From Bispira polyomma (Eukaryota): a stretch of DNA of 64,000 nucleotides. How positions within the stretch are numbered: the first letter of the stretch is position 1; each line of letters begins with the position of its first letter. The notes under the pieces were generated by a model, which was not told the origin of the DNA, ran no database searches, and worked only from the letters and a program-made list of their open reading frames with translations. Positions 1 through 64,000 of the stretch are shown here, piece after piece. Both the position numbers and the translations under genes were made by a program. Location of the stretch: contig OZ287753.1 in NCBI GenBank assembly GCA_965649765.1, forward strand, positions 19,220,001 to 19,284,000, written 5' to 3'.

Positions 1-256
1 ACTTATTATGTGTACTCAGTCCATAAGATAATATATGAAGTGTGAAGACATATGGAAAAGAATAAATTTTCTCTAATAACAAATTTTATTGAATACACAA
101 CTTGTTTGGGATGACATAACAATAATATTAAAAACTACTAAGACAAGTTAGAAACTACTAACAGACACATAACATACTGTACACAGCTAAAGAGGTTAAG
201 TAGGAAAGACCTTACTTTAAGGTAACCGTATCCTAAACTAAGTGGAAACTCACAAT

Positions 257-447
257 GAGGTGGCCGTAACTTAAACTTCTGAGGGTTCACTTTAAGTAGA
301 CCTTAAACTCAAACTTCTAGTTACTTCACCTTAACCTCATTTAATTGAGGTAGCCGTAACTTGAACTTCTGAGAGTTCACTTTAAGTTGACCTTAAACCC
401 AAACTTTTAGTTACCTCACCTTAACCTCACTTTTAATTGAGGTGACC
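257..447. repeat. ~90-bp direct tandem repeat (2+ copies) downstream of YR
   Basis: GAGGT.GCCGTAACTT.AACTTCTGAG... starts at 257 and 347, with a partial start at 439. Confidence 0.85.
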
Positions 448-645
448 ACATTAAACCTTAAGCACCCTTAGCTGACTAAGGTGGGTGTTTTCCTTTAGGA
501 TTACTTTACAACGTGTGAGCCTAAGACTAACCCGGCCTTAGAAAATTTATACCTATTTTAAACTTTTATACTTTGTATATCCCTATAGTGGGTAGCATTT
601 AAAATCCGTTTGTGTTATAATTGCCAAACACAAATTGTTGTTGTA

Positions 646-1686
646 TTAATGTTGTAGAATTATCTTTTTAAATGCTTGTGGTACAGCACTTGCTGCCTTG
701 GGAGTTGAATTTAAATAGGCCCAGATGGCATCGCTTCGCCAGTTGTCATGTACTTTCAGCTTGTCTAAGGAAAGGTTATTGTTGAAGGCCAAAGCAGCCC
801 CACTTCTACGAAATGTATGGAACCCATACTCAGAGGGTTCAAGTCCCATTTGTATTATCAAGGTTTTAAAAATACTTCTAGCCTTGCTAGCTGTAAGGAT
901 TGTAAGCTTACTACTATTATAGATTTGGAAAAGAGGTTGCTCAGGAGCCAGTTTCAGAAATTTTGTCATTTTCCTAACAGCACTTACAGGACACAACTTT
1001 GAACCTTTTAATTCTGGTAACTGTACCACATGATATGCACCAGAGGTCTGCATATTCTTTGCATGTTTTTGAATTAAATGTAAGCCTGGTTGACCATACA
1101 CAATATCCGAAAGTACAGGCAATCTCGATTTATCATAGGAAGAGGCCAGAGGTGATACCAATGAGGCTAACCTAAGAAAGCCAAAGAATGCGACAAGGAA
1201 CAATGCCTGAAATACAGGAGCATTTGAAAGCAGACCAGTTCTACTTATGAGCTCAGTTAACATTTGAATTGAAATGACCCCTTTAATTTTTAGTAACAGA
1301 GGAGCATTAGTTTGTGTAGATTTAATCATCAGTTGTAACTTTCTACTTTTCAAAGCCACAATTGGCCAACCAAACAATTGAAAATAGTGGTTCAAGACTG
1401 CTAGTACATTTTGAATAGAAGAAGCTCTAAGTCCATTTTTACACAATAGTTCAACATAAGCCAATACAGACGAGTGTTCATGAGGGATAGGCACATCATA
1501 GGCAACCACAAAAGTGACAAACTGTCTAAATTTAGCAGCATAAGCTGCAGCAGTCCTGGGCCTCAGAGCAGCTGCAATCCGCTTGTCCACTTGCTCCAAC
1601 AGCATATCCAGGGGTTTATTTTCTGAAAATACAACAGACGGAGAGCAGAATTTTGCTTTATTTCCGCCTGTTGCCTGCTGAACCAA
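646..1686 (-). CDS. Tyrosine recombinase of the retrotransposon
   Basis: FFGFLRLASL (Arg), HAKN (Lys), HTFRRSGA (HxxR), HDNWRS, AIWAYL (Tyr). The ORF start is TTG, so the true start is uncertain. Confidence 0.92.
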   Translation of the reverse strand: MVQQATGGNKAKFCSPSVVFSENKPLDMLLEQVDKRIAAALRPRTAAAYAAKFRQFVTFVVAYDVPIPHEHSSVLAYVELLCKNGLRASSIQNVLAVLNHYFQLFGWPIVALKSRKLQLMIKSTQTNAPLLLKIKGVISIQMLTELISRTGLLSNAPVFQALFLVAFFGFLRLASLVSPLASSYDKSRLPVLSDIVYGQPGLHLIQKHAKNMQTSGAYHVVQLPELKGSKLCPVSAVRKMTKFLKLAPEQPLFQIYNSSKLTILTASKARSIFKTLIIQMGLEPSEYGFHTFRRSGAALAFNNNLSLDKLKVHDNWRSDAIWAYLNSTPKAASAVPQAFKKIILQH

Positions 1687-1879
1687 ACGAATTCAGACAG
1701 CAGGGCAGGCAGTATACATGTCAAAGATACTTATGCATTTAAGCAGTATGACACCCAGTATATAATGAAATAGGGAACTTCACAAAACCTTGCAGGTGGC
1801 AATAAAAATTGACATATTATTTCGAACTTATTCCAAATTATACAATCGCCTGCAAGGTTTAAAGGAACAAATTTAGTAT

Positions 1880-4800
1880 CTAAATAAGCCAATTAGGGTA
1901 TAATTCTGCAGCTTTTGACTGCCACCATTCGCATTTATATAAATTTCTAACATAAGGGTTCTCTAAATTCATACTGTAGTTGCACCAGCGAGATAAAATA
2001 TCCGCATAAGTGTTACTTTCACCTTTTATATGTTTAAATTCAACCTGTATATCATAGGAGGCCATTAATAACCAGATACTTCTGGCACATGCCATAAGAA
2101 ATGTATCTTTAATTTTATGTGAATTTAGCACGTTTACTACTGCCAGATTATCACACCAAATTGTGATATACTTTTTATTAAAATGCTTTACCCATGTTCT
2201 TATGGCCAACATGCCATTTCGAAATGTACAATTGTCAAATACAATTTCATATCTTCTGGTATGTCCAAAGTATACACTTTATTGCCATACTTGGCACCCA
2301 CAGCAAATAACGACGCATCGACATATACATGCTCTGTACGGTTACTTTCGTCAATGTGCATTTCTACTGAACCATTAAATTTCTCCAAAAATACATTGAA
2401 CCAATTGATATCCCTATGGAACTCTGGTGATAATTTAATAGTACCTTTTTTAGAGGAGTCCCTAAGAGCTTGTAAAATTTGATTAACAAATAAACGCGCA
2501 GGTTTAATACACCTATGCAAATATAACAATTTGCCAGTGAGTTTTTGCAGTTGATGCTTGGTGGCCGTTGTTTTATAGGTCCACTGTTTACATATTGTTT
2601 TAATTTGTCTAATTTTTTCCTGTGGTATAGTTAGCGTACCCAGAGCCGCGTTTACACAGATACCCATACATACTACCTCCTTTTTAGGGCTTTCGAGTTT
2701 AGAAATGCTAATAGGGATACCAAGTTTTTCCAACAAAACACAGAGAGAGTTGTAAGCACCCTGCGCATGCGCAGGATCCTCTACTCCAATGAAATCGTCG
2801 ATATAATTTATAAGCCAGTATCTTTGTGTTTCCATAAGGTGCCTTATACTGTCTGTTACTAATTGGCAAATTCCCGCCCCCGTACGAAATCCAAATGGAA
2901 GCGCGATGTCAATAAAGTTTTTATCTTTTCAGATAAGCCCCAAAACAGGGTAATCTAGTGGATCTATACGCAGGTTTCTAAATGCCCTCTTAATGTCCAC
3001 CTTATATATGAGTGCATTATGTCCTAAATCATTGATACGTTTTACTATATGATCTACTGTAGGGTAGGACAATTTATATTCCATCCCCATATAAACATCT
3101 TTTTGAACACTGTCGTTAACAGACATTCCATGTGGCCATGATAAATCTATGATTACTCTGGTGGCCCCATCAGGTTTAGGTCTAGCCATCATAGGTGAAA
3201 CATGTGTTTTCTTGAAAGGAAACTTAGAAAACGGCCCAATAATGGCCTCATGTTTAATTTCCATTTCAAAATAATTTTCAACTCCTATTGGTTCCTGAAG
3301 AGCAGATTTATGGTTAACAATATCAGCATTATGGACAAACTTATTATAGTTGATGTCAAGAGGGAATTCATATTCCAAAAAATCACAAATAATTTTGTAT
3401 TTATAGTCTTTTAGGTAAAGACGCCAATTATTTATATTAAGTTGTGAAGGAACCTTGAGTTGAGCGCCAACATAATTGGGTACATTTGCTCTAGCAACAA
3501 TTCCATTTGCCTTAGCCACCCATTCCTTTAAGTTATTATATGCAAGAGCATTGTGTGCAGAACACGTTATGGCTTCCGGAATTCCATACCAATTGAAACC
3601 ATAAACGACATCCTCATGACTTCCATTTTTGCCAATTACGTTGCAAGTGGCAATGTGTGAAACATCAATAGCCATGGGTACATTATGATTTGTTGTACAA
3701 GTTATAAGTTTTTTGTTTTTGCCATTACTTAATTCATAACCCATGTACACATTATGACTTAGTATATCATTAGCCATGTGTGTATTATGACTTATTACAC
3801 TCGTGCTAGAGTTTCCATTTTCCCCATTTCGTGAGTCACAGCCCATATAAACCCCATTTCCTGATATATCCTTAAGGATGTGTGCACTATGACTTGTTAT
3901 ACACATTTTTAAATTTTTATTTTCGCCATCACGCAAGTCATCATCACAGCCCATAAAGGCATTATTATTTGCACTCTCAGTAGGGATGTGTACATTATGA
4001 TTTGTTACACGAACAGTGTACTGTCCATTATTTTTATTACGTGAAACTTTGGGAATGTGTACATTATAAATGCCATTATCACTTATGTGTATTAAATTTT
4101 GTTTGTTGCTTTTAAAAACCATATGGCCTATAGCATTACTTCTTTTAGTTTCACGTACATTATTACTTTCAATGTTAACTATATTTTGTTCACTTGTACA
4201 ACTGGCTTTGTATGTATACATTGTGCCACGTTTGTTCAAAACATGTATACCTGTATTGGTAACAGCTTTTGTATTCATGAAGTCATCACTAAGCTCCCAC
4301 CCTATAAAATCCTGATCTAAATTGTGCTCGACAATTGTTGAATTATATGTATTGTTTATATTTATACTAAAATTCAAAGTTTCCATAAAACCACTAAATT
4401 CTTTAGTAGTATATATAGTGTACCTTTCCATGTCAGTTTTATTTATAAAATCAACATGATTAAAACCATGAGTACTAAAATCTTTAATAGAGTGTACTGC
4501 ACTATATTCTATACTACTATTGTAATTTGTGTGTGTAAAATTATTAGTACTTATACTATAAGAATAACTGGTTATGCCAGTGTGCACTTTATAGGCTTTT
4601 AACCCATTATCAGTGTCATTGGTGTAAGTTGTGAAAGAAGTATCATAACAGTTGTTTGCGTTTCCTTTATTGAAAACATAATACTCTTGACACGAGGACA
4701 TATCCCATGTGTCATAAATACTTGTATATTCTTCATTTAATGTTTTTTCAGAAAAACCCGTATTGACACTAGTTACTTCACTTGTAGATATATTGGCCAT

Positions 4801-5235
4801 ATTTCTACAACCTCCCCGTCTTATATGGCTGTTCTGCCAAGTATGGATATTGCAAAACCTGCACTGTATATCACGTGTAGCACTATTGTGTGTGTGCAAT
4901 TTTTTTCCCAAGCCACTGATGTAATTGTGGCAAATACAGAATTTTGTATTACTGGTGATGTCCCTTTCTACATAACCCACCACGTATTTTCCTGAGTTAG
5001 AGTTTTTATGTACACGTCTGTCGGCGACAATATTTACTTGTCTAGCACTTTGGTAACTGACCTCATTACCCACGTAGGCATACACAGACCTATAATTTGT
5101 TACATTATATTCACTACTGCCATGTAAATCATTACTGGCCATAAAAGTATATGCTTTATTGCAGGCATGACTGTCATAACCAATACACGTGCTTTTGCTT
5201 TCATTAGTATATACTGTACATGCAAAACTTTCCAT
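1880..5235 (-). pseudogene. pol: long N-terminal extension + reverse transcriptase + RNase H, disrupted
   Basis: ORF 2929-5235 continues in frame past a TGA at 2929-2931 (LGLI*KDKNFIDIALPFGFRTG) into ORF 2200-2835 (NYIDD, YVDAS). A frameshift near 2212 leads into ORF 1880-2212 (WCDN, HIKGESNTYADILSR). Confidence 0.9.
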
Positions 5236-5464
5236 ATCGAGTACTTTAGTATTTCGAGAACTAGTATTTAAATCTACACTCTCTACTACACTATTAATAT
5301 TTTCTAAATACGTGCTTTTCCTATTTTCAAAACTAGTAGTTAAATCTACGTCTTTTGAAATACTGTTTAAACATACTTCATCATAAACTGTTATACCAAC
5401 ATTTTCCCGTAATCTGTTACACTTTATACTTTTAGTGTTTTGAGATGTTAGGTTAATACCTTTT

Positions 5465-6451
5465 TTAAACCTGCTGATTAGGCCTATCTGTGGTTGCGTT
5501 TGCGTTATTTTCCTTTTTCTTTCTCATACAGTTAACTACCCTATGCTCTATTTTCCTGCCTACCACTTTGAAACAATACGAACATGCATGATTGAACATG
5601 ACCCCGTCTTTAATATGATCTTCTGTGAATTTACAAGTATTTTTGTTGTAATACCTACAGATCTCAGCCTTGCTGTCAGTATTACTATCTTTTACATGAT
5701 TTTTTGCAGAAAACCCACAGCTAGCCGGGGTAACTATCCTTTGAGTAGCCCTAGCCCTGACCTTGTCTATTAAATCTGTATTATCCCAATCAAGCTTACC
5801 CTTTTCCATTTCCGTTAGGACTAAGGCATGAGCCTTCTTGGCTGTGGGTAGGGATAGTTCTACTGCGTCTTGCATTAGATTCGTATAATACAATAACATA
5901 TTGTTCTTTCTTTGAGTACTAGTTTCCTCGAGTATAGAAAACAGTAAACCCTGAAACCACTGAGGGGCACTCAGTTCGTCGTAAGTAGGCTGCTTTATGA
6001 CACCTGCTGGGAGGCTACAGTAATCATGAGGCCAGGCAATATTACGTTTAATGACATGCGTACCCGCCCTAAATCGCCCTGATTTAATAACCTTGTCTGA
6101 ATTCGTACCTTTGGCATCAGTACGTGAAGTGTACTGATATGTTCTCAGCCTCTTGTCCACCTCAGCCTGCACACGGGAGTCGGATTTCAGCAAATCCAAG
6201 GATGGCAGCTCAGTCCTGTCTTCCTCCTGACTTCTGTCTGCCTTCGGGGAACTCTGTGCTGACGGGGCGGATCTAGACACTTCTTGTAGTACCAACTTCT
6301 CTTCCTGGTCCTGTAAACGTTTTTCCTGCGAATCTAATCGTTCGGTAATAGCAGCCAGTCCTTTTAAAATGTCTTGTAATGGATCAACTGTATCAGTGTC
6401 TGTTACAGCTTCACTCTGTGAAGTTTGCGTTTTACTACCTACACGTGGCAT
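5465..6451 (-). CDS. gag-like ORF1 with coiled coil and C-terminal Cys/His zinc finger
   Basis: First ATG (MPRVG) at 6451; heptad region ITERLDSQEKRLQDQEEKL; CRYYNKNTC...H...HACSYC...H...C; lies upstream of pol. Confidence 0.85.
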   Translation of the reverse strand: MPRVGSKTQTSQSEAVTDTDTVDPLQDILKGLAAITERLDSQEKRLQDQEEKLVLQEVSRSAPSAQSSPKADRSQEEDRTELPSLDLLKSDSRVQAEVDKRLRTYQYTSRTDAKGTNSDKVIKSGRFRAGTHVIKRNIAWPHDYCSLPAGVIKQPTYDELSAPQWFQGLLFSILEETSTQRKNNMLLYYTNLMQDAVELSLPTAKKAHALVLTEMEKGKLDWDNTDLIDKVRARATQRIVTPASCGFSAKNHVKDSNTDSKAEICRYYNKNTCKFTEDHIKDGVMFNHACSYCFKVVGRKIEHRVVNCMRKKKENNANATTDRPNQQV

Positions 6452-6594
6452 ATCGACAGAGGCCCAGAGAGACAAACACAGTCTAGAGTTTTGTAAAATC
6501 TCCCAAGTTAAAATCCCACGTGTTTAAACTACTCCAATCTGTCTAGTTCTCTCAGGCCACCTCGCTTCAAGTACACACGGCACAACCAGAATAC

Positions 6595-6685
6595 TCCCTG
6601 AATGTAGCAATGCTGAGGGTTATATAGACCAAATAATTGCGGGAAAACGCCATATGGTTCACCAGAGTTATTCAAGCCCGCCCAC
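6595..6685 (-). promoter_or_regulatory. Putative Pol II promoter of the retrotransposon
   Basis: GC box (GGGCGGGC ~6677-6684), TATATAA at 6620-6626 and Inr-like CATTC ~25 nt downstream, ~150 nt before the gag ATG. Confidence 0.4.
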
Positions 6686-7399
6686 ACAGCAGACGATTCT
6701 TGTATTTTAGTTCTAGCAATGCCTATGTCTATGTAAACCTAGCCTAGTACCTAGTCTTGCTAGGTCTCTTATTACTCTAATGTACTGATATATATTGCTA
6801 TCTTATACGCATATATTTTCATAAGTGACTAATTAGCCTACAACACATAAATATTTGGGAACTGGGTGTTTTTGTGAAATATATTTTTCACACAGTCACG
6901 TTTTGCTATGCTACAGCAATAAGACCCATCACATACAGATTGAAAGGGGATCATTTGATTATCAAAGTGTTCTTACAGCTTGAGATACTTTTACAAACAG
7001 AACAAAGGTTACTAAATCAATATTTTGAAGACTTACCACAGGATATTTTTGAGTTTTTAAAAATTGTGGCTGAGGATCATCAGTAATGATTGCAATGTGG
7101 TAATTAGAGTGAATGTTTCTATCAGTGAAGAATTCAAGGACCACTTTGTTTATGCATGTATTTGAGAAGTCCTTTTTGACAGAGATGTAATCGGTGTCCT
7201 ACAAAACATTGCACTAAAGCACAGCTGTTTAAAAAAGTGTTTGCTATGGTTAATTTTGTTTTGCTGAAATATAGACTTGGCTTTACTGCATATGATGGTA
7301 TAATGGTATATAACATATTCACTTTACAAAAGTGAAATCTCTACTGAACCTTATGTAAGTTGATAAATATTGAAGTACAAAATTTTAATTTTTTGAACT

Positions 7400-7640
7400 G
7401 TGAATAGGCATTTTATTTGTGTGTTGAATATTAATGAAACGTTATGTGAAGTTTGCAAGGAAGCTATTCAAGATGAAATCCATTTTCAATGCATTTGCCA
7501 GGGTCTTAAGAATGTTTATGATGTATATATTATGAAAAACAAGGCATACATACAAACAATGGTGGGTATCATTGCGGCATTATGTATCCTGCACCTAAAT
7601 TATTGTAAGCTATGTCACGTTAAATAAATGAATAAATAAA
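7400..7640 (+). mobile_element. Degenerate 3' fragment of a non-LTR retrotransposon
   Basis: CEVC...QDEIHFQCIC zinc-knuckle-like remnant followed by an AATAAA-rich tail. Confidence 0.45.
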
Positions 7641-9112
7641 ACAAACTAATGGTGGAGAGGTACAACATGGGTGTTTACAAATTAAAAATAACATATTGAT
7701 TTTATCAGTCATTTTATTATTTAATTTTATTTATAAACTAATTTTAATTGAATAAATAAGATAATAACATGTTAAGATAATAATTTAAATCTAATCATCT
7801 AATGATATTTGTACAGTAGCATGTCAGTAACAACACTAAAATTTCCTTTCATATATAAAAACCAACAACTTACTCTGCTTAGTTACAATATTTCTCATTC
7901 AAATATACTTCTCTATGTTGGCTGGAAATAATAATGAATTAGTCACAATCCATGCAGTTTCTTAATATAAATTAATCACCAAAGTAAATATTTCCTTTGT
8001 TGAAAAGTAGCACACTCATGTATATTGCTTTAATCAGGACATTATAGTTATCTTAAACAAATTACATTCAAATGAAATCAGAAAATAGATTAATGGTACA
8101 TTAAAAATGTGTACTTATTGATAAATAATTAACAATATGTTTACATAACAAATGCACTGTGGTACTAAATAGTATAGAAAAACAGTACAAAACTCATTTG
8201 TTTTGGTTTAAGTATGTACACAAAAGAACAAAATGAGAGATACTGCAACACTAGACTCTACCTTAAGCTTTGGGTCCTATAAGAGAACCCAGTTTTAACT
8301 ACGGTAATCAACAGGACATGTATTTCAGAAATATAAAATTTTTACACTTCTGCACAAAATAATTTTAATAAAAAATTGTTGTTAAAGTAGAAGCAATAGC
8401 AATAATAGGTTTTCCAAAATGATTTTCTAAAATAATAACAGGCATTAACTTAATTTAAAATACAATATTATATCTCAGGTGAGATTAATTAAATGACTAG
8501 ATTATATTTCTTAAAGTAGCAGTGTGATAGTTTGATTGGTTAATATTTAAATAACAACTTCAACCGAGTTTATCATTATATCATAACATATCATTGATTT
8601 CATTAAAAGCAATGATTACCAAAATTGTTATCATTTCCTTGTAATCATTTTCACCACAGCAAGCCACAGATAAGTATTTTGTTCAGAAAGAAAATCTGTT
8701 TTTGACACAGGTTGAATCTATATACAGTTAAAAATTTAATAGTTTCTCCAAATCTCAGATTTCTGAGAAACTCTGGAAATTCAACAGACACTCACTTTAT
8801 GAATTGCTGAAGTTGAACTACACAAAATAAAATTGCTAATAATTTTTAAACCATTGAAATTTGTTTTGCAACTCAATCTCACAAGGAAATCTGATCTTTA
8901 AGAATATGTATGAGTGAAGAACTTAACATACAAGTAGCACAAAACGACAATGAACACTTACACACAAACTATATGTTTTATTAACCACTATAAACCAGCA
9001 GTAAAAATGGTTTTTATAGGATTTTTAATCACAGTTCATTTGTCACCAGTTGTCTTTTGTCACATACAATATCTTGTATCTCCTGAGTTAAAGAACATAC
9101 AGACAAAGATAC

Positions 9113-9292
9113 CAGTGAAACCTGTCCGAGAGACCACCTCTACAGAGAGACCACCTCTGTATACAGACCACACTTTCGTTTCCCAAGGCTATTTGTTTAA
9201 TAATAATAATTAACCTCTCTATAAGGACCACCTGCCAATAAAGACCACAGCGGAGGGTTCCTTTGGGTGGTCTTTACATACAAGTTTCACTG
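9113..9292. mobile_element. MITE, Tc1/mariner-like (CAGTG termini)
   Basis: CAGTGAAACCTGT...ACAAGTTTCACTG inverted ends; internal AGACCACC repeats. Confidence 0.7.
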
Positions 9293-11064
9293 TATCTATA
9301 CATTTTTTCATTAGACAATTTGATCGTTTTGATGACCGTAACCTTACTTAAACAATTTCTTTTGTCATAATAGATATAAAGAGATCAGAAATAAACAGGT
9401 TAAACAAGGTAATACAGTTCATTATACCGTTACATTGATATATATGGTCTTAAGTATAGATCAAAAGGGCAGGAAATGCTTCTTTACCATAACTCACTCT
9501 TAAGATGTATCATAGGAATTATTCTTGATATGAAGTATGTTTCATCTTAGTGCATGTATATTTTTGACAATTAAGAATGATCAAACCATAGAATCTAATA
9601 TATGGGTAAAATAATATACTTTGTTTATTTATATATGATAGTGTTGAAATTAAGAGTGTCTGTATTTTTCGATAATACTAAAAATCAATGTCATACTTGG
9701 ATATGTAAAATAGGGTTACGTTAAATGGATTATGAAAACTCATTATAAAATATTCATCTCTTTAAATTAGTGTTCAGCCACAGTATATTTATTCCGATGT
9801 TTCAGTAATTAAAAAAAAAAAATCTAATTTAAAACTGAAAATAAACTTGTGGATCCTTAATTCTCTAGTTTGGTCAGTCATAACTTGTAGAAGTGCACTG
9901 ACCACATACATATGTATATATTTTTGTAATTTTTTTTGAATTTTGGATAATAATGAAATATGTAACTATTACTTTATTATATACAGATTAATAATTGCAA
10001 ATTTTCAAGAAGTGATAAACCATTTAAAAAAAAAAAGAATTGTAACTTTTGGTAATTTATGGAATGATGCTGAGCACAGGTAGCTTTACACTTGTCAGTG
10101 AGAGCCATGCCTTGGAGATACCGTACAACCTCGATTGTCCAACTATTTAGAGATTCCTATTGATATTTTGTTTTAGTTTCGTTAGAAAGGTTATAAAAGT
10201 AGAAGAAGCCTTTTAGTATAAAATAATAGCAAAATGTAGATTCAGGAGAGTGATAAAGTAAGATATCTAAAATTGGCCACTGTATCAGAAATTGGCGACC
10301 TAGAAAATGTTGTGTTTTTGGTAGAATTGTGGGTAATATTTGCTGAAATCGAGATTTTTGGGACTATTTTGCCTTACTTACCAAAATTCCAGTTATATTT
10401 CACAGTTTTTATTGATTTAGCTTAAATTTTAAAGGTGGTGAATTTCAGATAAAGTGGCCAATTTTAGATTTCTAGTGTGTTCATCAAGTTAAATATGTGG
10501 ATAACAGGAGTCTGGATAAAAGAGGTTCTACTGTCGTATTTTACAATGATTTTGGCACACTAAAGAGAAGCCTATATGACATATTAGTATATACATGTAC
10601 ATTGTATATAATATGAAATCATCTAGTTTCATTGATTTGACTAGCATAGGAATTACATCAAACTAATTTGGTGTACACATGTATTTACAAACATTTTTAC
10701 ACTTGTAATAATGCATATTCTAAGGTACATGTCAATTGAATTCAAAGGTCTACCATAATTTATACATTATAATTTGGCACAGACTCACTTTTTGGAAACA
10801 AATGCTTGAATGTTATTGAGATTTTTTATCAAACTTGAAAAACTAAAAACAATTTCAGTGAATTTTTTTAAACTTCAGCGTTCATTTGTTTTGTATTTTC
10901 TTTTGCATTAAATATCAATTTTACGTGGGGAAAACAAATAATTCATATAATAAATGTGTCCTACTTTTAAAGCCTGTGCCAAATTGTATAACAGTAAGCA
11001 CTAGCACAGAAAATTGTAAATGTAACTACACATCAAAACAAAACAAAAAGAACTTTTGGAAAAA

Positions 11065-11239
11065 CAGTTGAACCCCTTTAAGTCGAACCTCAAGGAACCA
11101 GGAATAATACCTCTACTTAAGTAGGATTTCCACTTAACAGGGTAGATTTGAAAGGAAAAGGCCTTCATGGGACTTCAAATTTGTCTCCACATAACAGGGA
11201 AAATGACTTAACAGAGTTCTACTTAAAGGGGTTCGACTG
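11065..11239. mobile_element. MITE family A (CAGTTGAACCCCTTTAAGT TIR); further copies ~51829-51999, ~56859-57033, 61982-62996 (interrupted)
   Basis: ~19-bp TIRs; repeated within the window. Confidence 0.8.
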
Positions 11240-11244
11240 TAGTA

Positions 11245-11430
11245 CAGTAGAACTTTTATTATCCGAACATGTCAGTAGATCAAGATTTTGTTTGGATAAT
11301 TGAAGGTTCATAAAATAGAAGAGGCATTTTTGTATGAAACAATAGAAAAACTAACATTTAGGTGAGTGGAAATGAGTTCATGAAATTGAATATTTGGATT
11401 ATAGAAGTTCAGATAATAGAGGTTCTACTG
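11245..11430. mobile_element. MITE family B (CAGTAGAACCTCTATTATC TIR); many whole or partial copies (e.g. ~26548-26888, 37990-38145, 43197-43460, 49505-49690)
   Basis: TIRs, TA flanks, high copy number in the window. Confidence 0.8.
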
Positions 11431-13067
11431 TTATACCTATCCACATCTACAGCATACACTGGTATCAAGAAAAAGTACTCCACACTGCCAACAAACAAAT
11501 CATAGGCACCATCTTTCAAAATATGTTGCACACTAATATCACAAAGGAATGAAAGACTCTGCTTTCACTACTTGTTAAAGCTTTCAGTGTATAGGATAAT
11601 TAAGCAGTGTCAATGAGGTGTGTGCCTTGGAAGATTAGTTATCACTATTTAACACACAGTAATTAAAGAAATAAACATATACACAAAGCACCCAGTAGAA
11701 CACAAACGTTCACCCATGGGGTACAAATTCAAAAGGGTCTGTGCTTTTTAGCTATAGACCTAGACCTATGAATCTCAGCCATGTGAAAGCATTTGGAAAA
11801 GTAGATTAAGAACTTATTTTGACCAATTTCACACCCATTTCCTGTAGCAGTTTTTAAGGTATGAGGTAGCCTACTCATTCAAGTACACAGTATATGTATA
11901 CTATTCAGTACTCACTTAGCTTTATCTAGAATTAGGCACAAACATTTAACATTCTATTCATTACCCTTCACAAGTTTGGCTAAAATTGGGACAGTAGTGG
12001 TCAGTGAATAATCCAACAAACAAACATACCAACAGACATGGGTGAAAACATAACCTTCTTGGCGGAGGTAAAAGTATATATATGTGTAGAAAGGAAAAGT
12101 TAAGTAAATTGTCAGGTTGTACAAGTATAGTCACCATTTTACCTCATACACTGTAATTCACCATCATATCAGGCATTTCAAAAAACAGGGCAATTATTTT
12201 ATTTTTTTTATATGCAAAGAAAAATTAATAATGGTTCCTTATATATATATATATATTTCTTTTTTCAAAATATACAAATATATCCATGACTAATAAGATG
12301 ATGCTGTTTTAAAAATCGAACATCGCCATTGAATTTCCCATACACTCACCATAACATACAGAGGTGAACTGATTTACATAATATTTATAGAGGGCCATTT
12401 CGACTCATTTCGACATTTCCAAACAGCAACTTAGGGTTATTTTAGCACCAGAAACTTTAATGGTAAAATGTTATCGTATTCTTGGAATATCCATCTATCA
12501 GATGAAAATCAGTGACCTGTGTGTTTTGCCTCACTTGTAAAAATTCAATGTTAAAGTAAATCAGTGTTTTTTTATTCTACTTCAAAACAAAAAGTTTTCC
12601 CCATATCACATTTACTACAAGTATAAACTAAATTTTTATTTCAAAGTTGCAAGCTGCATCCATTTCTATTTGTCAGTGAATTACCATCATCCAAAACAAT
12701 ATTTTCTAATTATTTTTCAACAAAACTATTTGTTGTGTTATTAGCTAGTTGCCAAAATGGCACAGGCTGCTATTTTGAAATGGCTCCTGTTGTCGAAATG
12801 GCGCGTAACAATATAATGAAATGACATTCAAATATAGAAATAAAATCACAGCCCTTTTGTATAAAAAAAAAATGATAGAAGTATGAAATATGTATACATA
12901 GAAGAAACTCAAATGATTTTCTCCTTTATCAGCTAATCACAGGTGTATACCACTTCAAAGTACAAATATATACATATTAAGCTCAGTACAAACAAATATA
13001 CACTACATTACAGTAAGGTACATGCACCCATGATGTTTCTAATACAAATATAACTCTTTAAAACCGT

Positions 13068-13584
13068 CTAAATTTCAGTAGCCTGCATGTCAAAGCCATT
13101 ATTATCATACAAACTGCCTCCAATAATCGACGGCTTTCCAGCATTGCTGATGTTTCTGTGCGAGTCGTCGCTATGACTTTTGCCGGCGTCGGCAGGGGTG
13201 CTCAGTTTGCCGTGTCGTCCAATACTGGCAAACCCATTCCTATTGCTAGCACTTCCCGCTTTACTGACACCGTTTGGCAAGGATTTACCATTTGGAGTTA
13301 AATGCGGTTTCTCCCTATTATCACTCGCACTGAGGTGATTCCCCACAAAGTCTGCACTATTGCTATCTGTATTATTTTGTTCTTTTATAGCAATGGGCTC
13401 TTCCTGTGCCTTGAGGGCAGCTCTCAGGTATTTATCGCGGTCTCTATTCCGGTTTCCTTGGCTACCGTTGTATCTATGGTACTGGTCAAACTCATCGTTA
13501 GGCATCTCCATACTCATTTCCTGTTCGTCATAGCCTTTGTCGGTATCATTAGGGGAGACAGTGTTCTCGTCCAGCGAGTTCTTA
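13068..13584 (-). CDS. Cadherin last coding exon (KNSLDENTV...MQATEI*), class I PDZ-binding end
   Basis: TAG acceptor, phase 2, in frame with ORF 13068-13517. Confidence 0.9.
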
Positions 13585-16500
13585 CTACAAGCAAACAGAT
13601 ATAACGATTGTGTGATTAAGTCAACAATGAACAGGCTTAAATGGTTAAAACAGGGGCCATATTGTTGAACAAATACTTAGCATAAACTCCTACTGAACTC
13701 AAAAAAAAATATATATATATTAGACTGTGTCAAAATCTGTGTAACATACATGGAAATAACCTATGCTTGTGACCATTCATTTTAATAGAGCTTTCAACAC
13801 TGAATTGAAATAGGAAGTCAGATTTGAGATATGTTTAGCCTACTGTATCCAAAGTTATAGAGAATCCTGATTTCAATTGAGTATGAGTTTAAGCTGGGTA
13901 TCTATCATTCGAGAATATGTCGTCCATTTTTTAATACAAGGAAATTTATATATCTAACAAATTGCCAAAAAATATACTAAAGGTTAAGATATCCAAGTAA
14001 ATCTAGAGGTTCAGCCGAATATTATTGAACACCGACAAACCTTTACTTGTCATAAAATTACAACTAAAATTCAATGTATCTTTGCCACTGTATTTGTAAA
14101 TGTGCTACAAAAACAGGACATTACAGTCAGAGCATATGAGTTAATACAGAATACAAAATTGTTATGTTCAATAAGGGATGTATACATTACTCAAAATTAT
14201 ATATATATAACTACAGTACTCTTAAATTAGAGGCAACATCTTCATTACGAGGCAAATGTTATATTCTGATAAAGAAGTACATTCAACTGCACATTATTAA
14301 TGTTTATGCTTAATTAAATGACTATATACCGGTAAGTAGATAAGGTACCATGAAACAATGAACTATAGCACTGCGTGAGTTTTTGTTTTTTTGATAATGC
14401 ATTTTCTGCTTGATGTATAAGCATTCTGTCATCCTAGCCCACACAAAAAAATTATTTAAGTCTTATAAAGGTTCAGAAACATAAACTTCATGGGTGCTAG
14501 CATTGATATAAAAGCTTCCTTGGAATATAAAATATTAAATCAAAATGAAACAGGGAACGTACATATAAATTTCTAGACAACTTTTGAAATTAGAAAAAGA
14601 TGTATCATGCAACTGATGTGTAGAAATAACTTTGAAAGGTGTGCATTATAAAAACCCATATATATATAGTTAATGAAATAACTTAAGCTTAAGACTAACT
14701 TAAGACCTTTTTTGAATACGGCCCCTGTGGTCTTTGTTTTGGGCTGAAAAGGTGAATATTTAGGTCTTTGTCCCAATGACAGTAAGATCTTTGCTTAGTG
14801 ATGACTTTGTGCTTTACACTGAGACTAACAGAAGCCTTTAATAACATTGTTATTGTTGTTGTGATATCCATCGTACAAGTTATTAGAATTTTATCAGAAT
14901 CGTATTATAACATCAAACCATACCATAGTGACCACAATCATAATCAAAGCAATTCCATCTTGTGCATTCAACATTAATGGTAAAAATATACCAAAACACC
15001 ACAAACATGTGTTGAAAAATGTGACAGGCACTTTGCACACCTGTAGCAGCGTACGTCCTATAACAGGTATTAGAATTAGGTCCCCATAAAAGGTCAGAGC
15101 CAATTTTTTTATTCATAGCTTCTTAAGTATTTATCTCTGAATTAATCTCTTGGAATTAAGCTCTTGGAAATCCCAGTGACATAATGTAATAGTAACCTTC
15201 ATCATCATCATGTGAGATTATTTAAATCGATTAAAAAATTAACCGTGAATGAGCAAGCTCTAGGTTAGAAATATATTCACAAAACATAACCACGCAAGTG
15301 TGACAGAAAAACAAAGATAAATAGTCAAGATAGCCAACTCAAACACTGGGAAAGTTTTCCACATCTAAGGTAATATAAACTACAAGTTTTGAAAAAAGGT
15401 AAACCAGAACAACAGTTGTGCATGTATTTTCAAACTAGAATACCATATATGGTTATTGATGGGTGGCGCTGCCATTTAGGTGTATATCTGATGCATCCAC
15501 ATGGTTTGATTGGCTGTTGTAGTTAACAGAAAACACAAAGACATCCACCATATTTATACATCCTTATTTAGGTTACTTTAATGAAATATCATTATTGTTG
15601 TATCAGTTTATCTTGACAAACATACCTTCTTCTTGAAAAATATTGTTTGTGCAAAAATTTAACTGATATTACTACTTAAAGATGCTACAATGACATGTGC
15701 ACTGAAATTGCAAAGTATTAAATTAACAATACTTTAACTCAGAAATGACACCTTTTGAAAATGTACTTTCAACAAAAATTAAATCTGAACAGCAACTGAA
15801 AACAGGGGTATAAACCTGATCATTTATCAATGTCCTCAAGATTCTTAAGCCTGTCACTGGGTGTAGAACTCAATAACATGGGATCCAACACCATAAGATA
15901 CGATTACAAGCCAATATATTATGCATATCTGCCTTTACCTGGGAGAGAACCCAAGTCATCTGTGTACTAAATTGAGTATGCCACCCATTTAACAATACAT
16001 GTATACGTTGTTGTCAGTCTAATAGATGCTTTAAAATATGATACTTTGTAACTATAACTCAACATGATACAAGATATACAATATGCACCTCTTACCTTTG
16101 GCGATTTGTAATCTATATCTATAACAGAAGGCTCTTATAATAAAAAGTGGTATTTAAAGGGAGATTACAAATTTGGAAGAAAGTATAGTCGGATTGAAAA
16201 TGTTAAATATTACGATAAAAGAAGTTAATTTTTTACTGTACATTTTATGAACAAGGCTTTACAACTGACAATATAAAGCTCCTCCTAACCCACCTGTCCG
16301 TGTCAGTTTCTCTAGGCCAGCCATTTTCATACTGTTCTAACCAGATAGGGTTGGACCTGAAGTGACAAAAATAACACAAAACTGTAGTTTGTTTATTAAA
16401 CACTAGCTGTTAAAAATGTTAAAAGTGATTAACTCAGTGTCTTTTTGTAATGCCTGCAATATGTGTGTTTGTTAATACTACTGAGAACACATACAATGTA

Positions 16501-19500
16501 CACATATACCAATCCTGGTACAGGTTATGAAGTGCTTTTATGACCTGAGTATTGTTTTTAGACTAAGTTTTAATGAAAAAGTTAAAAGGTAATGATTTCA
16601 ATACTTAATGCTATAAATGTGCAAAGTTTTTTTTATTGAAACCTGTGTATAAAATTACCAAACATCATTTTAGTTGCATAAATTCTAAACAAACTCATTA
16701 AATTAATATTAAATAAAATAATATTAGACATTCATTATTGTGAGGTATTTGTAAATATTGTTCTATATTCTAATTAAAACTACTTGTGCAAAAATATGAG
16801 TCATAAACTAAACCTCTGAAAGCATAGGTTTTAATTGGTAAGAAAACAGTTGACAACTAGCAGAAAAGTTAAAAATATTGTACATTCAGAGATTCTCATA
16901 ACGGAAGTGAAGTTTGTCAAAAGCAAAGACAATACAGTTTATGCAGAGAAAGCATGGACAGGATTTTAACAATACTAACAAGCATTGGATTTCTACAAGC
17001 AACCAATTTGCGTTGGTTAATCTATATAACTACTGTTATATGGTACTAATTAAAGAAGTCTCACATACAAGGAGTCAGGTGATATACTGTAAGGATCCCC
17101 TTAGACAATTTATTACAACACCAACATGTAAGGTTTAGATTACAACACTTTGAGAAGATAATATATGATGTACCACAAGGAGGGTTTAGAAGAGAAGTAA
17201 ACCAGGAAGTATTCCTATACCAATGGCTTGTACACCAAGCTGGAACAGGGTTTAAAGTTTAGCTATACAGGCAGTTGGGTTAGGCTATAGTGACATTCAC
17301 ACTTTTCCCTAAATAAGGCTTACAACATGCAATTAACACACAATCTGTGGAATGACCTTCCTTATGATATATGTACAGCTTCTACCATTACAAGCTTCAA
17401 ATGCAGACTTAATTAAAACTTATTTGTTAGGCAAATCCTTTTCACAATAGTTTTTTGCTATGAAGCATAGATTGTACGTCTTGGTGTTGACACTTTCCTT
17501 GGATAAGAAATATTGAAAGTTAAATTCAGATTAAGATGATGTGCCAGTACGGAGATTAAACACTAAGCTTCCTGATTGATTGATATGATATTATGGGGTA
17601 AGAATTGATTCTATAGCAAAACTGCCAGATTCAATTGTATTATAGATTTATCTCGCATTATTGATGCCAGGCATCTTCGGAAGCAGAATACCAAATCGAT
17701 AAACCAAATAATAGTCTGAAAAACATCCCCAAATTGTAAGGTAGGATGTCGACTTTGACCACAAAACTACTTAAGATAAGTTTACAAAGAGGTCTATAAC
17801 TAAGTTTATATGACAATAAGAAAATGTAAATTGGGAAGGGACAGTATCTTCATTAAACTGAATATTCAGACAATAGAAATTCTAATAATATATTCTCAAC
17901 ATGTATTCTGCATTATCAAATGAGGGCAAACTTATCTGTTCTGTGTTGCTGTGTGTTTACAGCTAAATCATTTTCACAAATATTTTCAAATATAGATTTG
18001 GGCTCTGTTAAAAACACGTTAACAGTAATCTAGAGTATGAGACCCCATTGAAAGTATTTTAACTATACTGCAGTATAGACGGGCATTTAGTAGTGAATGG
18101 TCCCTCCAAGGCAAAAATGTGCCACAAAGTGAAAAATGATTCCTGCATCCGCTCCTCTACCCAGATCTACTCCAGAATTTCATAGGTTTTTTCATGGTCC
18201 CATCCCTTCATAAGTAATTTTTGTGTGATCTTGGTGACAAACATACAGACAAACAAACAAACAGCAATGGGTAAAAACATTATCTCCTTGGCAGAAGTAA
18301 CGATTTAACTGTTAATCCCATGTTAATAGCAAAATCATAACGCACATGACCAAGAAGAGGCCAGACAAAATGCTTTTATACAAATTACAACATTGAATTA
18401 TATGTGACTACTGTGCATTCCTGTATTAATATGTGCCATTTTGGAAGAATTATGGGCTTCACATATAGTGTGCATATTTAATTAGTGATGCAGAATGATG
18501 AACTTATCACATAACAAGTTACATAATATAATACATTGAAAGTTTGTGCTGTCCATTAGGTTGGGATATATGATGGAGGTACCACTTTCCAGTCTATTAA
18601 AAATATTATGTACATCTTTTAAATAATAGCAGCCAAACACATTTGAGAGCTCTTATTTCTCACCAAAATGTGTATTTATATTAACTAACATCTCAATTAC
18701 AAATATGTATTGGTATATTCATGTATAGAGCATCCTAATTAAGATGTTAAAAATGTGTAGACCGGAAATTAGAATAGACCGACTTTTATAACATTGACAG
18801 GTATAGTTGAACATACCATAGTTGTACCAATGTGATTGAAATGCATAAGGTGCAACTATTTTTATTCTGTAGCTAAAAATACACTTTTAACATCATATAC
18901 TATGACGAATCATCACTTACATTTGTTCGTCAATATTTCATTAACTTTTATACTTCCTTGGATAACATTTCATTTAAGAGTAAGGCACTTAACTGGGTTG
19001 ATTCTATATATGGAACATGGAGTGATTAGTGAAAACGATGAATAACAAGGATACTAGGTAAAACTATGCCAAGATGTCACCATGATACACTGATATAGAA
19101 TATTGCATACTTTAGATAAAGACATTGCTTTACATTTTGTATTAATTAAGATTACATTAGGCAGAAAGTTGACACAGGTGCACATATATATATACAAAGT
19201 ATGTTTTGCTTGCTTTGGCAGTTTTCTTCTAAAGTAGGGATTTAGAAGGATTAATAGTAACATATTATTATGCTAATTTCAGTTACGTATTTGCTGGAAA
19301 GATATTTCATATGATGTCCATAGTATGTACATAGTTAATGGCAAAGCTGCTTAAAATTACAGTGGCGGAAAAATACTACTGAATACAGAATGTGAAATAT
19401 TGACTATCTCGTCAAAGATTTCCTGCCAAAGTGATCTTTATTGATTTTTATGCTGAAGTGTGCAAACCAATCAAATTTAAGAAAGATCTTGTAGAGGTAT

Positions 19501-22500
19501 TGCAAAGTTTTAGTATTGCAGCGCTCTCTGAAGCAAAAAGTTGAATGTATTATAAACAAAAACTACATTGGTCCTATTGGATGGGTGTTAACTAGGTACA
19601 TATTGAATTGGTTGTGAGACGACAATCATTATACATACACATATATATTACAAGGTAAGTATAAACAAGTACACCTAAGTTTTGACTACGGAAACTATAC
19701 TGTGGATGCCATGCTAACATAAAATCAACATGGGTTTACCCCTAGAGCTCTGTCAAGGCCTCATTAAAATAATGTTGTTGGTGGTTGCATGATTCGATTG
19801 GCTGCCTTGATGTCCCATGTGACATGTGATTTGCATAATGTATGGGAGGGCTGGACAAATCACTGGACAGGGTTGTGTATGACTTTGGGTCAGAAGACTG
19901 GATGAGGTTAAAGCTAAGGTCATTTCTACAGCTTAATGAAATAACAACACAAACAATGCAATCAGACTATACTGTATAAGCAGAAATTTTAGCTGCAATA
20001 AAATTCAACAATTTTAAGGAATTCATTAGGATCTTTATGTTTTACTTTTGGCCATTTTTTGGGGCTAGAAAAATAATATAAATTTACATTATTGATGAAA
20101 TAATGTTTAAATAAATTCCTTGGTGGAATTTCAACTCGATATACATGTTGTACAATTTTTTTTACAATATTTTGGAGGCAGTTAAAATGTGATTATGTTC
20201 GGATATGTATAAAGAAATATTGTTACAGATATATAGCATAGAAGAATTTTAAGCAACATTTATTGCAAGATAGATAACAAGAAATAACAATACATGTATA
20301 CATGAAAAAGGATTTATAAGAATGGCGGAAAAAAATTGAACATATTTTACAGATATACCAAGATACAGCATGTTTGATAACAATGACCTAGCGGAATATG
20401 TATATATGGACAAAAGACAGAATAACAATACTAATACTTAGAAAACAATTGCAGGAGATTATACAAAAAAAAATATTTAACAAGAAAATAGAAAAATTAG
20501 AAAGTATGTATTACATAGTAAAATCAAAGCCACAAACTAAATTTAAATAACGAAAAAAGTGTTTCCGTGAAGTTGATAAACAATATGAAGAGTAGCTAAA
20601 TACATACACAAGTACACAAGTATACATCACTCTTAAGAAGTATACATAAATATATGCCTGTGTTCCACTTACCCTTCATAGGAATGTTTATTTGTTCCTG
20701 GAACGCCATGGACGTGATTCAGGCCAGTGTCATGTGAACCTGTAACACAGGGAACCGCAACAATAATATATATGTGTACATCAATTGTGAAGTAACTCTG
20801 ACTCCCAGGTAAAAGTAATCAATATAACCCTGACTGAATAAACCCATGTATATAATTAATAAGTACAATAGTGTAATATTAGAAAGAAAGTTGGTTCTGC
20901 TTGGATTCGATCTCTGGATCTTATGGATCTTAAGATTATTAGTCACATGCTTAACAGTTGAGCTAAAGGAAAGACCCTCGGAAGCCTGAGTGTTTAATAC
21001 ACTTTAATAGCATTTCCTCTTCAGTCTAAATGGGAATATCTAGGATTACATATTCATTATTACTGAAAAATTTTTATCACTGCCCACTAAAAATCCTAAT
21101 GCTTTAAAATATATTGTCTGTTCAGATAACAAACAAACCATCACAAATGAGAATTAATTTTTAAGTATCTAATTTACCTAAAATTCATCCCCAAACATAT
21201 TTTTGAAGAAATAATATCAATGGTAGCACACATATGTAAGTACAATAATTGTAATTAGACTTTTATTGCGCTTAATCTCCCCTTAACAAAGGGGACTCTA
21301 AGGTGCACCAACACAAAAGACAGTTATCCAATTTCCAAAATCAAGGAACAGAAAAAGGGTCAGCAACATAGAGCGCGCTGGGGGATGATTGAGACTAAGG
21401 TGGATATGCTTTAGTGTACAAGTGGGTTTTAAGCTTCTTTCTAAAACAGGCTAGTGAGGGGGAAGCACGAATCACATCAGGAAGACCATTCCAAACAATG
21501 GGAGCATCAAAAGCAAACCTGTGACCAAACTGTTTAACCGACTTTTGAGTAGATGGGTGGAACTTCGGAACAACAAGGAAATTACTACCACTCTGACTAC
21601 GTCTGGTATTGTAGGAACTACTGTAAATGGAAAGATATGGGGCAAAATACTTTGGAAACCCAGTGTGGAGAAACTTATAAACAAGTGTAGCTGTCTTAAA
21701 CACTGAATGCTGTTCAACAGGGAGCCAATGCAATTTCTTAAGAACAGGAGTTATACTAGTGTATAATAATAATAATAATACTAGTGTATAATAATAACAA
21801 AAATTTTGCCAGAAATCAATCACTTCAATGGTCTTCTTTAAATTGTGATTTATTTAAAGTATCCACAGCGCCCATATCTAATAGTATACTATCAAAGTAT
21901 AGTTTCTCATTAGAACATATACACCACAAAAATAGAAGAAAGTAATGATGACAAAACCCCAAAAAAACTGATAATGCATGCTTGAAATAGACTTTAAGGG
22001 TCTGAAGGTCATATTCCTACTAGATATTTATGACAATTTTCTCACTGGAGTGGCACAATATTATTACTCCATGCAAAAAAACATTCTATAGAAGTGTAAT
22101 GTCTTCAAAAAATAAATTTGAGAGACTTTCAAGAACCAGAATTCTGGGCCACATCACAGTTCAGGGACAGAACAGAGTTTGTATCCAAATATGCCAGATA
22201 TATTTGGATCGAAGAAGGAATAAGGGTAGTACTGGGGTGGTATTTATAAACTATTTTAGCTTCAACCTGGTCTAAAATCTGAGTTTGTTATTTTGACCCC
22301 CAAAAAATTGATTTTGGTCTCAACCCTAGCTAGTCACATTAAGAAAAGATCTTAACTGAAGTGTTAATTTAGATCCAACAATCTGTCCCTTTTGGCGAGA
22401 TTCCTTGCTGTTATTTTGATGGCAGAAAAAATTACATGCAAAATGTCTCTGACATGCATACCACCACATGTAGGGCTCACAGTATTTGGTTAAACCACAG

Positions 22501-25500
22501 TCCAAGTAGAGATCAATTATGACGGTAATTTATATGCACAATATCGCTTGACCTAAGATTCATGAAGTGTTGTAATGTGTGAGAACTGAGAAGAGTTGTT
22601 GGTTAGCTAAAGATTTGGCAAATAAATTTTGAAAGAATTAAAACATCAATAGCACCATAACAACTTTGGACTGTTTTAAATAGTTAAGACATTCTCTCAA
22701 CACCCCCCTAATATTTGCACAAAGCTATAGGTAGTTCCCCATTTTCACACCATGCAAACAAGTCCATCACCCTTTATGAGTAATTATATATACCTATAGT
22801 GTAAATCTTCTGATTATCTGCACAAGAGAATGATCAATTTATACATATATTTAAATTGTGAATTTAAATAAATAAATAGTGAATAGTTTCAATCAAGTAG
22901 TAATGGTAGACCAGTCAAAATGACTAAGACTCACATGGTACACAAATTATGATGACATTATTATACATATTGTACACACATTATAATGACATCATATCAT
23001 ACATACTGTATGGTTATTATGATGAATTTATCAGTACATTATTGAGTCCCTTGAGAATTTCAATAAAAACAGTGTCTCAGACAGGTTTAAGCATATCACT
23101 GTCAATGTGATTTGACAATACATAAACAGTGATATTTGCTGATTCTGGAAAAAAAACATAGCAACAACATAACAACTAGAATATATAGTGACTGGTTAAA
23201 TTTCATTTGCAAACTTCAGCTTTGTATACACAACAATTGTACATTTTTTACTTCATCTATTGCTACATAAAATTACTTTGCAGCAGAAAATCACAGAAAT
23301 TCTTTTTGTCATAATCATAACTTACCAAAGGCCATGGCTGTGGCTGCTTTTAACTTTCTTTTGTACCTAAAAATACAGAAATAAACACAATAAACAATTA
23401 GAATTCCAGCTGTTTCTGTTAAATGATAAACATTTCATTGTAATCGAGAAAGTGTAATAAAATACAAACATTTGAATTAGCTTACTCTATGAAATGACTA
23501 GATTTGTTTTAGTATATTGAGCTTTTATAGTAAAGTAAAAATGGAAATTATCTTGAGATAATAAAAGAAAATCTACACATTTTACAATATATGGGATTAT
23601 CTGACTAATTTACTGTATGCAAAGCTTTGGAAATAATTATATATATATATTAATTTAGATAATTATATATATTAATTTATATCATAAAACAATGTTTGTA
23701 TTGGTGAGGATATAGATAGAACATAAACTACAGAAAGTCTTCTAGTACCATGGTTTTATCAAATAACATATTAATACAATCAAATATAAGTCTTGAAAAC
23801 TGCATCTGAAATGAGTGTTAGCAACCACACACAAAATAGTTAAAACAAACTTCAACATTTAAACCACATGTATAACTCAAACTCGGTTGGTAGTTGCAAT
23901 ATTCTAAAACAACAGCACCACAAATGTTGATTCACTGGAAACATAATTTGGATAATTATACAATTAAGTTAGTTTCCAAATCATCTGTTATTTGCAAGAA
24001 AACAAAAGATTTACGTCACATTTACAGCATTATATACACTATTATCTAAGAGCAGTAGTGATTTATAATTAAATAAATAGTCAGTATGTAACTTAAGGGC
24101 CTTACAGACCGCCGCCGACACAACACAACAATACAAAATAAAAATTGAAATAAAATAATAAAAACAGGTTATTCAGACTGTTCCCTACACGCCACTACAC
24201 CACACGACACTGCAATTTAACGTTGTGTCATTGGCTGTTTCTATATTGTTTGTGCTTTGGTGATGTATTGATCCATGTACTTTATATGAACTATGTAGTG
24301 TGTTGTCATGTTTGGTGTGTATATTACTGTCTGACAGTGACGTGTTGTTCCCTGAAGTGTAGTGTTGTGGGCGGTTTGTAAGACCCTTTAGGGTCTGGGA
24401 GACAATACTTTAGAATGCAAGCAATCTTTTGGAGGTTTTTGCCATTTGCATGGTTGTATAACCAATTTGCAGTCAACCATGACCTTTTGTTCAGGACTTT
24501 GTTTGGTGATCAGAAGGTCATACTGCCATAATGTTTACTGAGGGATAACATCCTTGGGCAAGATGTGAATATGCCATTGCTTACCGATGACAACTGGTGC
24601 TATTTGTTATAGAAGTATTCTTTTCTGGAGAACAAATACCTTAATTATAGGTTGAATTCATCCATTTGGACCTTAATAAATGCTTCAAATAAACAAAAGA
24701 TGGCCCTGGATGTTCTATATAGGTCCAATAGCTGTGTTAAAAAATGTGTTAAGAAATATTATTTGTTCTCCAAACACCATCACACTATAAAAAAATGTCA
24801 CACATCACTCGTAACTAGAGGTGGGACGGTACCGAAAATTGGCTCCCTGGAAACCGTTTAGTAGAATATATACTGCCCATAAAAAAATATACTCATTTGT
24901 AACTAATATGGAATATGCCTTCACACAGGAAATGAACAAGGAAAAATGAAAACACACATGTGCTTTCTTTATGGAATTGATTTTAAACACCAAGTATTAC
25001 AAATTGGTCCGACTAAAAACAATATTAATGATTAAATATGAATATGTGACAAAACTTTTTATTTATGAATACCAATCTTTCAAAATGTGGGTTTCTAAAT
25101 TTCATCACGATCAGCAACAAAAATTATACCGACCACGAGATATCGGTACAGTACCGTCTCACGCCTACATGTAACCTCTCTGTGGGCACTCACACATGCT
25201 GGCGTTTATAGTACACCACACAGGTGACCACAAATATGACTATTAGTAGCCCTACAATGGCCACCATTAAGTATAGAGATGATGACATGCTCCATCGGGT
25301 GACTTCTGCACTGGTGGAAATCGCCAGGCTTTGTGGCTACAAATACAGGCTCTCCATATTATACAATAGTGTTAATTAGCGAATATTATTGGACATGTAG
25401 TGATGCACAACACATGTAGTCCTAGGTATGGTATATAGGCAGGAATTACATGTATAAAGAACAGTTTGTCAGAAGGTCTGCATTACAGTGCTAAATAAAA

Positions 25501-28500
25501 TGTATATGTCGCACTAGACACGATGATTCTAAACAATCTCTGATCTCCCCCGGGAAAACTGTGATCAGAGTTGGATCTAGGAGAATATGAATTGTCCCAG
25601 GACAAACTCTGATTCTATTTGATTGAATTTTGTACCACTTTCCAGTCTATTAGTTGTGTTCAAAACTTTTGACAGCACTTGTATCTCACCAAAATGTGTA
25701 TTTATATTAACTAATATTTCTATTTCAAAACATTGAAAGCTTGAATTAGCATTTTCATGTGTAAAGCATCTTAATTGCGATGTTAAAAACGTTTAGACCG
25801 AAAATTGAATTGGCTGGATTTTGGTACGTTAACTATAAAAATTTTGAATTAGTTTCAAATCAAATGAGACTTTTTGACAAAATTGCACCATAAGCAATGA
25901 TTATGACAGACTACCATTGTCCCAGGAGGTCCATCAGGCACCAACCACTATTATATATATCTACAATTGTAAAAAACAGCAGTCATTAGAAAGAAAAGAA
26001 GAAAGCCTATAATTCAGTATCTTGTACATGGGTATGTTTAAGTTTTATAACTGTAGTCCAAAAAACAATCCAAACAGCAATGATCTGTATAAATATCACC
26101 ACACAGTTCTGATAATCTTACTAAAAGACTTGTTTTTATATACCATTCATTATCTTTGTGCTGCTCTAGAGCAATCAATTTCTAGAAATACTTTCTCCAA
26201 ACTGTTTTTGTGTCATAAGGTATTGTAATGCTGAATTATAGGCTTATTATACCACAAATATATGTCTGAACCAGGATTTATCACCAGTTGACATATTAAA
26301 ACTCCTTATTCAGAAGACAGAAGTTTGGATCAATGGCAATTCTGCTGTATGTGAAACATGACTTTTCTGTAAGGACAAAAAGAATACATTACTTTAAATA
26401 AACACATATTACGAAGATGTCAAGGTCACTTTTATCACAGTTTGATATTCCTACACCAATATGAACACCACAGGGATAAAAGTTTATATCATTGGGCTAT
26501 AATGATTTTAAAGATACAAATTGTGCTGAGGATTAAACCAATTAAATACAGTAGAACATCTGATCTGAATATTCCAATGTATACATGTGCTCTCTTCCTC
26601 CTAAATTTTACAGATTACATATTACAGAAAAACCTCTATTTACTGAGTTTCTATTATCCGAATATTGAATTTGATGAACACCTTATTGGTCTCACTAATT
26701 CACATTTTCATGTTACTAAAAGACCTCTTTTATTTGCTAAACCTTCTACCTTTTTTATCCGAACAAAAATCTTTAGATAAAAGAGACGCTACTGAAATAT
26801 TGTTGTAAACTCCTTCTTTCAAACTATCAATATTATCCAAAACTAAATACTTCTCCCTCTTGGTGTTCAGTTAATAGAGGTTCTGCTGTGTATTATTGTT
26901 TGATTTCATAAACATTGTACTTCCAAATCTATCATTATTATTCAAACTAAATGCTTTTTTTCCCACGGTGTTCGACTGTTCATATAATGGATATTCCTCA
27001 ATCCCAGTCTATCCTAAAGTGACCTTGACATCCTCTCGTACATCACTACTGTATATTGCCCACGCTAACTCCCAGCTGACTTACTTTTTACGACATGTCC
27101 AAGCTGTCACACAGATGACCACTATTAGTACAGCTAAAACAACAGCCACAGCAATCACACCAATCAGGATAGTTTTATCTACACGGCTCTCACTAACCTC
27201 CACCACTGCAGGCTAGAAGTATGTGATATGGTAGTATAGATATATTAGTTAAACAGTCCAATTGAACATTTTTATTTTTAGAGAGAGAAAAAGTATGGCA
27301 GATTAAACATTACTCGGACTCACCTCGTCCACCGCATGGTGTAATTAGGTGACATGGTAGTATAGAAATATATAGGCAAATCATGTACTATAAACATTAT
27401 TCTCACTCCACCGTGGGCTGAAATAGTGAGCTGATATATACAGTTTCATATCTTGCAAGTGCAATATCTTCCTAAAACCAAAAATTGTTAAGCAAAAATA
27501 AAAAATTGAGGGGTTAATAATCCAGACAGATGTGACTATGGGCAGGAGAGGCATTAAGTAGGGAAGGTTGATACAAATAGAGGACTTTTAAGGTGCTTTC
27601 TGAAGTAGGTAACAATTGGACTAGATCTAGTCTTAGAGGACATTTTGTAGGGCAGGTTAATGCAAATTGGTGACTTTTATAAGGAGGTTTCTGAAGTAGG
27701 TAACAGAGGGGCTGTAATATAAGAGGGAAAAGAATTCCAAAAAGAGGCAGCATAGTAGCTTAAACCACTTGGTGAAGCATTTATAAGACTTCTTGATGCT
27801 TCTATCAAACTTTGGAACCTTGGAATAGCCTCAAAACTAGTCTTTAGATACATGTTGTCCACTTAAAATCAAATACATATGTAATACTATAAATATTTTT
27901 AGGATTACACCAATTACTTCTGACATTAAACAAAAATAGAGTGAAGTGGCCCATGGGGGCCACATCAGCCAATGACTATCTTGGATTAATTTGTTAATAC
28001 TTTTTCAACAATTAGATTAAATTTATCATTTTATAACATCCTTTGATGTGAAAAAATACTGTTACAGTGTAACATAAAAACGTAATTAGCTGATATAATA
28101 CCATGATAATTAATTCATACATACCAAAACTTCCATCACATTGTATTTCTTGAACAAATCTTCGAGGTAGATGTAGTTTTTGTCTATCAGACTAGAAATA
28201 ACAAATATTTACTTGTTTATTTGTAGTGTACACTTTAGATTTCAGACACTTTAGAAATTAATTTTTTTAATTAAGACATTAAACCTGTATGTTAAAACTT
28301 ATTTTTTTTTAACATTTCACACATACAATGTTAAGTTTTTCCAATTCATTGTTGATTCTAGGATTTTTATACTTTTACTACAGGCACTTAGTAAAACTCT
28401 GTTGACAATAACTAGGTTACTAAAAGTGTGTTGAAATTACTAGCTATAAGTGTTAGGACTCTGTTGATAATATCTGGTATTTACTGAAAGTATTTTGACA

Positions 28501-31500
28501 CCACCCGGTACCTACTAAATGACTATTGACAAACTAAAGTCTGTTGAAAATACTTTCTAAGCTCTAAGAATCTGTTGCAATATCTGCCACTTATTAAATA
28601 TCTGTTGACAGTATTCAATACTTACTTAATACCTATTGACAGAACCTGGTATTCACTCAACCTCTGTTGATAAACCTGGTACTTACTCAAAGTCTGTGGA
28701 CACAATACATGGTACTTACTCAATTAAGACATCTGCAGGTACCACTTCTCCTGTCTTGTTATCTATACCATGAATAAACATGTCTGTCCTGAAGAGACAG
28801 AAAAGAGAAATACAACAAAAGTGCACACTTACTTAATAATTGGCAGTTTCTGGATGGTTTAACTAACAATAAGGTCAATGTTGTTAATTAAGTAGCATTG
28901 CCAGCTAACAGGGTAGATTTTAAAGAAAATGCGTTTTTAGACAATAGATTTTCCTCCACATAAAAAGAAAATTTAGGTAACAGAGTTCTACTTATTAAGG
29001 TTGGACTGTATATTTCATTTTACTGTTTTTTTAAAAAAAAAGAATTTTAAATAAACATGTATACCTCCTGGCATCCGGCTGGCCATTCTCATCTTTGTGT
29101 GGTAAAATCTCATCTACATTTATAATCAGCCCTGTCACATTGGTCAGAAACTCGGCAAAATGGTCTCGAAATTCATGGACGTCATCTGGTTCTCCCCGTA
29201 TAATGACCTTCACCCTCTGGTTCTCATTGAGAAAGTAAATCTGAAACAATATACACCAAAAACAATGTATTTTTCAAACATCTGAAATTTTTCTAAAACG
29301 GTTTGCAACTTTATCTGAATATGAAATATGAAACAAATTAACAAGTGAAAGTAGGGAGTTGCATTTATTATAGAGAGGATGTTATAATTTATGGTTAAAT
29401 TAAAATCTCAAATATATCGATCACCTAAATTACTGGTCCTTACCCTGAACTCTGATATGTACTGATATCTTACATACCATTCTTGTCTACAAAGACACAT
29501 AAATTACCTAGAAATCTAAGACATATTCATAGTATATCACTTAATCTCAAATTTATACATACAATAGGTGAACTACTGAGTGCTATTGGAACAACTGGGA
29601 TGAAAAATACAATTTACACAAAAAAATAATAAGGAATTGACCTCTAGACCAGAAGCTTTTAATTTTTTTCTTAATCTCCAAATAACTTTTGAGCTTTAGT
29701 ATACTCACAGAGACATCCGCAGTGTCTTCGTGTAGTGGGTTAATGTCAGTAACCTTGACCTTAAATTCAATATGTCCATCCATGTCATTGGCAAAATACA
29801 CGTGTGTCTTCACAATACCAGTGTTTTGGTCCACCAGAAATGGATCATCTTTAAACCTGTCCCTCAGGCCAGACGTGTACACAAAACCATCCTTCGCATA
29901 GTAAGAGAGCTTGCTATTGTTTCCTATGTCTGGATCTGTGGCATACAGCTGGAAATATTGTCAAAACAAATAATTGTAAGAAAAATAGAGTTATATCTGT
30001 GGTATAAGCTTCATACACCAGAAATTTTATCCCCACAAATAACAATAAGACAGATAGAGTTGATAAATGTTTGGGTTTGTGGAATACACCTGTTAAATTG
30101 TCCCCAAAAATACCAATCAGATAAAGTTAGATAGAGTAATACAGGATTATAAAACAGAACCTGGGGTTGTATTCACAAAAGGTCTTAGTCTTAACTTCGT
30201 CATAAGCTTTAGTTTTTAGTCTTTGATTTTTGCCGAAAAAGGTTAATATTTTGGTCTTAGTCATAGTTACAGTAAGAAAGTATCTTTGCTTAGTGTTATA
30301 TTTGCTCTTAACACTAAGACTAACATTAGTCTTCAATATTTTATACATAAATGTTACGCTTAAAACTAAGTTAAGACTACGAGCTTTTGTGAATATGGCC
30401 CCAGAATTTTAGATCTATACAATGAAATGTGTAGAAGATAAAGGTTTTTTATTTTAAAATCTACCATGTTAAGTGGAAGTCCTACTTATGTAGACATTTA
30501 GAAGTATTCTTGAGACCAAGCTATGTACCAGGGGCTGTATTCACAAAGGTTCTTATTCTTGGAATTGCAGTTATTCTTAAAATTTTCTTAGAATTTTTCT
30601 TGGACTAAGAAAATTCTAAGAAAAATTCTAAGAATAACAATTTTCAAATTTGTTTTATTCCTATTCTTAGATCTTTTGAAGAAAAATTTGAATGACTATA
30701 TACTATAACAATGGTACAAAAATTGGCAACTTTGTGGGTACTAATTCTTTGAAAAATATCTAAGAATAAAAAACACTAAGACAGATTAATACTGGTGGTC
30801 CTCTGTCATTGGGTCCTATGCCCAGTGGCAAGTTAAAGAATCTTGGGGATGTTTAAAAATGGTGTCATCCACAACTGTTTCATGTTCGGGGAATAATAGT
30901 TGCTAGCTGGTGCTTAATTTTTTGCTACACTTGTAAAAGGTTAATTAACCCTTCAAATACCAGCTACAGGAAGATAAATGTGCTTACATGGATTTGTTTG
31001 AATATATAACTACTTACAGAGAGGTCAATGACCTCTGTACCAGGCTGGGTGTCCTTAGTAACCCCTGCTGTAAACCACTTCTTTAAGAACTTAGGTGGGT
31101 TGTCATTGATGTCTAATATCTCCACTTGGACTAGGAGCAGTGAGGTGTCACTCTCATTCCACGATTCGTCCATGTTTTCTTCCTTCTCCCAGTAGCCTGA
31201 AGTTATATTTATTCTAGATATAAGCTACAATCTAGTCATGCAATGTTATAAAAGAATGTATTACACTTCCCGATAATTGCAATACAAAGCATTCTTTTAT
31301 AACATTGCACAACTGTGAAAAGCTTATCTCAATTCTAACATGACTGCAGCATTAATTTTAATAATTAAAATCATATCACTACACATATTAATTTTATATG
31401 CCAATCGGAGTGCTGTATAATTATCTTAAATATAATGTCATCATGTTAGAATAAGATTTATTTTAATGTTGTTTTCAACAATTATTTGTTATATATCATG

Positions 31501-34500
31501 TTATATTACAGGTCCACACTAACAGGAATACACCCACATTATTTTGCTTTGTTACTGTCAATACCTGATGAGCAGATATTAACCTATAACCGTCAGGTGT
31601 CACTCTACATATAACACTCATGTTACACTGTTTTGTAGCAGGTTCTACTACTGTAAACCCCCATTATCCAAATATTTGAATTTAAGAACACACATTCACT
31701 CAAATTTACATTTTGGTATTGTTTTATACTGAAATGATGTACTTCCAACATGGTCAGATAATAGAGGTTATACTGTATTCACTAATTACCTGAGGAGCAG
31801 TCGTGTGTGGCTTTGACCAGTATTTCCACCTCATCTATCACCTCTCTGTCTATACTCACTCCCAGCCACAAATCCCCACTTGTCTTGTCCATGTAAAACC
31901 GAGACTTGTACACAACATCTCCACCTGAGAGCAAATACAGCAAGGAATGCAGATATTAACTCATGACCAGTCACCGTAATCACAAACATTCTTTGAATGT
32001 AACTCTTAAAAATTTTTTCAGTTTCCACCAATCATATTCTTTGACACAATATTTTCACCCAATCAAATTGTTGCAGCAATAAGTTAAAAATAAGAATATT
32101 CACAAATATTCTTAGAATGTGGTTCATAGAATTTTCTCAGTCTCAGAAAATCAGATTTACTGAAACAATATTTGTATAAATGTATAATAGCAAATAACTG
32201 AGTTATTTCATACAGCCTCACTTAATATCCTCTATAAAATAACAGATACACTTACCCACTATGTAATAACAGATCACAGAGTTATTTCATAAACTTACCC
32301 ACTATGTAATAACAGATCACTGAGTTATTTCATACACTTACCCACTATGTAAAAACAGACACTTACCCACTATGTAATAACAGATCATTGAGTTATTTCA
32401 TACACTTACCCACTATGTAATAACAGATCACTGAGTTATTTCCCACATCTGGGTCTTCAGCCAATGACAGGTTGGCCACATACACGTTACTGTGTTCTTC
32501 CAGTACACTGGTCCGGTAAGGAGGTGGATATTTCTCACGATCAAAGGCCGGTGGGTGGTCATTTTCATCCAGAGCGGTCACTGTGAAGGATGTTGTGTCA
32601 TCCATTTGTGGAGTTCCAAGGTCATAGGCTCGAACTTGGAGCTAAATTCATTGAAGATATATGTTTGACACATTCAGACAAGGAAAACAGATATTGTAGC
32701 TGTTTGAAATAAATATAACTATAAACATAATCAGTTACAGCCTATATTTTATTCCTTATTATATTTAGCAAATGCATCATATTTTTGCAACTGCAAATTT
32801 TAGATTGTAATATATCTGGAATTTCACTATATTTTCACTGTATCTTTTCCCCACATTAATACAATGTACCATTTTTCGCTCAGTTAATACACTTGCATTG
32901 CAATGGACCTGCGTTTTCCTCAGTCAATATACTCACATTCTAATACACATGTATTTCCTCAGTCAATACACTACATAGAAATACACCTGTTTTTGCCTCA
33001 GTTAAAACACTTGCATTGCAATAGACATATTTTACCTAAGTTAATATACTCACATTCTAATACACCTGTTTTTTCCTGAGTTAATATACTTACATTGTAA
33101 TGCACCTGTTTTTGCCTCAGTTAAAACACTTACATTGTAATACACCTGTTTTTGCCTCAGTTAATACACTTACATTGTAATACACCTGTTTTTTCCTCAG
33201 TTAATACAGTTAAATTGAAATAGACCTGTTTTTCCCTCAGTTAATATATTACCATTCTAATACACCTGTTTTTGCCTCAATAAATACACTCACATTCTAA
33301 TACACCTGTTTTTCCCTGAGTTAATAAACTCAGATTCTAATACACCTGTTTCTGCCTCAGTTAATACACTCACATTGTAATACACCTGTTTTTCCCTGTC
33401 TATATCTTCCGCCACTGTGATCACCCCCGTCTGTCGGTCAATACTAAAGTAGCGGTGATCACTAGAGCCTGCTATGACAAACTCAAACTCCACCACCCCA
33501 TTCAGACCAGTGTCGCCATCTGTGGCCTCCACCTGAACTACCACGTGACCTACTTCTTCATGCTGAAAATAAACATAGTAATTAGAGAATAAGTCATCTA
33601 ATATTTTTAACATACAGTAAAATCTCTATTATGCAAACATTATATGAAAGATTTTGTTGAAATATTAGTAGAAGGTTCATAATTTTTAGAGGCATTTCTA
33701 CATAAAACAATAGGAAAACATACATTTTGGGAGAGTGAAAATGAGTTGATAAAATGTAATATTTTGAGTATAGAAGTTTGGATAATAGAGAAATATATAT
33801 AATATAATATTGGAAATTTGTTTGGATAACAAGAATTCATAAAACAAGGGTATACAATGTAGTATAAAACAATATACAGGGCATATCATTTTTGAAGAGC
33901 ACAAACAGGTTTATTAAATTAAATACTAAGACAAAAACAGTTAACTTAACAAATATTGTACAGGTCTTTATTATACAGACTGTCGTAATATCCCCCCTAA
34001 CAAGGTCTAATCCTACTTTACATGTCACACCCCAAGTCTGGGTTTTCCACTTTCTCAACCAATTATTCAATCTTAGATGCCTAATGTGGCAGTCATACTG
34101 TCCAAGTTCTTCCCACGTTTATACCAGTTTACTCCTGATCATATTTATACCATTTTACTCCTGAGAACTTCACTGGTCGGGAGAGAACGGCGGGAAAATG
34201 TTCATTTGCATATATTTGCATCCCCAGTTTATGCCCCATTTAGCCCCGTTTATGCCTAGGATATGCTAAGTTTATGACAAATTTATGCCCAGACCTGACC
34301 AGATCTAAGCAGTCCATCACACGAAATGAGTTCATCAAATTGAATATTCAGGCGACATAAGCTTGGAGAATAGAGTGTTCTATATTATGTATACCTCTTT
34401 GACAGTGATGACATCGCTGTCCGTCGGGTAGGTAATCAGTGGTGGGTGATCATTGACGTCTTCTATAAACACATACACTGTGGTGGTATTGTAGAGTGGA

Positions 34501-37500
34501 GGCTGGCCCTGATCTGTGGCTCTCACTACAATGTAGTACCAACCAATGTTCCCCTTGAGTGGACTTTTAATGAACACCTGGCCACTGATTGGATGAATAT
34601 CAAACAGGTCCGTGCCATTCCCAGGCGCCAGATCAATACTGTAGACAATCTCTGCATTCAAACCTTCGTCTTGGTCAGAGGCACTCACTGGAAGTAGATA
34701 ATTGAAAGTACTAGCTGATTTATCTTCAATTAGGCCAATATTTATCAAAAAGCATTGATTTTAATAAGGCTTACAGTGGGAAACTTCAATAGGTAGTCAG
34801 ATTTAATTTATACATGTATTTACGTGGTACACAAAGATACAGTTGTGAGTTAAGATTTAAAAAATTTGATTCACACCGACCCTGCAGCCATACATACATA
34901 CATGTACATGTTGATTAAAGGAGTGTAACAGTGCTGGATGTCCATTTAGTTGATCGCAAAATTATTTTGGAATAAAATTTTATTTCGAATATGTGACATA
35001 AAACAGCAGATACATGTACATGACTTTTTTGTGTAAACCTCCATGTCCATTATTATGAAACCCTCAGTTAGTTGAGTTATACATCAATTACAACCCTTAA
35101 TTCGTCACATGATAATTGCTATACTTGACACATACTGTATAACAATCCATATATTTAAAGCTCTATTGTTAAAAATATGCAATATTTTGCACTCCGTTTC
35201 ACTGACTACATTTTAATTGAATAATTGATCATCATAAATTAATTATATTTAAGGCACATATAATTGCATACCTTTGATCACTGGATCATTGACATCCATA
35301 TTCTCTTTAATTTCTGCCTGGTAGGATGGTTCTTCAAACTGAGGTGCGTTGTCATTTACATCCCTCAGGTGCACGCGCATATTTCGGGTGTTTATCCTTT
35401 GCTCGTTCTCTGGGGCATAGTTGTTGTCTCTGGCATCAATGAAGAGGTTGTAGATGGCAATCTGCTCTCTGTCTAAAGCATCTGTAGTTGTCATCTCACC
35501 CTGAGGGAAAAGACGCATGTTACATACCAGCATATTAACCAATACAACAGCATGAGGCCTTCAAAACTATGGCAGAATAAATGGTTCTTGTACAGAGTTT
35601 TGAATTATAAGTCATTCCTTAAGTCCTATTGCAGTTGTTGTGTTAGGAGGGATAGGCCTGCTCTCACTTCAGCCAGGGTGGTTTTTATGTGGAGGTTGTC
35701 AACTCGGTCACAATTGTAGGAGGAGTTAAATATTAGCTATTTTGGCCAATATTTAACTTATACAATATAGGAATAGCTGCAGAATTAAATCTATGTTTAA
35801 GAAGTGAGAAATCTCCCTACATTGATTCTAGAAACAGGTATTTCTAGTTGTCCCTCGGTTTTTGATTGTTGACTAGTGAGATACATGACCCTTGTTACCG
35901 GTGGTTGTCTATTGTAAAAAATTAATGACATATTGCTTCTCAGTAGTCCCTTTATTTTCTGTGTCAAAGTTTAAAGAATGATTTTAAGTGTAAAGAAAAT
36001 TGTATAGTCTCAACCATTTTAAGTGGCTGAATATATTGTTTCAACCAATCTACTTGGCTGAGACTAAGAAAATTGTAAGAATCTTATTCTAAAACTGTTT
36101 ATAAAGTTTATTAATCAAAGCCATTCAGATTCTCCGAAAGAATATTTTCAGCCAATCAAATTACTTGATGTTTGTAAATATCAAGGCTACCTCAGTTGTT
36201 AAAACAAGAGCCTTACTGTTTGGTTGTCCATATGGAAGTGGTTGTAATGTCCCTGAGTGACGAAGTACATAACACGACCAAACTCCCCACTGTCTCTGTC
36301 TGTGGCATACACGCTGGTCACACTGGTACCTAAAGATGATGACATATTTGGCATGCAAATACGCTATTGAAAACTATCAATAGCTCCTGTATAAATACCA
36401 TATAGAGTGGAATCTGTACCAGTGACCACTCTCAAAGAGACCATTCGTAAATGTTTGATAAGCAAATACTCTGTTAAATACTATATATAATAAACATTTT
36501 TTATCAAAGCCTCTGACTTTCTATAATTCTCTGTACAGGTGGAAAACGGCAAAAGGATTTTACAATATTATCACGTTGTAACCTGTGAATATATTTTAAA
36601 CAGCAATTTTTAAATAACAATAAAATCAACCCCAAAGCTACAGTGGCCTTGAGATTGTACTCTTGGACAAGGTACTTTACATTGCCCCTCTAAACCCAGG
36701 TGTATAAATGGGTACCTGCGCCGTATTTAGCAGCATGGTTAGTATGCTCCCTGAGGGAGCCGAGAGTGAACCAATTGGTTGACAAGTGGAAGAACCCAGG
36801 CTGGGGTGTAAACTGAGAAGTCGATAATACCTCATTGGGGTCATATCAGACGATCAACCTACATTTTTAAGCAATAGAAAACATGTTGGTAGACATGTGG
36901 TATATGCCCCTACCTATAGTATCATTCTCCCAGATGTACACATTCTCCTCAAACACTTGCCATTCTGGACTGTTGTCATTGACATCAATCACCTGTATGG
37001 TAACAATCGCTGTTGATGACAATACTGGTTCCCCTCCGTCTATTGCCATGACAGTGATATTAATCAGCTGGTAATCCTCATGATCCACAGACTCGCGTAG
37101 TGTCACGATGCCTGTTTTCTGGGTGATGTTGAAAAATTCACTCTCTGGCTTGTCTTCAATAAGATAGTATCTGAAATATATAAATAGTATTATTATTGTT
37201 TAACATAGAAATAAATATACAACAGTATTTTCTAGTTATGGCCAACTTCTACTTTTACATAATTAAAACTAGTATTTTTTACTGTGAATTAATTTAAGCT
37301 ATTTTTGCTAATGAGCTTGAATCGTTGTACAAATTAACTTGCAAGCGAAAAATTGAAGTTGTTCCATAATGTTTTTGAGTTTAAAAAGGCCAGTAGTGAA
37401 AATATATTGAAAAGGTGACCTTCATTTCCAGCAAAAATGCTAACAACTCAAATATATTATGGTTTATGGTTAAATGTACAGCTTACAGCTTGCATCAACT

Positions 37501-40500
37501 CATCCATTTCACATTATGGTTATATTTCTATGAATATAATCCTTTAGGAGAGGTAAACATACATGTATATTTTTAATTCTATTCATAAAATTTTTATACA
37601 GAGGTTTATATGTATAATATACATCGACAAATTTGCCTTTTTGGCTTTCCTCCGACAACGAACTGCCCACCTCAATATAACATGCAGTTGTTACAATTGC
37701 ATTTCTGCATTTTAATGTCCCTTATTGATGTGAGGCATCTTCTTATGCGCAACAATAGAAACCAATTAACTGATAGAGAAGTACAAAAACATAGCCAAGG
37801 TTGTAAGGAAGGATGTAAGAGTATGTAGGGAGAGAACTAAGAAGGGTGAATGACTTTGACGAGATAGGTTTTAAGTTTTTAAAAGCAATGACATTAAACA
37901 CAAACTTAGTCTAAACCAGTATATACAGAGTATTTGGCAGTTCATATTTGTTCTGTCCCTAGCATCCTCACATAAAGGTATACATAATACAGCAGAACCT
38001 CTATTTTCCAAACTTCTATTATCCGCATATTCAATTCTACTTGCCTATTGTTTCATATTAAAATGCCTATTCTATTTTATGAACATTCTATTATCTGAAC
38101 AAAATCTTGCCATCCCAAAGTGTTTGGATAATAGAGGTTCTACTGTATATACATGTATTTGTATTGAATAAATCCTTACAGAATGGTGCATATGTATTTT
38201 ATCTCCATACCTGACAGGCTGTACGTTGAGGTCTCTGTCTATGGCTGTGACCTGTTTGATCTCTACACCAGGACTTGACCCCTCAGACACAGTAGCTGTG
38301 TAGTGGTCAGTAGGCATCCACTCAGGAGGGTTGTCATTGACATCACGTAGTGTAATAGACAGGGTGGCTGTGTGTAGACAGGTACATGAATGACATGAGT
38401 TTATATAAAGACAGGTAAATACAGGGTTAGTAGGCATCCACTCAGGAGGGTTGTCATTGACATCACGCAGTGTAATAGACAGGGTGGCTGTGTGTGGACA
38501 GGTATGTAAATAAGATGAGTTTACACAAAGTAACAAAAACCTCAGACACATATATAGAGGTAAACTGGACCTTGACAGGATGATCACCCATAAAGGATGA
38601 TTACCCCCAAAGATGACCATTTAAAAGTTTTTTAACTGCATTAAAAATGCCTTTACTTAGTCTTTATTTATTTATTTTATTTCAGGAAAATGGTTTAAAA
38701 TAGAAAACAATATTGAGTAATGTAAATATTTACATCCCCCCCCCCCTCCCACCATAGGGCATTAAGAGATATTTATATGACTCACCTGTAGCATTCTGCA
38801 CTGCAGGCTCCTCAGCATTTAAATCCTCCACAAAGATCTCTACCACAATCAGCTCCACCGTCTCCCTGTCCAACTCATTCTTCACGTACAGTGTCCCATT
38901 GTCACCATGGATACCAAACAGATCCCTCAAGTAGGCCTTGTCTGGATGTTCCTTCTTGTCCTCATCTTCTCCATACACCAGATCATCCAGTAATCTGTAC
39001 CTGAGGAATATGAAAGAAAAGTTTGGTGTTGTGAGAGTGTGCAAAATATCATCTACAACTGTGGCCTAGTGACTTATAGAAAAAGGTTAAATAAAAAGAT
39101 TTTACTTAATGAGTCAGTAACAAATGATTATTCTGAATGAAAGTGTGGCGTTAACTCTGTAACTGTGTAAAATATCATCTCCATAAAAACAGTTATCACA
39201 TTTTTTAACAAGAAGGAAACTTAGCAGAGAGTATACCTCTACCTATGAGCCAAAGTGCTGTAGTGGCAACACAATTTTACAAAATTCCTGAATACCTGGA
39301 CCCATCTAAAATGTAATGGATTTGTCTTGGTGTATGTCCCATCCCTCCACCAAAATGTCAATTATTGTATTATATTATGGATTTTTAACGCACCTTATTG
39401 ATGCGATGAATCTTCTAAAGTGCAACTACAGAATCAGTTAACCAATACAGAAATCCAAAATATAACTAAGGTCATCAGGAAGGATGTGGGGGTGTACAAG
39501 GAGGGAATTAAGGGGGCCAGGGTAGGCGAGCTTGAAGAGATAGGTTTTTAGCTTTTTCCTAAAACCAGAAAGTGTTTTAAGTGATCTAAGCTAACTGTAG
39601 ATAATTGAATAGTTTTACTCGTGTAATCCCGGTGATCACAAACAAACCGCTGATATTCTACCTGAGTAGGTGGTTGACATCCAGATCTGTGGTACTGTAG
39701 GTGAAGAAGTTGGTGCCCACTGTAGTGTTCTCCATGATCCTGGTCGTGTCCTCTAAGGGATCAAACTCAGGAAGCTTATTGTTAACATCTGTGATATTAA
39801 CGTGCACAACCGTCTCACCTAAAAGTAGTACAAGCAACATGGGCTAGTGATACACTCTAAATTAAGGCTTTATTAACGTAAACACATAAACAAGCCGGGA
39901 ATAAAGCATGATATTTTTACGAGAGTCATTTCTAGTCTGTATAACAACTGTAAGGACTTCAAAAGTACACTTTAGTAAGGTTTTTAACCATTTTTATATG
40001 TACAAACAATTTAAAAGGGTAATACTATGCTACAAAACTGTAAAAACACCCATATAACAATCCTTGTGTTGTGACGTCACACAATTTGAAAATCTATGTA
40101 GAACGTCATATTTGTAAACAAATCTCAGAGAGAGCCCTTTCTATTGTGACATAATACGATTATTGATCCAGCATATATCAAACATTATATATGCTATAAA
40201 ACTGTAGAAAACATGTTTTTTATTTTGAATGAATTACATTTTTAAATAGGTTTCCCTATTTTATATACACAAAGAATACAAAACATCTTTCTATTTAGAA
40301 AAGTGTAACTTAAATGTTTTTCTATAATTTTCAGTGTTTTTGTACCTTTTTGGAAAAACGAATTCATTCAAAATAATGCTGATGTTTTCCTGTTTCTATT
40401 CATGTACATTACTTCAGTATTGATCCCTTCTTGATATATGAATTGTGTCACGTTTGTGAAGCATGTACTTTGAAAATATTACCCATTTTAGTTAAAATTT

Positions 40501-43500
40501 TACACACTGCCACTGTATTATATGTCCCAAAATATATATCAAAACGACATGTAAAATATTTAAATTATCATATAATTAAAATAGATGTCATTCTTTAATA
40601 TTTCTACTCATAAAAATGTAAATATGTTTTTCATAAATTGAGTTTAAGACAACAAAATAAAAGTTGTGCAGTTTCAGAGAAGCTTCAGCACACATAACGT
40701 GATTATCGGCGATCGCTTTATGTGTTTACGTTACTAAACCCTTAAGGCTGTATATGACAGTCTATGATGCTCAGCTATGGTTGTAAATATATTAGTCAAT
40801 ACATACATAAATTATACAGTATAACCTCTGTTATCCAAACTTTTGTCATCTGAATATCCAGTTTTATTACCACAATTACGGTCTCTCAAACTTACATATA
40901 TCCCAAAATACCTCTTCTATTTTGTAAACCACATACATTATCTAAACCACATCTTATTCCCAGTACATACTTCATACTTCTATTTGTAGACCCTTTGTCT
41001 TTTTTTTGTCATCAGATAGTGGTGGTGCACTAAACCATTAGTGTTGGTATACTGACCAGTTAGAGTTTGTATACTGATCTCTCAGTGGTGGTGTTCCTCT
41101 ATCTATGGCCAGTAATTTCAGTGTATACTGATCAGTTAGCTTTTGTATACTGACTAGTTAGTGTTTTTGTACTCACCAGTTAGCGTTTGTATACTGACCA
41201 GTCAGTGGTGGTATACTGACCCGTTAGAGTTTGTATACTGATCTGTTAGTGGCGGTGTTCCTCTATCTATGGCCAGTATTTTCAGTGTATACTGACCAGT
41301 TAGTGGTGGTGTACACTGACCAGTTAGTGGTGGTGTACTGACCAGTTAGTGTTTGTATACTGACCAGTTAGTGTTTGTATACTGACCAGTTAGTGCTATA
41401 ATGACCAGTTAGTGTTTGTATACTGATTAGTTACTGACCAGTTAGTGTTTCTATACTGACCAGATAGTGTTTGTATACTGACCAGTTTGTGTTTGTATAC
41501 TGACCAGTCAGTGTTTGTATACTGACCAGTTAGTGTTTGTATACTGACCAGTTATTGGTGTACTGACTAGTTAGTGTTTGTGTACTCACCCGTTAGTGGT
41601 GGTGTTCCTCTATCTATAGCCAGTATTTTCAGTGTATACTCTGTAGCGTAGACGTCTCTATCCAGATTTGCCCCACTCTCCACTGTAATGCTTCCTGTCT
41701 GAGCGTTTATACGGAACTTGTCCAGACCTCCACTGTCCAGTCGGTAGATGACCTCATTGTTAGGGGCTGTGATGTCATCGTCATTAGCGTGGACAGTTTC
41801 TACTTGGAAGCCTGGGGATAGATTATATTAAAAGAGGAACTGTATCTGATATTCGTCATCCCTACAATTTAAGCTAAATCAATTAAAACTGGGCGAAAAA
41901 TAACTGGAATTTAGGTAAGGCAAAATAGTCATAAAAATCTCAATTTCAGGAAATATTACCCACAATTGTCCAAAAAAACATTTTCTAGGTGGAAAATTTT
42001 AGAATTTTGGACTCCTTACTCTAGAATACACACAAGACAATATCATTATGTGATACAATATTAATTTATTTTACACAAACATGCTTATTTGAAAAAATAA
42101 ACAGCATTTTCTGGTTGTCAAATAAATATTAAAATTATACATGTAGCTAAAGAAATGTTATTTCATCCTGTTTTATTCAGTTGGTCTAGTCAAAATAACC
42201 CTTTTGCCACCAATGGAGAGTAATTTTACTAAACCAAGGGAGAAAACTTTGACCCACTTCCATGACGTCACAGATGATGTTTTTGCTACTACTTATTACC
42301 AGTACCTCACAAATGAAAACATATCTTTAATTTTATGTTAAAAGCACCATACCACATAGATTGTATTCAGTGTTACAGGTGCATAGCCACCATTAACGCC
42401 AGTACGCCCACTAATTAAATTTCTGGGGAGTATAAAATGAAAAATCCTGGCTACTCCCCTGAGTTAATACTACATTTTTCAATCTCTGGTCTCCTTAACA
42501 AAATATCTACATACGATGCCATCATACAATTAAATTTTTTTTCAATATTTCCAATTTTTAGGGGTTAAATCTCGTTTTTTTTTGTTTATTGTTAACCAAA
42601 TGATTTGTTGTCGGAACTTATTTTTCATTTCCTTTTGCAAGTAATATATAGTAGAAACACTTACCGCCGGCACTATTTTCTAAGATGGCCGTCTCATAGA
42701 AGTGTTCGTCAAAGTAGGGCGCCTCGTCATTCTCATCCTGGACATTGATGGTTACCAAGACGGTGGAGTTGAGTGGAAACGTACCCATGTCCTCTGCCAT
42801 CACAGTCAGTACAAACATGCCAGTCATGCTAGGATCCATGGCTTCATAATCCAAAGGGCCGTTAAGTTTGATCTCACCGGATTCCGAGTCGATGGTAAAG
42901 TTTGACAGGGGATCACCTCGGATCACAAAGAAATGGATCTTGTCGTTGGGTGGGAGGTCTCTATCTGTGGCCTGTGGGGGGAGGAGAGATATTTCATATT
43001 TTATTAAGGAATAAATCTGTTTGTGTATATTCAGCATGACCCTATAAATTAATTATTTAGCTATATCCAATATTCTTTCTTTTTTTGTTTATTTTTTTGT
43101 TGTTCTCATTCAGATGGACTTATATTTTTTTACATAATATATAATAAACATTAATAAATAAATTAATAAGTAAATATTAAAAAACGTTTTTCAAGTACAG
43201 TAGAACCTTTATTATCTGAACATGTTAAAATAGCAAAAATATTCTGTTTTAAATAACAGAAGGTTCGTAAAATAGAAGTGGCAATTTGATGTAAAAAGAT
43301 AGGAAAATCGAATGTTTAAAGTACAGTAGAATCTTTATTATCCAAACATGTTGGAAGAACAATTTTTTCTTTGGAAAATAGAAGGTTCATCAAATAGAAG
43401 CGCCGATTTATTATTAAAACAATAGGAAAATGCAAATTTAGGAGATTGAAACTGTGATCGTAAAATTGGGCCAAATTGATGACAATGGCTTATCAAGGCC

Positions 43501-46500
43501 CTTATTCTAGGAAGGATAGAATGTATACTCTACAATTATACAAATAGCTATCATCAAAGAAATTGTCCATTATTTTGCTGATTTTAGTCCTTGTTTAGCA
43601 GAGATGCTGGCTATAGTTATAGTCACAGACAAACATTAAATTAACGACTTTGAATACCGCCCAAAGATAGATAAAGGTGCTGGGTATTAAATTTTGAATA
43701 CCAATACACACTATACCCACCTCTATGACCAGAGATCGCTCCAACTGCCCTTCGTTTTCCCTCACATAACCCTCGTATTCCGACCTCAGTATCTCCGGAG
43801 CATTGTCGTTCTCATCAGTTAGGCTGATTTCAAACACGACGGAGGTCCTCAGTCCTCCCCCATCCACAGCTTCAAAGGTCAGGTAGTGCGTGTCTTGTGT
43901 CTCTCGGTCTAACAGACTGTGGTCCTTGTCCGCAGCCACATCTACGTACACCATGCCATCGAACACCGTGACACGGAATAGGGAAAAACTGGCACCTTTT
44001 AATTGGTACTTCAAGGTGCCGAATACTCCTGTGTCTTTATCTGTGGCCTATGATAGTAGAATAGTAGATGGTGCGTTTAGTTTGTACACCTATGGCGCTT
44101 TATTCACAAAAGGTCTTATTCTTAACTTAGTCCTAAACTTAACATTTATATCTAAAGTCTGACATATTAAAGACTACCTACTCTTAGACTAGGTGTTAAA
44201 AGCAAAGTTAACACTAACCAAAGATATTTCTTGCTGTAACAGGGAATAAGACCCAAATCTTCAACTTAAGACAAAGTTAAAACTTTTTGTGAATACGGCC
44301 CCTAGGTTTGTTATACAGAACCTAAAAACTTCTTATCTCAGTTGAATAATAATCATACCTCAAATCCGACTGTGTATTTGAATCCAGTGCTAAAAGCTGA
44401 ATTCAAAGGAATGGTGGAATGTATAGGCTATTCCAACAAAACCTTCATTTGAGTATGAGTTTGATACTAGAATAATAGATATTACATAGACGTTTAATTT
44501 GTATATCAGTGTGATCGTATTCACAAAAGTGTCTTAGTGTCTTCACTTAGTCTTAAGCTTTAAACATTTATGTCTAAAATATTTGAGATTACATATTGTT
44601 AGTTTTGGTGTTAAGAGCAAAGTGAACACTGACCGAAAGATACCAAGTTCAGAGAATGAAAATGAGTTTAATAAAATCAACAATTTGGATAATAGAAGTT
44701 TGGATGATAGAGGTTTTAGTGTATTTTTTTTATAAACAACGGCTGTCTCAGGTGCTGGTCATACAATATACTAAGCGACAAAACTGTATCAAACTCTCTA
44801 ATAAATCTCCTGCATATGTCTGTACTTACTGTTATGTTGGTAATGTAGGTGTCTTTAGGTGAGTTTTCCCTCACTGATGCGTTGTATTTCTCTTGGTCAA
44901 ACTCGGGCCAGTTGTCATTCACATCCTCTAAGTAGATGATCACCCGTGTACAGTTGTGTCGTCTTTCAGATGTTAAATGCTCTCTGGCCACAACCTTCAA
45001 AGTGTGAAGAAGTTAAGTGTGACTCTCATTTAATAGTCTTGAGAATGGCCAAGTCAGAAATATATGTAGAACCTCTATTATCTGAAGATGTTGGGAGAGC
45101 AAGATTATGTTGTTTACATAAAAGAAGGTTCATAAACTAGAAGAGACATTTTACCGTATGTATAAAACAATAGGAAAACAGAAATTAGGGCAAGTGGATA
45201 TTGAATATTCATTCAATTGTTTAAGGCTTTAGTAACGTAAACACATAAATGCCCTGCCGAAATATTATGCTTCTTTTACGTATATTAATTCTAGTAGATA
45301 TACCCCATATATTGGCCTTAAAATGGTTGTTTAGTGCCAGTATTAACCAATTTTATATGCAAATACAATTTAAAACTTCATTATTTTGTTGAAAAGTGAT
45401 TAAAAGAGCCATATAATGATTCTGGTATTGTGACGTCACACAATTTGAAATCTGTGTACGAGCGTCATATTTGTAAACAAATCTCGAAGACAAGCCTTTC
45501 TATTGTGACACAATACGAGTATTGATTCAACACATATACAGACATTATATATGCTAAACAACTTTAGATAACATGTATATTATTTCTTATGATTTACATT
45601 TTTCAATATGTTTCCTTATTTTATAAAAACGAAGAATACAAACATCTTTCTGTTTAGAAGAGTCTAACTTTAATGTTTTTTCTATAATTGTCCCCGTTTT
45701 TGTGGTTTTATTAAAACGAATTCATTCAAAATAATGCTGAGGTTTAGCTTTTTCTAGTCATGCCCAATACTTCAGTATTGATTCTTTCTTGGTATGTGAA
45801 TTGTGTCACGTTTGTGAAGCATGTACTTTGAAAATATTACACATTTTAGTTACCATTTACACACTGCTATATATGCATTGTATGTCTGAAAATACTTATG
45901 AAAATGACACGTAAAATATATGAATTAGTATATAATTAAAATATATGGCATTGTTTATTATTTTTACAAATGAAAAATGTAAATAAGTCATCAATAAATC
46001 GAATTTATGGGGACAAAAAAAAAGTGTGCAGTTTCTGAGAAGCTCCAACAGACATAATGTGGTTTTCGGCGATCGTTTTATACGTTTACGTTACTAAAGC
46101 CTTAATGCATGTTATCTCTAGAAATAGAGTGAAAACGTATAACATTAGAAGTTAAACTTACATCAAAGTTGAACTGTGTAACTTTCTCGTAATCCAGTGC
46201 CTCCGACTCATTGACTCTGAGTACAAGGTTGGCTTCATTCAGAACACTGGAAGGGAACACTTCAAATACGTAAAACGGCTCGCCATTTTGTTCTAGGCTC
46301 AGTTCAAACTTTCCATTGTCACCCTAAACACACACACAATAAAAACATCAGCTTCACCAACCAGGATTTACATTTAAACAGACTGAAATGTAACAGAACC
46401 CCTTTTATTATACTGAGCATTTAAAAAAGCCATATTGATATATCATCGTCAGGCTGATTTTCCAAAAATGATAGTCCTACAACATGGCCTTGGTCATCAT

Positions 46501-49500
46501 CAGTAGACAATGGCATGTTCATAGATTGCCTTAGGATGTTATTGATTTTCTGTTTTAAATATTATGTAAAATTGACACTATAAAAATGTCGGAAATTCCC
46601 GTAACGACTTATTTTTTAATACATTATCATATGTGTCGTGTGATAGGAAAAAATTTATATAACAGTCCATATATCATTGTAGTAGAGTGGGATATATGTA
46701 GTGTAGTAGTGTGTAATAAATAGAGAGAGTGTCACATGCCTTGTCTAAGTCTATGACAGTCATCTCTGTTGTTTCAGGAAGGAATGTGACAGGAATCCTC
46801 TTCTGCGTGTTTTCCATCACAATACCAGTGTACTCCGTCTTAGAGAAGCTGGGTGTCTGGTCGTTAACGTCTTTAATGCGGATCATCACAAGTGCAGTGG
46901 CTGTTGTGGGGCCCTGGGGGGTCGGAGTGTCTTCTTGTGTCTGGTAGAGATGAATAAAGGCAATACAAGGGAAAGCTCTGTTATCTGAACTTCTGTTATT
47001 CAAATAGACGATTTTATTAACTCAGTATCATCCTAATAAATTAACATTTTCGTATTCGTTTGTACTAAAATACTCTACTAAAAAATAGATAAAATACTAT
47101 AAGCCTCTAATATTCACATATCAGATGTGTTCCTATACTTTAGCAATATGATCATTTCTTTACAGAAGTCTATAAAATATACTGTAAGCTACAAAAGTTG
47201 AAAACCATACAGTGGTGGCTAGGCATCCTTAATACTTAAAGATATGCTTTTTGATATTTTAACAATAGATTCTATTGGATTTCAGATAGTTGACTGTTTT
47301 AATGGTTCTTCCTTGCTCATATTGCAATCAACTATACCTTAGTCCTACAAAAGTTCACCATGTTATGTATGAGCTAAAAGGCCAAGGTCTAATTCATGGC
47401 TCAGATAAACACAGCAACCATATCCTAAAAGTATTGATTTTTCTCACTGATCTCACTATGCGCACATGAAGAGTATTCTCTTCACATCTACAATGTACAC
47501 ATATTCGCTTGAACAGTGCAATTATCTAAGTTTATTACAAGGTATAAAACTGTCATTCTTTACAAGGGATTTTATGTACCAGTATTCCGATGTTTAGCAC
47601 TCCAAAGAGCTCCAGGACTTGAGGATCTTCCCTATCCAGTGACTGACTCACAGAGATCACACCAGTTGAGGCATTGATGTGGAAGAACTGATGAAGACCT
47701 GATTCAGAACAAGGAAACACATGGAACCCCTAGGGTGGTATTCACAAGACGACTAAGCCCAGACTTTGTCTCAGATATAGTACACTTTTGTACTACTGGT
47801 AGTTTTAGGAAAATGTCTAGACACCTGGGTTCATCATATTTACTTAATTACTGTATTTATCTCAATGAACGCTGCCTTCCCAATAAACACCTCCCCCGCC
47901 CCTCAATTTACAAAATGTCAACTGCTGTTGAAATGATGTTGATCCTAAAACCTTCAATGTATCAGAATAGAGGATTATTATTAATAAAGTAACTTATATT
48001 ATTAAATATTATTATATTATATTTACTGTAAAATCAACTTTAATTATCACCAACTGGATTCACCCTCCAATATTTGGTGTCTAATAGTGGCCCACTTTTA
48101 GAAAAATACATTTTCCTGGGGCAGGCGGTGGATTGGTGGCAGTATGCAGTCCATAAGGATAAATCTGGTATGGAAATGGAGATGTCTAAGTTCGTAGTAC
48201 ATATTGGACTTCCTCGCTGAAAGCTCTATTAAAATGAATGTGAGGTGTTACCTGATGTAAAGGTGTAGTTGACAGGGTTGGGCACTCCCCGGTCACCATC
48301 CATAGCTGACACTTGTAACACAGAGGTACCCTGGGTAAAAAAGTGACAACAAACGTTATAGAAGTGTTTGTGAAATGTTCATTACAGTTACCAGTGTGGT
48401 ATATACCTGATCATCACTTGTATGGGATAATAATAGTGAAACTTTCTATTATCTAAGCAGCTTAGGAGAGTGTCAATTTAATTGGATTATTGAATGTTCA
48501 AATGAATTCATCAGTTCAAGACTAAAATAATTTAACAACAAAATAAATTAATAAATTTAATATATTCAGATAATAGAAGTTCGCTTAATAAGGTGCACTG
48601 TGGCTTTGTATATTTTTGTGCTATAGTATTTTACAACTGACTTAGTTTTAAGAGAGACCATGAAAAAGACAAAAATATTCAATAGGTCCACCATATACTA
48701 CCTTGATAATCTACTATCATGCAAAGGAAACAAACTTATACAATTTCTTTTTTTCACGTTACTTTAATGGCCTTCCATGGTACCTCTTGTATGAAAGTAA
48801 TTCAATAACACTGTTATATGTATTCCTAGGTCTCTCATTCACTCACCACTGTCGCATTTTCATACACATCTGCCATGTAGGGAAGGTTCTGGAAGAATGG
48901 GGCTGTGTCCTGGACATCCACAATGTTGATTAGTAGATCTGTGGTGCTGTTCAGGTAACCACCATCCTAAAAGTCAAAACACAACTTCAGAATGCCTCTT
49001 TTTGTATTGTATTGTAATATGGGTTTCCAACATTCCAGGGGAGTATCTACGATTTTTCATTTGGTACTCCCAAATTTATCCAAATATCATGTTTGTTTTG
49101 GTGCTAGCATAAATTTGATTCATAGGGGGGGGGGGGGGGGGGGGAAGGGGCACTCATTCTGACATTAACTTTTTTTTTTATTCTATTTACTTTAGTGCTA
49201 CCATAAATTTGTGGGGAGGAGGGGGGGTCAATCGGTCATTATATTTTTTTTTATTAGGTTTTTTTTGTTTGTATTTTATAATTTTTTCTGTCATTAAATT
49301 CGTATGCCTAGGCGTACTGGCTTCTACACAAGCTAACTAGCTACACCCCTGCATTCATTATTGATGCTAGATATCTTCAAAAGCGCCACATCAAAATTGA
49401 TAAGACATGCCATAGTCAAAAAAACAAATTGCTAGATCATAAGGATGAACTTCATAAAAAAATTACACAACAATAGTCTAACAAAGAAATGTACTCATTA

Positions 49501-52500
49501 TAGTACAGGTCAACCTTTATTGTCTAAACATGTTGGGAGAGCGAGCTATTGTTTGGGTAATAGAAGGTTATAAAATAGTGGAGGCATTTTAGTACAAAGT
49601 AATAGGAAAGCATAAATTTAAGAGGGTGAAAATTAGTTCATAAAATAGAATATTAGGATAAGAAACGTTTAAATGATAGAGGTTCTACTGTATATGTAAA
49701 ACTTACACAAAATAAAATGTTTTTTACACAGCAGGAAATCTATTTAACAGGGTATATTTAAATTTTAGTAAATTTTTACTGGTTCTGGTTGGCTGCACAC
49801 TTACAGTCAGTCAGGGGAATGACAGTTACTGGTGCTGGTTGATTGGACATGTACAGAGTCAGGGGAATGACAGTTACTGGTGCTGGTTGACTGTACATGT
49901 ACAGAGTCAGGGGAATGACAGTTACTGGTGCTAGTTGGCTGCACATGTACAGTCAGTCAGGAAAATGACAGTTACTGGTGCTGGTTGGCTGCACATGTAC
50001 AGTCAGTGAGGGGAATGACAGTTACTGGTGCTAGTTGGCTGCACATGTACAGTCAGTCAGAGGAATGACAGTTACTGGTGCTAGTTGGCTGCACATGTAC
50101 AGTCAGTCAGAGGAATGACAGTTACTGGTGCTGGTTGGCTGCACATGTACAGTCAGTCAGGAGAATGACAGTTACTGGTGCTAGTTGGCTGCACATGTAC
50201 AGTCAGTCAGGAGAATAACAGTTACTGGTGCTGGTTGGCTGCACATGTACAGTCAGTGAGGGGAATGACAGTTACTGGTGCTGGTTTGCTGCACATGTAC
50301 AGTCAGTGAGGGGAATGACAGTTACTGGTGCTGGTTGACTGGACATGTACAGTCAGTGAGGGGAATGACAGTTACTGGTGCTGGTTGACTGGACATGTAC
50401 AGTCAGTGAGGGGAATGGCAGTTACTGGTGCTGGTTGACTGTACATGTACAGAGTCAGGGGAATGACAGTTACTGGTGCTAGTTGGCTGTACATGTACAG
50501 TCAGTCAGGGGAATGACAGTTACTGGTGCTGGTTGGCTGCACATGTACAGTCAGTCAGGGAAATGACAGTTAGTGGTGCTAGTTGGCTGCACATGTACAG
50601 TCAGTCAGGAGAATGACAGTTACTGGTACTAGTTGGCTGCACATGTACAGTCAGTGAGGGAATGACAGTTACTGGTGCTAGTTGGCTGCAGATGTACAGT
50701 CAGTCAGGAGAATGACAGTTACTGGTGCTAGTTGGCCGCACATGTACAGTCAATGAGGGGAATGACAGTTACTGGTGCTAGTTGGCTGCACATGTACAGT
50801 CAGTCAAGAGAATGACAGTTACTGGTGCTGGTTGGCTGCAGATGTACAGTCAGTCAGGAGAATAACAGTTACTGGTGCTGGTTGGCTGCACATGTACAGT
50901 CAGTCAGGGGAATGACAGTTAGTGGTGCTGGTTGGCTGCACATGTACAGTCAGTGAGGGGAATGACAGTTACTGGTGCTAGTTGGCTGCACATGTACAGT
51001 CAGTCAGGAGAATGACAGTTACTGGTGCTGGTTGGCTGCAGATGTACAGTCAGTCAGGAGAATAACAGTTACTGGTGCTGGTTGGCTGCACATGTACAGT
51101 CAGTCAGGGGAATGACAGTTAGTGGTGCTGGTTGGCTGCACATGTACAGTCAGTGAGGGGAATGACAGTTACTGGTGCTGGTTGACTGGACATGTACAGT
51201 CAGTCAGGGGAATGACAGTTACTGGTGCTGGTTGGCTGTACTTGTCACTTGACGATTTAGTTAGGGGAATAACATTAACTGGTGCAGGTTCATTGCAGTC
51301 AAAAAACTGAAGAAGTGAACAAAAATGAGATACCAAATAATACCGAAAGATATCAAACGCCTCTTGATAAAGGGGCACACTGACTTAACATTCAAGGGAC
51401 ATGTTTATGTTTGTTACATATGCATTCACTATATATATGTATTTTTAGTGGCCTTTTATCAGGATGAAATCTACACACTACAGGATGGTAACTGTTAAAT
51501 TGGTGTGTAACAAAAGTAGTTCAGTATGATCAAAGTGCCACCTAGTGAATGCCAATTGCATCATTTTGACAGATGGTTGAAACATGTCCACTGAGCCTTA
51601 ACAACATATGTTCCTAACTGACTCTGGCTCTATATACTTACAATGGCTGTGATTTCCAGCTGATAGAATTTCTCCTTCTCATAATCCACGGTATTTTTCA
51701 GTATGACATCACCGTCCAGTTGGTCTATCACAAACAGGCCTTGGGGTGTCTGAAATATCAAACAACTTGTATACAACAGACATTGTGGTGTCTGAAATAA
51801 GGAGAAATATGTATAGGATCATTAAAAACAGTCAAAATCCTTTAAGTGGAACTCTGTTAAGTCGATTTCTCTTTGATGTGTAGAATATGTTGCAGTCAGA
51901 CAAAAACCTATTATAAACTACCCTGTTGAGTGGAAATCCTGCTAAAGTAGAGACATTTCAACTGGTCTCTTGAGATTCGACTTAAAAGGGTTTAACTGTG
52001 CATGTAATACAGTATAACAAGACAAGGTGGCCATACGTTGTCTCAGGGACCTGTGTACCTTGACAGTACAAAAGGCTTCAGTTAAGCAATACAGTATAAC
52101 ACGACAAGGTGGCCAGATGTTGTCAGGGACCTGTGTACCTTGACAGTACAAAAGGCTTAAGTCAAGTAATACAGTATAACATGACAAGGTGGCTAGATGT
52201 TGTCAGTGACCTGGGTACCTTGAAGGTACAAAAGGCTCAAGTCAAGTAATACAGTATAACACGACAAGGTGGCTAGATGTTGTCAGTGACCTGTGTACCT
52301 TGACAGTACAAAAGACTCAAGTCAAGTAATACAGTATAACACGACAAGGTGGCCAGATGTTGTCAGGGATCTGTGTACCTTGAAGGTACAAAAGGCTTAA
52401 GTCAAGTAATACAGTATAACATGACAAGGTGGCTAGATGTTGTCAGTGACCTGTGTACCTTGACGGTACAAAAGGCTTAAGTAAATAAGTAAGTCATAGA

Positions 52501-55500
52501 GTAGAACCTCTATTATCCAAACTTGTTGGGAGAGCAAGATTTGTTCAGATAATAGAAGGTTTAATAGGAGAGACATTTGAGGGATAACTTTTCATTTTTT
52601 GCACGATTAGAGACATAGTAACACGAAGGCAAAGCCTAAGTGTTTCTAAGCTACAAATTGGTAAAAATTACTGTAAAGCATGCTTTGGAATGTGTTATCC
52701 CTATTTTAACATGACAAATGAACAATATTACCTGATTCCAGCTGTTTTTACTTTAAAATTACGTTGTTAAAGGAACTATTATATCCATTTGGGCATCAAC
52801 TACACTGCAGACGAAATTCGTCTACTTCCGTTCATGTATATACGGTTATTTATAAAATAGCGTTGAGCCAATCAGAATTGCTGATACAGCTGTGTCATGT
52901 TAGAATTTAGTATATACATGTATAACAAAAGCCTGGCACATGCAAAAGTACTTGAGACATGTTTAAAAGAATTAAATAATGTCCATGATTTGCAGTCAAA
53001 CACATAGCAAAATCTGGTCTAGAACAACAAAATAAGATTTCATGAACTTTGTGATAGCTGAATTCACTAAAACACACACCACAGATCACTTCCGGCATTA
53101 AATACCAGACTCAGGTATCATTTTCACACAGGGAAGTCTGGTGTACTAACAATCTCCTATTGCAAGGAACTGAAGGGCAACAAAATAATATTTTAGAGTG
53201 TTGACTGTTTGCTGACAGACATTGGTTCTGGGAGTAACAATTTACATCAACTGCTTGCCCTTAAAGTATGAGTAGATCATGATACATAAATCGCCTATAC
53301 ATCCATCTGCAGCAGTAAAAGTAAATAATACCACACAAAAAATATATTTGATTTAAGTGAGGTAAAATAACTTTTATATCCAACAACACAGCAAACCACT
53401 GCAATTAAAACATTCTGTGAGAAAAGGCAGGATAAAAACAGAGATAAACTATTATGAAGTATTTGTAAATATAAATACATCATTCCAGTGTCTGCAACAT
53501 TTGGTACAATTCTCAGTGAAAACTTGCTTAAATATTAAACTTTATTAAAGATTTTTTTTGCAGTTCCAATGCAATTATTATACCAATAGCCAATCAACTA
53601 TAGCCGTGCAATTTTACAAGATGCCAAGTCTTTAAAAATCTAAACTGGAGGAACAATAAAAGTACAAACACACACACATAAAATCAAAACCACACAACAC
53701 TCTCAAAGTAACCCAAATATCAAAAAAAAATACCTTCTGCGGATACTGTGAAAAATAAAATTAAAAAAACATTTTTAGAAACATAATTAAAGAAAAAGCC
53801 AAACAAAAGCATAGTAATTATAACTTGATTATAAATTAATTAGATATTATTAACCATCCAACTGAAAGGAACTGTCCGTGGCGCTATTTGGCTATGTAAT
53901 TAAGTGGTACTTGTTTGGTGATCAAAAGTTTCCTTTAGAATATAATCTTTGTGAGAAGTCGTACTGTTTCAAAAACAAGGGTTCCCTTAAATACTTTATA
54001 TCCTGTAAGGATGTGTTAATGTTTAAATACAAGCTTTAATTAATACAGATCCATGTTTTAGTGAGTAAATGAGGCAAAGCTTTTAAGTAACAACGTAAAA
54101 ACTAAGAAAATGTAACACATTTAAAGTGAAATTTGTGATTATAGATCCGATTGTTACATGGGTCAAATCTTTCTGATAATAAAATATGTTAGGATGAACA
54201 AAATGCACCTAAAATGTACAATTTGTTTCTTATAGACGATTAGGTGATAGTATTGCACTGCATAGCGACATTCTAAGCATCTTTGTTAATGCAGTTGTTA
54301 GTATCATTCAAAATGGAAAGAAAGCATCAAATATGCGTATGGTTCTTCTGTCTGTGTTAATATTTAAAATGCTATAGTTAGCGTCTAGTTTTAAAACGAA
54401 GGCTACTGCACAGTATACACAATATTCATGAATATATATAATTACCGTCTCTTTCATCTACACAACACAGGGTATACATAAATATCAACAACATAACCAA
54501 GCAGTAAATAAAACACAAGCTAAATACCCCTATCTCAAGTAAACTGGAGATAAAACATGTCCACTTGAGATGATAATTATAAATATGAACAAAAATAGAT
54601 ATATATATATATTATCCAAAGATTATAACAATTTTTGTTATATATTTACCCATTTAGTTAATGGCTAATGAGTGACATTTCCAAAAAGAAAATATTTTAA
54701 GTTAACATTATGCTATTAATCTACACAAACGTCCATTGCAGCTACATTTTGATAACTGGTAACATAATAGCTTCTTTTCACTTTTTGGCAATTTCAAAGT
54801 AACAAAATAAGATTCTGTTTATTAACTGAAAATAACAGCATTAAAAAACTAAAACAACAGTCCTAAAATACAAAGAACACTGATTATAAGTTAACTGGCA
54901 ATTAGAGCAGCTATCAAAAATGCTACATTTATCAACACCCTAGCATTATATAAAGTTTACCATGCTATTTACATCTGGTTTTATTAGTAAAATCATAGCA
55001 TTTACTGCCATTTAAGCAGCATGTGTTATATTTGTAAGACCTCTTGAAGATTATGTACCACCATCACTGTACTTAATTTCATACTGATAATTTGAATACC
55101 TTAAGTTTCAGCCTTAACATTTCCAGTTCACTAAAGTGGAAAAACATTTTTACTAAAACGCTAAACAAAATTGTTACTTAAAGTCTAAACATTAAAATGA
55201 ATCCATATATTTACTTACACAAACATGTATAAGGGTTGAGACTCTACTGGGTGGGAGTAAACATATAATACATGTATACGTATTCAAATGCTATTTGTTC
55301 TAACAGAAGAAGAAACAGCAATTTGTTGAGACCATGTAGCTAAAGGGGAAGGGGACATGTATCCAAAATGCATCTAACATTTATTTTAGGTTTATATTCA
55401 CAGCTGAACAAACATTTACACAGTTAAGTTTGCCTTAAATCTGCAGACTCGGTAACATATGAAAATAAAATAAAATACGGTCATAACGTATTAAAAGTAC

Positions 55501-58500
55501 TTTGTTAATAGAGTTTAAACATTTAAAGGAGTAAGAACAGAAAATATAGGGTTAAAATTTGAACGTGTGCGTTAAATTTACATATTAAAATCATTTTAAC
55601 AAAACTTCTGTGCAATGTACGGAAATCAACAGATTGTGTGCTAGTTTAGGAATGTATAAATATACATAAGTTTGTCCAACTGTGAGTAAAATAACAGCGA
55701 AGTATTTATAAAAGATTCCAAGATCATTGTTCACTCGTCAACTGTACAAGAACAACATGTCAACTGATATGGCCTGAAGTATTGGACTTTGTGACTTTCT
55801 GTGACTTTCAAAGTCAATGGTTCACCTTAAGTGAGGAAACTACCCTGCATAATTACATCTTAACGGATGATATTGGTTTCAAATTATAAGGGCCTCTGAC
55901 AAACTCTTACTCTAACATCTGTCAGAATATTAATTAAAGGTCAAAGTCACTTCTCCAAATCACTGTTTAGTCCAGAAATAGTTCCTTAGATATGCACTGA
56001 TAACATGTTTAAAGTCAAAGTAAACTTTCAAGATCCTACATAAAACTAAGGTCATACATCCATTGCACAACTACCTTATTTTATATTTCTACCATTTCAG
56101 TTAGTATTTCTACCAAAGCATAAAGTTCTTATCTGACATATTTGCAGGTGTGGGTGTTTTAAGTTCAAGGTCAACATCCTGATGCAAACAGTCAAATTGG
56201 GTCAAACTACAAATACACTGTATTTAATTTTGAGAAAAATCCCTCATTATTTATTATTGACAGTTTGACGTTTTGCTTCTACTATAACAGCTTGACATGT
56301 AAAATATGTGTATGGAGCCTGCCACTCAATTCAATTACTCTATATGTTGTTTACTATACTGCCTCTGGTTATAATTCGGCCTTCAGTTGTAAATCGGCCG
56401 TCACATTTTAAATGGTAATTATTGACAATCTTGGTACAAAATTGACCATAGGATTCAAGTAAAACAATTACAATAATATTATTCAAGGAAGTAAAATATT
56501 GTTAGGCCAATACATTAAATTAATTTGAAGTTATAAGACATTTATTGTATGGTGGCCGATTTATAACAGGTGGCCGATTTATGACCACAAGCAGTATAGA
56601 TTTCATACAGCATTCTGGGCAGGTTCTAAACACTGCTAGTGAGAAATAAGTACTGCTTTCAAACTTGGAATCTTTCTAAATATTTAAAAACAGAAATGTG
56701 CACAGGGATGTAAACAACCAGCTGATGGAGGTACCTGGTCAATTTCCTATGGTCAAAACAGATGTAGAAACAAACATTAGGCTTAGATATATATGCTGAT
56801 ATATACAGATATATATGTATATGTACAAAATATGCTATTGTTGTCAAAATGTAATCTGCAGTCAAACCCCTCTAAGTAAAACTCTGTTAAGTCTATTGCT
56901 TTTTTTTGGAGAAAAGTTTGTAGTCTCACAAAAGCCTCCTCTTTAAAAATATACCCTGTTAACGGTGGAAATCCTGCTTAAGTAGAGCTATTTCTCCTGG
57001 TCCCTTGATGTTTGACTTAAAGGGGTTCAACTGTATATCGAGTTTTTAGGATGTGACCTTGTGATAATGGTCTCAATTTAACGAGGTAATGACACACACA
57101 AAAGTACATACAGCTATTATAAACAGACTCTGCAATATTGGTCTTTGAAATAAACATAATCGCATTCATCATTATGTAACATAGTTCAAATGCATATCCT
57201 CGACAATAGATCAAATGAAAATACATGTATATTATTTGTTGTAGGAGTTTTATGTAACAACCATATCACTATGACATGAGGTGGTTGGGGTAATTGTGAA
57301 GCCTAACCAATTGCAGACCACGTTTGAGATGACCCAGACCCAAGACTAACCAGTTTAAAGAGGAATGTTGAAGCTGATACAAACAACATATTATATAAAC
57401 AAATCAAAGAACTGATAATTGACAAATATCAAGGAGAACATCGGAAGTATTGAGTAGAATGTATATCTATTTAGGGTTTGTAATTCTTATAAGTAATTTA
57501 TCCTTTTACAATGGCAGCCACTTCTAAATGGAATAGACTTCCTCCTGAACCCTAGCCTACCCCTCTAATGGTGGTTTTATGGCCCAACATTCATTGTTTA
57601 TCAGACTCTTATAATAAGAGCTTTAGATCATTACTTGGGTATTCTTCATACTGCAGTGGCTCGTATATGTTAGTTGTGTCAGGTTACTAAGGAGAATTTG
57701 AAATTGTAATACATGTAAAAAGCTTATTAGAAACTATACTGCTTCAGTTATATGAATACGTTTTTAAAGTTATTTGCTCTTTGAGAAGGAAGAATATATG
57801 TAACATACTTAATATCTCTGTTATTGTAGATGTAACCCTTTTTTTACTTTATATACATTTTAATTTTACTAATTGTACATTATTTATATGGACCTTAACT
57901 TTGTGTCTGAAATAAAGTTTACATGATCCATCTATCTATTGGATACAGACTGGACAATGCCATAGGACTAATTGTTTTCTGGTTATGGCTCTGGAGACTA
58001 TTTATAGAGTATTAGGTGCTATAAATAGAAGCTACTATACATTACATAACAAATAGAAGTTGCACTCACAGTGATGTTGTAGTAGACAACTCCACCTGCC
58101 CCAGAGTCAGGATCAAAGGTGTTCACCTGGTACACAGTCGTACCAATTAGTGCATCCTGGAGAAACAGAAGATACAGTAGAATCTCTATTATCTTATTGT
58201 CATGAATTTAACATCATGCTACTGTAAAACCAGTAGTAAACAAAATAGAAAAACTGAAAGGATGAAAAATTACCATATACTTTCTATCAATTTGCAATGT
58301 GTTAGTACTACTTGTAGAATTAAAAATGATTATATATGAGGGAGTTTTAAAATGCCAGGAAGCCACCGAGAGATGTTATAGTGACTCTATAGCTAGCCAG
58401 CGCCGTATTCAAAAACATTCTTAAAAAGGAATTCTTAGAATTTTTTAGTCTACACCAATCAGGTTATTTGAAACAATATTTTCAGCCAATCAAATTGATT

Positions 58501-61500
58501 AAGACAAAAATATGCCAATTAAACCCTTTGTAAATACTAGCCATGGAACCTTGTAGCCGGTGTAATAGTATGAGCATATTGTGTGATAGCTTCAGCTACA
58601 TGTATCACAATTAAAGTACCCAGCATCTCTACTATGTACAAGGTCCACATATACTTTCGCTGTTTTGTTCGCACAAAGACAGACATTTAGACATAGCATT
58701 TTAACCCAAGATCTTTGGGGACCTTGAAACGTAACAATCAATATCGTAGGGAAAATATGTTGCAATAGTGATTGTGATGTCATTTTCTGTGTTGGTATCG
58801 CTAAGTTATGTTTCTAAAAATCGTTCCAAATTCATCACACTTGGTCATACTATGTCATAACGCAACACAACGTCACAAACAAGTAATTATAAGTGCATGG
58901 CATGCATCAACACTTTCCTAAGTTTGTTAAACGGCTCACTAATGTAGTAAATACTGCTAGATAATGCTAGAAATAAGCAGTTCTGACCCAAATATTTCTA
59001 ACAGTTTAAAATAATTGCGACAGGGGACTAAATGTAGATGATTCTGTAACAAAATATAACTTAACGAAACAAACACACATGGAATACTGACTATGAGATA
59101 CTTTATGTCGAGTTTTCAAACGTTGTACAGTCATGGCTCTTAAAAGGAGAGGTGTGACCGTTACATTACTCACATTACTAGCCAGGTGTTAGAACACAAA
59201 CTGCTGCATCTTTTAAAAGTTACTATATGTGTATATATTTTATATTGTGCACTCCATGAGCTGCATATTGCAAAAATATGCCCAGTGCTGTCATAAATTT
59301 GGAACTTCAAAAAAGATCTATTAGTACAATGCACTTTTCTCACCTCTGGAATTTCAGCACGATATGGCAAGTTAATGAAGGTTGGGTGGTTGTCATTGAC
59401 ATCAACTATTATGATTTTAAACGTTCGCCTGACTGCCTGGTTTTTGCTGTCATCTACTTCTATTGTGACATCATAACTTTCAACATCCTGAAAATAGAGT
59501 TTTTGGTTTAAATAAGTTAAATAAAAATAAAAGAGGCATTTTAGTGAAAAACAGTCTAAAACATACAAAATGTTGAAGAGTGAAGATCAGTTCATAAAAC
59601 AACATGAATTACTTAATTTTACACGGGTAAATCACATGATATTATTATGACCCCATAATAATATTATGTAATTTCAGTACCAAATTATAGAAATTAAATT
59701 ACAATGAAAAAAACGACTTAAGTTAAGGTAAGACTAACTGAAAAATAATTTAAAATAAAGTTAGTGACCTAAGGTTACCTTATGACTTTTCTCCTTTAAC
59801 ACTTTTTCAATAATATTGACATAGTTTTACTTTTCATAAGCTGTTACTCTTTTTCGCAAATGTGCCCCAGTAGCTGCTACTCTACTTGAAAATGGATTCA
59901 AAGTTTACTTAAAACAAAGCATTAACAAGACCAAAACTAAGAAATTACTGAAACTTACAGACAATAAATGTTTTACATCAGCTGATCTTTTTTCCCGAAG
60001 CATCTGGCCAAGGCAGCCATCTTGTTTTTTTCAAAATGAGACTTTTGTCTTAAGTTTTGTCTCATAAAAGTTTTTGTTTAGCCCATTTTGTGAATCCCAA
60101 CTTAAGACAAATTTTAGCTGAGACAAAGTCTTAAGTTTAAAACTGGTCTGAAGCACAAATTTAGAACATAAAGGGTAAAGGGGCACTAGGGTAAGGGTGC
60201 CAGGTAAGAGGGCCTCATCACACAAATACATTAATCCCAGTTGGGGTAGAGGGTTGGTAAGGACCAAATATAGTACAGTTCTTGACATCTGCGTCTCTCT
60301 GTACTATTTGCCTCATTATCCAAGCCTAACCAATAAACAATACTGAACTCCATATTTTTGGCAGAGTGTTGTCTCTGACTAAAGTGCCTGAAAACTGGGG
60401 TGGACTTTTGATGGGTTTGGGGGAGCCACAAGTTTTTGTACAGCTTCTTCCAGTAGGCTCAGAGTATGATGACTCAATCTGTTGCCAGGTATACGAGTAC
60501 CTGGCTCTGGAGTATTGAATGTTGAACTTTATCCCACTTATAGGTGGTTAAGTGCTGGGATGGAGCTGTGTCACTTGCACTCATGGTTATATACCCAAGT
60601 GAATAATATAAAAGTTTGTTTGAACTTGGTGCAGGTGACAGGAGTAATCTGACTGCCTTATATATTAATATTGGTTAATATATTTGGAACTCCTATGGGT
60701 ATTCTCATCAGAGGCTGATCCGGCGGAGCAATTGAGCTGAGTAGAGCTCAATTCAGCTCTACTCAGCTCAATTGCTCTGCCGGATCAGGCGGAGTTGGGC
60801 GGAGTTCATTTTACCACCTTAAGGCAAAAAAGGTGATTCTAATACAGCCTCTGATGAGAATACCCATAGGAGTTCGAAATATATTAACCAATATTAATAT
60901 ATAAGGCAGTCAGATTACTCCTGTCACCTGCACCAAGTTCAAACAAACTTTTATACAAATTTAGAACATGTTGTGAATCTTACCCTGGAAGAGTTAGTAC
61001 ACTTGCCATTATCTAGATAGGTCACAGGGCATGATGGCCAAATATCCCCACCTAGGGACCAGTAATACATCTCAACCACAATCACAGTGATTAATAACCC
61101 TAGTTCTATGGAAGACGGTGGTTTAGAACCAGGAACCTAAGGCACCTAATCACCTAGCAGAGGGCGATGGGTCCAGCCCCATAAAGCCTAGCATCCTCAA
61201 CATATGGGTCAGAGGCGGTTGGAGGGACTAGACCCACCCTCCACTTGGTCCTGGGTTCAAGCAGTAAACCAGGTAAGTTACTGTTAGTGACCACAGCAAG
61301 TCAGAAGTCCAGCAATCAAAGGAAGTTAAAGTAAGCAAGTACCTACCATTAAGTAACCTCAGCACCATGAAAAAGGTAACAGCAGAGAGCATCAATTAGC
61401 ACACTTTGGAGTCACACTCACCTCTTTATCATAAATGATTTCAGACTTTATAGCCTGCACTTTCTTGTCACTAGTAGGGTCCAAGGATACAATACCCTGA

Positions 61501-63120
61501 GCAATCTCTCCAACGATGGTAAACTGCAAGTCATTCTCATCTCCACTATACGAGACAATTACATCACCAATGTATGTGTCTAAAAGTAAAGACACATATA
61601 CACAAACATATATAGAATTCTACTGTCAGTTTTGTAAGAAAATCTGTGTGTGTGTGTGGGGGGGGGGGGGGGGGCTTGGACAATGTTCCAGGGGGGGAGG
61701 GGGGGGGGCTGTTATTTAGGAATTAAAGAAGATAATGTTGATATGTGGGAGTTTAACCTTTAAGTTAAAAAGTAAAATTATAGTATGTATCAATATGTAT
61801 CATACAATTAAACTATCCACACAATATCTGGGTACTATCTATCTCTATGATATTATTATGCGTCATTCAAATTTTCTATTTTTTATCAATACTGTAATTA
61901 AATTCTACCCTGTTTAGTAGAAATTCTCCTGGTCTTTGAGATTTGGTATGAATGGGTTCAAGTGCATGTGAAAATAAAATACAGTTGAACCCCTTTAAGT
62001 CAAACCTCAACTGTTCTACTTCTACTTAACCAGGATTTCCACACTCAACGGGTAAAATTAGAAGAAAATATCTTATATTAAGTTAACAAGAGTTCTACTT
62101 AAGAGTCTAGTGACGTAAACACATAAAACGATCGCCGATAACCACGTTATGTGTGCTTGAGCTTCTCAGAAACTACACAACCTTTTCTTTGTGGCCTTAA
62201 ACCCATTTTATAGATAACATATTTACATTTTCATCAGTAGAAATAATAAAGAATGACTTATATTTTAATTATATACTAATTCATATATTTTAAGTATCAT
62301 TTTAATAGATATCTTGAGACATACAATACATATAGCAGTGTGTCATATTGTAACTAAAATGGGTAATATTTTCAAAGTACATGCTTCACTAACGTGACAC
62401 AATTCATATACCAACACGGGATCAATACTGAAGTATTGTACATGAATAGAAAAAGGAAAATATCAGCATTATTTTGAATGAATTTGTTTTTCAAGAAAAG
62501 CACAAAAACTAGATAATTTTAGAAAAACTTTAAGGTTACACTGCTGTAAATAGAAAGATACTTAGTTTTCTTTGTTTATACAAAATAAGGAGACATATTT
62601 AAAAATGTAATTCATTGAAAACAATATACACGTTTTTTAAAGTTGTGTAGCCTATATAATGTCTTCCTTTATGCTGGATCAATACTTGTATTATGTCACA
62701 ATAGAAGGGGCTCTCTGCGAGAAATGTTTACAAATATGACGTTCCACCATAGATTTCAAATTGTGTGACGTCACAATACAGGAATCGTTGAATGGGTGTT
62801 TTTATAGTTTTATAGCATAGTATTAACCTTTTAAATAGTTTGGATGTATAAAAATGGTTTAGAAACCATACTAAAGTGTACTTTACAGTCCTTATATTTG
62901 GTATACAGACTAGAAATGACTCTCGTAAAAATAGCATGCTTTATCCCCAGCCCGTTTATGTGTTTACGTTATTAAAGCCTTAAAGGGGTCGACTGTAAAC
63001 AAGCTCTGTTGTTTGATTTCAATAAGTATTGAAGGGTTCCCTTACCTACTGGTTCATTTTCATCAATGAAGTAGATATGGTTACTGCCTACAAATGTGGG
63101 TGGTAAGGTGTTGCAACTTC
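13068..63120 (-). CDS. Cad87A: Cad87A/cadherin-23-like non-classical cadherin (14 EC repeats, membrane-adjacent domain, TM, cytoplasmic tail); multi-exon, first coding exon outside window
   Basis: 34 exon positions join in frame to ~1930 aa; 13 DxND-type linkers, LDRE/LDYE and DxD motifs; cytoplasmic RKLKAATAMAFG, PGTNKHSYEGSNPIW, SLDEN and C-terminal ATEI resemble Cad87A/CDH23-type tails. Orthology not tested. Confidence 0.85.
16294..16356 (-). CDS. Cadherin cytoplasmic exon (SNPIWLEQYENGWPRETDTD)
   Basis: CAG / GTGGG, phase 2-2. Confidence 0.88.
18120..18300 (+). mobile_element. Non-autonomous Helentron/HINE-like element 3' part; related end at ~11950-12070
   Basis: (ACAA/ACAG)n microsatellite then AAAACAT..CCTTGGCRGARGTAA terminal hairpin, seen twice. 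Confidence 0.5.
20673..20739 (-). CDS. Cadherin cytoplasmic exon (SHDTGLNHVHGVPGTNKHSYE)
   Basis: CAG / GTAAG, phase 1-2. Confidence 0.9.
21245..21757 (-). mobile_element. 3' end of an L2-like LINE
   Basis: SITPVLKKLHWLPV...FRKKLKTHLY C-terminus, 3' stem-loop and AATAAA tail. Confidence 0.85.
23326..23366 (-). CDS. Cadherin juxtamembrane exon (YKRKLKAATAMAF)
   Basis: TAG / GTAAG, phase 2-1. Confidence 0.9.
24096..24387. mobile_element. MITE, Harbinger-like
   Basis: AGGGCCCTTACAGACCGCC / GGCGGTTTGTAAGACCCT imperfect TIRs, TA-rich flanks. Confidence 0.6.
25194..25336 (-). CDS. Alternative transmembrane exon B (PQSLAISTSAEVTRWSMSSSLYLMVAIVGLLIVIFVVTCVVYYKRQH)
   Basis: TAG / GTGAGT, 143 nt, phase 0-2, stop-free; hydrophobic helix followed by YYKR. 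Confidence 0.82.
27085..27212 (-). CDS. Transmembrane exon A (PAVVEVSESRVDKTILIGVIAVAVVLAVLIVVICVTAWTCRK)
   Basis: TAG / GTAAGT, 128 nt, phase 0-2; hydrophobic helix followed by basic residues. Confidence 0.88.
27514..27860 (-). mobile_element. Degenerate LINE 3' fragment
   Basis: SYYAASFWNSFPSYIT remnant typical of the LINE ORF2 C-terminus. Confidence 0.5.
28125..28191 (-). CDS. Cadherin exon (LIDKNYIYLEDLFKKYNVMEVL)
   Basis: TAG / GTATG, phase 2-0. Confidence 0.88.
28370..28724. repeat. Degenerate ~32-bp tandem repeat derived from an exon donor site
   Basis: ACTTACTCAA...CTGTTGACA...GGT units, degrading away from the exon. Confidence 0.7.
28720..28788 (-). CDS. Cadherin exon (TDMFIHGIDNKTGEVVPADVLI)
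   Basis: CAG / GTAAG, phase 2-2. Confidence 0.88.
29065..29240 (-). CDS. Cadherin exon, membrane-adjacent domain (IYFLNENQRV...PDAR)
   Basis: CAG / GTATA, phase 0-2. Confidence 0.9.
29709..29948 (-). CDS. Cadherin exon, EC14 (LYATDPDIG...TADVS)
   Basis: CAG / GTGAG, phase 0-0. Confidence 0.9.
30163..30402. mobile_element. MITE family D (GGGGCCGTATTCACAAAAG TIR, Harbinger-like); copy at ~44094-44303, relatives at ~30530 and ~63616-64000
   Basis: TIRs and shared internal sequence between copies. Confidence 0.75.
31018..31196 (-). CDS. Cadherin exon (YWEKEEN...DINDNPPKF...IDLS)
   Basis: CAG / GTAAG, phase 1-0. Confidence 0.9.
31790..31924 (-). CDS. Cadherin exon (GDVVYKSRF...IDRE...DCSS)
   Basis: CAG / GTAAT, phase 1-1. 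Confidence 0.9.
32195..32440. repeat. Tandem copies of an exon 3' end plus donor
   Basis: CACTTACCCACTATGTAATAACAGATCACTGAGTTATTTC, about 5 copies. Confidence 0.9.
32410..32641 (-). CDS. Cadherin exon (LQVRAYDLG...DENDHPP...YYIV)
   Basis: TAG / GTAAG, phase 0-1. Confidence 0.9.
32870..33398. repeat. 40-bp minisatellite (~13 copies) derived from an exon 3' end plus donor
   Basis: AATACACTCACATTGTAATACACCTGTTTTTGCCTCAGTT units. Confidence 0.92.
33374..33562 (-). CDS. Cadherin exon (HEEVG...IDREKQVYYN)
   Basis: CAG / GTGAG, phase 0-0. Confidence 0.9.
34395..34687 (-). CDS. Cadherin exon (SASDQDEG...DVNDHPP...VKE)
   Basis: CAG / GTATA, phase 1-0. Confidence 0.9.
35272..35500 (-). CDS. Cadherin exon (GEMTTTDALDRE...DVNDNAPQF...VIK)
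   Basis: CAG / GTATG, phase 0-1. Confidence 0.9.
36217..36329 (-). CDS. Cadherin exon (TSVTSVYATDRDSGEFG...DNQT)
   Basis: TAG / GTAAG, phase 1-0. Confidence 0.9.
36655..36812 (+). mobile_element. Partial copy of the SINE at 63195-63541
   Basis: Shares CTTGGACAAGGT, ACCCAGGTGTA.AA.TGGGTACCTG and TGGTTGACAAGTGGAAGAACCCAGG. Confidence 0.8.
36914..37170 (-). CDS. Cadherin exon (YYLIEDK...VDHE...DVNDNSPEW...NDTI)
   Basis: CAG / GTAGG, phase 2-1. Confidence 0.9.
38211..38367 (-). CDS. Cadherin exon (TLSITLRDVNDNPPEW...QPV)
   Basis: CAG / GTATG, phase 1-2; duplicated acceptor 120 nt upstream. Confidence 0.85.
38307..38526. repeat. 120-bp tandem duplication of acceptor plus exon 5' part
   Basis: Near-identical blocks 120 nt apart. 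Confidence 0.95.
38786..39000 (-). CDS. Cadherin exon (YRLLDD...LDRE...QNAT)
   Basis: CAG / GTGAG, phase 2-1. Confidence 0.9.
39662..39818 (-). CDS. Cadherin exon (ETVVHVNITDVNNKLPEF...NHLL)
   Basis: TAG / GTAGA, phase 1-2. Confidence 0.88.
39866..40741 (+). mobile_element. ~876-bp non-autonomous TTAA-specific DNA transposon (Kolobok-like), copy 1
   Basis: TTAA flanks, GG..CC termini, ~25-bp TIR GGCTTTAGTAACGTAAACACATAAA. Confidence 0.85.
41020..41640. repeat. ~22-bp minisatellite plus longer copies of an exon 3' end
   Basis: GTATACTGACCAGTTAGTGTTT units; GTGTTCCTCTATCTATGGCCAGTA exon copies near 41090 and 41255. Confidence 0.92.
41590..41811 (-). CDS. Cadherin exon (FQVETVHANDDD...LDRD...DRGTPPLT)
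   Basis: CAG / GTGAG, phase 1-1. Confidence 0.9.
42665..42971 (-). CDS. Cadherin exon (ATDRDLPP...LDYE...DENDEAP...NSAG)
   Basis: CAG / GTAAG, phase 0-1. Confidence 0.9.
43721..44047 (-). CDS. Cadherin exon (ATDKDTG...LDRE...DENDNAP...LVIE)
   Basis: TAG / GTGGG, phase 0-0. Confidence 0.9.
44830..44994 (-). CDS. Cadherin exon (VVARE...DVNDNWPEF...ITNIT)
   Basis: AAG / GTAAG, phase 0-0. Confidence 0.88.
45225..46101 (+). mobile_element. Kolobok-like element, copy 2
   Basis: Colinear with copy 1, TTAA flanks, TIRs. Confidence 0.85.
46162..46323 (-). CDS. Cadherin exon (GDNGKFEL...LDYEKVTQFNFD)
   Basis: TAG / GTAAG, phase 0-0. Confidence 0.9.
46740..46940 (-). CDS. Cadherin exon (TQEDTP...DVNDQTPSF...IDLDK), GC donor
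   Basis: CAG acceptor; AAG|GCATGT donor is needed to give DLDK-GDNG in frame. Confidence 0.85.
47580..47698 (-). CDS. Cadherin exon (LHQFFHINASTG...LDREDP...IGIL)
   Basis: CAG / GTACA, phase 1-0. Confidence 0.88.
48252..48330 (-). CDS. Cadherin exon (GTSVLQVSAMDGDRGVPNPVNYTFTS)
   Basis: CAG / GTAAC, phase 0-1. Confidence 0.9.
48847..48966 (-). CDS. Cadherin exon (DGGYLNSTT...DVQDTAPFF...ENATV)
   Basis: TAG / GTGAG, phase 0-0. Confidence 0.9.
49778..51295. repeat. 50-bp minisatellite, ~30 copies
   Basis: GCACATGTACAGTCAGTCAGGGGAATGACAGTTACTGGTGCTGGTTGGCT units. Confidence 0.97.
51642..51749 (-). CDS. Cadherin exon (TPQGLFVIDQ...VDYEKEKFYQLEITAI)
   Basis: CAG / GTAAG, phase 0-0. Confidence 0.9.
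52005..52482. repeat. 80-bp minisatellite, ~6 copies
   Basis: ACAGTATAAC recurs at 52171, 52251, 52331 and 52411. Confidence 0.95.
53734..53745 (-). CDS. Candidate 12-nt microexon (YPQK)
   Basis: ttttcacag TATCCGCAGAAG gtattt; >70-nt AG-free U-rich tract; phase 0-0. Confidence 0.55.
54446..54457 (-). CDS. Candidate 12-nt microexon (MKET)
   Basis: tgtgtag ATGAAAGAGACG gtaatt; ~60-nt AG-free U-rich upstream tract; phase 0-0. Confidence 0.5.
58070..58156 (-). CDS. Cadherin exon (DALIGTTVYQVNTFDPDSGAGGVVYYNIT)
   Basis: CAG / GTGAG, phase 0-0. Confidence 0.9.
59344..59487 (-). CDS. Cadherin exon (DVESY...DVNDNHPTF...IPE)
   Basis: CAG / GTGAG, phase 0-0. Confidence 0.9.
60652..60718 (-). ncRNA. 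Inverted hammerhead copy with core GAAA changed to CAAA (predicted inactive)
   Basis: Identical to the + copy within the inverted arms except at position 60686. Confidence 0.75.
60844..60910 (+). ncRNA. Type I hammerhead ribozyme, intact core
   Basis: GCCT-CTGATGA-GAATACCCATAGGAGTTC-GAAA-TATATTAA(CCAATA)TTAATATA-TA-AGGC: stems I-III and an AUA cleavage triplet. Confidence 0.85.
61422..61579 (-). CDS. Cadherin exon (DTYIGDV...IIYDKE)
   Basis: TAG / GTGAG, phase 1-0. Confidence 0.85.
62103..62979 (-). mobile_element. Kolobok-like element, copy 3, nested in a family-A MITE
   Basis: Reverse complement of copy 1; TTAA at 62099-62102 and 62980-62983. Confidence 0.85.
63046..63120 (-). CDS. Cadherin exon, start of EC1 (SCNTLPPTFVGSNHIYFIDENEPV)
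   Basis: CAG acceptor, GTAAG donor, phase 1-1. Confidence 0.8.
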
Positions 63121-63194
63121 CTGTGGATTAAAGAAGAAAGACATGTACTTTGTCACATAGCATATATTTCTACAGAATCTATACAGCTACTCTT

Positions 63195-63541
63195 ATAATT
63201 ATAATAATTATCATTTAATATAGCGCAGTTATGAATATCATTTTTATCTAATGCGCTTTGACATTATTACCCCAACCTGGGTTCTTCCACTTGTCAACCA
63301 GTTGTTCGGTTTCAGCTTCCGCAGGAAGTATACTAACCATTCTGCTGCATACACAGCACAAAGATTAACACCCATCAGACGCCAGGTACCCACTTGTACA
63401 CCTGGGTAGTGAGGGACAACTTTGTGTAAAGCACCTTGTCCAAGGGTACAGTCACCAGGACAGCAGCAAGGATCGAACCGGGACCCTGAGATTTTTCAGA
63501 TCCAAAGGCCGACACTCTAACCACTAGGTCACAGAGACCGC
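63195..63541 (-). mobile_element. tRNA-derived SINE, full length
   Basis: A box TGACCTAGTGG, B box GGTTCGATCC, CORE/Deu-like central block, L2-like tail (AAAGCGC...GCGCTATATTAAAT) and AT-rich end. Confidence 0.85.
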
Positions 63542-64000
63542 ACTACTCTTATTACCTAAACCCAGAAAAGAATTTTTGGGTAAAGGTTATAACCCTATAG
63601 TCAAAGGTTAGACTGGGGCCCATATTTATCAGAGGTCTCAAACTTAAGCTCATGTTATTCTCAAAATTACCCTGTTAATATCTTTGTGTACAAGGAAGGT
63701 GACTAAAATCTGACTGTTTATTTGAGTTCCTCGCTGAGAGCTCTATTAAAATGAATGGTAACAAGTGTAGGTAATTCCTATTGAGATTGAAATCTATAAT
63801 GTGGTATTTGATTTTAAGCAGAAGTTTAAGATTAAAACTTTTTGACAAATATGGATCCAGGGGCCGTATTCACTAAAGTTCTTATACTTAGAATAAGAAT
63901 TTTTGGTATTCCTTAAAGTTCTTACACTTAGAATAATTCTTATACTTGGAATTATTCTTAGAAAAATTATTATACTTAGAATTCTTGCTTATTCTTAGAA

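What the first reader, a model, noticed from the sequence alone, without database searches (positions are those of the whole stretch)
25194..27212. Two mutually exclusive transmembrane exons in a Cad87A/CDH23-like cadherin
Seen: between the exon ending MEVL (phase 0) and the exon starting YKRKLK (phase 2) are two stop-free exons, 27085-27212 and 25194-25336. Each has strong splice sites, phase 0-2, an initial Pro, a stalk, a ~23-aa hydrophobic helix and basic residues. Including both, or neither, shifts the frame, so only one can be used. Their sequences are highly diverged, implying an old duplication kept by selection. Known: alternative TM exons occur in Drosophila Dscam1 (exon 17, affecting localisation) and N-cadherin. 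Inference: a similar TM switch may control targeting or shedding of this cadherin; I do not recall it being described for this family. Neither exon appears in the ORF track.
Basis: partly seen in the sequence, partly recalled or inferred. Interest (0 to 1): 0.85.

Follow-up and report, generated by a model that had tools for sequence, protein, structure and literature searches.

The report
Two alternative membrane anchors, worm cadherin-23
A worm-like invertebrate's cadherin-23-type adhesion gene has two different, well-preserved exons for its membrane anchor, and each mRNA can use only one; the same trick is known from fly Dscam and N-cadherin, I found no report of it in this family, and there is no RNA proof yet.

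Summary
Exons A (27212-27085, 128 nt) and B (25336-25194, 143 nt) are phase 0-2, stop-free and the two most hydrophobic candidates in the window. Either one alone keeps the frame; both or neither give a premature stop. The gene is a cadherin-23/Cad87A-type cadherin of a non-mollusc lophotrochozoan, probably an annelid.

One related genome (L003; introns unalignable, dS about 0.8) keeps both exons in order and frame. dN/dS is 0.20 for A and 0.29 for B, so B is under selection. Nine more distant loci have a single A-like exon, so B is a lineage-restricted addition, probably an old duplicate of A.

New here: both species have AATAAA at +131 after B's donor, and read-through gives V-stop. B may therefore also, or only, end a tail-less isoform. 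A predicted pairing across the A-B intron is strong in the window and weak in L003.

No RNA data exist here, so use of either junction is unproven. The scan noted other duplicated-exon pairs in this genome, none of this kind. Verdict: a real new member of a known kind (Dscam exon 17, N-cadherin exon 18).

The parts
29065..29240 (-). First membrane-adjacent-domain exon (family marker)
   Evidence: a profile of this exon hits only Cadherin-23 (8TRI) significantly in PDB, E 2.8e-14
28125..28191 (-). Upstream constitutive exon U, ends MEVL, phase 0
   Evidence: 95% identical in L003
27291..27380 (-). Decayed partial tandem copy of exon A's acceptor and first about 55 nt; a similar relic lies upstream of A in L003
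   Evidence: local score 75 vs null 27.6 (window) and 96.5 vs 28.2 (L003), 0 of 1000 shuffles each
27085..27212 (-). TM exon A (128 nt, phase 0-2): acidic stalk, TM helix, Cys plus basic residues; orthologue of the single TM exon of outgroups
27036..27070 (-). 5' arm of a predicted pairing across the A-B intron (+15 to +49)
   Evidence: computed only, weak in L003
26414..27035 (.). Foldback (MITE-like) repeat inside the A-B intron; not in L003; probably incidental
   Evidence: multi-copy read depth in parts
25375..25411 (-). 3' arm of the predicted pairing, overlapping B's likely branch-point region (-75 to -39)
   Evidence: branch point inferred from a CTAAT motif, not mapped
25194..25336 (-). 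TM exon B (143 nt, phase 0-2): Ser/Thr-rich stalk, TM helix, YYKR; lineage-restricted
   Evidence: 146 nt and 60% aa identity in L003
25058..25063 (-). AATAAA at +131 after B's donor, same position in L003: candidate intronic poly(A) signal
   Evidence: chance of a matched AWTAAA in shuffles 0.03
23326..23366 (-). Downstream constitutive exon D (YKRKLKAATAMAF), phase 2 start
   Evidence: 100% identical in L003
22794..22817 (-). Conserved 24-nt candidate microexon in the cytoplasmic tail, with downstream TGCATG
20673..20739 (-). Tail exon E with the PGTNKHSYE motif
16294..16356 (-). Tail exon F (SNPIW...)
13068..13584 (-). Last coding exon, ends in ATEI-stop (PDZ-binding-like, by inspection)

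Best explanation
A CDH23/Cad87A-type cadherin gene has a pair of mutually exclusive cassette exons, each coding the whole stalk + TM helix + inner basic residues. A is the ancestral exon. B arose later in one lineage, most likely by tandem duplication of A, and diverged. Transcripts go U-A-D or U-B-D, so the ectodomain and tail are the same and the anchor differs: an acidic stalk and juxtamembrane Cys (A), or a Ser/Thr-rich stalk and YYKR (B). Double inclusion and double skipping make premature stops well upstream of the last junction and would be removed by NMD. A pairing between the start of the A-B intron and B's branch-point region may additionally block A-B joining. Some B transcripts may stop at the +131 poly(A) signal and give a tail-less form (about 40% likely as an extra use). 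SHOWN: anatomy, frames, conservation and selection in two species, single exon in outgroups. INFERRED: actual splicing, NMD, the RNA pairing, duplication origin, and an effect on sorting, lipid partitioning, cis partners or shedding (by analogy with Dscam TM1/TM2).
For: Frame logic in both species. L003 has both exons in order with AG/GT kept; B differs by one whole codon, while flanking constitutive introns are unalignable. dN/dS is 0.20 (A) and 0.29 (B), Fisher p 2e-4 and 6e-4; in 20,000 neutral simulations at distance 0.81 none reached B's observed identity and 0.005% stayed open, spliceable and hydrophobic. B's donor is GTGAGT in phase 2 in both species, in register with A's donor and its Cys. 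Intron flanks next to A and B are conserved (z 4.8 and 3.9), unlike constitutive flanks. Nine outgroup loci have one TM exon; the eight scored or aligned resemble A more than B or hit A only. The A-B intron gives the lowest end-to-end duplex energy of six introns in both species.
Against: No RNA run holds the stretch, and no transcript-derived protein with B was found. Only one second species. A-B homology is not detectable at protein level. The conserved AATAAA after B fits a terminal exon. The intron pairing is not significant in L003 (z +0.4 to -1.8), and the register-matched test is post hoc, p about 0.06.
Confidence: 0.74

Rival explanations
1. B is an alternative last exon only. U splices to B, translation reads through the GTGAGT to V-stop, and the RNA is cleaved after the +131 AATAAA. 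This gives a membrane-bound cadherin with no cytoplasmic tail (a decoy or dominant-negative form) instead of a TM swap.
For: AATAAA at +131 in both species, in the best-conserved block downstream of B (68% identity); matched-signal chance 0.03; the 170 nt after B are conserved at z 3.9. Read-through ends HV-stop and QV-stop. B carries its own YYKR stop-transfer.
Against: The stop is an automatic result of any phase-2 GTGAG donor (A has one too). The full donor consensus is kept in both species, including three positions that a terminal exon would not constrain, and it lies in register with A's donor and in D's phase. The poly(A) test was made after the motif was seen, in AT-rich DNA.
Confidence: 0.17
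2. B is a poison exon. It is included together with A to send the transcript to NMD, and its protein is not made.
For: A+B gives a premature stop in both species; the flanks are conserved.
Against: Selection acts on B's phase-0 amino-acid sequence (pN 0.28 vs pS 0.60) and keeps a TM helix. The A+B frame product is not conserved (23 residues vs 4 before the stop).
Confidence: 0.04
3. B is a decaying duplicate or a chance hydrophobic stretch.
For: This locus throws off dead partial copies of exon A, and AT-rich introns give chance hydrophobic frames (for example in L022).
Against: B is conserved at 60% aa identity with both splice sites across dS 0.8-1.2, far outside neutral simulation.
Confidence: 0.03

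Closest known systems
Drosophila Dscam1 exons 17.1/17.2
   Same: Two mutually exclusive exons, each coding the TM and juxtamembrane part of a single-pass adhesion molecule; TM1 is dendritic, TM2 dendritic and axonal (PMC7685093, PMC8787164).
   Different: Ig-superfamily gene, insect-wide, intron of 252 bp, shown by cDNA and genetics. Here: a cadherin, a lineage-restricted pair, intron of 754-1748 nt, no RNA evidence. The steric-hindrance-plus-structure paper (Yue et al. 2013, cited in PMC7685093) was not readable here; I rely on its title only.
Arthropod N-cadherin ME-18a/18b
   Same: Mutually exclusive exon pair including the TM of a cadherin, conserved between species (PMC2655722).
   Different: Classical-type cadherin; 68-70 aa exons, longer than the 42-48 aa here; no localisation difference between isoforms was seen in vivo, only graded adhesion in S2 cells (PMC2655722). 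Independent origin: different family, and outgroups here have one exon.
Vertebrate CDH23 isoforms (v1-v3, exon 68)
   Same: Same family by membrane-adjacent domain and tail motif; alternative splicing near the membrane.
   Different: The described variants use alternative promoters and skip cytoplasmic exon 68 (PMC2743805, PMC10018040); the passages read mention no alternative TM exon. Vertebrate CDH23 has 27 EC repeats; the closest full-length invertebrate relatives are about 1900 aa. The 24-nt tail microexon here is the nearer analogue of exon 68.
Tandem exon duplication substitutions in general (for example the NECTIN2 C-terminal swap)
   Same: Duplicated exons used as substitutes; enriched in membrane proteins (PMC9741552, PMC8373072). 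NECTIN2 is the model for the terminal-exon rival.
   Different: Here both copies may feed the same tail, and homology between the copies has nearly vanished.

Membership tests
CDH23/Cad87A-type cadherins | Tandem cadherin repeats | tested here: met
   Pfam PF00028 on several exons; collinear tblastn with the Tubulanus cadherin-23-like protein from residue 87 to 1868
CDH23/Cad87A-type cadherins | CDH23-type membrane-adjacent domain | tested here: met
   Only significant PDB hit is Cadherin-23 8TRI, E 2.8e-14; named hits are cadherin-23(-like)
CDH23/Cad87A-type cadherins | Tail motif of the PxTNxHxxEGSNPxW type | tested here: met
   Exons E and F match relatives, including vertebrate-like rows P0013 and P0026
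CDH23/Cad87A-type cadherins | One-to-one orthology with vertebrate CDH23 or fly Cad87A | tested here: inconclusive
   The tree has no paralogue outgroups (Cad88C, Cad74A, CDHR1); single copy in own genome; fly candidates for CDH23 are several and low-scoring (PMC10898740)
Vertebrate tip-link CDH23 | 27 EC repeats and a PCDH15-binding tip | tested here: not met
   Collinear with about 1900-aa relatives against 3354 aa for mouse (PMC2743805); the N-terminal 86 residues were not located
Mutually exclusive exon pair | Adjacent exons, same phases, similar length, interchangeable in frame | tested here: met
   (both species)
Mutually exclusive exon pair | Both under purifying selection | tested here: met
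Mutually exclusive exon pair | Sequence homology between the two exons | tested here: inconclusive
   None by BLASTP or hhalign; weak DNA similarity and shared register
Mutually exclusive exon pair | Transcripts with each exon alone, spliced on both sides | not testable with these tools
   No RNA run
RNA-structure-controlled exclusion (Dscam type) | Conserved pairing with compensatory changes | tested here: inconclusive
   Window z -3.9; L003 not significant; register-matched helix p about 0.06
Composite or alternative terminal exon | Poly(A) signal after the donor and 3'-end reads | tested here: inconclusive
   Signal conserved at +131; no 3'-end data

The most novel reading that the evidence does not exclude
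One newly gained exon gives this cadherin-23-type gene a three-way switch at the membrane: anchor A with tail, anchor B with tail, and anchor B without tail through intronic polyadenylation. A long-range RNA pairing that hides B's branch point enforces the A/B choice.
Probability: 0.2. Interest if true: 0.68.

Novelty: new member of a known kind. Interest (0 to 1): 0.47.

Why it matters
It would be a further independent origin of an either-or membrane anchor in a cell-adhesion molecule, after Dscam1 and arthropod N-cadherin. It would also be the first I could find in the cadherin-23 family, whose vertebrate member anchors the hearing tip link. Outgroups have a single exon, so the gain can be dated and the two anchors compared against an ancestral state. 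That is a natural test of whether the stalk and TM alone set localisation, shedding or partner choice. If B also ends a tail-less form, the gene makes its own decoy. The general phenomenon is well known, the pair is confined to a narrow clade so far, and expression is unproven, which keeps the score moderate.

Tried and rejected
RNA evidence: the run search gave three holders, all DNA-like contigs with no splice joints among the joints listed.

Exon B in protein databases: a two-sequence profile found nothing. Pfam gave only weak generic TM hits. There is no second copy of A, B or the family-marker exon elsewhere in the genome.

A third species with B: none among the loci from the 50% and 90% protein searches, the metagenome scan and twelve contig look-ups. 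The Owenia locus was withheld and the Lineus gene was not on record. A second hydrophobic frame in L022 was rejected: its helix sits at the exon start, with no stalk and no basic end.

Mechanisms rejected: simple steric exclusion (the intron is 754-1748 nt and AG dinucleotides lie close upstream of B); docking-site/selector pairs shared by both species (none found); the long foldback in the A-B intron (a repeat absent from L003). The whole L003 intron folds no better than shuffles.

Literature: ten searches found no alternative TM exon for Cad87A/CDH23; the library lacks most subscription papers.

Exons were joined only inside local scripts, for frame checks and one tree. No structure prediction was run.

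Full report
OBSERVATION. On the minus strand, exon U (28191-28125) ends MEVL in phase 0 and exon D (23366-23326) starts in phase 2 with YKRKLK. Between them lie A (27212-27085, 128 nt, donor GTAAGT) and B (25336-25194, 143 nt, donor GTGAGT). Both are open, start with Pro and carry a hydrophobic helix (19-residue means 3.59 and 3.27). A scan of both strands of the window for open 3n+2 AG-GT stretches gave eight candidates, and the six others score 2.43 or less. U-A-D and U-B-D read to the natural stop. U-A-B-D stops 244 nt and U-D 120 nt before the last junction. Contigs from three DNA runs cover both exons without differences. The donors are strong; the acceptors are weaker than most constitutive ones.

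THE GENE. Several exons are Pfam cadherin repeats. The first membrane-adjacent exon finds proteins named cadherin-23(-like) in nemerteans, annelids, brachiopods, molluscs and arthropods. Its profile hits only Cadherin-23 (8TRI) significantly among solved structures, E 2.8e-14. The window is collinear with the 1906-aa Tubulanus protein, and the tail has the family's PGTN...EGSNPIW motif. A tree of the juxtamembrane exons puts the gene outside molluscs and arthropods, among poorly resolved lophotrochozoan rows. An annelid is my inference. Strict orthology to fly Cad87A or vertebrate CDH23 was not established.

CONSERVATION. Locus L003 (ENA ERZ22147071) is the one close relative found. It has A (128 nt, 81% aa identity) and B (146 nt, 60%) in the same order and phases, with AG and GTAAGT/GTGAGT kept. 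The constitutive introns cannot be aligned. Pooled dS of constitutive exons is 0.81. dN/dS is 0.20 for A and 0.29 for B (Fisher p 2e-4 and 6e-4). In 20,000 neutral simulations none reached B's identity, and 0.005% stayed spliceable, open and hydrophobic. B is therefore selected as protein in its phase-0 frame.

ORIGIN. Nine more distant loci (L002 Tubulanus, L026 Lingula, L004, L005, L011, L022, L024, L025, L031) have one TM exon between U and D, mostly in gaps of only 270-570 nt. The eight that were scored or aligned resemble A more than B, or hit A only. Annotated isoform sets of Lineus, Ruditapes, Mercenaria and spiders all share one TM. So A is ancestral and B is a gain in the lineage of the window and L003. 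BLASTP and hhalign see no A-B similarity beyond a generic helix. However, both have the same phases, an initial Pro and a Cys nine codons before the donor, and DNA similarity is weakly above codon-shuffled controls (p 0.007 for the window pair, 0.01-0.2 for the others). Both species also carry a dead partial copy of A's acceptor and start just upstream of A (0 of 1000 shuffles), so tandem copying happens at this exon. Duplication is the likely origin but is not proven.

HOW THE CHOICE MAY BE ENFORCED. Frame plus NMD is sufficient in principle (inferred). In the window, the start of the A-B intron (+15 to +49) pairs with -75 to -39 upstream of B, covering the likely branch point: z -3.9, the strongest of 13 window introns tested. 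Both arms lie in single-copy DNA by read depth. L003 has a helix in about the same register (+21 with -60) and again the lowest duplex energy of its six introns. But it is not significant against its own shuffles, and the register test gives p about 0.06 post hoc. I treat it as a lead, about one chance in three.

The 170 nt after B's donor are conserved (z 3.9), and both species have AATAAA at exactly +131 (window 25063-25058), in the best-conserved block. Shuffles give a matched signal 3% of the time. Reading through B's donor gives V-stop in both species. B could thus end a tail-less isoform. Against terminal-only use: the stop is built into any phase-2 GTGAG donor; the whole donor consensus is kept in both species; and it stands in register with A's donor and in D's phase.

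FUNCTION. A has an acidic stalk and a Cys next to the inner basic residues, as most outgroups do; this is a possible palmitoylation site (own knowledge). B has a longer Ser/Thr-rich stalk and YYKR. A difference in sorting, glycosylation, shedding or cis partners is the likeliest purpose, by analogy with Dscam TM1/TM2, which differ in dendrite and axon localisation (PMC7685093). The analogy has limits: N-cadherin 18a/18b showed no localisation difference in vivo (PMC2655722).

WHAT IS KNOWN. Either-or TM exons are established for Dscam1 and arthropod N-cadherin, and tandem exon substitutions are enriched in membrane proteins (PMC9741552). The CDH23 variants I could read about concern promoters and cytoplasmic exon 68 (PMC2743805, PMC10018040). 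Ten literature searches found no alternative TM exon in this family; the library is incomplete. Other readers of this scan noted duplicated-exon pairs in netrin, L1-CAM, SLC44 and other genes of the same genome (unchecked), and none for a cadherin TM.

LIMITS. There is no RNA run for this organism and only one second species. The Owenia locus was withheld.

VERDICT. A real, selected pair of alternative membrane-anchor exons in a cadherin-23-type gene; new member of a known kind; interest 0.47.

Noticed in passing
window 22817-22794 (-); L003 16213-16236: Conserved 24-nt phase 1-1 candidate microexon (DNQKIYTI) in the tail, with a conserved downstream TGCATG (Rbfox-type motif) and about 120 nt of conserved flank. 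Bivalve isoforms have optional inserts at the same junction, and L011 has a 30-nt candidate with TGCATG there. Read-through stops at the same codon in both species.
   Followed up: partly
window 27380-27291 (-); L003 about 13390-13495: Dead partial copy of exon A's acceptor and start in both species. By eye each resembles its own species' exon A more, suggesting repeated duplication or gene conversion.
   Followed up: partly
window about 33370-32930, 32410-32230, 38620-38400, 41345-41040 (-): Tandem degenerate repeats of exon ends running into introns at several cadherin exons; exon-end duplication looks frequent in this genome.
   Followed up: no
window 27035-26414: Foldback element with 20-bp terminal arms (MITE-like) inside the A-B intron; parts are multi-copy.
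   Followed up: partly
   Followed up: no
window 21395-21823 (-): ORF resembling, by inspection, the C-terminal end of a LINE reverse transcriptase, inside the D-E intron.
   Followed up: no

What the first reader, a model, noticed from the sequence alone, without database searches (positions are those of the whole stretch)
27190..51800. Tandem duplications repeatedly seeded at splice junctions (eight exons)
Seen: repeats whose unit spans an exon-intron boundary and extends into the intron. Donors: 28720, 32410, 33374, 41590. Acceptors: 27212, 29948, 38367, 51749. The units are unrelated (22-120 bp) and range from near-identical to heavily decayed. Only two large intronic arrays are not junction-linked. 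Inference: a recurrent mutational process or retention bias at splice junctions that keeps creating decoy splice sites and raw material for new exons.
Basis: partly seen in the sequence, partly recalled or inferred. Interest (0 to 1): 0.7.

Follow-up and report, generated by a model that had tools for sequence, protein, structure and literature searches.

The report
Mirage minisatellites at cadherin exon edges
In an invertebrate cadherin gene, eight of 60 predicted exon edges have been copied head-to-tail into the neighbouring intron, as at about one in seven splice junctions sampled elsewhere in this genome; this is a known repeat type ("mirage"), the spare copies diverge like unselected DNA, and similar repeats over stop codons suggest that coding-sequence edges, not splice signals alone, likely attract them.

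Summary
Confirmed, real and known in kind. The window holds a minus-strand cadherin-23-like gene (30 modelled exons, 1691 aa, no stops, colinear with lophotrochozoan relatives). An anchored self-alignment scores exactly the eight named junctions (8 of 60; shuffled introns 0 of 900). Elsewhere in the genome 73 of 508 kinesin, myosin, dynein and AMP-ligase junctions (14%) carry such copies. 48 of 104 locus-specific arrays span a junction, against 8.3 expected (20.1 under a conservative null); GC matching does not remove the excess. These are 'mirages' (lancelet; chicken 'exon stuttering'; human F7 VNTR). This scan noted them before: 104 notes in at least 19 genomes, this one included. What this report adds: exon-derived copies mismatch at codon position 2 at half the intron rate and at position 3 at the intron rate, so the decoys are neutral, neither new exons nor purged. 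Stop codons of single-coding-exon genes carry the same arrays (8 of 148 strict, background 1.7%; 6 of 146 after removing two possible donors), so a splice site is not required, though donors are hit more often (38 of 260). The two large non-junction arrays derive from dispersed repeats. No RNA was available.

The parts
23326..61579 (-). Cadherin-23-like gene, 30 modelled exons (GT/GC-AG); the cytoplasmic tail probably ends in the ORF at 13068-13676, with exons in between not modelled
   Evidence: 1691 aa without a stop; 36-40% identity over about 1700 aa to Lineus, Liolophura and Lingula cadherin-23-like proteins, with no exon-sized gap against these three; PF00028; no RNA
27187..27399 (-). 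Acceptor 27212 with one decayed copy 126 bp upstream (about 26 nt exon + 61 nt intron aligned, 77% identical, AG lost)
28388..28724 (-). Donor 28720 with a decayed array of about 31 bp (6 scored copies); only about 4 nt of exon in the unit
29934..30135 (-). Acceptor 29948 with two decayed copies at 70 and 141 bp; AG kept in one
32246..32447 (-). Donor 32410 with a young 43/25-bp (68-bp higher-order) array; four intact G|GTAAGT decoys
   Evidence: TRF 94-97%
32872..33397 (-). Donor 33374 with 40 bp x 13.2 array (24 nt exon part); GT kept in 6 of 11 scored copies
   Evidence: spanned by run contigs without differences
38305..38530 (-). Acceptor 38367 with a 120-bp duplication (63 nt exon part, 91% identical); the upstream decoy AG is in frame and stop-free (would add 40 aa)
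   Evidence: (ORF 38072-38620)
41034..41640 (-). Donor 41590 with a compound array: 22-bp subunits plus two longer copies of the exon end at 347 and 511 bp
51733..51815 (-). Acceptor 51749 with a 42-bp two-copy duplication, decoy AG intact
49776..51245 (.). Purely intronic 50 bp x 29.5 array; its unit matches dispersed copies on many chromosomes (a locally amplified fragment of an interspersed repeat)
   Evidence: 62 matches, 48 of them outside the window, most of them single units of 39-54 nt at 88-98%
52004..52482 (.). Purely intronic 80 bp x 6 array between two small inverted-repeat elements; its unit also matches dispersed copies
   Evidence: 14 of 18 matches outside the window, 79-88%

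Best explanation
These are 'mirage' minisatellites: short stretches covering a predicted exon edge have been duplicated head-to-tail into the adjoining intron, likely because tandem duplication and later expansion are raised in and beside coding sequence, and selection likely keeps only events whose spare copies fall outside the exon. Steps: (1) local duplication of a 20-300 bp unit with one end in the exon (shown as a product; break repair or slippage as the cause is inferred). (2) Expansion by unequal exchange into 3-40 copies, sometimes with nested sub-units (arrays shown, process inferred). (3) The spliceosome uses the site nearest the exon, so the protein is unchanged (inferred from protein colinearity and the F7 and lancelet data; not seen in RNA here). 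(4) The spare copies decay neutrally (shown statistically). The attracting feature is probably the edge of conserved coding sequence, with splice junctions the most frequent case, and longer survival of exon-anchored arrays likely adds to the excess.
For: 73 of 508 junctions from four gene families carry an intron-side copy and 6 of 508 an exon-side one; 47 of 406 in a separate set of ab initio exons. The first-unit frequency peaks at the junction (donors 16%, acceptors 12%) and falls to 2.5-4% at 100-300 nt into the intron. Event test: 48 of 104 locus-specific arrays against 8.3 expected; 39 of 59 with 3 or more copies against 5.0; 9 of 45 with fewer than 3 copies against 3.3; 48 of 147 against 14.6 with repeat-family arrays included; conservative null 20.1, z 7.4. 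GC-matched expectation 3.2-6.3 against 45. With flat scoring 52 of 508 against 3.6%. Neutrality: mismatch 0.104/0.079/0.178 at codon positions 1/2/3 against 0.161 on the intron side; position 2 over intron 0.49 (95% interval 0.35-0.66), as expected if only one of two copies is constrained. Stop codons: 10 of 148 loose and 8 of 148 strict against local 2.2% and 1.7% (p 0.0015, 0.005), with clear arrays at L177, L191, L239, L250, L276, L308. The exon share of the unit is spread from 0.2 to 0.9. Silent decoys downstream of a donor: F7 IVS7 (PMC1557585, abstract) and lancelet RT-PCR (PMC3087553, passages).
Against: Stops are hit less often than donors (8 of 148 against 38 of 260 strict, p 0.005), and only 6 of 146 remain (p 0.043) once two loci with a nearby donor motif are removed, so a splice-specific contribution is open. 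Single-coding-exon genes also have a lower background (1.7% against 3.3%). Start codons gave 2 of 105, but start calls are unreliable. Enrichment is weaker in the most identical arrays (4 of 18 against 1.1) and in two-copy events, which retention alone would partly predict. Junctions outside the window are predicted (53 of 58 correct on the window, partly trained on it). No molecular trigger was tested, and the microhomology test was inconclusive.
Confidence: 0.62

Rival explanations
1. Retention only: duplications arise evenly, but arrays anchored in or beside an exon are shielded from the deletions that turn over the rest of the intron, so they last longer and have time to expand.
For: The odds ratio rises from about 3 (fewer than 3 copies) to 21 (3 or more) and from 4.5 (95% identical or more) to 10-13 (older). 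Non-spanning arrays crowd exon edges (12 of 54 within 50 nt, 5.3 expected). Stop codons would be shielded too.
Against: Two-copy and most-identical classes are still enriched (p 0.003 and 0.016). There is no excess at 100-300 nt from donors. Junction and intronic arrays have similar median identity (88 and 90%).
Confidence: 0.2
2. Splicing-coupled origin: spliceosome assembly or RNA-DNA hybrids at splice sites cause breaks or stalls that are repaired as local duplications, so the splice site is the seed.
For: Donors (14.6%) and acceptors (10.9%) exceed stops (5.4%) under the same strict rule; the profile peaks at the junction.
Against: Arrays of the same anatomy span stop codons where no splice site is predicted. 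Fold enrichment over local background is similar (about 3 at stops, 4.5 at donors). Breakpoints do not sit at the junction, as an RNA-templated copy would.
Confidence: 0.12
3. The arrays are functional: decoy sites tune splicing or supply alternative exons and are kept by selection.
For: Most decoy GT/AG are intact. The 38367 decoy is in frame and stop-free. Human cases of intron formation from boundary repeats exist (PMC2812944, passages).
Against: Codon-position divergence is neutral. GT/AG identity (0.91-0.95) is about what a single neutral copy gives, and my detection favours intact sites. Only 2 of 66 non-window arrays have an in-frame, stop-free, intact nearest decoy. Units are unrelated and of all ages.
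Confidence: 0.04
4. Chance overlap, GC effect or assembly error.
For: Junction windows are GC-richer (0.41 against 0.335); among intronic arrays copy number rises with GC (rho 0.45).
Against: GC-matched and regression tests leave a rate ratio of 6.6-13; shuffles 0 of 900; short-read contigs reproduce three of the arrays.
Confidence: 0.02

Closest known systems
Lancelet 'mirage' minisatellites (Adh3, globins BflGb6 and BflGb9, troponin C, PGBD5); PMC3087553 and PMC3902484, passages read
   Same: Locus-specific tandem copies of an exon-intron boundary at either the 5' or the 3' site, units of tens to about 160 bp, 81-100% identity, many but not all with AG/GT, regular splicing apparently unaffected.
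   Different: Described there gene by gene; here measured over 508 junctions with nulls, in a 1.03-Gb genome whose cadherin is closest to lophotrochozoan ones. Allelic length instability was shown in lancelet and could not be tested here.
Chicken 'exon stuttering' (bioRxiv 10.1101/2025.09.16.676548; 12 of 21 passages read)
   Same: Partial exon copies at the exon border (median 36 bp there, 31 nt here), median 4 copies, strictly local.
   Different: There 190 of 5572 dot-chromosome introns (3.4%), tied to GC-rich dot chromosomes. Here about 14% of junctions, spread over the chromosomes, in an AT-rich genome, with no trend to chromosome ends and not explained by GC.
Human F7 IVS7 37-bp VNTR (PMC1557585, abstract and outline) and boundary repeats in human segmental duplications (PMC2812944, passages)
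   Same: The first unit spans the donor; downstream pseudo-sites are functional but silent, and the most upstream donor is chosen.
   Different: Isolated human loci; some boundary repeats there have transcript support for new introns, for which no evidence was found here.

Membership tests
Mirage minisatellite (as described in PMC3087553) | Tandem repeat whose unit spans an exon-intron boundary | tested here: met
   8 of 60 junctions; 28720 is marginal (about 4 nt of exon); boundaries come from a homology-supported model, not RNA
Mirage minisatellite | Extra copies lie in the intron; occurs at both donors and acceptors | tested here: met
   4 donors and 4 acceptors in the window; 42 of 260 donors and 31 of 248 acceptors elsewhere, exon direction 6 of 508
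Mirage minisatellite | Unit is locus-specific, not a dispersed repeat | tested here: met
   Units derive from their own exon; 40 of 48 junction arrays had no hit in the other fetched 10-kb loci or the window. The eight window units were not searched genome-wide.
Mirage minisatellite | Many but not all copies keep AG/GT | tested here: met
   287 of 354 donor and 101 of 115 acceptor copies intact
Mirage minisatellite | Regular splicing is unaffected | not testable with these tools
   No RNA run listed; indirect support from protein colinearity and neutral divergence
Mirage minisatellite | Length instability between alleles | tested here: inconclusive
   Only contigs of one study, at most two samples; no second allele visible
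Intron gain by tandem genomic duplication | A new intron whose two splice sites both come from copies of one AG|GT-bearing unit | tested here: inconclusive
   1 of 149 arrays spanned a whole predicted intron, and that intron rests on a predicted exon end inside the array (L160); no orthologous genomes for intron positions

The most novel reading that the evidence does not exclude
A genome-wide mutational process targets the edges of conserved coding sequence regardless of splicing, for example recombinational repair slipping where similarity between alleles ends. It has put tandem copies on about one splice junction in seven and one stop codon in 15-25. 'Mirages' and 'exon stuttering' would then be the splice-site face of a general coding-edge duplication hotspot and a steady source of intron growth (21 of 281 kb of sampled intron here).
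Probability: 0.35. Interest if true: 0.58.

Novelty: new member of a known kind. Interest (0 to 1): 0.3.

Why it matters
The repeat type is known and this scan has seen it many times, so the locus itself is ordinary for this genome. The value lies in the numbers and controls: a genome-level rate, a GC-matched null, a codon-position test showing that decoys are neutral, and a stop-codon control hinting that splicing is not the trigger. The published accounts I read call the mechanism unclear. A genome where thousands of exons are predicted to sit beside intact rival splice sites is also a natural test set for how the spliceosome picks the nearest site, and a hazard for gene annotation.

Tried and rejected
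RNA evidence: no RNA holder listed. The three runs behave as DNA contigs and showed no splice joints or alleles. Kinase loci were mostly long single ORFs or a repeated family and were not used. Subtelomeric bias: none (83 gene clusters, rho -0.02, p 0.86); no clustering by gene (p 0.17). Purging of decoys: not seen. Microhomology from fractional copy number: junction arrays 2 of 24 with a 0-12 nt residue against 5.3 expected, intronic 11 of 18 against 5.2; confounded by copy number and end trimming, so no conclusion. Unit length modulo 3: in-frame units looked scarce (19/37/18; 7/23/16), but modal spacing in the first set was not significant (20/32/22, p 0.19), 3 of 6 reverse-scoring junctions have periods divisible by 3, and 14 of 45 excluded predicted junctions were in frame, so my exon caller may cause it; unresolved. 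Hidden exons under the two large intronic arrays: rejected, no gap in the protein alignments there. Literature: searches found no genome-wide null test for an invertebrate and no stop-codon control (one search returned 0 papers; the scan look-up returned 0). The library lacks most subscription papers, the original Adh3 paper was seen only as cited, and bioRxiv supplements are closed, so the chicken screen's tables were not seen. PMC12783039 (passages) did not describe boundary repeats. PMC8355091 was seen only as a listing.
Full report
Context. The window is G000:C6:19220001-19284000 of a 1.035-Gb genome with 14 large contigs. It holds a minus-strand cadherin gene. I modelled 30 exons from 61579 to 23326, which join to 1691 aa without a stop. 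The best of 120 fetched proteins are cadherin-23-like proteins of Lineus (40%), Liolophura (38%) and Lingula (36%), with no exon-sized gap against these three. The organism is therefore probably a lophotrochozoan; I did not identify it. Exons are 46% GC and introns 33%. No RNA run was listed, so all junctions are inferred.

Observation. For each junction I aligned the 60 nt on each side against every position 12-450 nt away, forcing the alignment through the junction. At 25 bits, 8 of 60 junctions score in the intron direction, exactly the eight named, and 1 of 60 in the exon direction. Intronic controls are terminal units in 45 and 49 of 1368 positions; shuffled introns give 0 of 900. Anatomy is: 32410 has four perfect decoy donors, 33374 a 13-copy 40-mer, 41590 nested 22-bp and longer units, 38367 a 120-bp two-copy duplication, while 27212, 28720, 29948 and 51749 are small or decayed. 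Contigs of three DNA runs match 27462-30188 and 32413-33620 letter for letter (one study, possibly the assembly's own sample). The two large non-junction arrays are built from units that match dispersed sequences on many chromosomes, so they are amplified bits of interspersed repeats.

Genome-wide test. I took exon matches of four Pfam families (316 rows, of which 261 were used; I left out rows outside fetched loci, near-identical duplicate loci and matches with many stops). Boundaries were called with splice and codon models (53 of 58 correct on the window, partly trained on it), and 508 of 522 possible junctions passed site-score and flank filters. 73 of 508 (31 of 248 acceptors, 42 of 260 donors) carry an intron-side copy and 6 of 508 an exon-side one; kinesin 26 of 219, myosin 16 of 98, dynein 31 of 167, AMP-ligase 0 of 24. 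A separate set of ab initio exons gave 47 of 406. The signal peaks within 20 nt of the junction and drops to 2.5-4% at 100-300 nt; further out it is 3-10%, where unannotated exons and repeat-borne satellites contribute. In an event test on 251 introns (281 kb), TRF gave 149 arrays: 48 junction-spanning, 56 intronic, 43 belonging to dispersed families, 2 exonic. Expected junction-spanning was 8.3 of 104, or 14.6 of 147 with family arrays, or 20.1 if the unit is taken as half the array. A stricter TRF-only classing gave 35 of 136 against 14.7. GC matching expects 3.2-6.3 against 45 observed for units of 25 bp or more. Flat scoring gives 52 of 508 against 642 of 17696. 43 of 83 gene clusters have at least one, with no trend along chromosomes.

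What the copies do. Between the real exon edge and its nearest copy, mismatches are 63 of 606, 49 of 620 and 111 of 623 at codon positions 1, 2 and 3, and 483 of 2996 on the intron side. Position 3 equals the intron rate and position 2 is half of it, the pattern for one constrained and one free copy. Decoy GT/AG are neither purged nor clearly conserved (detection favours intact sites). In every scored case the modelled site is the copy nearest the exon, which fits the F7 result that the most upstream donor is used (PMC1557585, abstract). For acceptors the same rule is my inference from exon definition (recalled). One decoy in the window, 38487, would add 40 aa in frame.

Is the splice site the seed? 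I tested 150 GPCR and P450 loci whose domain match runs to the family's end in one open frame (2 dropped). 10 of 148 stops carry a downstream copy, 8 under a strict rule, against 57 and 46 of 2644 positions 140-500 nt downstream. L177, L191, L239, L250, L276 and L308 are plain multi-copy arrays of C-terminal codons, stop and 3' flank. L279 and L282 have a donor motif close by; without them 6 of 146 remain (p 0.043). Donors under the strict rule are 38 of 260 against 138 of 4207 background. So a splice site is not necessary and the fold excess is comparable (about 2.4-3 against 4.5), but the absolute rate at stops is lower (p 0.005). These stops are not RNA-confirmed. Non-spanning arrays also lie near exons more than expected, and the exon share of the unit is spread widely. 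Together this favours a coding-edge zone filtered by selection over a splice-site trigger, with retention adding to it, because older and larger arrays are the most enriched.

Comparison. The anatomy meets the tested features of lancelet 'mirages' (PMC3087553 and PMC3902484, passages). It also matches chicken 'exon stuttering' (bioRxiv 10.1101/2025.09.16.676548, passages), which is rarer and tied to GC-rich dot chromosomes. I recalled the term 'mirage' and confirmed it before opening the scan's notes. Those notes list 104 similar findings in at least 19 genomes and several in this genome, and gave me the chicken lead.

Verdict. Real, strongly non-random, genome-wide, neutral in bulk, and a new member of a known kind. 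The stop-codon result is the one fresh lead and is moderate in strength. Interest 0.30.

Noticed in passing
window 646-6523 (- strand): ORFs that read like gag (5465-6523), reverse transcriptase (2200-2928; RVT_1 E 1.7e-4, below cut-off) and a recombinase-like ORF (646-1692; no Pfam hit). Probably a tyrosine-recombinase retrotransposon, as other notes on this genome describe; the recombinase label is from recall and those notes.
   Followed up: partly
window 46740: The reading frame requires a GC donor (AAG|GCATGT), so this is a predicted GC-AG intron; the nearest GT 4 nt further on breaks the frame.
   Followed up: partly
L151:6933-7193, L166:4952-5253 (positions on the gene strand): In-frame arrays (39 and 75 bp) inside long open frames at dynein exon edges; my caller placed the splice site within the array. 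Candidates for real in-frame decoy use, or caller errors.
   Followed up: no
L084, L088, L089, L108, L119, L152, L158, L161, L164: A dispersed element carrying internal satellites of 140-170, 41 and 16 bp recurs in many introns and accounts for most large non-junction arrays.
   Followed up: partly
window-wide, e.g. 38110-38148, 43200-43420, 52502-52563: A very abundant small inverted-repeat element (16 near-matches of a 20-nt motif in the window; very high contig depth), often close to exon ends.
   Followed up: no
G000 C5-C9 against C1-C4 and C10-C14: Junction copies are rarer on mid-sized chromosomes (14 of 175) than on large (40 of 237) or small ones (19 of 96); unexplained, grouping made after the fact.
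   Followed up: no
junction arrays genome-wide: Unit lengths of 3n+1 are over-represented and 3n under-represented in two sets; possibly a bias of my exon caller.
   Followed up: partly
L016-L040 and C4:97.6-99.1 Mb: A multi-copy intronless kinase family (411-418 aa frames on many chromosomes) and a tandem cluster of about 15 kinase genes.
   Followed up: no
window 26800-26980 and 27540-27700: Decayed intronic duplications (periods about 100 and 89) not linked to a junction.
   Followed up: partly

What the first reader, a model, noticed from the sequence alone, without database searches (positions are those of the whole stretch)
53301..54457. Cluster of candidate microexons (12, 12 and 6 nt) in the EC2 loop
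Seen: the longest intron (51750-58069, phase 0) holds three frame-preserving AG-exon-GT units: MKET (54446-54457), YPQK (53734-53745) and MD (53301-53306; ttttactgctgcag ATGGAT gtatag). Each follows a 60-80 nt AG-free U-rich tract with a UGC, in a repeat-poor part of the intron. They would insert between YYNIT and TPQGLF, a surface loop near the N-terminal adhesive end. Known: SRRM3/4 (eMIC) neural microexons use upstream UGC motifs and often tune adhesion proteins. Inference: up to 8 EC2 variants, times 2 TM exons, could form a small isoform code. The 6-nt candidate is weakest and could instead read MDV-stop.
Basis: partly seen in the sequence, partly recalled or inferred. Interest (0 to 1): 0.75.

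Follow-up and report, generated by a model that had tools for sequence, protein, structure and literature searches.

The report
Mini-exon cluster in a worm cadherin
An intron of a cadherin-23-like adhesion gene, from what is likely an annelid worm, holds three tiny exon-like units (12, 12 and 6 bases), at least one of which is likely a real mini-exon that would lengthen one surface loop, the same spot where mollusc versions of the protein differ by exactly four amino acids; no RNA was available to confirm it.

Summary
The three AG-exon-GT units are present at the stated places, in frame and stop-free, in the 6,320-nt phase-0 intron of a single-copy Cad88C/CDH23-like cadherin gene (likely annelid). 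Bare units are common (157 in this intron). Units with a 60-nt or longer AG-free, U-rich lead-in and a usable donor are rare: 3 here against 3 in 400 kb of flanking DNA; with looser, less fitted filters P is about 0.01-0.1. Independent support: mollusc orthologs keep this intron, and their loop is 9, 13 or 15 residues; two mussels at 87% identity differ by a clean 4 residues at this junction. The genome encodes a near-complete eMIC (SRRM_C) motif. Against: no RNA run was listed; only the 6-nt unit has UGC close to the acceptor; MKET has a poor acceptor and MD a poor donor; skipping all three gives the loop length of Owenia and vertebrate CDH23; no fetched ortholog species has isoforms that differ at this site. 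Odds: at least one 12-nt unit real about 0.75, all three about 0.3, an 8x2 isoform code about 0.1.

The parts
58070..58156 (-). Upstream flanking exon (87 nt, EC2 strands B-C, ends YYNIT; donor GTGAGT, phase 0)
   Evidence: its residues 4-27 match residues 125-148 of CDH23 EC1-2 chain 2wcp_A
54446..54457 (-). Candidate 12-nt microexon MKET; good donor (6.0 bits), poor acceptor score (-3.9, UG-rich), AG-free 60 nt, UGC at -46
53734..53745 (-). Candidate 12-nt microexon YPQK; best of the three (acceptor 7.8, donor 4.7, AG-free 76 nt, U 0.63, U/UG-rich downstream); an internal AG could also give a 3-nt unit (K)
53301..53306 (-). Candidate 6-nt microexon MD; acceptor 6.6 with UGC at -5 and -8, weak donor (2.5); read-through gives MDV-stop
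53263..56287 (.). Single-copy, repeat-free 3-kb block of the intron that holds all three units
51750..51791 (-). Second, upstream acceptor (local duplication, 17 of 21 nt alike), score 7.7, AG-free 46 nt; use would add 14 open-frame codons to the same loop
51642..51749 (-). Downstream flanking exon (108 nt, starts TPQGLF; EC2 strands D-F)
13068..63120 (-). Host gene: Cad88C/CDH23-like cadherin; 1,907-codon open model from 61579 to the stop, plus an EC1-start exon near 63120-63045; signal-peptide exon not found

Best explanation
The three exon-like units sit in frame in an intron of a cadherin-23-like gene, and at least one of the two 12-base units is likely a true microexon that, when spliced in, would add four amino acids to a loop of the second cadherin repeat. 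The skip form has the short loop of Owenia and vertebrate CDH23, so inclusion is optional for the fold (inferred). The long AG-free, U-rich lead-ins likely serve exon definition of these very short exons, probably with help from the Srrm234 eMIC protein that the genome encodes, in a subset of cells, most plausibly neurons or sensory cells (inferred from fly and mouse precedent, untested). The predicted effect is a local change of the EC2 surface near the adhesive tip that tunes binding rather than creating a large code. YPQK is the most credible unit (about 0.7), MKET next (about 0.55), MD last (about 0.4).
For: Shown: units, phase and open frame. Rarity: strict filter 3 in 6.3 kb vs 3 in 400 kb of flanks, 1 in 36.3 kb of other introns, 0 of 300 Markov shuffles reaching 3; loose filter 3 vs 29 in 400 kb, 7 of 300 shuffles. 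Of AGs with lead-in >=60 nt and U>=0.5, 3 of 4 here have an in-frame open best donor vs 5 of 49 in flanks and 1 of 8 in other introns. Orthologs: mollusc loop 13 residues in 9 species, 9 in 2, 15 in 1. Potamilus vs Sinanodonta are 87% identical over 1,568 residues with only two gaps past the signal region, one the 4 residues at this junction. Two oyster models break right after strand C, and Littorina models start 4 residues later after intron-like run-in, which brackets a separate 4-codon piece (inferred). Internal control: the only candidate in intron 23325-20740 (24 nt, AG-free 104, UGC -5) lies where Patella, Haliotis, Littorina and Ruditapes isoforms differ by 7, 6, 5 and 13 residues. SRRM_C positions 3-66 of 67 are encoded on two exons of contig C8. 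Mouse Cdh23 has a 6-nt exon classed Neural in table S2 of PMC8797185.
Against: No transcript evidence of any kind. The strict filter was fitted to the three units; with lead-in >=60 and donor >=2 alone, 26 of 300 shuffles reach 3. The MKET acceptor scores below all 34 real acceptors and the MD donor below 32 of 33 real donors. UGC is near the acceptor in 1 of 3, and UCUC tracts are nearly absent. The peptides do not resemble the mollusc 4-mers (TDAQ, PVGQ, PAVS). Owenia and Dimorphilus models have the short loop. No within-species difference at this site among 6, 3, 3, 3, 3, 3 and 3 listed proteins of Patella vulgata, P. caerulea, two Haliotis species, Mercenaria, Potamilus and Lineus or the 2 of Ruditapes. 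Mollusc genomic DNA could not be read, so their 4-residue piece is not shown to be an exon. In the EC3 intron where Patella has an optional 7-mer, the window gave no candidate. The CDH23 homodimer passages read (PMC7317872) name EC1 strand F, the EC1 N-terminal strand and the EC2 G-strand, not this loop.
Confidence: 0.62

Rival explanations
1. One 12-nt unit is a constitutive or near-constitutive microexon (as the mollusc 4-mer seems to be), or the two 12-nt units are alternatives to each other; the rest are decoys. There is no neural switch.
For: All listed isoforms within each mollusc species share the +4 loop, and the 13-residue loop is identical in Patella and Haliotis although the proteins are 61% identical. 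No +8 or +10 form was seen in any ortholog relative to its clade's short form. UGC is far from the acceptor in both 12-nt units.
Against: The nearest relative by tree (Owenia) has the short loop; weak splice sites fit regulated rather than constitutive use; three units share the architecture.
Confidence: 0.15
2. All three are chance AG...GT pairs in a U-rich part of an AT-rich intron.
For: 157 bare units in this intron; loose-filter P is 0.01-0.07 and the site was picked by eye from a whole window; each unit has one weak feature; the skip form matches the Owenia and CDH23 loop length.
Against: Shuffles of the U-rich block itself reach 3 in 0-3 of 300 depending on filter; 3 of 4 in-frame best donors; mollusc 4-residue step at the same junction; repeat-free block.
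Confidence: 0.18
3. All three are independently regulated microexons that, with the two TM exons, give a combinatorial adhesion code.
For: Spacing of 700 and 427 nt allows co-inclusion; all frames are compatible; two alternative TM exons exist; orthologs tolerate loops of 5 to 15 residues.
Against: No isoform data; no ortholog species shows variation at this site; 16 forms that differ in one loop outside the named CDH23 homodimer contacts is thin ground for a recognition code.
Confidence: 0.08

Closest known systems
Srrm234-eMIC / SRRM3/4-dependent neural microexons (PMC8797185; bioRxiv 10.1101/2024.09.17.613571)
   Same: Very short frame-keeping exons, long AG exclusion zones, weak splice sites, strong upstream donor; SRRM_C motif present in the genome.
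   Different: UGC close to the 3' splice site in 1 of 3 units; almost no UCUC tracts; no CUAAY branch motif within 90 nt of any unit; flanking introns long, unlike the fly pattern; dependence untested.
Vertebrate CDH23 microexons of 6 and 3 nt (PMC8268283; skipping of micro exon 12 in retina, PMC12047242; mouse event MmuEX0010490 classed Neural)
   Same: Same gene family; tiny in-frame exons inside cadherin repeats.
   Different: The 2-residue vertebrate isoform difference lies near residue 378 after a DxD motif and the 1-residue one near 1402, not in the EC2 loop; vertebrate EC2 has only the short loop.
Optional short inserts in invertebrate Cad88C/CDH23-like RefSeq isoforms (Patella 7 aa in EC3, Lineus 10 aa in EC5, spiders and scorpion 12 aa, molluscs 5-13 aa after the TM)
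   Same: Patella and Lineus inserts fall in the equivalent loop after strand C of another repeat.
   Different: Other repeats, single inserts; none annotated as optional in EC2 and none as a cluster of three.
Tandem microexon clusters of synaptic adhesion proteins (LAR/PTPRD mini-exons, agrin z exons; recalled, from no call)
   Same: Adjacent mini-exons that change one extracellular loop and so alter partner binding.
   Different: Unrelated folds; their effect on binding is shown, here it is only predicted.

Membership tests
eMIC/SRRM3/4-dependent microexon | Length 3-27 nt, frame-preserving, AG/GT bounded | tested here: met
   12, 12 and 6 nt, phase 0, no stops
eMIC/SRRM3/4-dependent microexon | Long AG exclusion zone | tested here: met
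   60, 76, 62 nt against a median of 38 at the gene's acceptors; 4 real acceptors reach 60 or more
eMIC/SRRM3/4-dependent microexon | UGC close to the 3' splice site | tested here: inconclusive
   Met by MD (-5, -8), not by MKET (-46) or YPQK (-66); the motif is present in 74-79% of targets and not strictly required
eMIC/SRRM3/4-dependent microexon | UCUC-rich pyrimidine tract and strong CUAAY branch point | tested here: not met
   UCUC/CUCU counts 1, 0, 0 per 102 nt; the only CUAAY lies 98 nt before YPQK
eMIC/SRRM3/4-dependent microexon | Regulator with an eMIC domain in the genome | tested here: met
   PF15230 positions 3-55 (31.6 bits, cut-off 27) and 56-66 on a second exon 8 kb downstream
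eMIC/SRRM3/4-dependent microexon | Neural-specific inclusion lost on eMIC loss | not testable with these tools
   No RNA run listed
True microexon (any regulator) | Present in spliced RNA | not testable with these tools
   Only 3 DNA runs held the stretch
True microexon (any regulator) | Conserved in relatives | tested here: inconclusive
   Protein level only: 4-residue step at the same junction in molluscs, different peptide; no close relative available
Cad88C/CDH23-like cadherin (about 1,900 aa invertebrate form) | Colinear cadherin repeats, membrane-adjacent domain, TM and conserved tail; groups with orthologs | tested here: met
   Colinear chains of 23-29 segments with Tubulanus, Owenia and Lineus proteins; tree; single copy of the membrane-adjacent exon

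The most novel reading that the evidence does not exclude
An intron in the EC2 loop of the invertebrate cadherin-23 has hosted microexons since the mollusc-annelid ancestor, and in this worm it expanded into a tandem cassette of three nerve-cell-regulated mini-exons that give several tip variants of a tip-link-family cadherin with different binding, a small adhesion code for sensory cells or neurons.
Probability: 0.12. Interest if true: 0.75.

Novelty: new member of a known kind. Interest (0 to 1): 0.46.

Why it matters
CDH23 binds its partners through EC1-2. If real, these exons would change that end of the invertebrate ortholog, at a site that also varies by one 4-codon step in molluscs, and would give a testable case of microexon control of a tip-link-family cadherin outside vertebrates and flies. 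Gene models that miss such exons would also have the loop wrong. The class itself (microexons in CDH23-family and other adhesion genes) is well known.

Tried and rejected
No RNA holder listed for 51500-59600; this is no evidence on expression. The three DNA runs showed no variants over the block, so polymorphism could not test constraint. No look-alike stretch in other scanned genomes, no second copy of the block or of the membrane-adjacent exon in the genome. A full-length homolog search returned almost only vertebrate CDH23; the tail-region search gave 55 proteins, mostly Cad88C/CDH23-like. No close relative spanning the junction was found (best full-length identity 46%). Rejected: homology of the 6-nt unit with the vertebrate 6-nt CDH23 exon (different repeat and position); assembly error (contigs agree); repeat-derived origin (single-copy). 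Lottia's +6 loop could be 6+12 nt, but the extra pair starts with V and the model has another apparent intron read-through, so donor read-through is likelier. The loop regex failed on Ruditapes, Littorina and Lingula rows (11 of 43 proteins); Ruditapes was read. The splice matrices had two exon bounds off by one and lacked one TM exon; one search corrected them. The careful tree did not finish; the quick tree is cited. Sotomayor 2012 was not held and 'L145G' with 'cdh23' gave 0 papers, so the role of CDH23 L145 in PCDH15 binding is recalled only. No structure or complex was predicted.

Full report
Host gene. The minus strand carries a multi-exon cadherin. Exon bounds with continuous phases give an open 1,907-codon model from 61579 to a stop at 13068; an exon near 63120-63045 supplies the start of EC1. 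The best colinear matches are the roughly 1,900-residue 'cadherin-23-like' proteins of nemerteans, annelids, molluscs and a brachiopod, and insect proteins named cadherin 88C. The membrane-adjacent exon has 1 match in the genome. A quick tree of 25 rows places the model with Owenia and Dimorphilus (SH-aLRT 94; careful search unfinished; highest identity 46%), so the animal is likely an annelid. The intron in question is in EC2: the upstream exon matches residues 125-148 of CDH23 EC1-2 chains, and the junction aligns between mature residues 149 and 150 of mammalian CDH23, in the loop after strand C (strand naming recalled).

Observation. The three units are present as described. Scores from matrices built on this gene's 34 acceptors and 33 donors: MKET acceptor -3.9, donor 6.0; YPQK 7.8, 4.7; MD 6.6, 2.5; real sites, left out one at a time, span -0.5 to 14.8 and 1.2 to 11.8. 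AG-free lead-ins are 60, 76 and 62 nt. UGC lies at -46, -66 and -5/-8. In 3 of 3 DNA runs one contig spans the units without a difference and depth is single-copy from 53263 to 56287, with repeats on both sides; the block has 1 match in the genome.

Chance. The intron holds 157 in-frame, stop-free AG-3n-GT units of 3-30 nt. With lead-in >=60, U>=0.5, a UGC and donor >=2 bits there are 3 here, 0 on the other strand, 1 in 36.3 kb of the other introns, 1 on their other strand and 3 in 400 kb of flanking DNA (both strands of 20 fetched stretches); 0 of 300 first-order Markov shuffles reach 3. That filter was fitted to the candidates. With lead-in >=40, U>=0.45 and donor >=2 the counts are 3, 0, 5, 1 and 29, and 7 of 300 shuffles; with lead-in >=60 and donor >=2 only, 3, 1, 6, 3 and 72, and 26 of 300. 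Poisson estimates for the loose filter are P = 0.01-0.07. Among AGs with lead-in >=60 and U>=0.5, the best donor within 30 nt is usable, in frame and open for 3 of 4 in this intron, 5 of 49 in the flanks, 1 of 8 in other introns and 0 of 3 on their other strand. The cluster is more than chance would usually give, but not overwhelmingly so.

Relatives. Counting residues between the end of strand C and the next conserved F, the skip form has 5, as do Owenia, Dimorphilus and vertebrate CDH23; Lineus and Branchiostoma have 6 and Tubulanus 7. So no insert is needed. Mollusc orthologs have 13 in 9 species, 9 in Sinanodonta and Liolophura, and 15 in Lottia. Potamilus and Sinanodonta are 87% identical over 1,568 aligned residues; past the signal region they have two gaps, one residue near 946 and four residues exactly at this junction. 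By inference those four codons cannot come from a shifted donor or acceptor if the two species share them, because the piece neither starts with a GT-compatible codon nor ends in AG. Two oyster models jump from the end of strand C to the exon after next, which marks the same donor, and Littorina models enter the domain four residues further on after intron-like run-in, which marks the acceptor. Together these suggest a separate 12-nt exon in molluscs; I could not read their DNA, so a deletion or an annotation gap is not excluded. Against a switch: within each species the listed proteins all share one loop (6 of 6 Patella vulgata, 3 of 3 each in P. caerulea, two Haliotis, Mercenaria, Potamilus and Lineus), and the peptides differ from the worm's.

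Family precedent and control. RefSeq isoforms of orthologs differ by short inserts elsewhere: 7 residues in Patella EC3 and 10 in Lineus EC5 in the equivalent loop, 12 in spiders and a scorpion, and 5-13 just after the TM in four molluscs. In the window's intron at that last site the scan gave one candidate, 24 nt at 22817-22794 with a 104-nt lead-in and UGC at -5; in the EC3 intron it gave none. Vertebrate isoforms differ by 2 and by 1 residue at other positions. PMC8268283 (one passage seen) gives CDH23 microexons of 6 and 3 bp; PMC12047242 (passages) lists skipping of micro exon 12 in retina; table S2 of PMC8797185 (rows seen) classes a 6-nt mouse Cdh23 exon as Neural and has no Cad88C row.

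Regulator. Pfam SRRM_C positions 3-55 (31.6 bits, above the cut-off of 27) and 56-66 are encoded by two exons 8 kb apart on contig C8. PMC8797185 (section 10 and passages) lists long AG exclusion zones, UGC close to the 3' splice site, UCUC-rich tracts and strong branch points for eMIC targets; bioRxiv 10.1101/2024.09.17.613571 (passages) finds UGC in 74-79% of targets, position-dependent but not strictly needed. The units meet the first feature, meet the second in 1 of 3 and miss the third, so eMIC dependence is open; the UG-rich flanks of MKET and YPQK could point to CELF/ELAV-type factors instead (recalled).

Mechanism. Shown: the units, their frame, their rarity, the loop position, the regulator gene. 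Inferred: splicing of one or more units into the mRNA, cell-type control, and an effect on adhesion. The junction lies four residues after CDH23 L145, which I recall as part of the PCDH15 handshake; that paper was not held. Passages of PMC7317872 place CDH23 homodimer contacts on EC1 strand F, the EC1 N-terminal strand and the EC2 G-strand, not on this loop. A modest tuning role is therefore more likely than a code. A second acceptor 42 nt upstream of 51749 could add 14 codons to the same loop.

Novelty. Searches of the held library for microexon + cadherin + CDH23 (4 papers), Cad88C + alternative splicing + isoform (0), micro-exon + cadherin + annelid (1, on myxozoans) and two wider lophotrochozoan searches (listings only) showed no report of this site. 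bioRxiv 10.64898/2026.09.05.749416 has no cadherin mention in its main text; its supplements could not be seen and may bear on this. PMC10089651 and PMC7547225 were seen as passages only. One earlier AI note describes a similar 6-nt IQGAP exon in abalone and worms; I did not test it. Verdict: a probable new member of a known class, unconfirmed without RNA. At least one 12-nt unit real about 0.75, all three about 0.3, combinatorial code about 0.1; interest 0.46.

Noticed in passing
window 22794-22817 (-): 24-nt in-frame candidate microexon (AG-free 104 nt, UGC at -5, donor 6.0) in the post-TM intron where four molluscs have optional 5-13 residue inserts and mammalian CDH23 an optional 5-mer; arguably better supported than the three units.
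   Followed up: partly
window 27085-27212 and 25194-25336 (-): Two transmembrane exons with the same phases (0 in, 2 out), likely mutually exclusive.
   Followed up: partly
window 51750-51791 (-): Duplicated acceptor 42 nt upstream of the downstream exon, open frame, score 7.7; would add 14 residues with two cysteines to the same loop.
   Followed up: partly
window 46740 (-): Probable GC-AG intron (donor GCATGT) at the junction that matches the vertebrate CDH23 2-residue microexon position; no microexon candidate passed the scan in this 416-nt intron.
   Followed up: partly
window 38210-38490 (-) and 41100-41620 (-): Tandem partial duplications of exon ends into neighbouring introns (start of exon 38367 repeated 120 nt upstream; end of exon 41590 repeated downstream).
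   Followed up: no
window 45865-45894 (-) and 27412-27471 (-): Further short in-frame candidates with long AG-free lead-ins (138 and 62 nt) in other introns.
   Followed up: no
window 649-6523 (-): Long ORFs resembling a DIRS-type retrotransposon (gag-like, reverse transcriptase/RNase H-like, tyrosine recombinase-like; judged from motifs by recall) downstream of the cadherin gene.
   Followed up: no
window 52020-52470 (-): Tandem repeat of about 60-nt units in the same intron.
   Followed up: no
L021:1501-1667 and L022:8405-8500 (G000 contig C8): Two exons that together encode nearly the whole SRRM_C (eMIC) motif.
   Followed up: yes

What the first reader, a model, noticed from the sequence alone, without database searches (positions are those of the whole stretch)
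60155..60969. Penelope-like insert with an inverted hammerhead pair; only the host-sense copy is core-mutated
Seen: a 785-bp insert between 15-bp direct repeats, containing a GIY-YIG C-terminal remnant and 111-bp inverted arms that differ at one base. The + arm forms a complete type I hammerhead. The single mismatch (60686) changes G12 of GAAA to C in the minus-strand copy, the one transcribed in the cadherin pre-mRNA. Known: Penelope-like elements carry hammerheads in pLTRs that can be inverted, and G12 is catalytic. Inference: loss of self-cleavage may have let the insertion persist in the intron. One substitution could be chance, and pairing of the two arms may mask both folds.
Basis: partly seen in the sequence, partly recalled or inferred. 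Interest (0 to 1): 0.75.

Follow-up and report, generated by a model that had tools for sequence, protein, structure and literature searches.

The report
Ordinary inverted Penelope insert, decayed ribozyme
A young Penelope-type jumping gene sits in a cadherin intron as the mirror-image pair usual for its family, and the one-letter change in the self-cutting RNA motif on the host's strand is likely chance decay, because many family copies carry such changes, intact host-strand copies sit in other introns, and the mirror arm is predicted to block the motif's folding anyway.

Summary
Observation confirmed: 785-bp insert, 15-bp TSD, GIY-YIG remnant, and 111-bp arms differing only at hammerhead G12 (C in the copy sense to the minus-strand cadherin-23-like intron). 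The selection idea is not supported. 16 of 115 full copies have a core change, at a per-site rate like non-core positions (p=0.17). Of 9 loci (of 88) placed in introns, 5 others carry a host-sense hammerhead and none is core-mutated (TMEM232, cornichon, AVL9, lectin, kinase/HSP70-like; AVL9 lost stem I). In head-to-head geometry the complement is transcribed first and is predicted to mask the fold by 72-78 kcal/mol. The sample is small, so weak selection is not excluded, and G12C rests on the assembly alone. Side result: 31 of 88 loci end at two fixed element sites 440 nt apart, 25 of them with 14-17-bp TSDs, suggesting priming from both target nicks. The scan noted the same sense-mutated pattern in two other genomes; those follow-ups also called it chance.

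The parts
60155..60169 (.). Left target-site duplication (15 bp); its inner 7 nt match the element's sequence at the second end site at 6 of 7 positions
   Evidence: D3
60170..60230 (-). 3' terminal ~60 nt after the ORF stop, ending at fixed end site S2, which is also the 3' end of both RT-encoding relatives
60231..60410 (-). GIY-YIG endonuclease C-terminal remnant and stop codon; 87.5% identical to aa 595-650 of the L064 ORF
   Evidence: tblastn E 2.5e-31; L064 ORF has RVT_1 and GIY-YIG
60411..60584 (-). N-terminal ORF remnant (from the ATG at 60584), joined to the EN remnant across an internal deletion of about 3 kb shared by the family
60653..60717 (-). Host-sense type I hammerhead with G12>C at 60686; distal stem I 5' strand lost; predicted inactive
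60715..60788 (.). Inner 37-bp inverted arms and head-to-head junction at the family's 10-nt self-complementary site (99 nt upstream of C3), with a short insertion at the centre
60789..60847 (+). 59 nt present only in the right arm (deleted from the left arm at a CAG microhomology); holds the distal stem I 5' strand
60838..60920 (+). Intact type I hammerhead (C3 at 60851, G12 at 60876, AUA cleavage triplet ending 60903, 9-bp stem III), antisense to the host gene
60921..60954 (+). End of the right arm at fixed end site S1, about 103 nt after C3
60955..60969 (.). Right target-site duplication
   Evidence: junction contig with 0 differences in 3 of 3 runs
61422..61579 (-). Upstream flanking exon of the cadherin-23-like host gene
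   Evidence: splice signals, phase 2/0; no Pfam hit
59344..59487 (-). Downstream flanking exon (end of the first cadherin repeat)
   Evidence: tblastn E 8.6e-8 to P0211, 2.7e-6 to P0230

Best explanation
This is one copy of a young, non-autonomous Penelope-like retrotransposon family inserted head-to-head in a cadherin-23-like intron, and its G12C change is likely neutral decay rather than a selected safeguard. Shown: the family (about 1270-bp unit: 5' region, hammerhead, ORF start, deletion, GIY-YIG end), the TSD, the two fixed end sites, and the background rate of core changes. Inferred: a related autonomous Neptune-like RT/EN nicked both target strands 15 nt apart. Each 3' end primed cDNA on element RNA, one at S1 and one at S2, and the two cDNAs were joined at the self-complementary 10-mer. 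G12C, three other private substitutions and the 59-nt deletion arose during copying or afterwards. Predicted: in the host pre-mRNA the complementary arm is made first and zips up the hammerhead as it emerges, so the motif would be largely silent even with G12 intact.
For: Background: 9 of 100 stem-intact copies have a core change. 3 of the 100 listed (of 108) have U16.1>A. 16 of 115 full copies in 88 loci have a core change; per site, core 21/1265 vs non-core 90/7632, Fisher p=0.17. The sense arm has 4 private substitutions in 555 nt, so P(one hits 11 core bases) = 0.08. Counterexamples with a core-intact host-sense copy: TMEM232 intron, 0 differences in 78 nt, exons of one protein on both sides; cornichon intron 1, an inverted pair with both cores intact; probable C-type-lectin and kinase/HSP70-like introns. 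In the last, the antisense copy is the damaged one (G10.1>C), and its segmental duplicate lost the antisense copy by rearrangement. Sense 1 of 6 vs antisense 0 of 7 core-mutated, p=0.46. Folding: with the inverted arm P(hammerhead stems) is 0.000 and the gap is 72 (plus) or 78 (minus) kcal/mol, already 66 kcal/mol when the motif has just been transcribed. 19 of 88 loci carry full hammerheads on both strands. A Penelope-like hammerhead showed no cleavage without the element's protein in vitro (PMC11167929, text read).
Against: Both lesions that cripple a ribozyme here (G12C and the deletion) fall in the sense copy, while the antisense arm has no private substitution in 200 nt. The AVL9 sense copy also lost its stem I 5' strand, so 2 of 6 sense intronic copies look dead. 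Two unplaced cases lean the same way: both arms upstream of a G-alpha-q first coding exon carry U16.1>A, and L109 has G5>A sense to a nearby exon. The TMEM232 and lectin sense copies are themselves predicted about 3 kcal/mol away from the active fold, so they may be slow cutters. Only 9 of 88 loci could be placed in introns. G>C is a transversion, so CpG deamination does not explain it. Xenopus retrozymes are reported as depleted in introns (10.64898/2026.07.22.740005, passages).
Confidence: 0.8

Rival explanations
1. Selected inactivation: an active sense hammerhead would cut the cadherin pre-mRNA, so only an allele with a dead sense copy persisted.
For: Two independent lesions in the sense copy and none in the antisense hammerhead. 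The AVL9 sense copy lacks stem I. The isolated plus motif folds well as a monomer with a 9-bp stem III, unlike minimal metazoan PLE hammerheads (PMC4209133, passages). Retrozymes are depleted in Xenopus introns (10.64898/2026.07.22.740005, passages).
Against: 0 of 5 other sense intronic copies are core-mutated, against a 14% background. The masking duplex is predicted in either direction. The case was picked because it looked like this (ascertainment). From recall, not from a call: exon tethering can let splicing proceed across a cleaved intron (Dye 2006, seen only as a reference-list entry in PMC5834221), though fast ribozymes can abort processing (Fong 2009, recalled).
Confidence: 0.13
2. 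The asymmetries are scars of palindrome instability: a 204-bp near-perfect palindrome was broken by a deletion and by repair errors in one arm, regardless of ribozyme function. This is compatible with the best explanation and would set the timing as post-insertion.
For: The deletion lies 37-96 nt from the centre, at a microhomology, and is unique to this locus. The duplicated locus L138/L139 shows a post-insertion rearrangement that removed one hammerhead from an inverted arm.
Against: An RT template jump across the local hairpin explains the deletion equally well. The arms also differ at a site polymorphic in the family (T in 15, C in 83), which suggests two templates.
Confidence: 0.35
3. G12C or the deletion is an assembly or sequencing error in a hard palindromic region.
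For: No listed contig piece of 3 runs carries the C or spans the junction.
Against: Single-copy variants of a high-copy repeat are easily dropped from such contigs, and 9 pieces were not shown. Outer junctions are exact. Other family pairs assemble with identical arms.
Confidence: 0.05

Closest known systems
Canonical EN+ Penelope-like insertions with an adjacent inverted pLTR, tail and TSD (Pen2a_Av, PMC3846280; Fig. 2 scheme of PMC8557442)
   Same: Head-to-head inverted arrangement, palindrome at the junction, TSD, AT-rich target, hammerhead upstream of the ORF start, internal microhomology deletions.
   Different: TSDs are 14-17 bp here (8-10 bp in the A. vaga cases read). The two ends differ by 440 nt between fixed sites S1 and S2, not by a 30-40-bp tail. 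Many pairs of arms share no sequence.
Neptune/Nematis-type PLEs (C-terminal GIY-YIG with a CX2-5CxxC linker; PMC8557442)
   Same: [quoted passage not shown]
   Different: The window copy is a non-autonomous deletion derivative. No tree was built to separate Neptune from Nematis.
PAc (Poseidon of Anolis; PMC11167929)
   Same: In vitro it cleaves and extends both strands at AT-rich DNA and starts RT at internal RNA sites downstream of the hammerhead, matching S1.
   Different: Its two start sites are adjacent (the tail) and non-homologous to the target. Here the second site is the post-ORF terminus and shows short microhomology. Its hammerhead is minimal and protein-assisted; this one has a 9-bp stem III.
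Non-LTR retrozymes (PMC7229834; 10.64898/2026.07.22.740005)
   Same: Non-coding, type I hammerhead, tandem arrays (12 copies at C7:61.48-61.50 Mb), PLE-derived.
   Different: Unit is about 1270 bp rather than about 300 bp and keeps ORF remnants; most copies are dispersed inverted insertions; circular RNA not tested.

Membership tests
EN+ Penelope-like element (non-autonomous derivative) | Homology to an ORF with PLE-type RT and C-terminal GIY-YIG | tested here: met
   Remnants 74-88% identical to the L064 ORF ends. L064 has RVT_1 (E 8.7e-8) and GIY-YIG (E 1.2e-5); its homologs share that domain order.
EN+ Penelope-like element (non-autonomous derivative) | pLTR-type direct or inverted repeats, partial tandems | tested here: met
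   1270-bp tandem period; 46 of 88 loci hold both strands.
EN+ Penelope-like element (non-autonomous derivative) | TSD at AT-rich target | tested here: met
   15 bp here; 14-17 bp in 25 of 31 S1/S2 loci.
EN+ Penelope-like element (non-autonomous derivative) | Hammerhead motif in the pLTR | tested here: met
   also upstream of the L064 ORF.
EN+ Penelope-like element (non-autonomous derivative) | Optional 30-40-bp tail at one end | tested here: not met
   Ends fall at +97..111 and +535..553 from C3, 440 nt apart. The tail is described as optional, so this does not exclude membership.
Neptune clade | CX2-5CxxC linker between RT and EN | tested here: met
   CX5CxxC found in the L064 ORF; shared with Nematis per PMC8557442.
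Neptune clade | RT phylogeny with named Neptune references | not tested
   No named reference sequences among the listed hits.
Type I hammerhead ribozyme (plus copy) | Core CUGANGA/GAAA/NUH with three stems, stem I open | tested here: met
   Constrained fold equals MFE at -12.0 kcal/mol.
Type I hammerhead ribozyme (plus copy) | Rfam gathering threshold | tested here: not met
   34.2 vs 56.3 bits for RAGATH-1-hammerhead; no other hammerhead model at E<=5.
Type I hammerhead ribozyme (plus copy) | Self-cleavage | not testable with these tools
   Needs an in vitro assay.
Type I hammerhead ribozyme (minus copy) | Invariant G12 | tested here: not met
   C at 60686.
Non-LTR retrozyme | Short tandem unit with a hammerhead in consecutive units, expressed as circRNA | tested here: inconclusive
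   Family has tandem arrays, but this locus is an inverted pair; RNA not examined.

The most novel reading that the evidence does not exclude
This Neptune-like family integrates by double-ended priming. Both nicked target strands prime reverse transcription on element RNA at two fixed sites 440 nt apart, one just after the hammerhead and one at the post-ORF terminus, and the two cDNAs are joined head-to-head. That would explain PLE inverted insertions without self-priming on an antisense template. It would also mean the geometry itself silences any hammerhead that lands sense in an intron.
Probability: 0.45. Interest if true: 0.5.

Novelty: new member of a known kind. Interest (0 to 1): 0.2.

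Why it matters
As a single locus it matters little: it is a decayed copy of a known kind of element. If orientation-specific selection were real, it would show that PLE hammerheads cleave host pre-mRNA in vivo, which is an open question. This family is a good test bed (over 130 near-identical, monomer-competent hammerheads), but the present sample shows no such signal. The family's two fixed insertion ends with 14-17-bp TSDs give a direct genomic readout of where a Neptune-type RT starts, which bears on the unresolved PLE integration mechanism.

Tried and rejected
Rfam scan of 55000-64000: only a sub-threshold hammerhead hit; the miRNA hits are the inner palindrome. Pfam on the 75-aa remnant alone: nothing. 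Idea that G12C or the deletion marks a subfamily: rejected, each is unique in the assembly. Looking for an empty allele: no joint skipping the insert among contigs of 3 runs, 2 samples, 1 study; contigs show presence, not absence, so no conclusion on fixation. Confirming G12C in contigs: inconclusive. Sequencing-run search: no RNA holder listed, so expression and splicing were not examined. CpG explanation: G12 lies in the only CpG of the arm, and C11.1 and G12 are each changed in 4 of 115 copies, but this change is G>C, so the argument is weak. Intron placement failed for 79 of 88 loci: flanks of 5-15 kb, a home-made exon finder and Pfam on 63+130+54+12 candidates; candidates that looked like transposon ORFs or repeated earlier ones were left out of these Pfam calls. 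Not counted because exons were found on one side only or placement was unclear: G-alpha-q, trefoil, IQ, VWA, zinc-finger, CCN, Ig, TPR and L109 loci. Three C14 loci, the C7 array and part of the unlisted 1-2-mismatch copies were not fetched. Fold-back self-copying as the general origin of the inversions: disfavoured because arms often share no sequence (L100: 42 nt from S2 plus 196 nt to S1), though not excluded for this locus. Paper search for 'Penelope-like' + 'twin priming' + 'inverted' gave 2 papers, seen as listings only and not on PLE mechanism; 'Neptune, Penelope-like, tail, target site duplication, inverted' gave 2. These searches cover only the held library; bioRxiv supplements are closed and the supplements of the PLE papers were not opened, so the two-site pattern may be in print.

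Full report
Observation. The 15-bp direct repeats, the 785-bp insert and the 111-bp arms are as described. The only difference between those arms is 60686/60876: GAAA in the plus copy, CAAA in the minus copy. The plus motif has core CUGAUGA/GAAA, an AUA cleavage triplet, a 9-bp stem III and an extended stem I, and its constrained fold equals the minimum-energy fold when isolated. Rfam gives a sub-threshold hammerhead hit only. Two things were missed. The inversion continues inward for 37 bp. The sense arm also lacks 59 nt (60789-60847 in the other arm), deleted at a CAG microhomology, which removes the distal stem I strand; this junction and G12C each occur once in the assembly. Neither could be confirmed in contigs of three public runs, whereas the outer junctions were.

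Host gene. Cadherin exons run on the minus strand through the window and are collinear with cadherin-23-like proteins of other invertebrates. A signal-peptide exon lies about 1 kb beyond the window. The insert is in the 1.9-kb intron between exons 61422-61579 and 59344-59487, with compatible phases. The upstream exon has no Pfam or tblastn hit of its own. So the minus hammerhead is host-sense.

Family. The hammerhead has 136 copies within 2 mismatches over 45 nt, 85 of them exact. The unit is 1270 bp: a 5' region, the hammerhead, the ORF start, an internal deletion, the GIY-YIG end and a short terminus. Two relatives encode RT followed by GIY-YIG; L064 has a CX5CxxC linker, the mark of Neptune/Nematis elements in PMC8557442 (passages seen). 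Both have broken reading frames. No tree was built.

Insertion anatomy. I fetched 88 loci including the window. In 31, one end falls at site S1 (about 103 nt after C3) and the other, inverted, at site S2 (about 543 nt after C3); 25 of these 31 have a 14-17-bp TSD, against 6 of the other 57 with a repeat of 13 bp or more. Three pairs of loci are duplicates of each other, so the independent count is at most 28. S2 is also where homology ends in both RT-encoding relatives. Many S1/S2 insertions have arms with no shared sequence, and only 11 of 31 carry full hammerheads on both strands. This fits priming from both target nicks better than fold-back copying (inference). In vitro, the Penelope-like PAc protein cleaves and extends both strands and starts RT internally (PMC11167929, parts 1-2 of 4 read). 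The published reading of head-to-head PLE junctions is self-priming on an antisense template (PMC3846280, passages). In the window both arms stop at the family's self-complementary 10-mer, a natural place for two cDNA ends to anneal (inference).

Test 1, background rate. Among 100 copies with intact flanking stems, 9 carry a core change. 3 of the 100 listed (of 108) have U16.1>A. In the fetched loci 16 of 115 full copies have a core change; per-site rates are 21/1265 core and 90/7632 non-core (p=0.17), and one deleted copy supplies 5 of the 21. The sense arm here has 4 private substitutions in 555 nt, giving an 8% chance that one hits the core. The event is unremarkable once the case has been picked for looking striking.

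Test 2, other introns. Nine of 88 loci could be placed in introns. Firm, with Pfam or tblastn support on both sides or collinear exons: cadherin, TMEM232, AVL9, WDR36, enoyl-CoA hydratase. Near firm: cornichon (exon 2 and last exon by Pfam; exon 1 by script pattern; the CNIH4 label is recalled). Probable: C-type lectin (E 0.054 on one side), kinase/HSP70-like (HSP70 motif recognised by eye; could be two genes), EF-hand gene. Six have a full host-sense hammerhead. Only the window's is core-mutated. AVL9's keeps the core but lost stem I at the inversion junction. TMEM232, cornichon, lectin and kinase/HSP70-like are intact. Seven antisense copies have no core change; one has a broken stem II pair. 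1 of 6 vs 0 of 7 gives p=0.46. Against my reading: 2 of 6 sense copies look dead; both arms upstream of a G-alpha-q first coding exon carry U16.1>A; L109 has G5>A sense to a nearby exon; and the TMEM232 and lectin copies are predicted about 3 kcal/mol from the active fold. In Xenopus, retrozymes are depleted in introns, although 42-44% still lie there and orientation was not examined (10.64898/2026.07.22.740005, part 1 and passages).

Test 3, folding. In a head-to-head pair the complementary arm is transcribed before the hammerhead in either direction. On the natural sequences, all three stems have probability 0.000 once the arm is present. The active fold costs 72 kcal/mol on the plus transcript, where the motif is wild-type, and 78 on the minus transcript; the gap is already 66 when the motif has just emerged. 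These are equilibrium predictions; local kinetic folding could allow some cleavage. Metazoan PLE hammerheads were weak in vitro (PMC4209133, passages), and PAc's needed protein (PMC11167929). G12 is the general base (PMC2553840, passages), so the minus copy is very likely dead, but that loss would change little.

Verdict. A real, young PLE insertion of the family's commonest architecture, with a neutral-looking core mutation (confidence 0.8). Selection against a sense ribozyme remains possible (0.13) and is testable with an annotated genome. Earlier scan notes report the same pattern in two other genomes and reached the same view; I did not check them, and they share the ascertainment bias. 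Other papers were seen as search listings only, except PMC7229834 and PMC5834221 (passages). The family's two fixed ends are the most interesting by-product. Interest 0.2; new member of a known kind.

Noticed in passing
88 family loci across G000 (L070-L164, window): 31 insertions end at two fixed sites 440 nt apart (S1 after the hammerhead, S2 after the GIY-YIG stop), both ending in a TTTAT motif; 25 have 14-17-bp TSDs.
   Followed up: partly
window 60812-60834 (+): A short hairpin upstream of the hammerhead contains a second AAGGCA, a possible decoy for stem I; with the native 5' flank P(stem I) falls from 0.76 to 0.03. This segment is what the sense arm deleted.
   Followed up: partly
L072/L073 (G000:C3:73539345-73540811): Inverted family insertion about 570 bp upstream of the first coding exon of a G-alpha-q-like gene; both hammerheads share U16.1>A. 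Promoter or 5' UTR intron not resolved.
   Followed up: partly
L138 and L139 (G000:C8:23.27 and 23.30 Mb): Segmental duplicate carrying the same insertion and TSD; in one duplicate the inverted arm was rearranged and its hammerhead lost. Host looks like a kinase followed by an HSP70 (HSPA12-like, recalled label) domain.
   Followed up: partly
G000:C7:61484123-61496034: Tandem array of 12 intact hammerheads with mixed 922- and 1269-bp periods, retrozyme-like.
   Followed up: no
window 646-6523 (-): DIRS-like retrotransposon with gag-like, RT/RNase H and tyrosine-recombinase ORFs downstream of the cadherin gene.
   Followed up: no
window 60044-60142: A different high-copy repeat with 26-bp inverted arms lies directly left of the TSD.
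   Followed up: no
window 61115-61294: Contigs of all three runs show a second haplotype or paralog with several substitutions and a 70-nt skip (61183-61254) just right of the insert.
   Followed up: no
G000, hits at 79% identity: A second young subfamily with identical GIY-YIG remnants; contig depth suggests the stem II variant at 60861 (C) is commoner than the window's.
   Followed up: no
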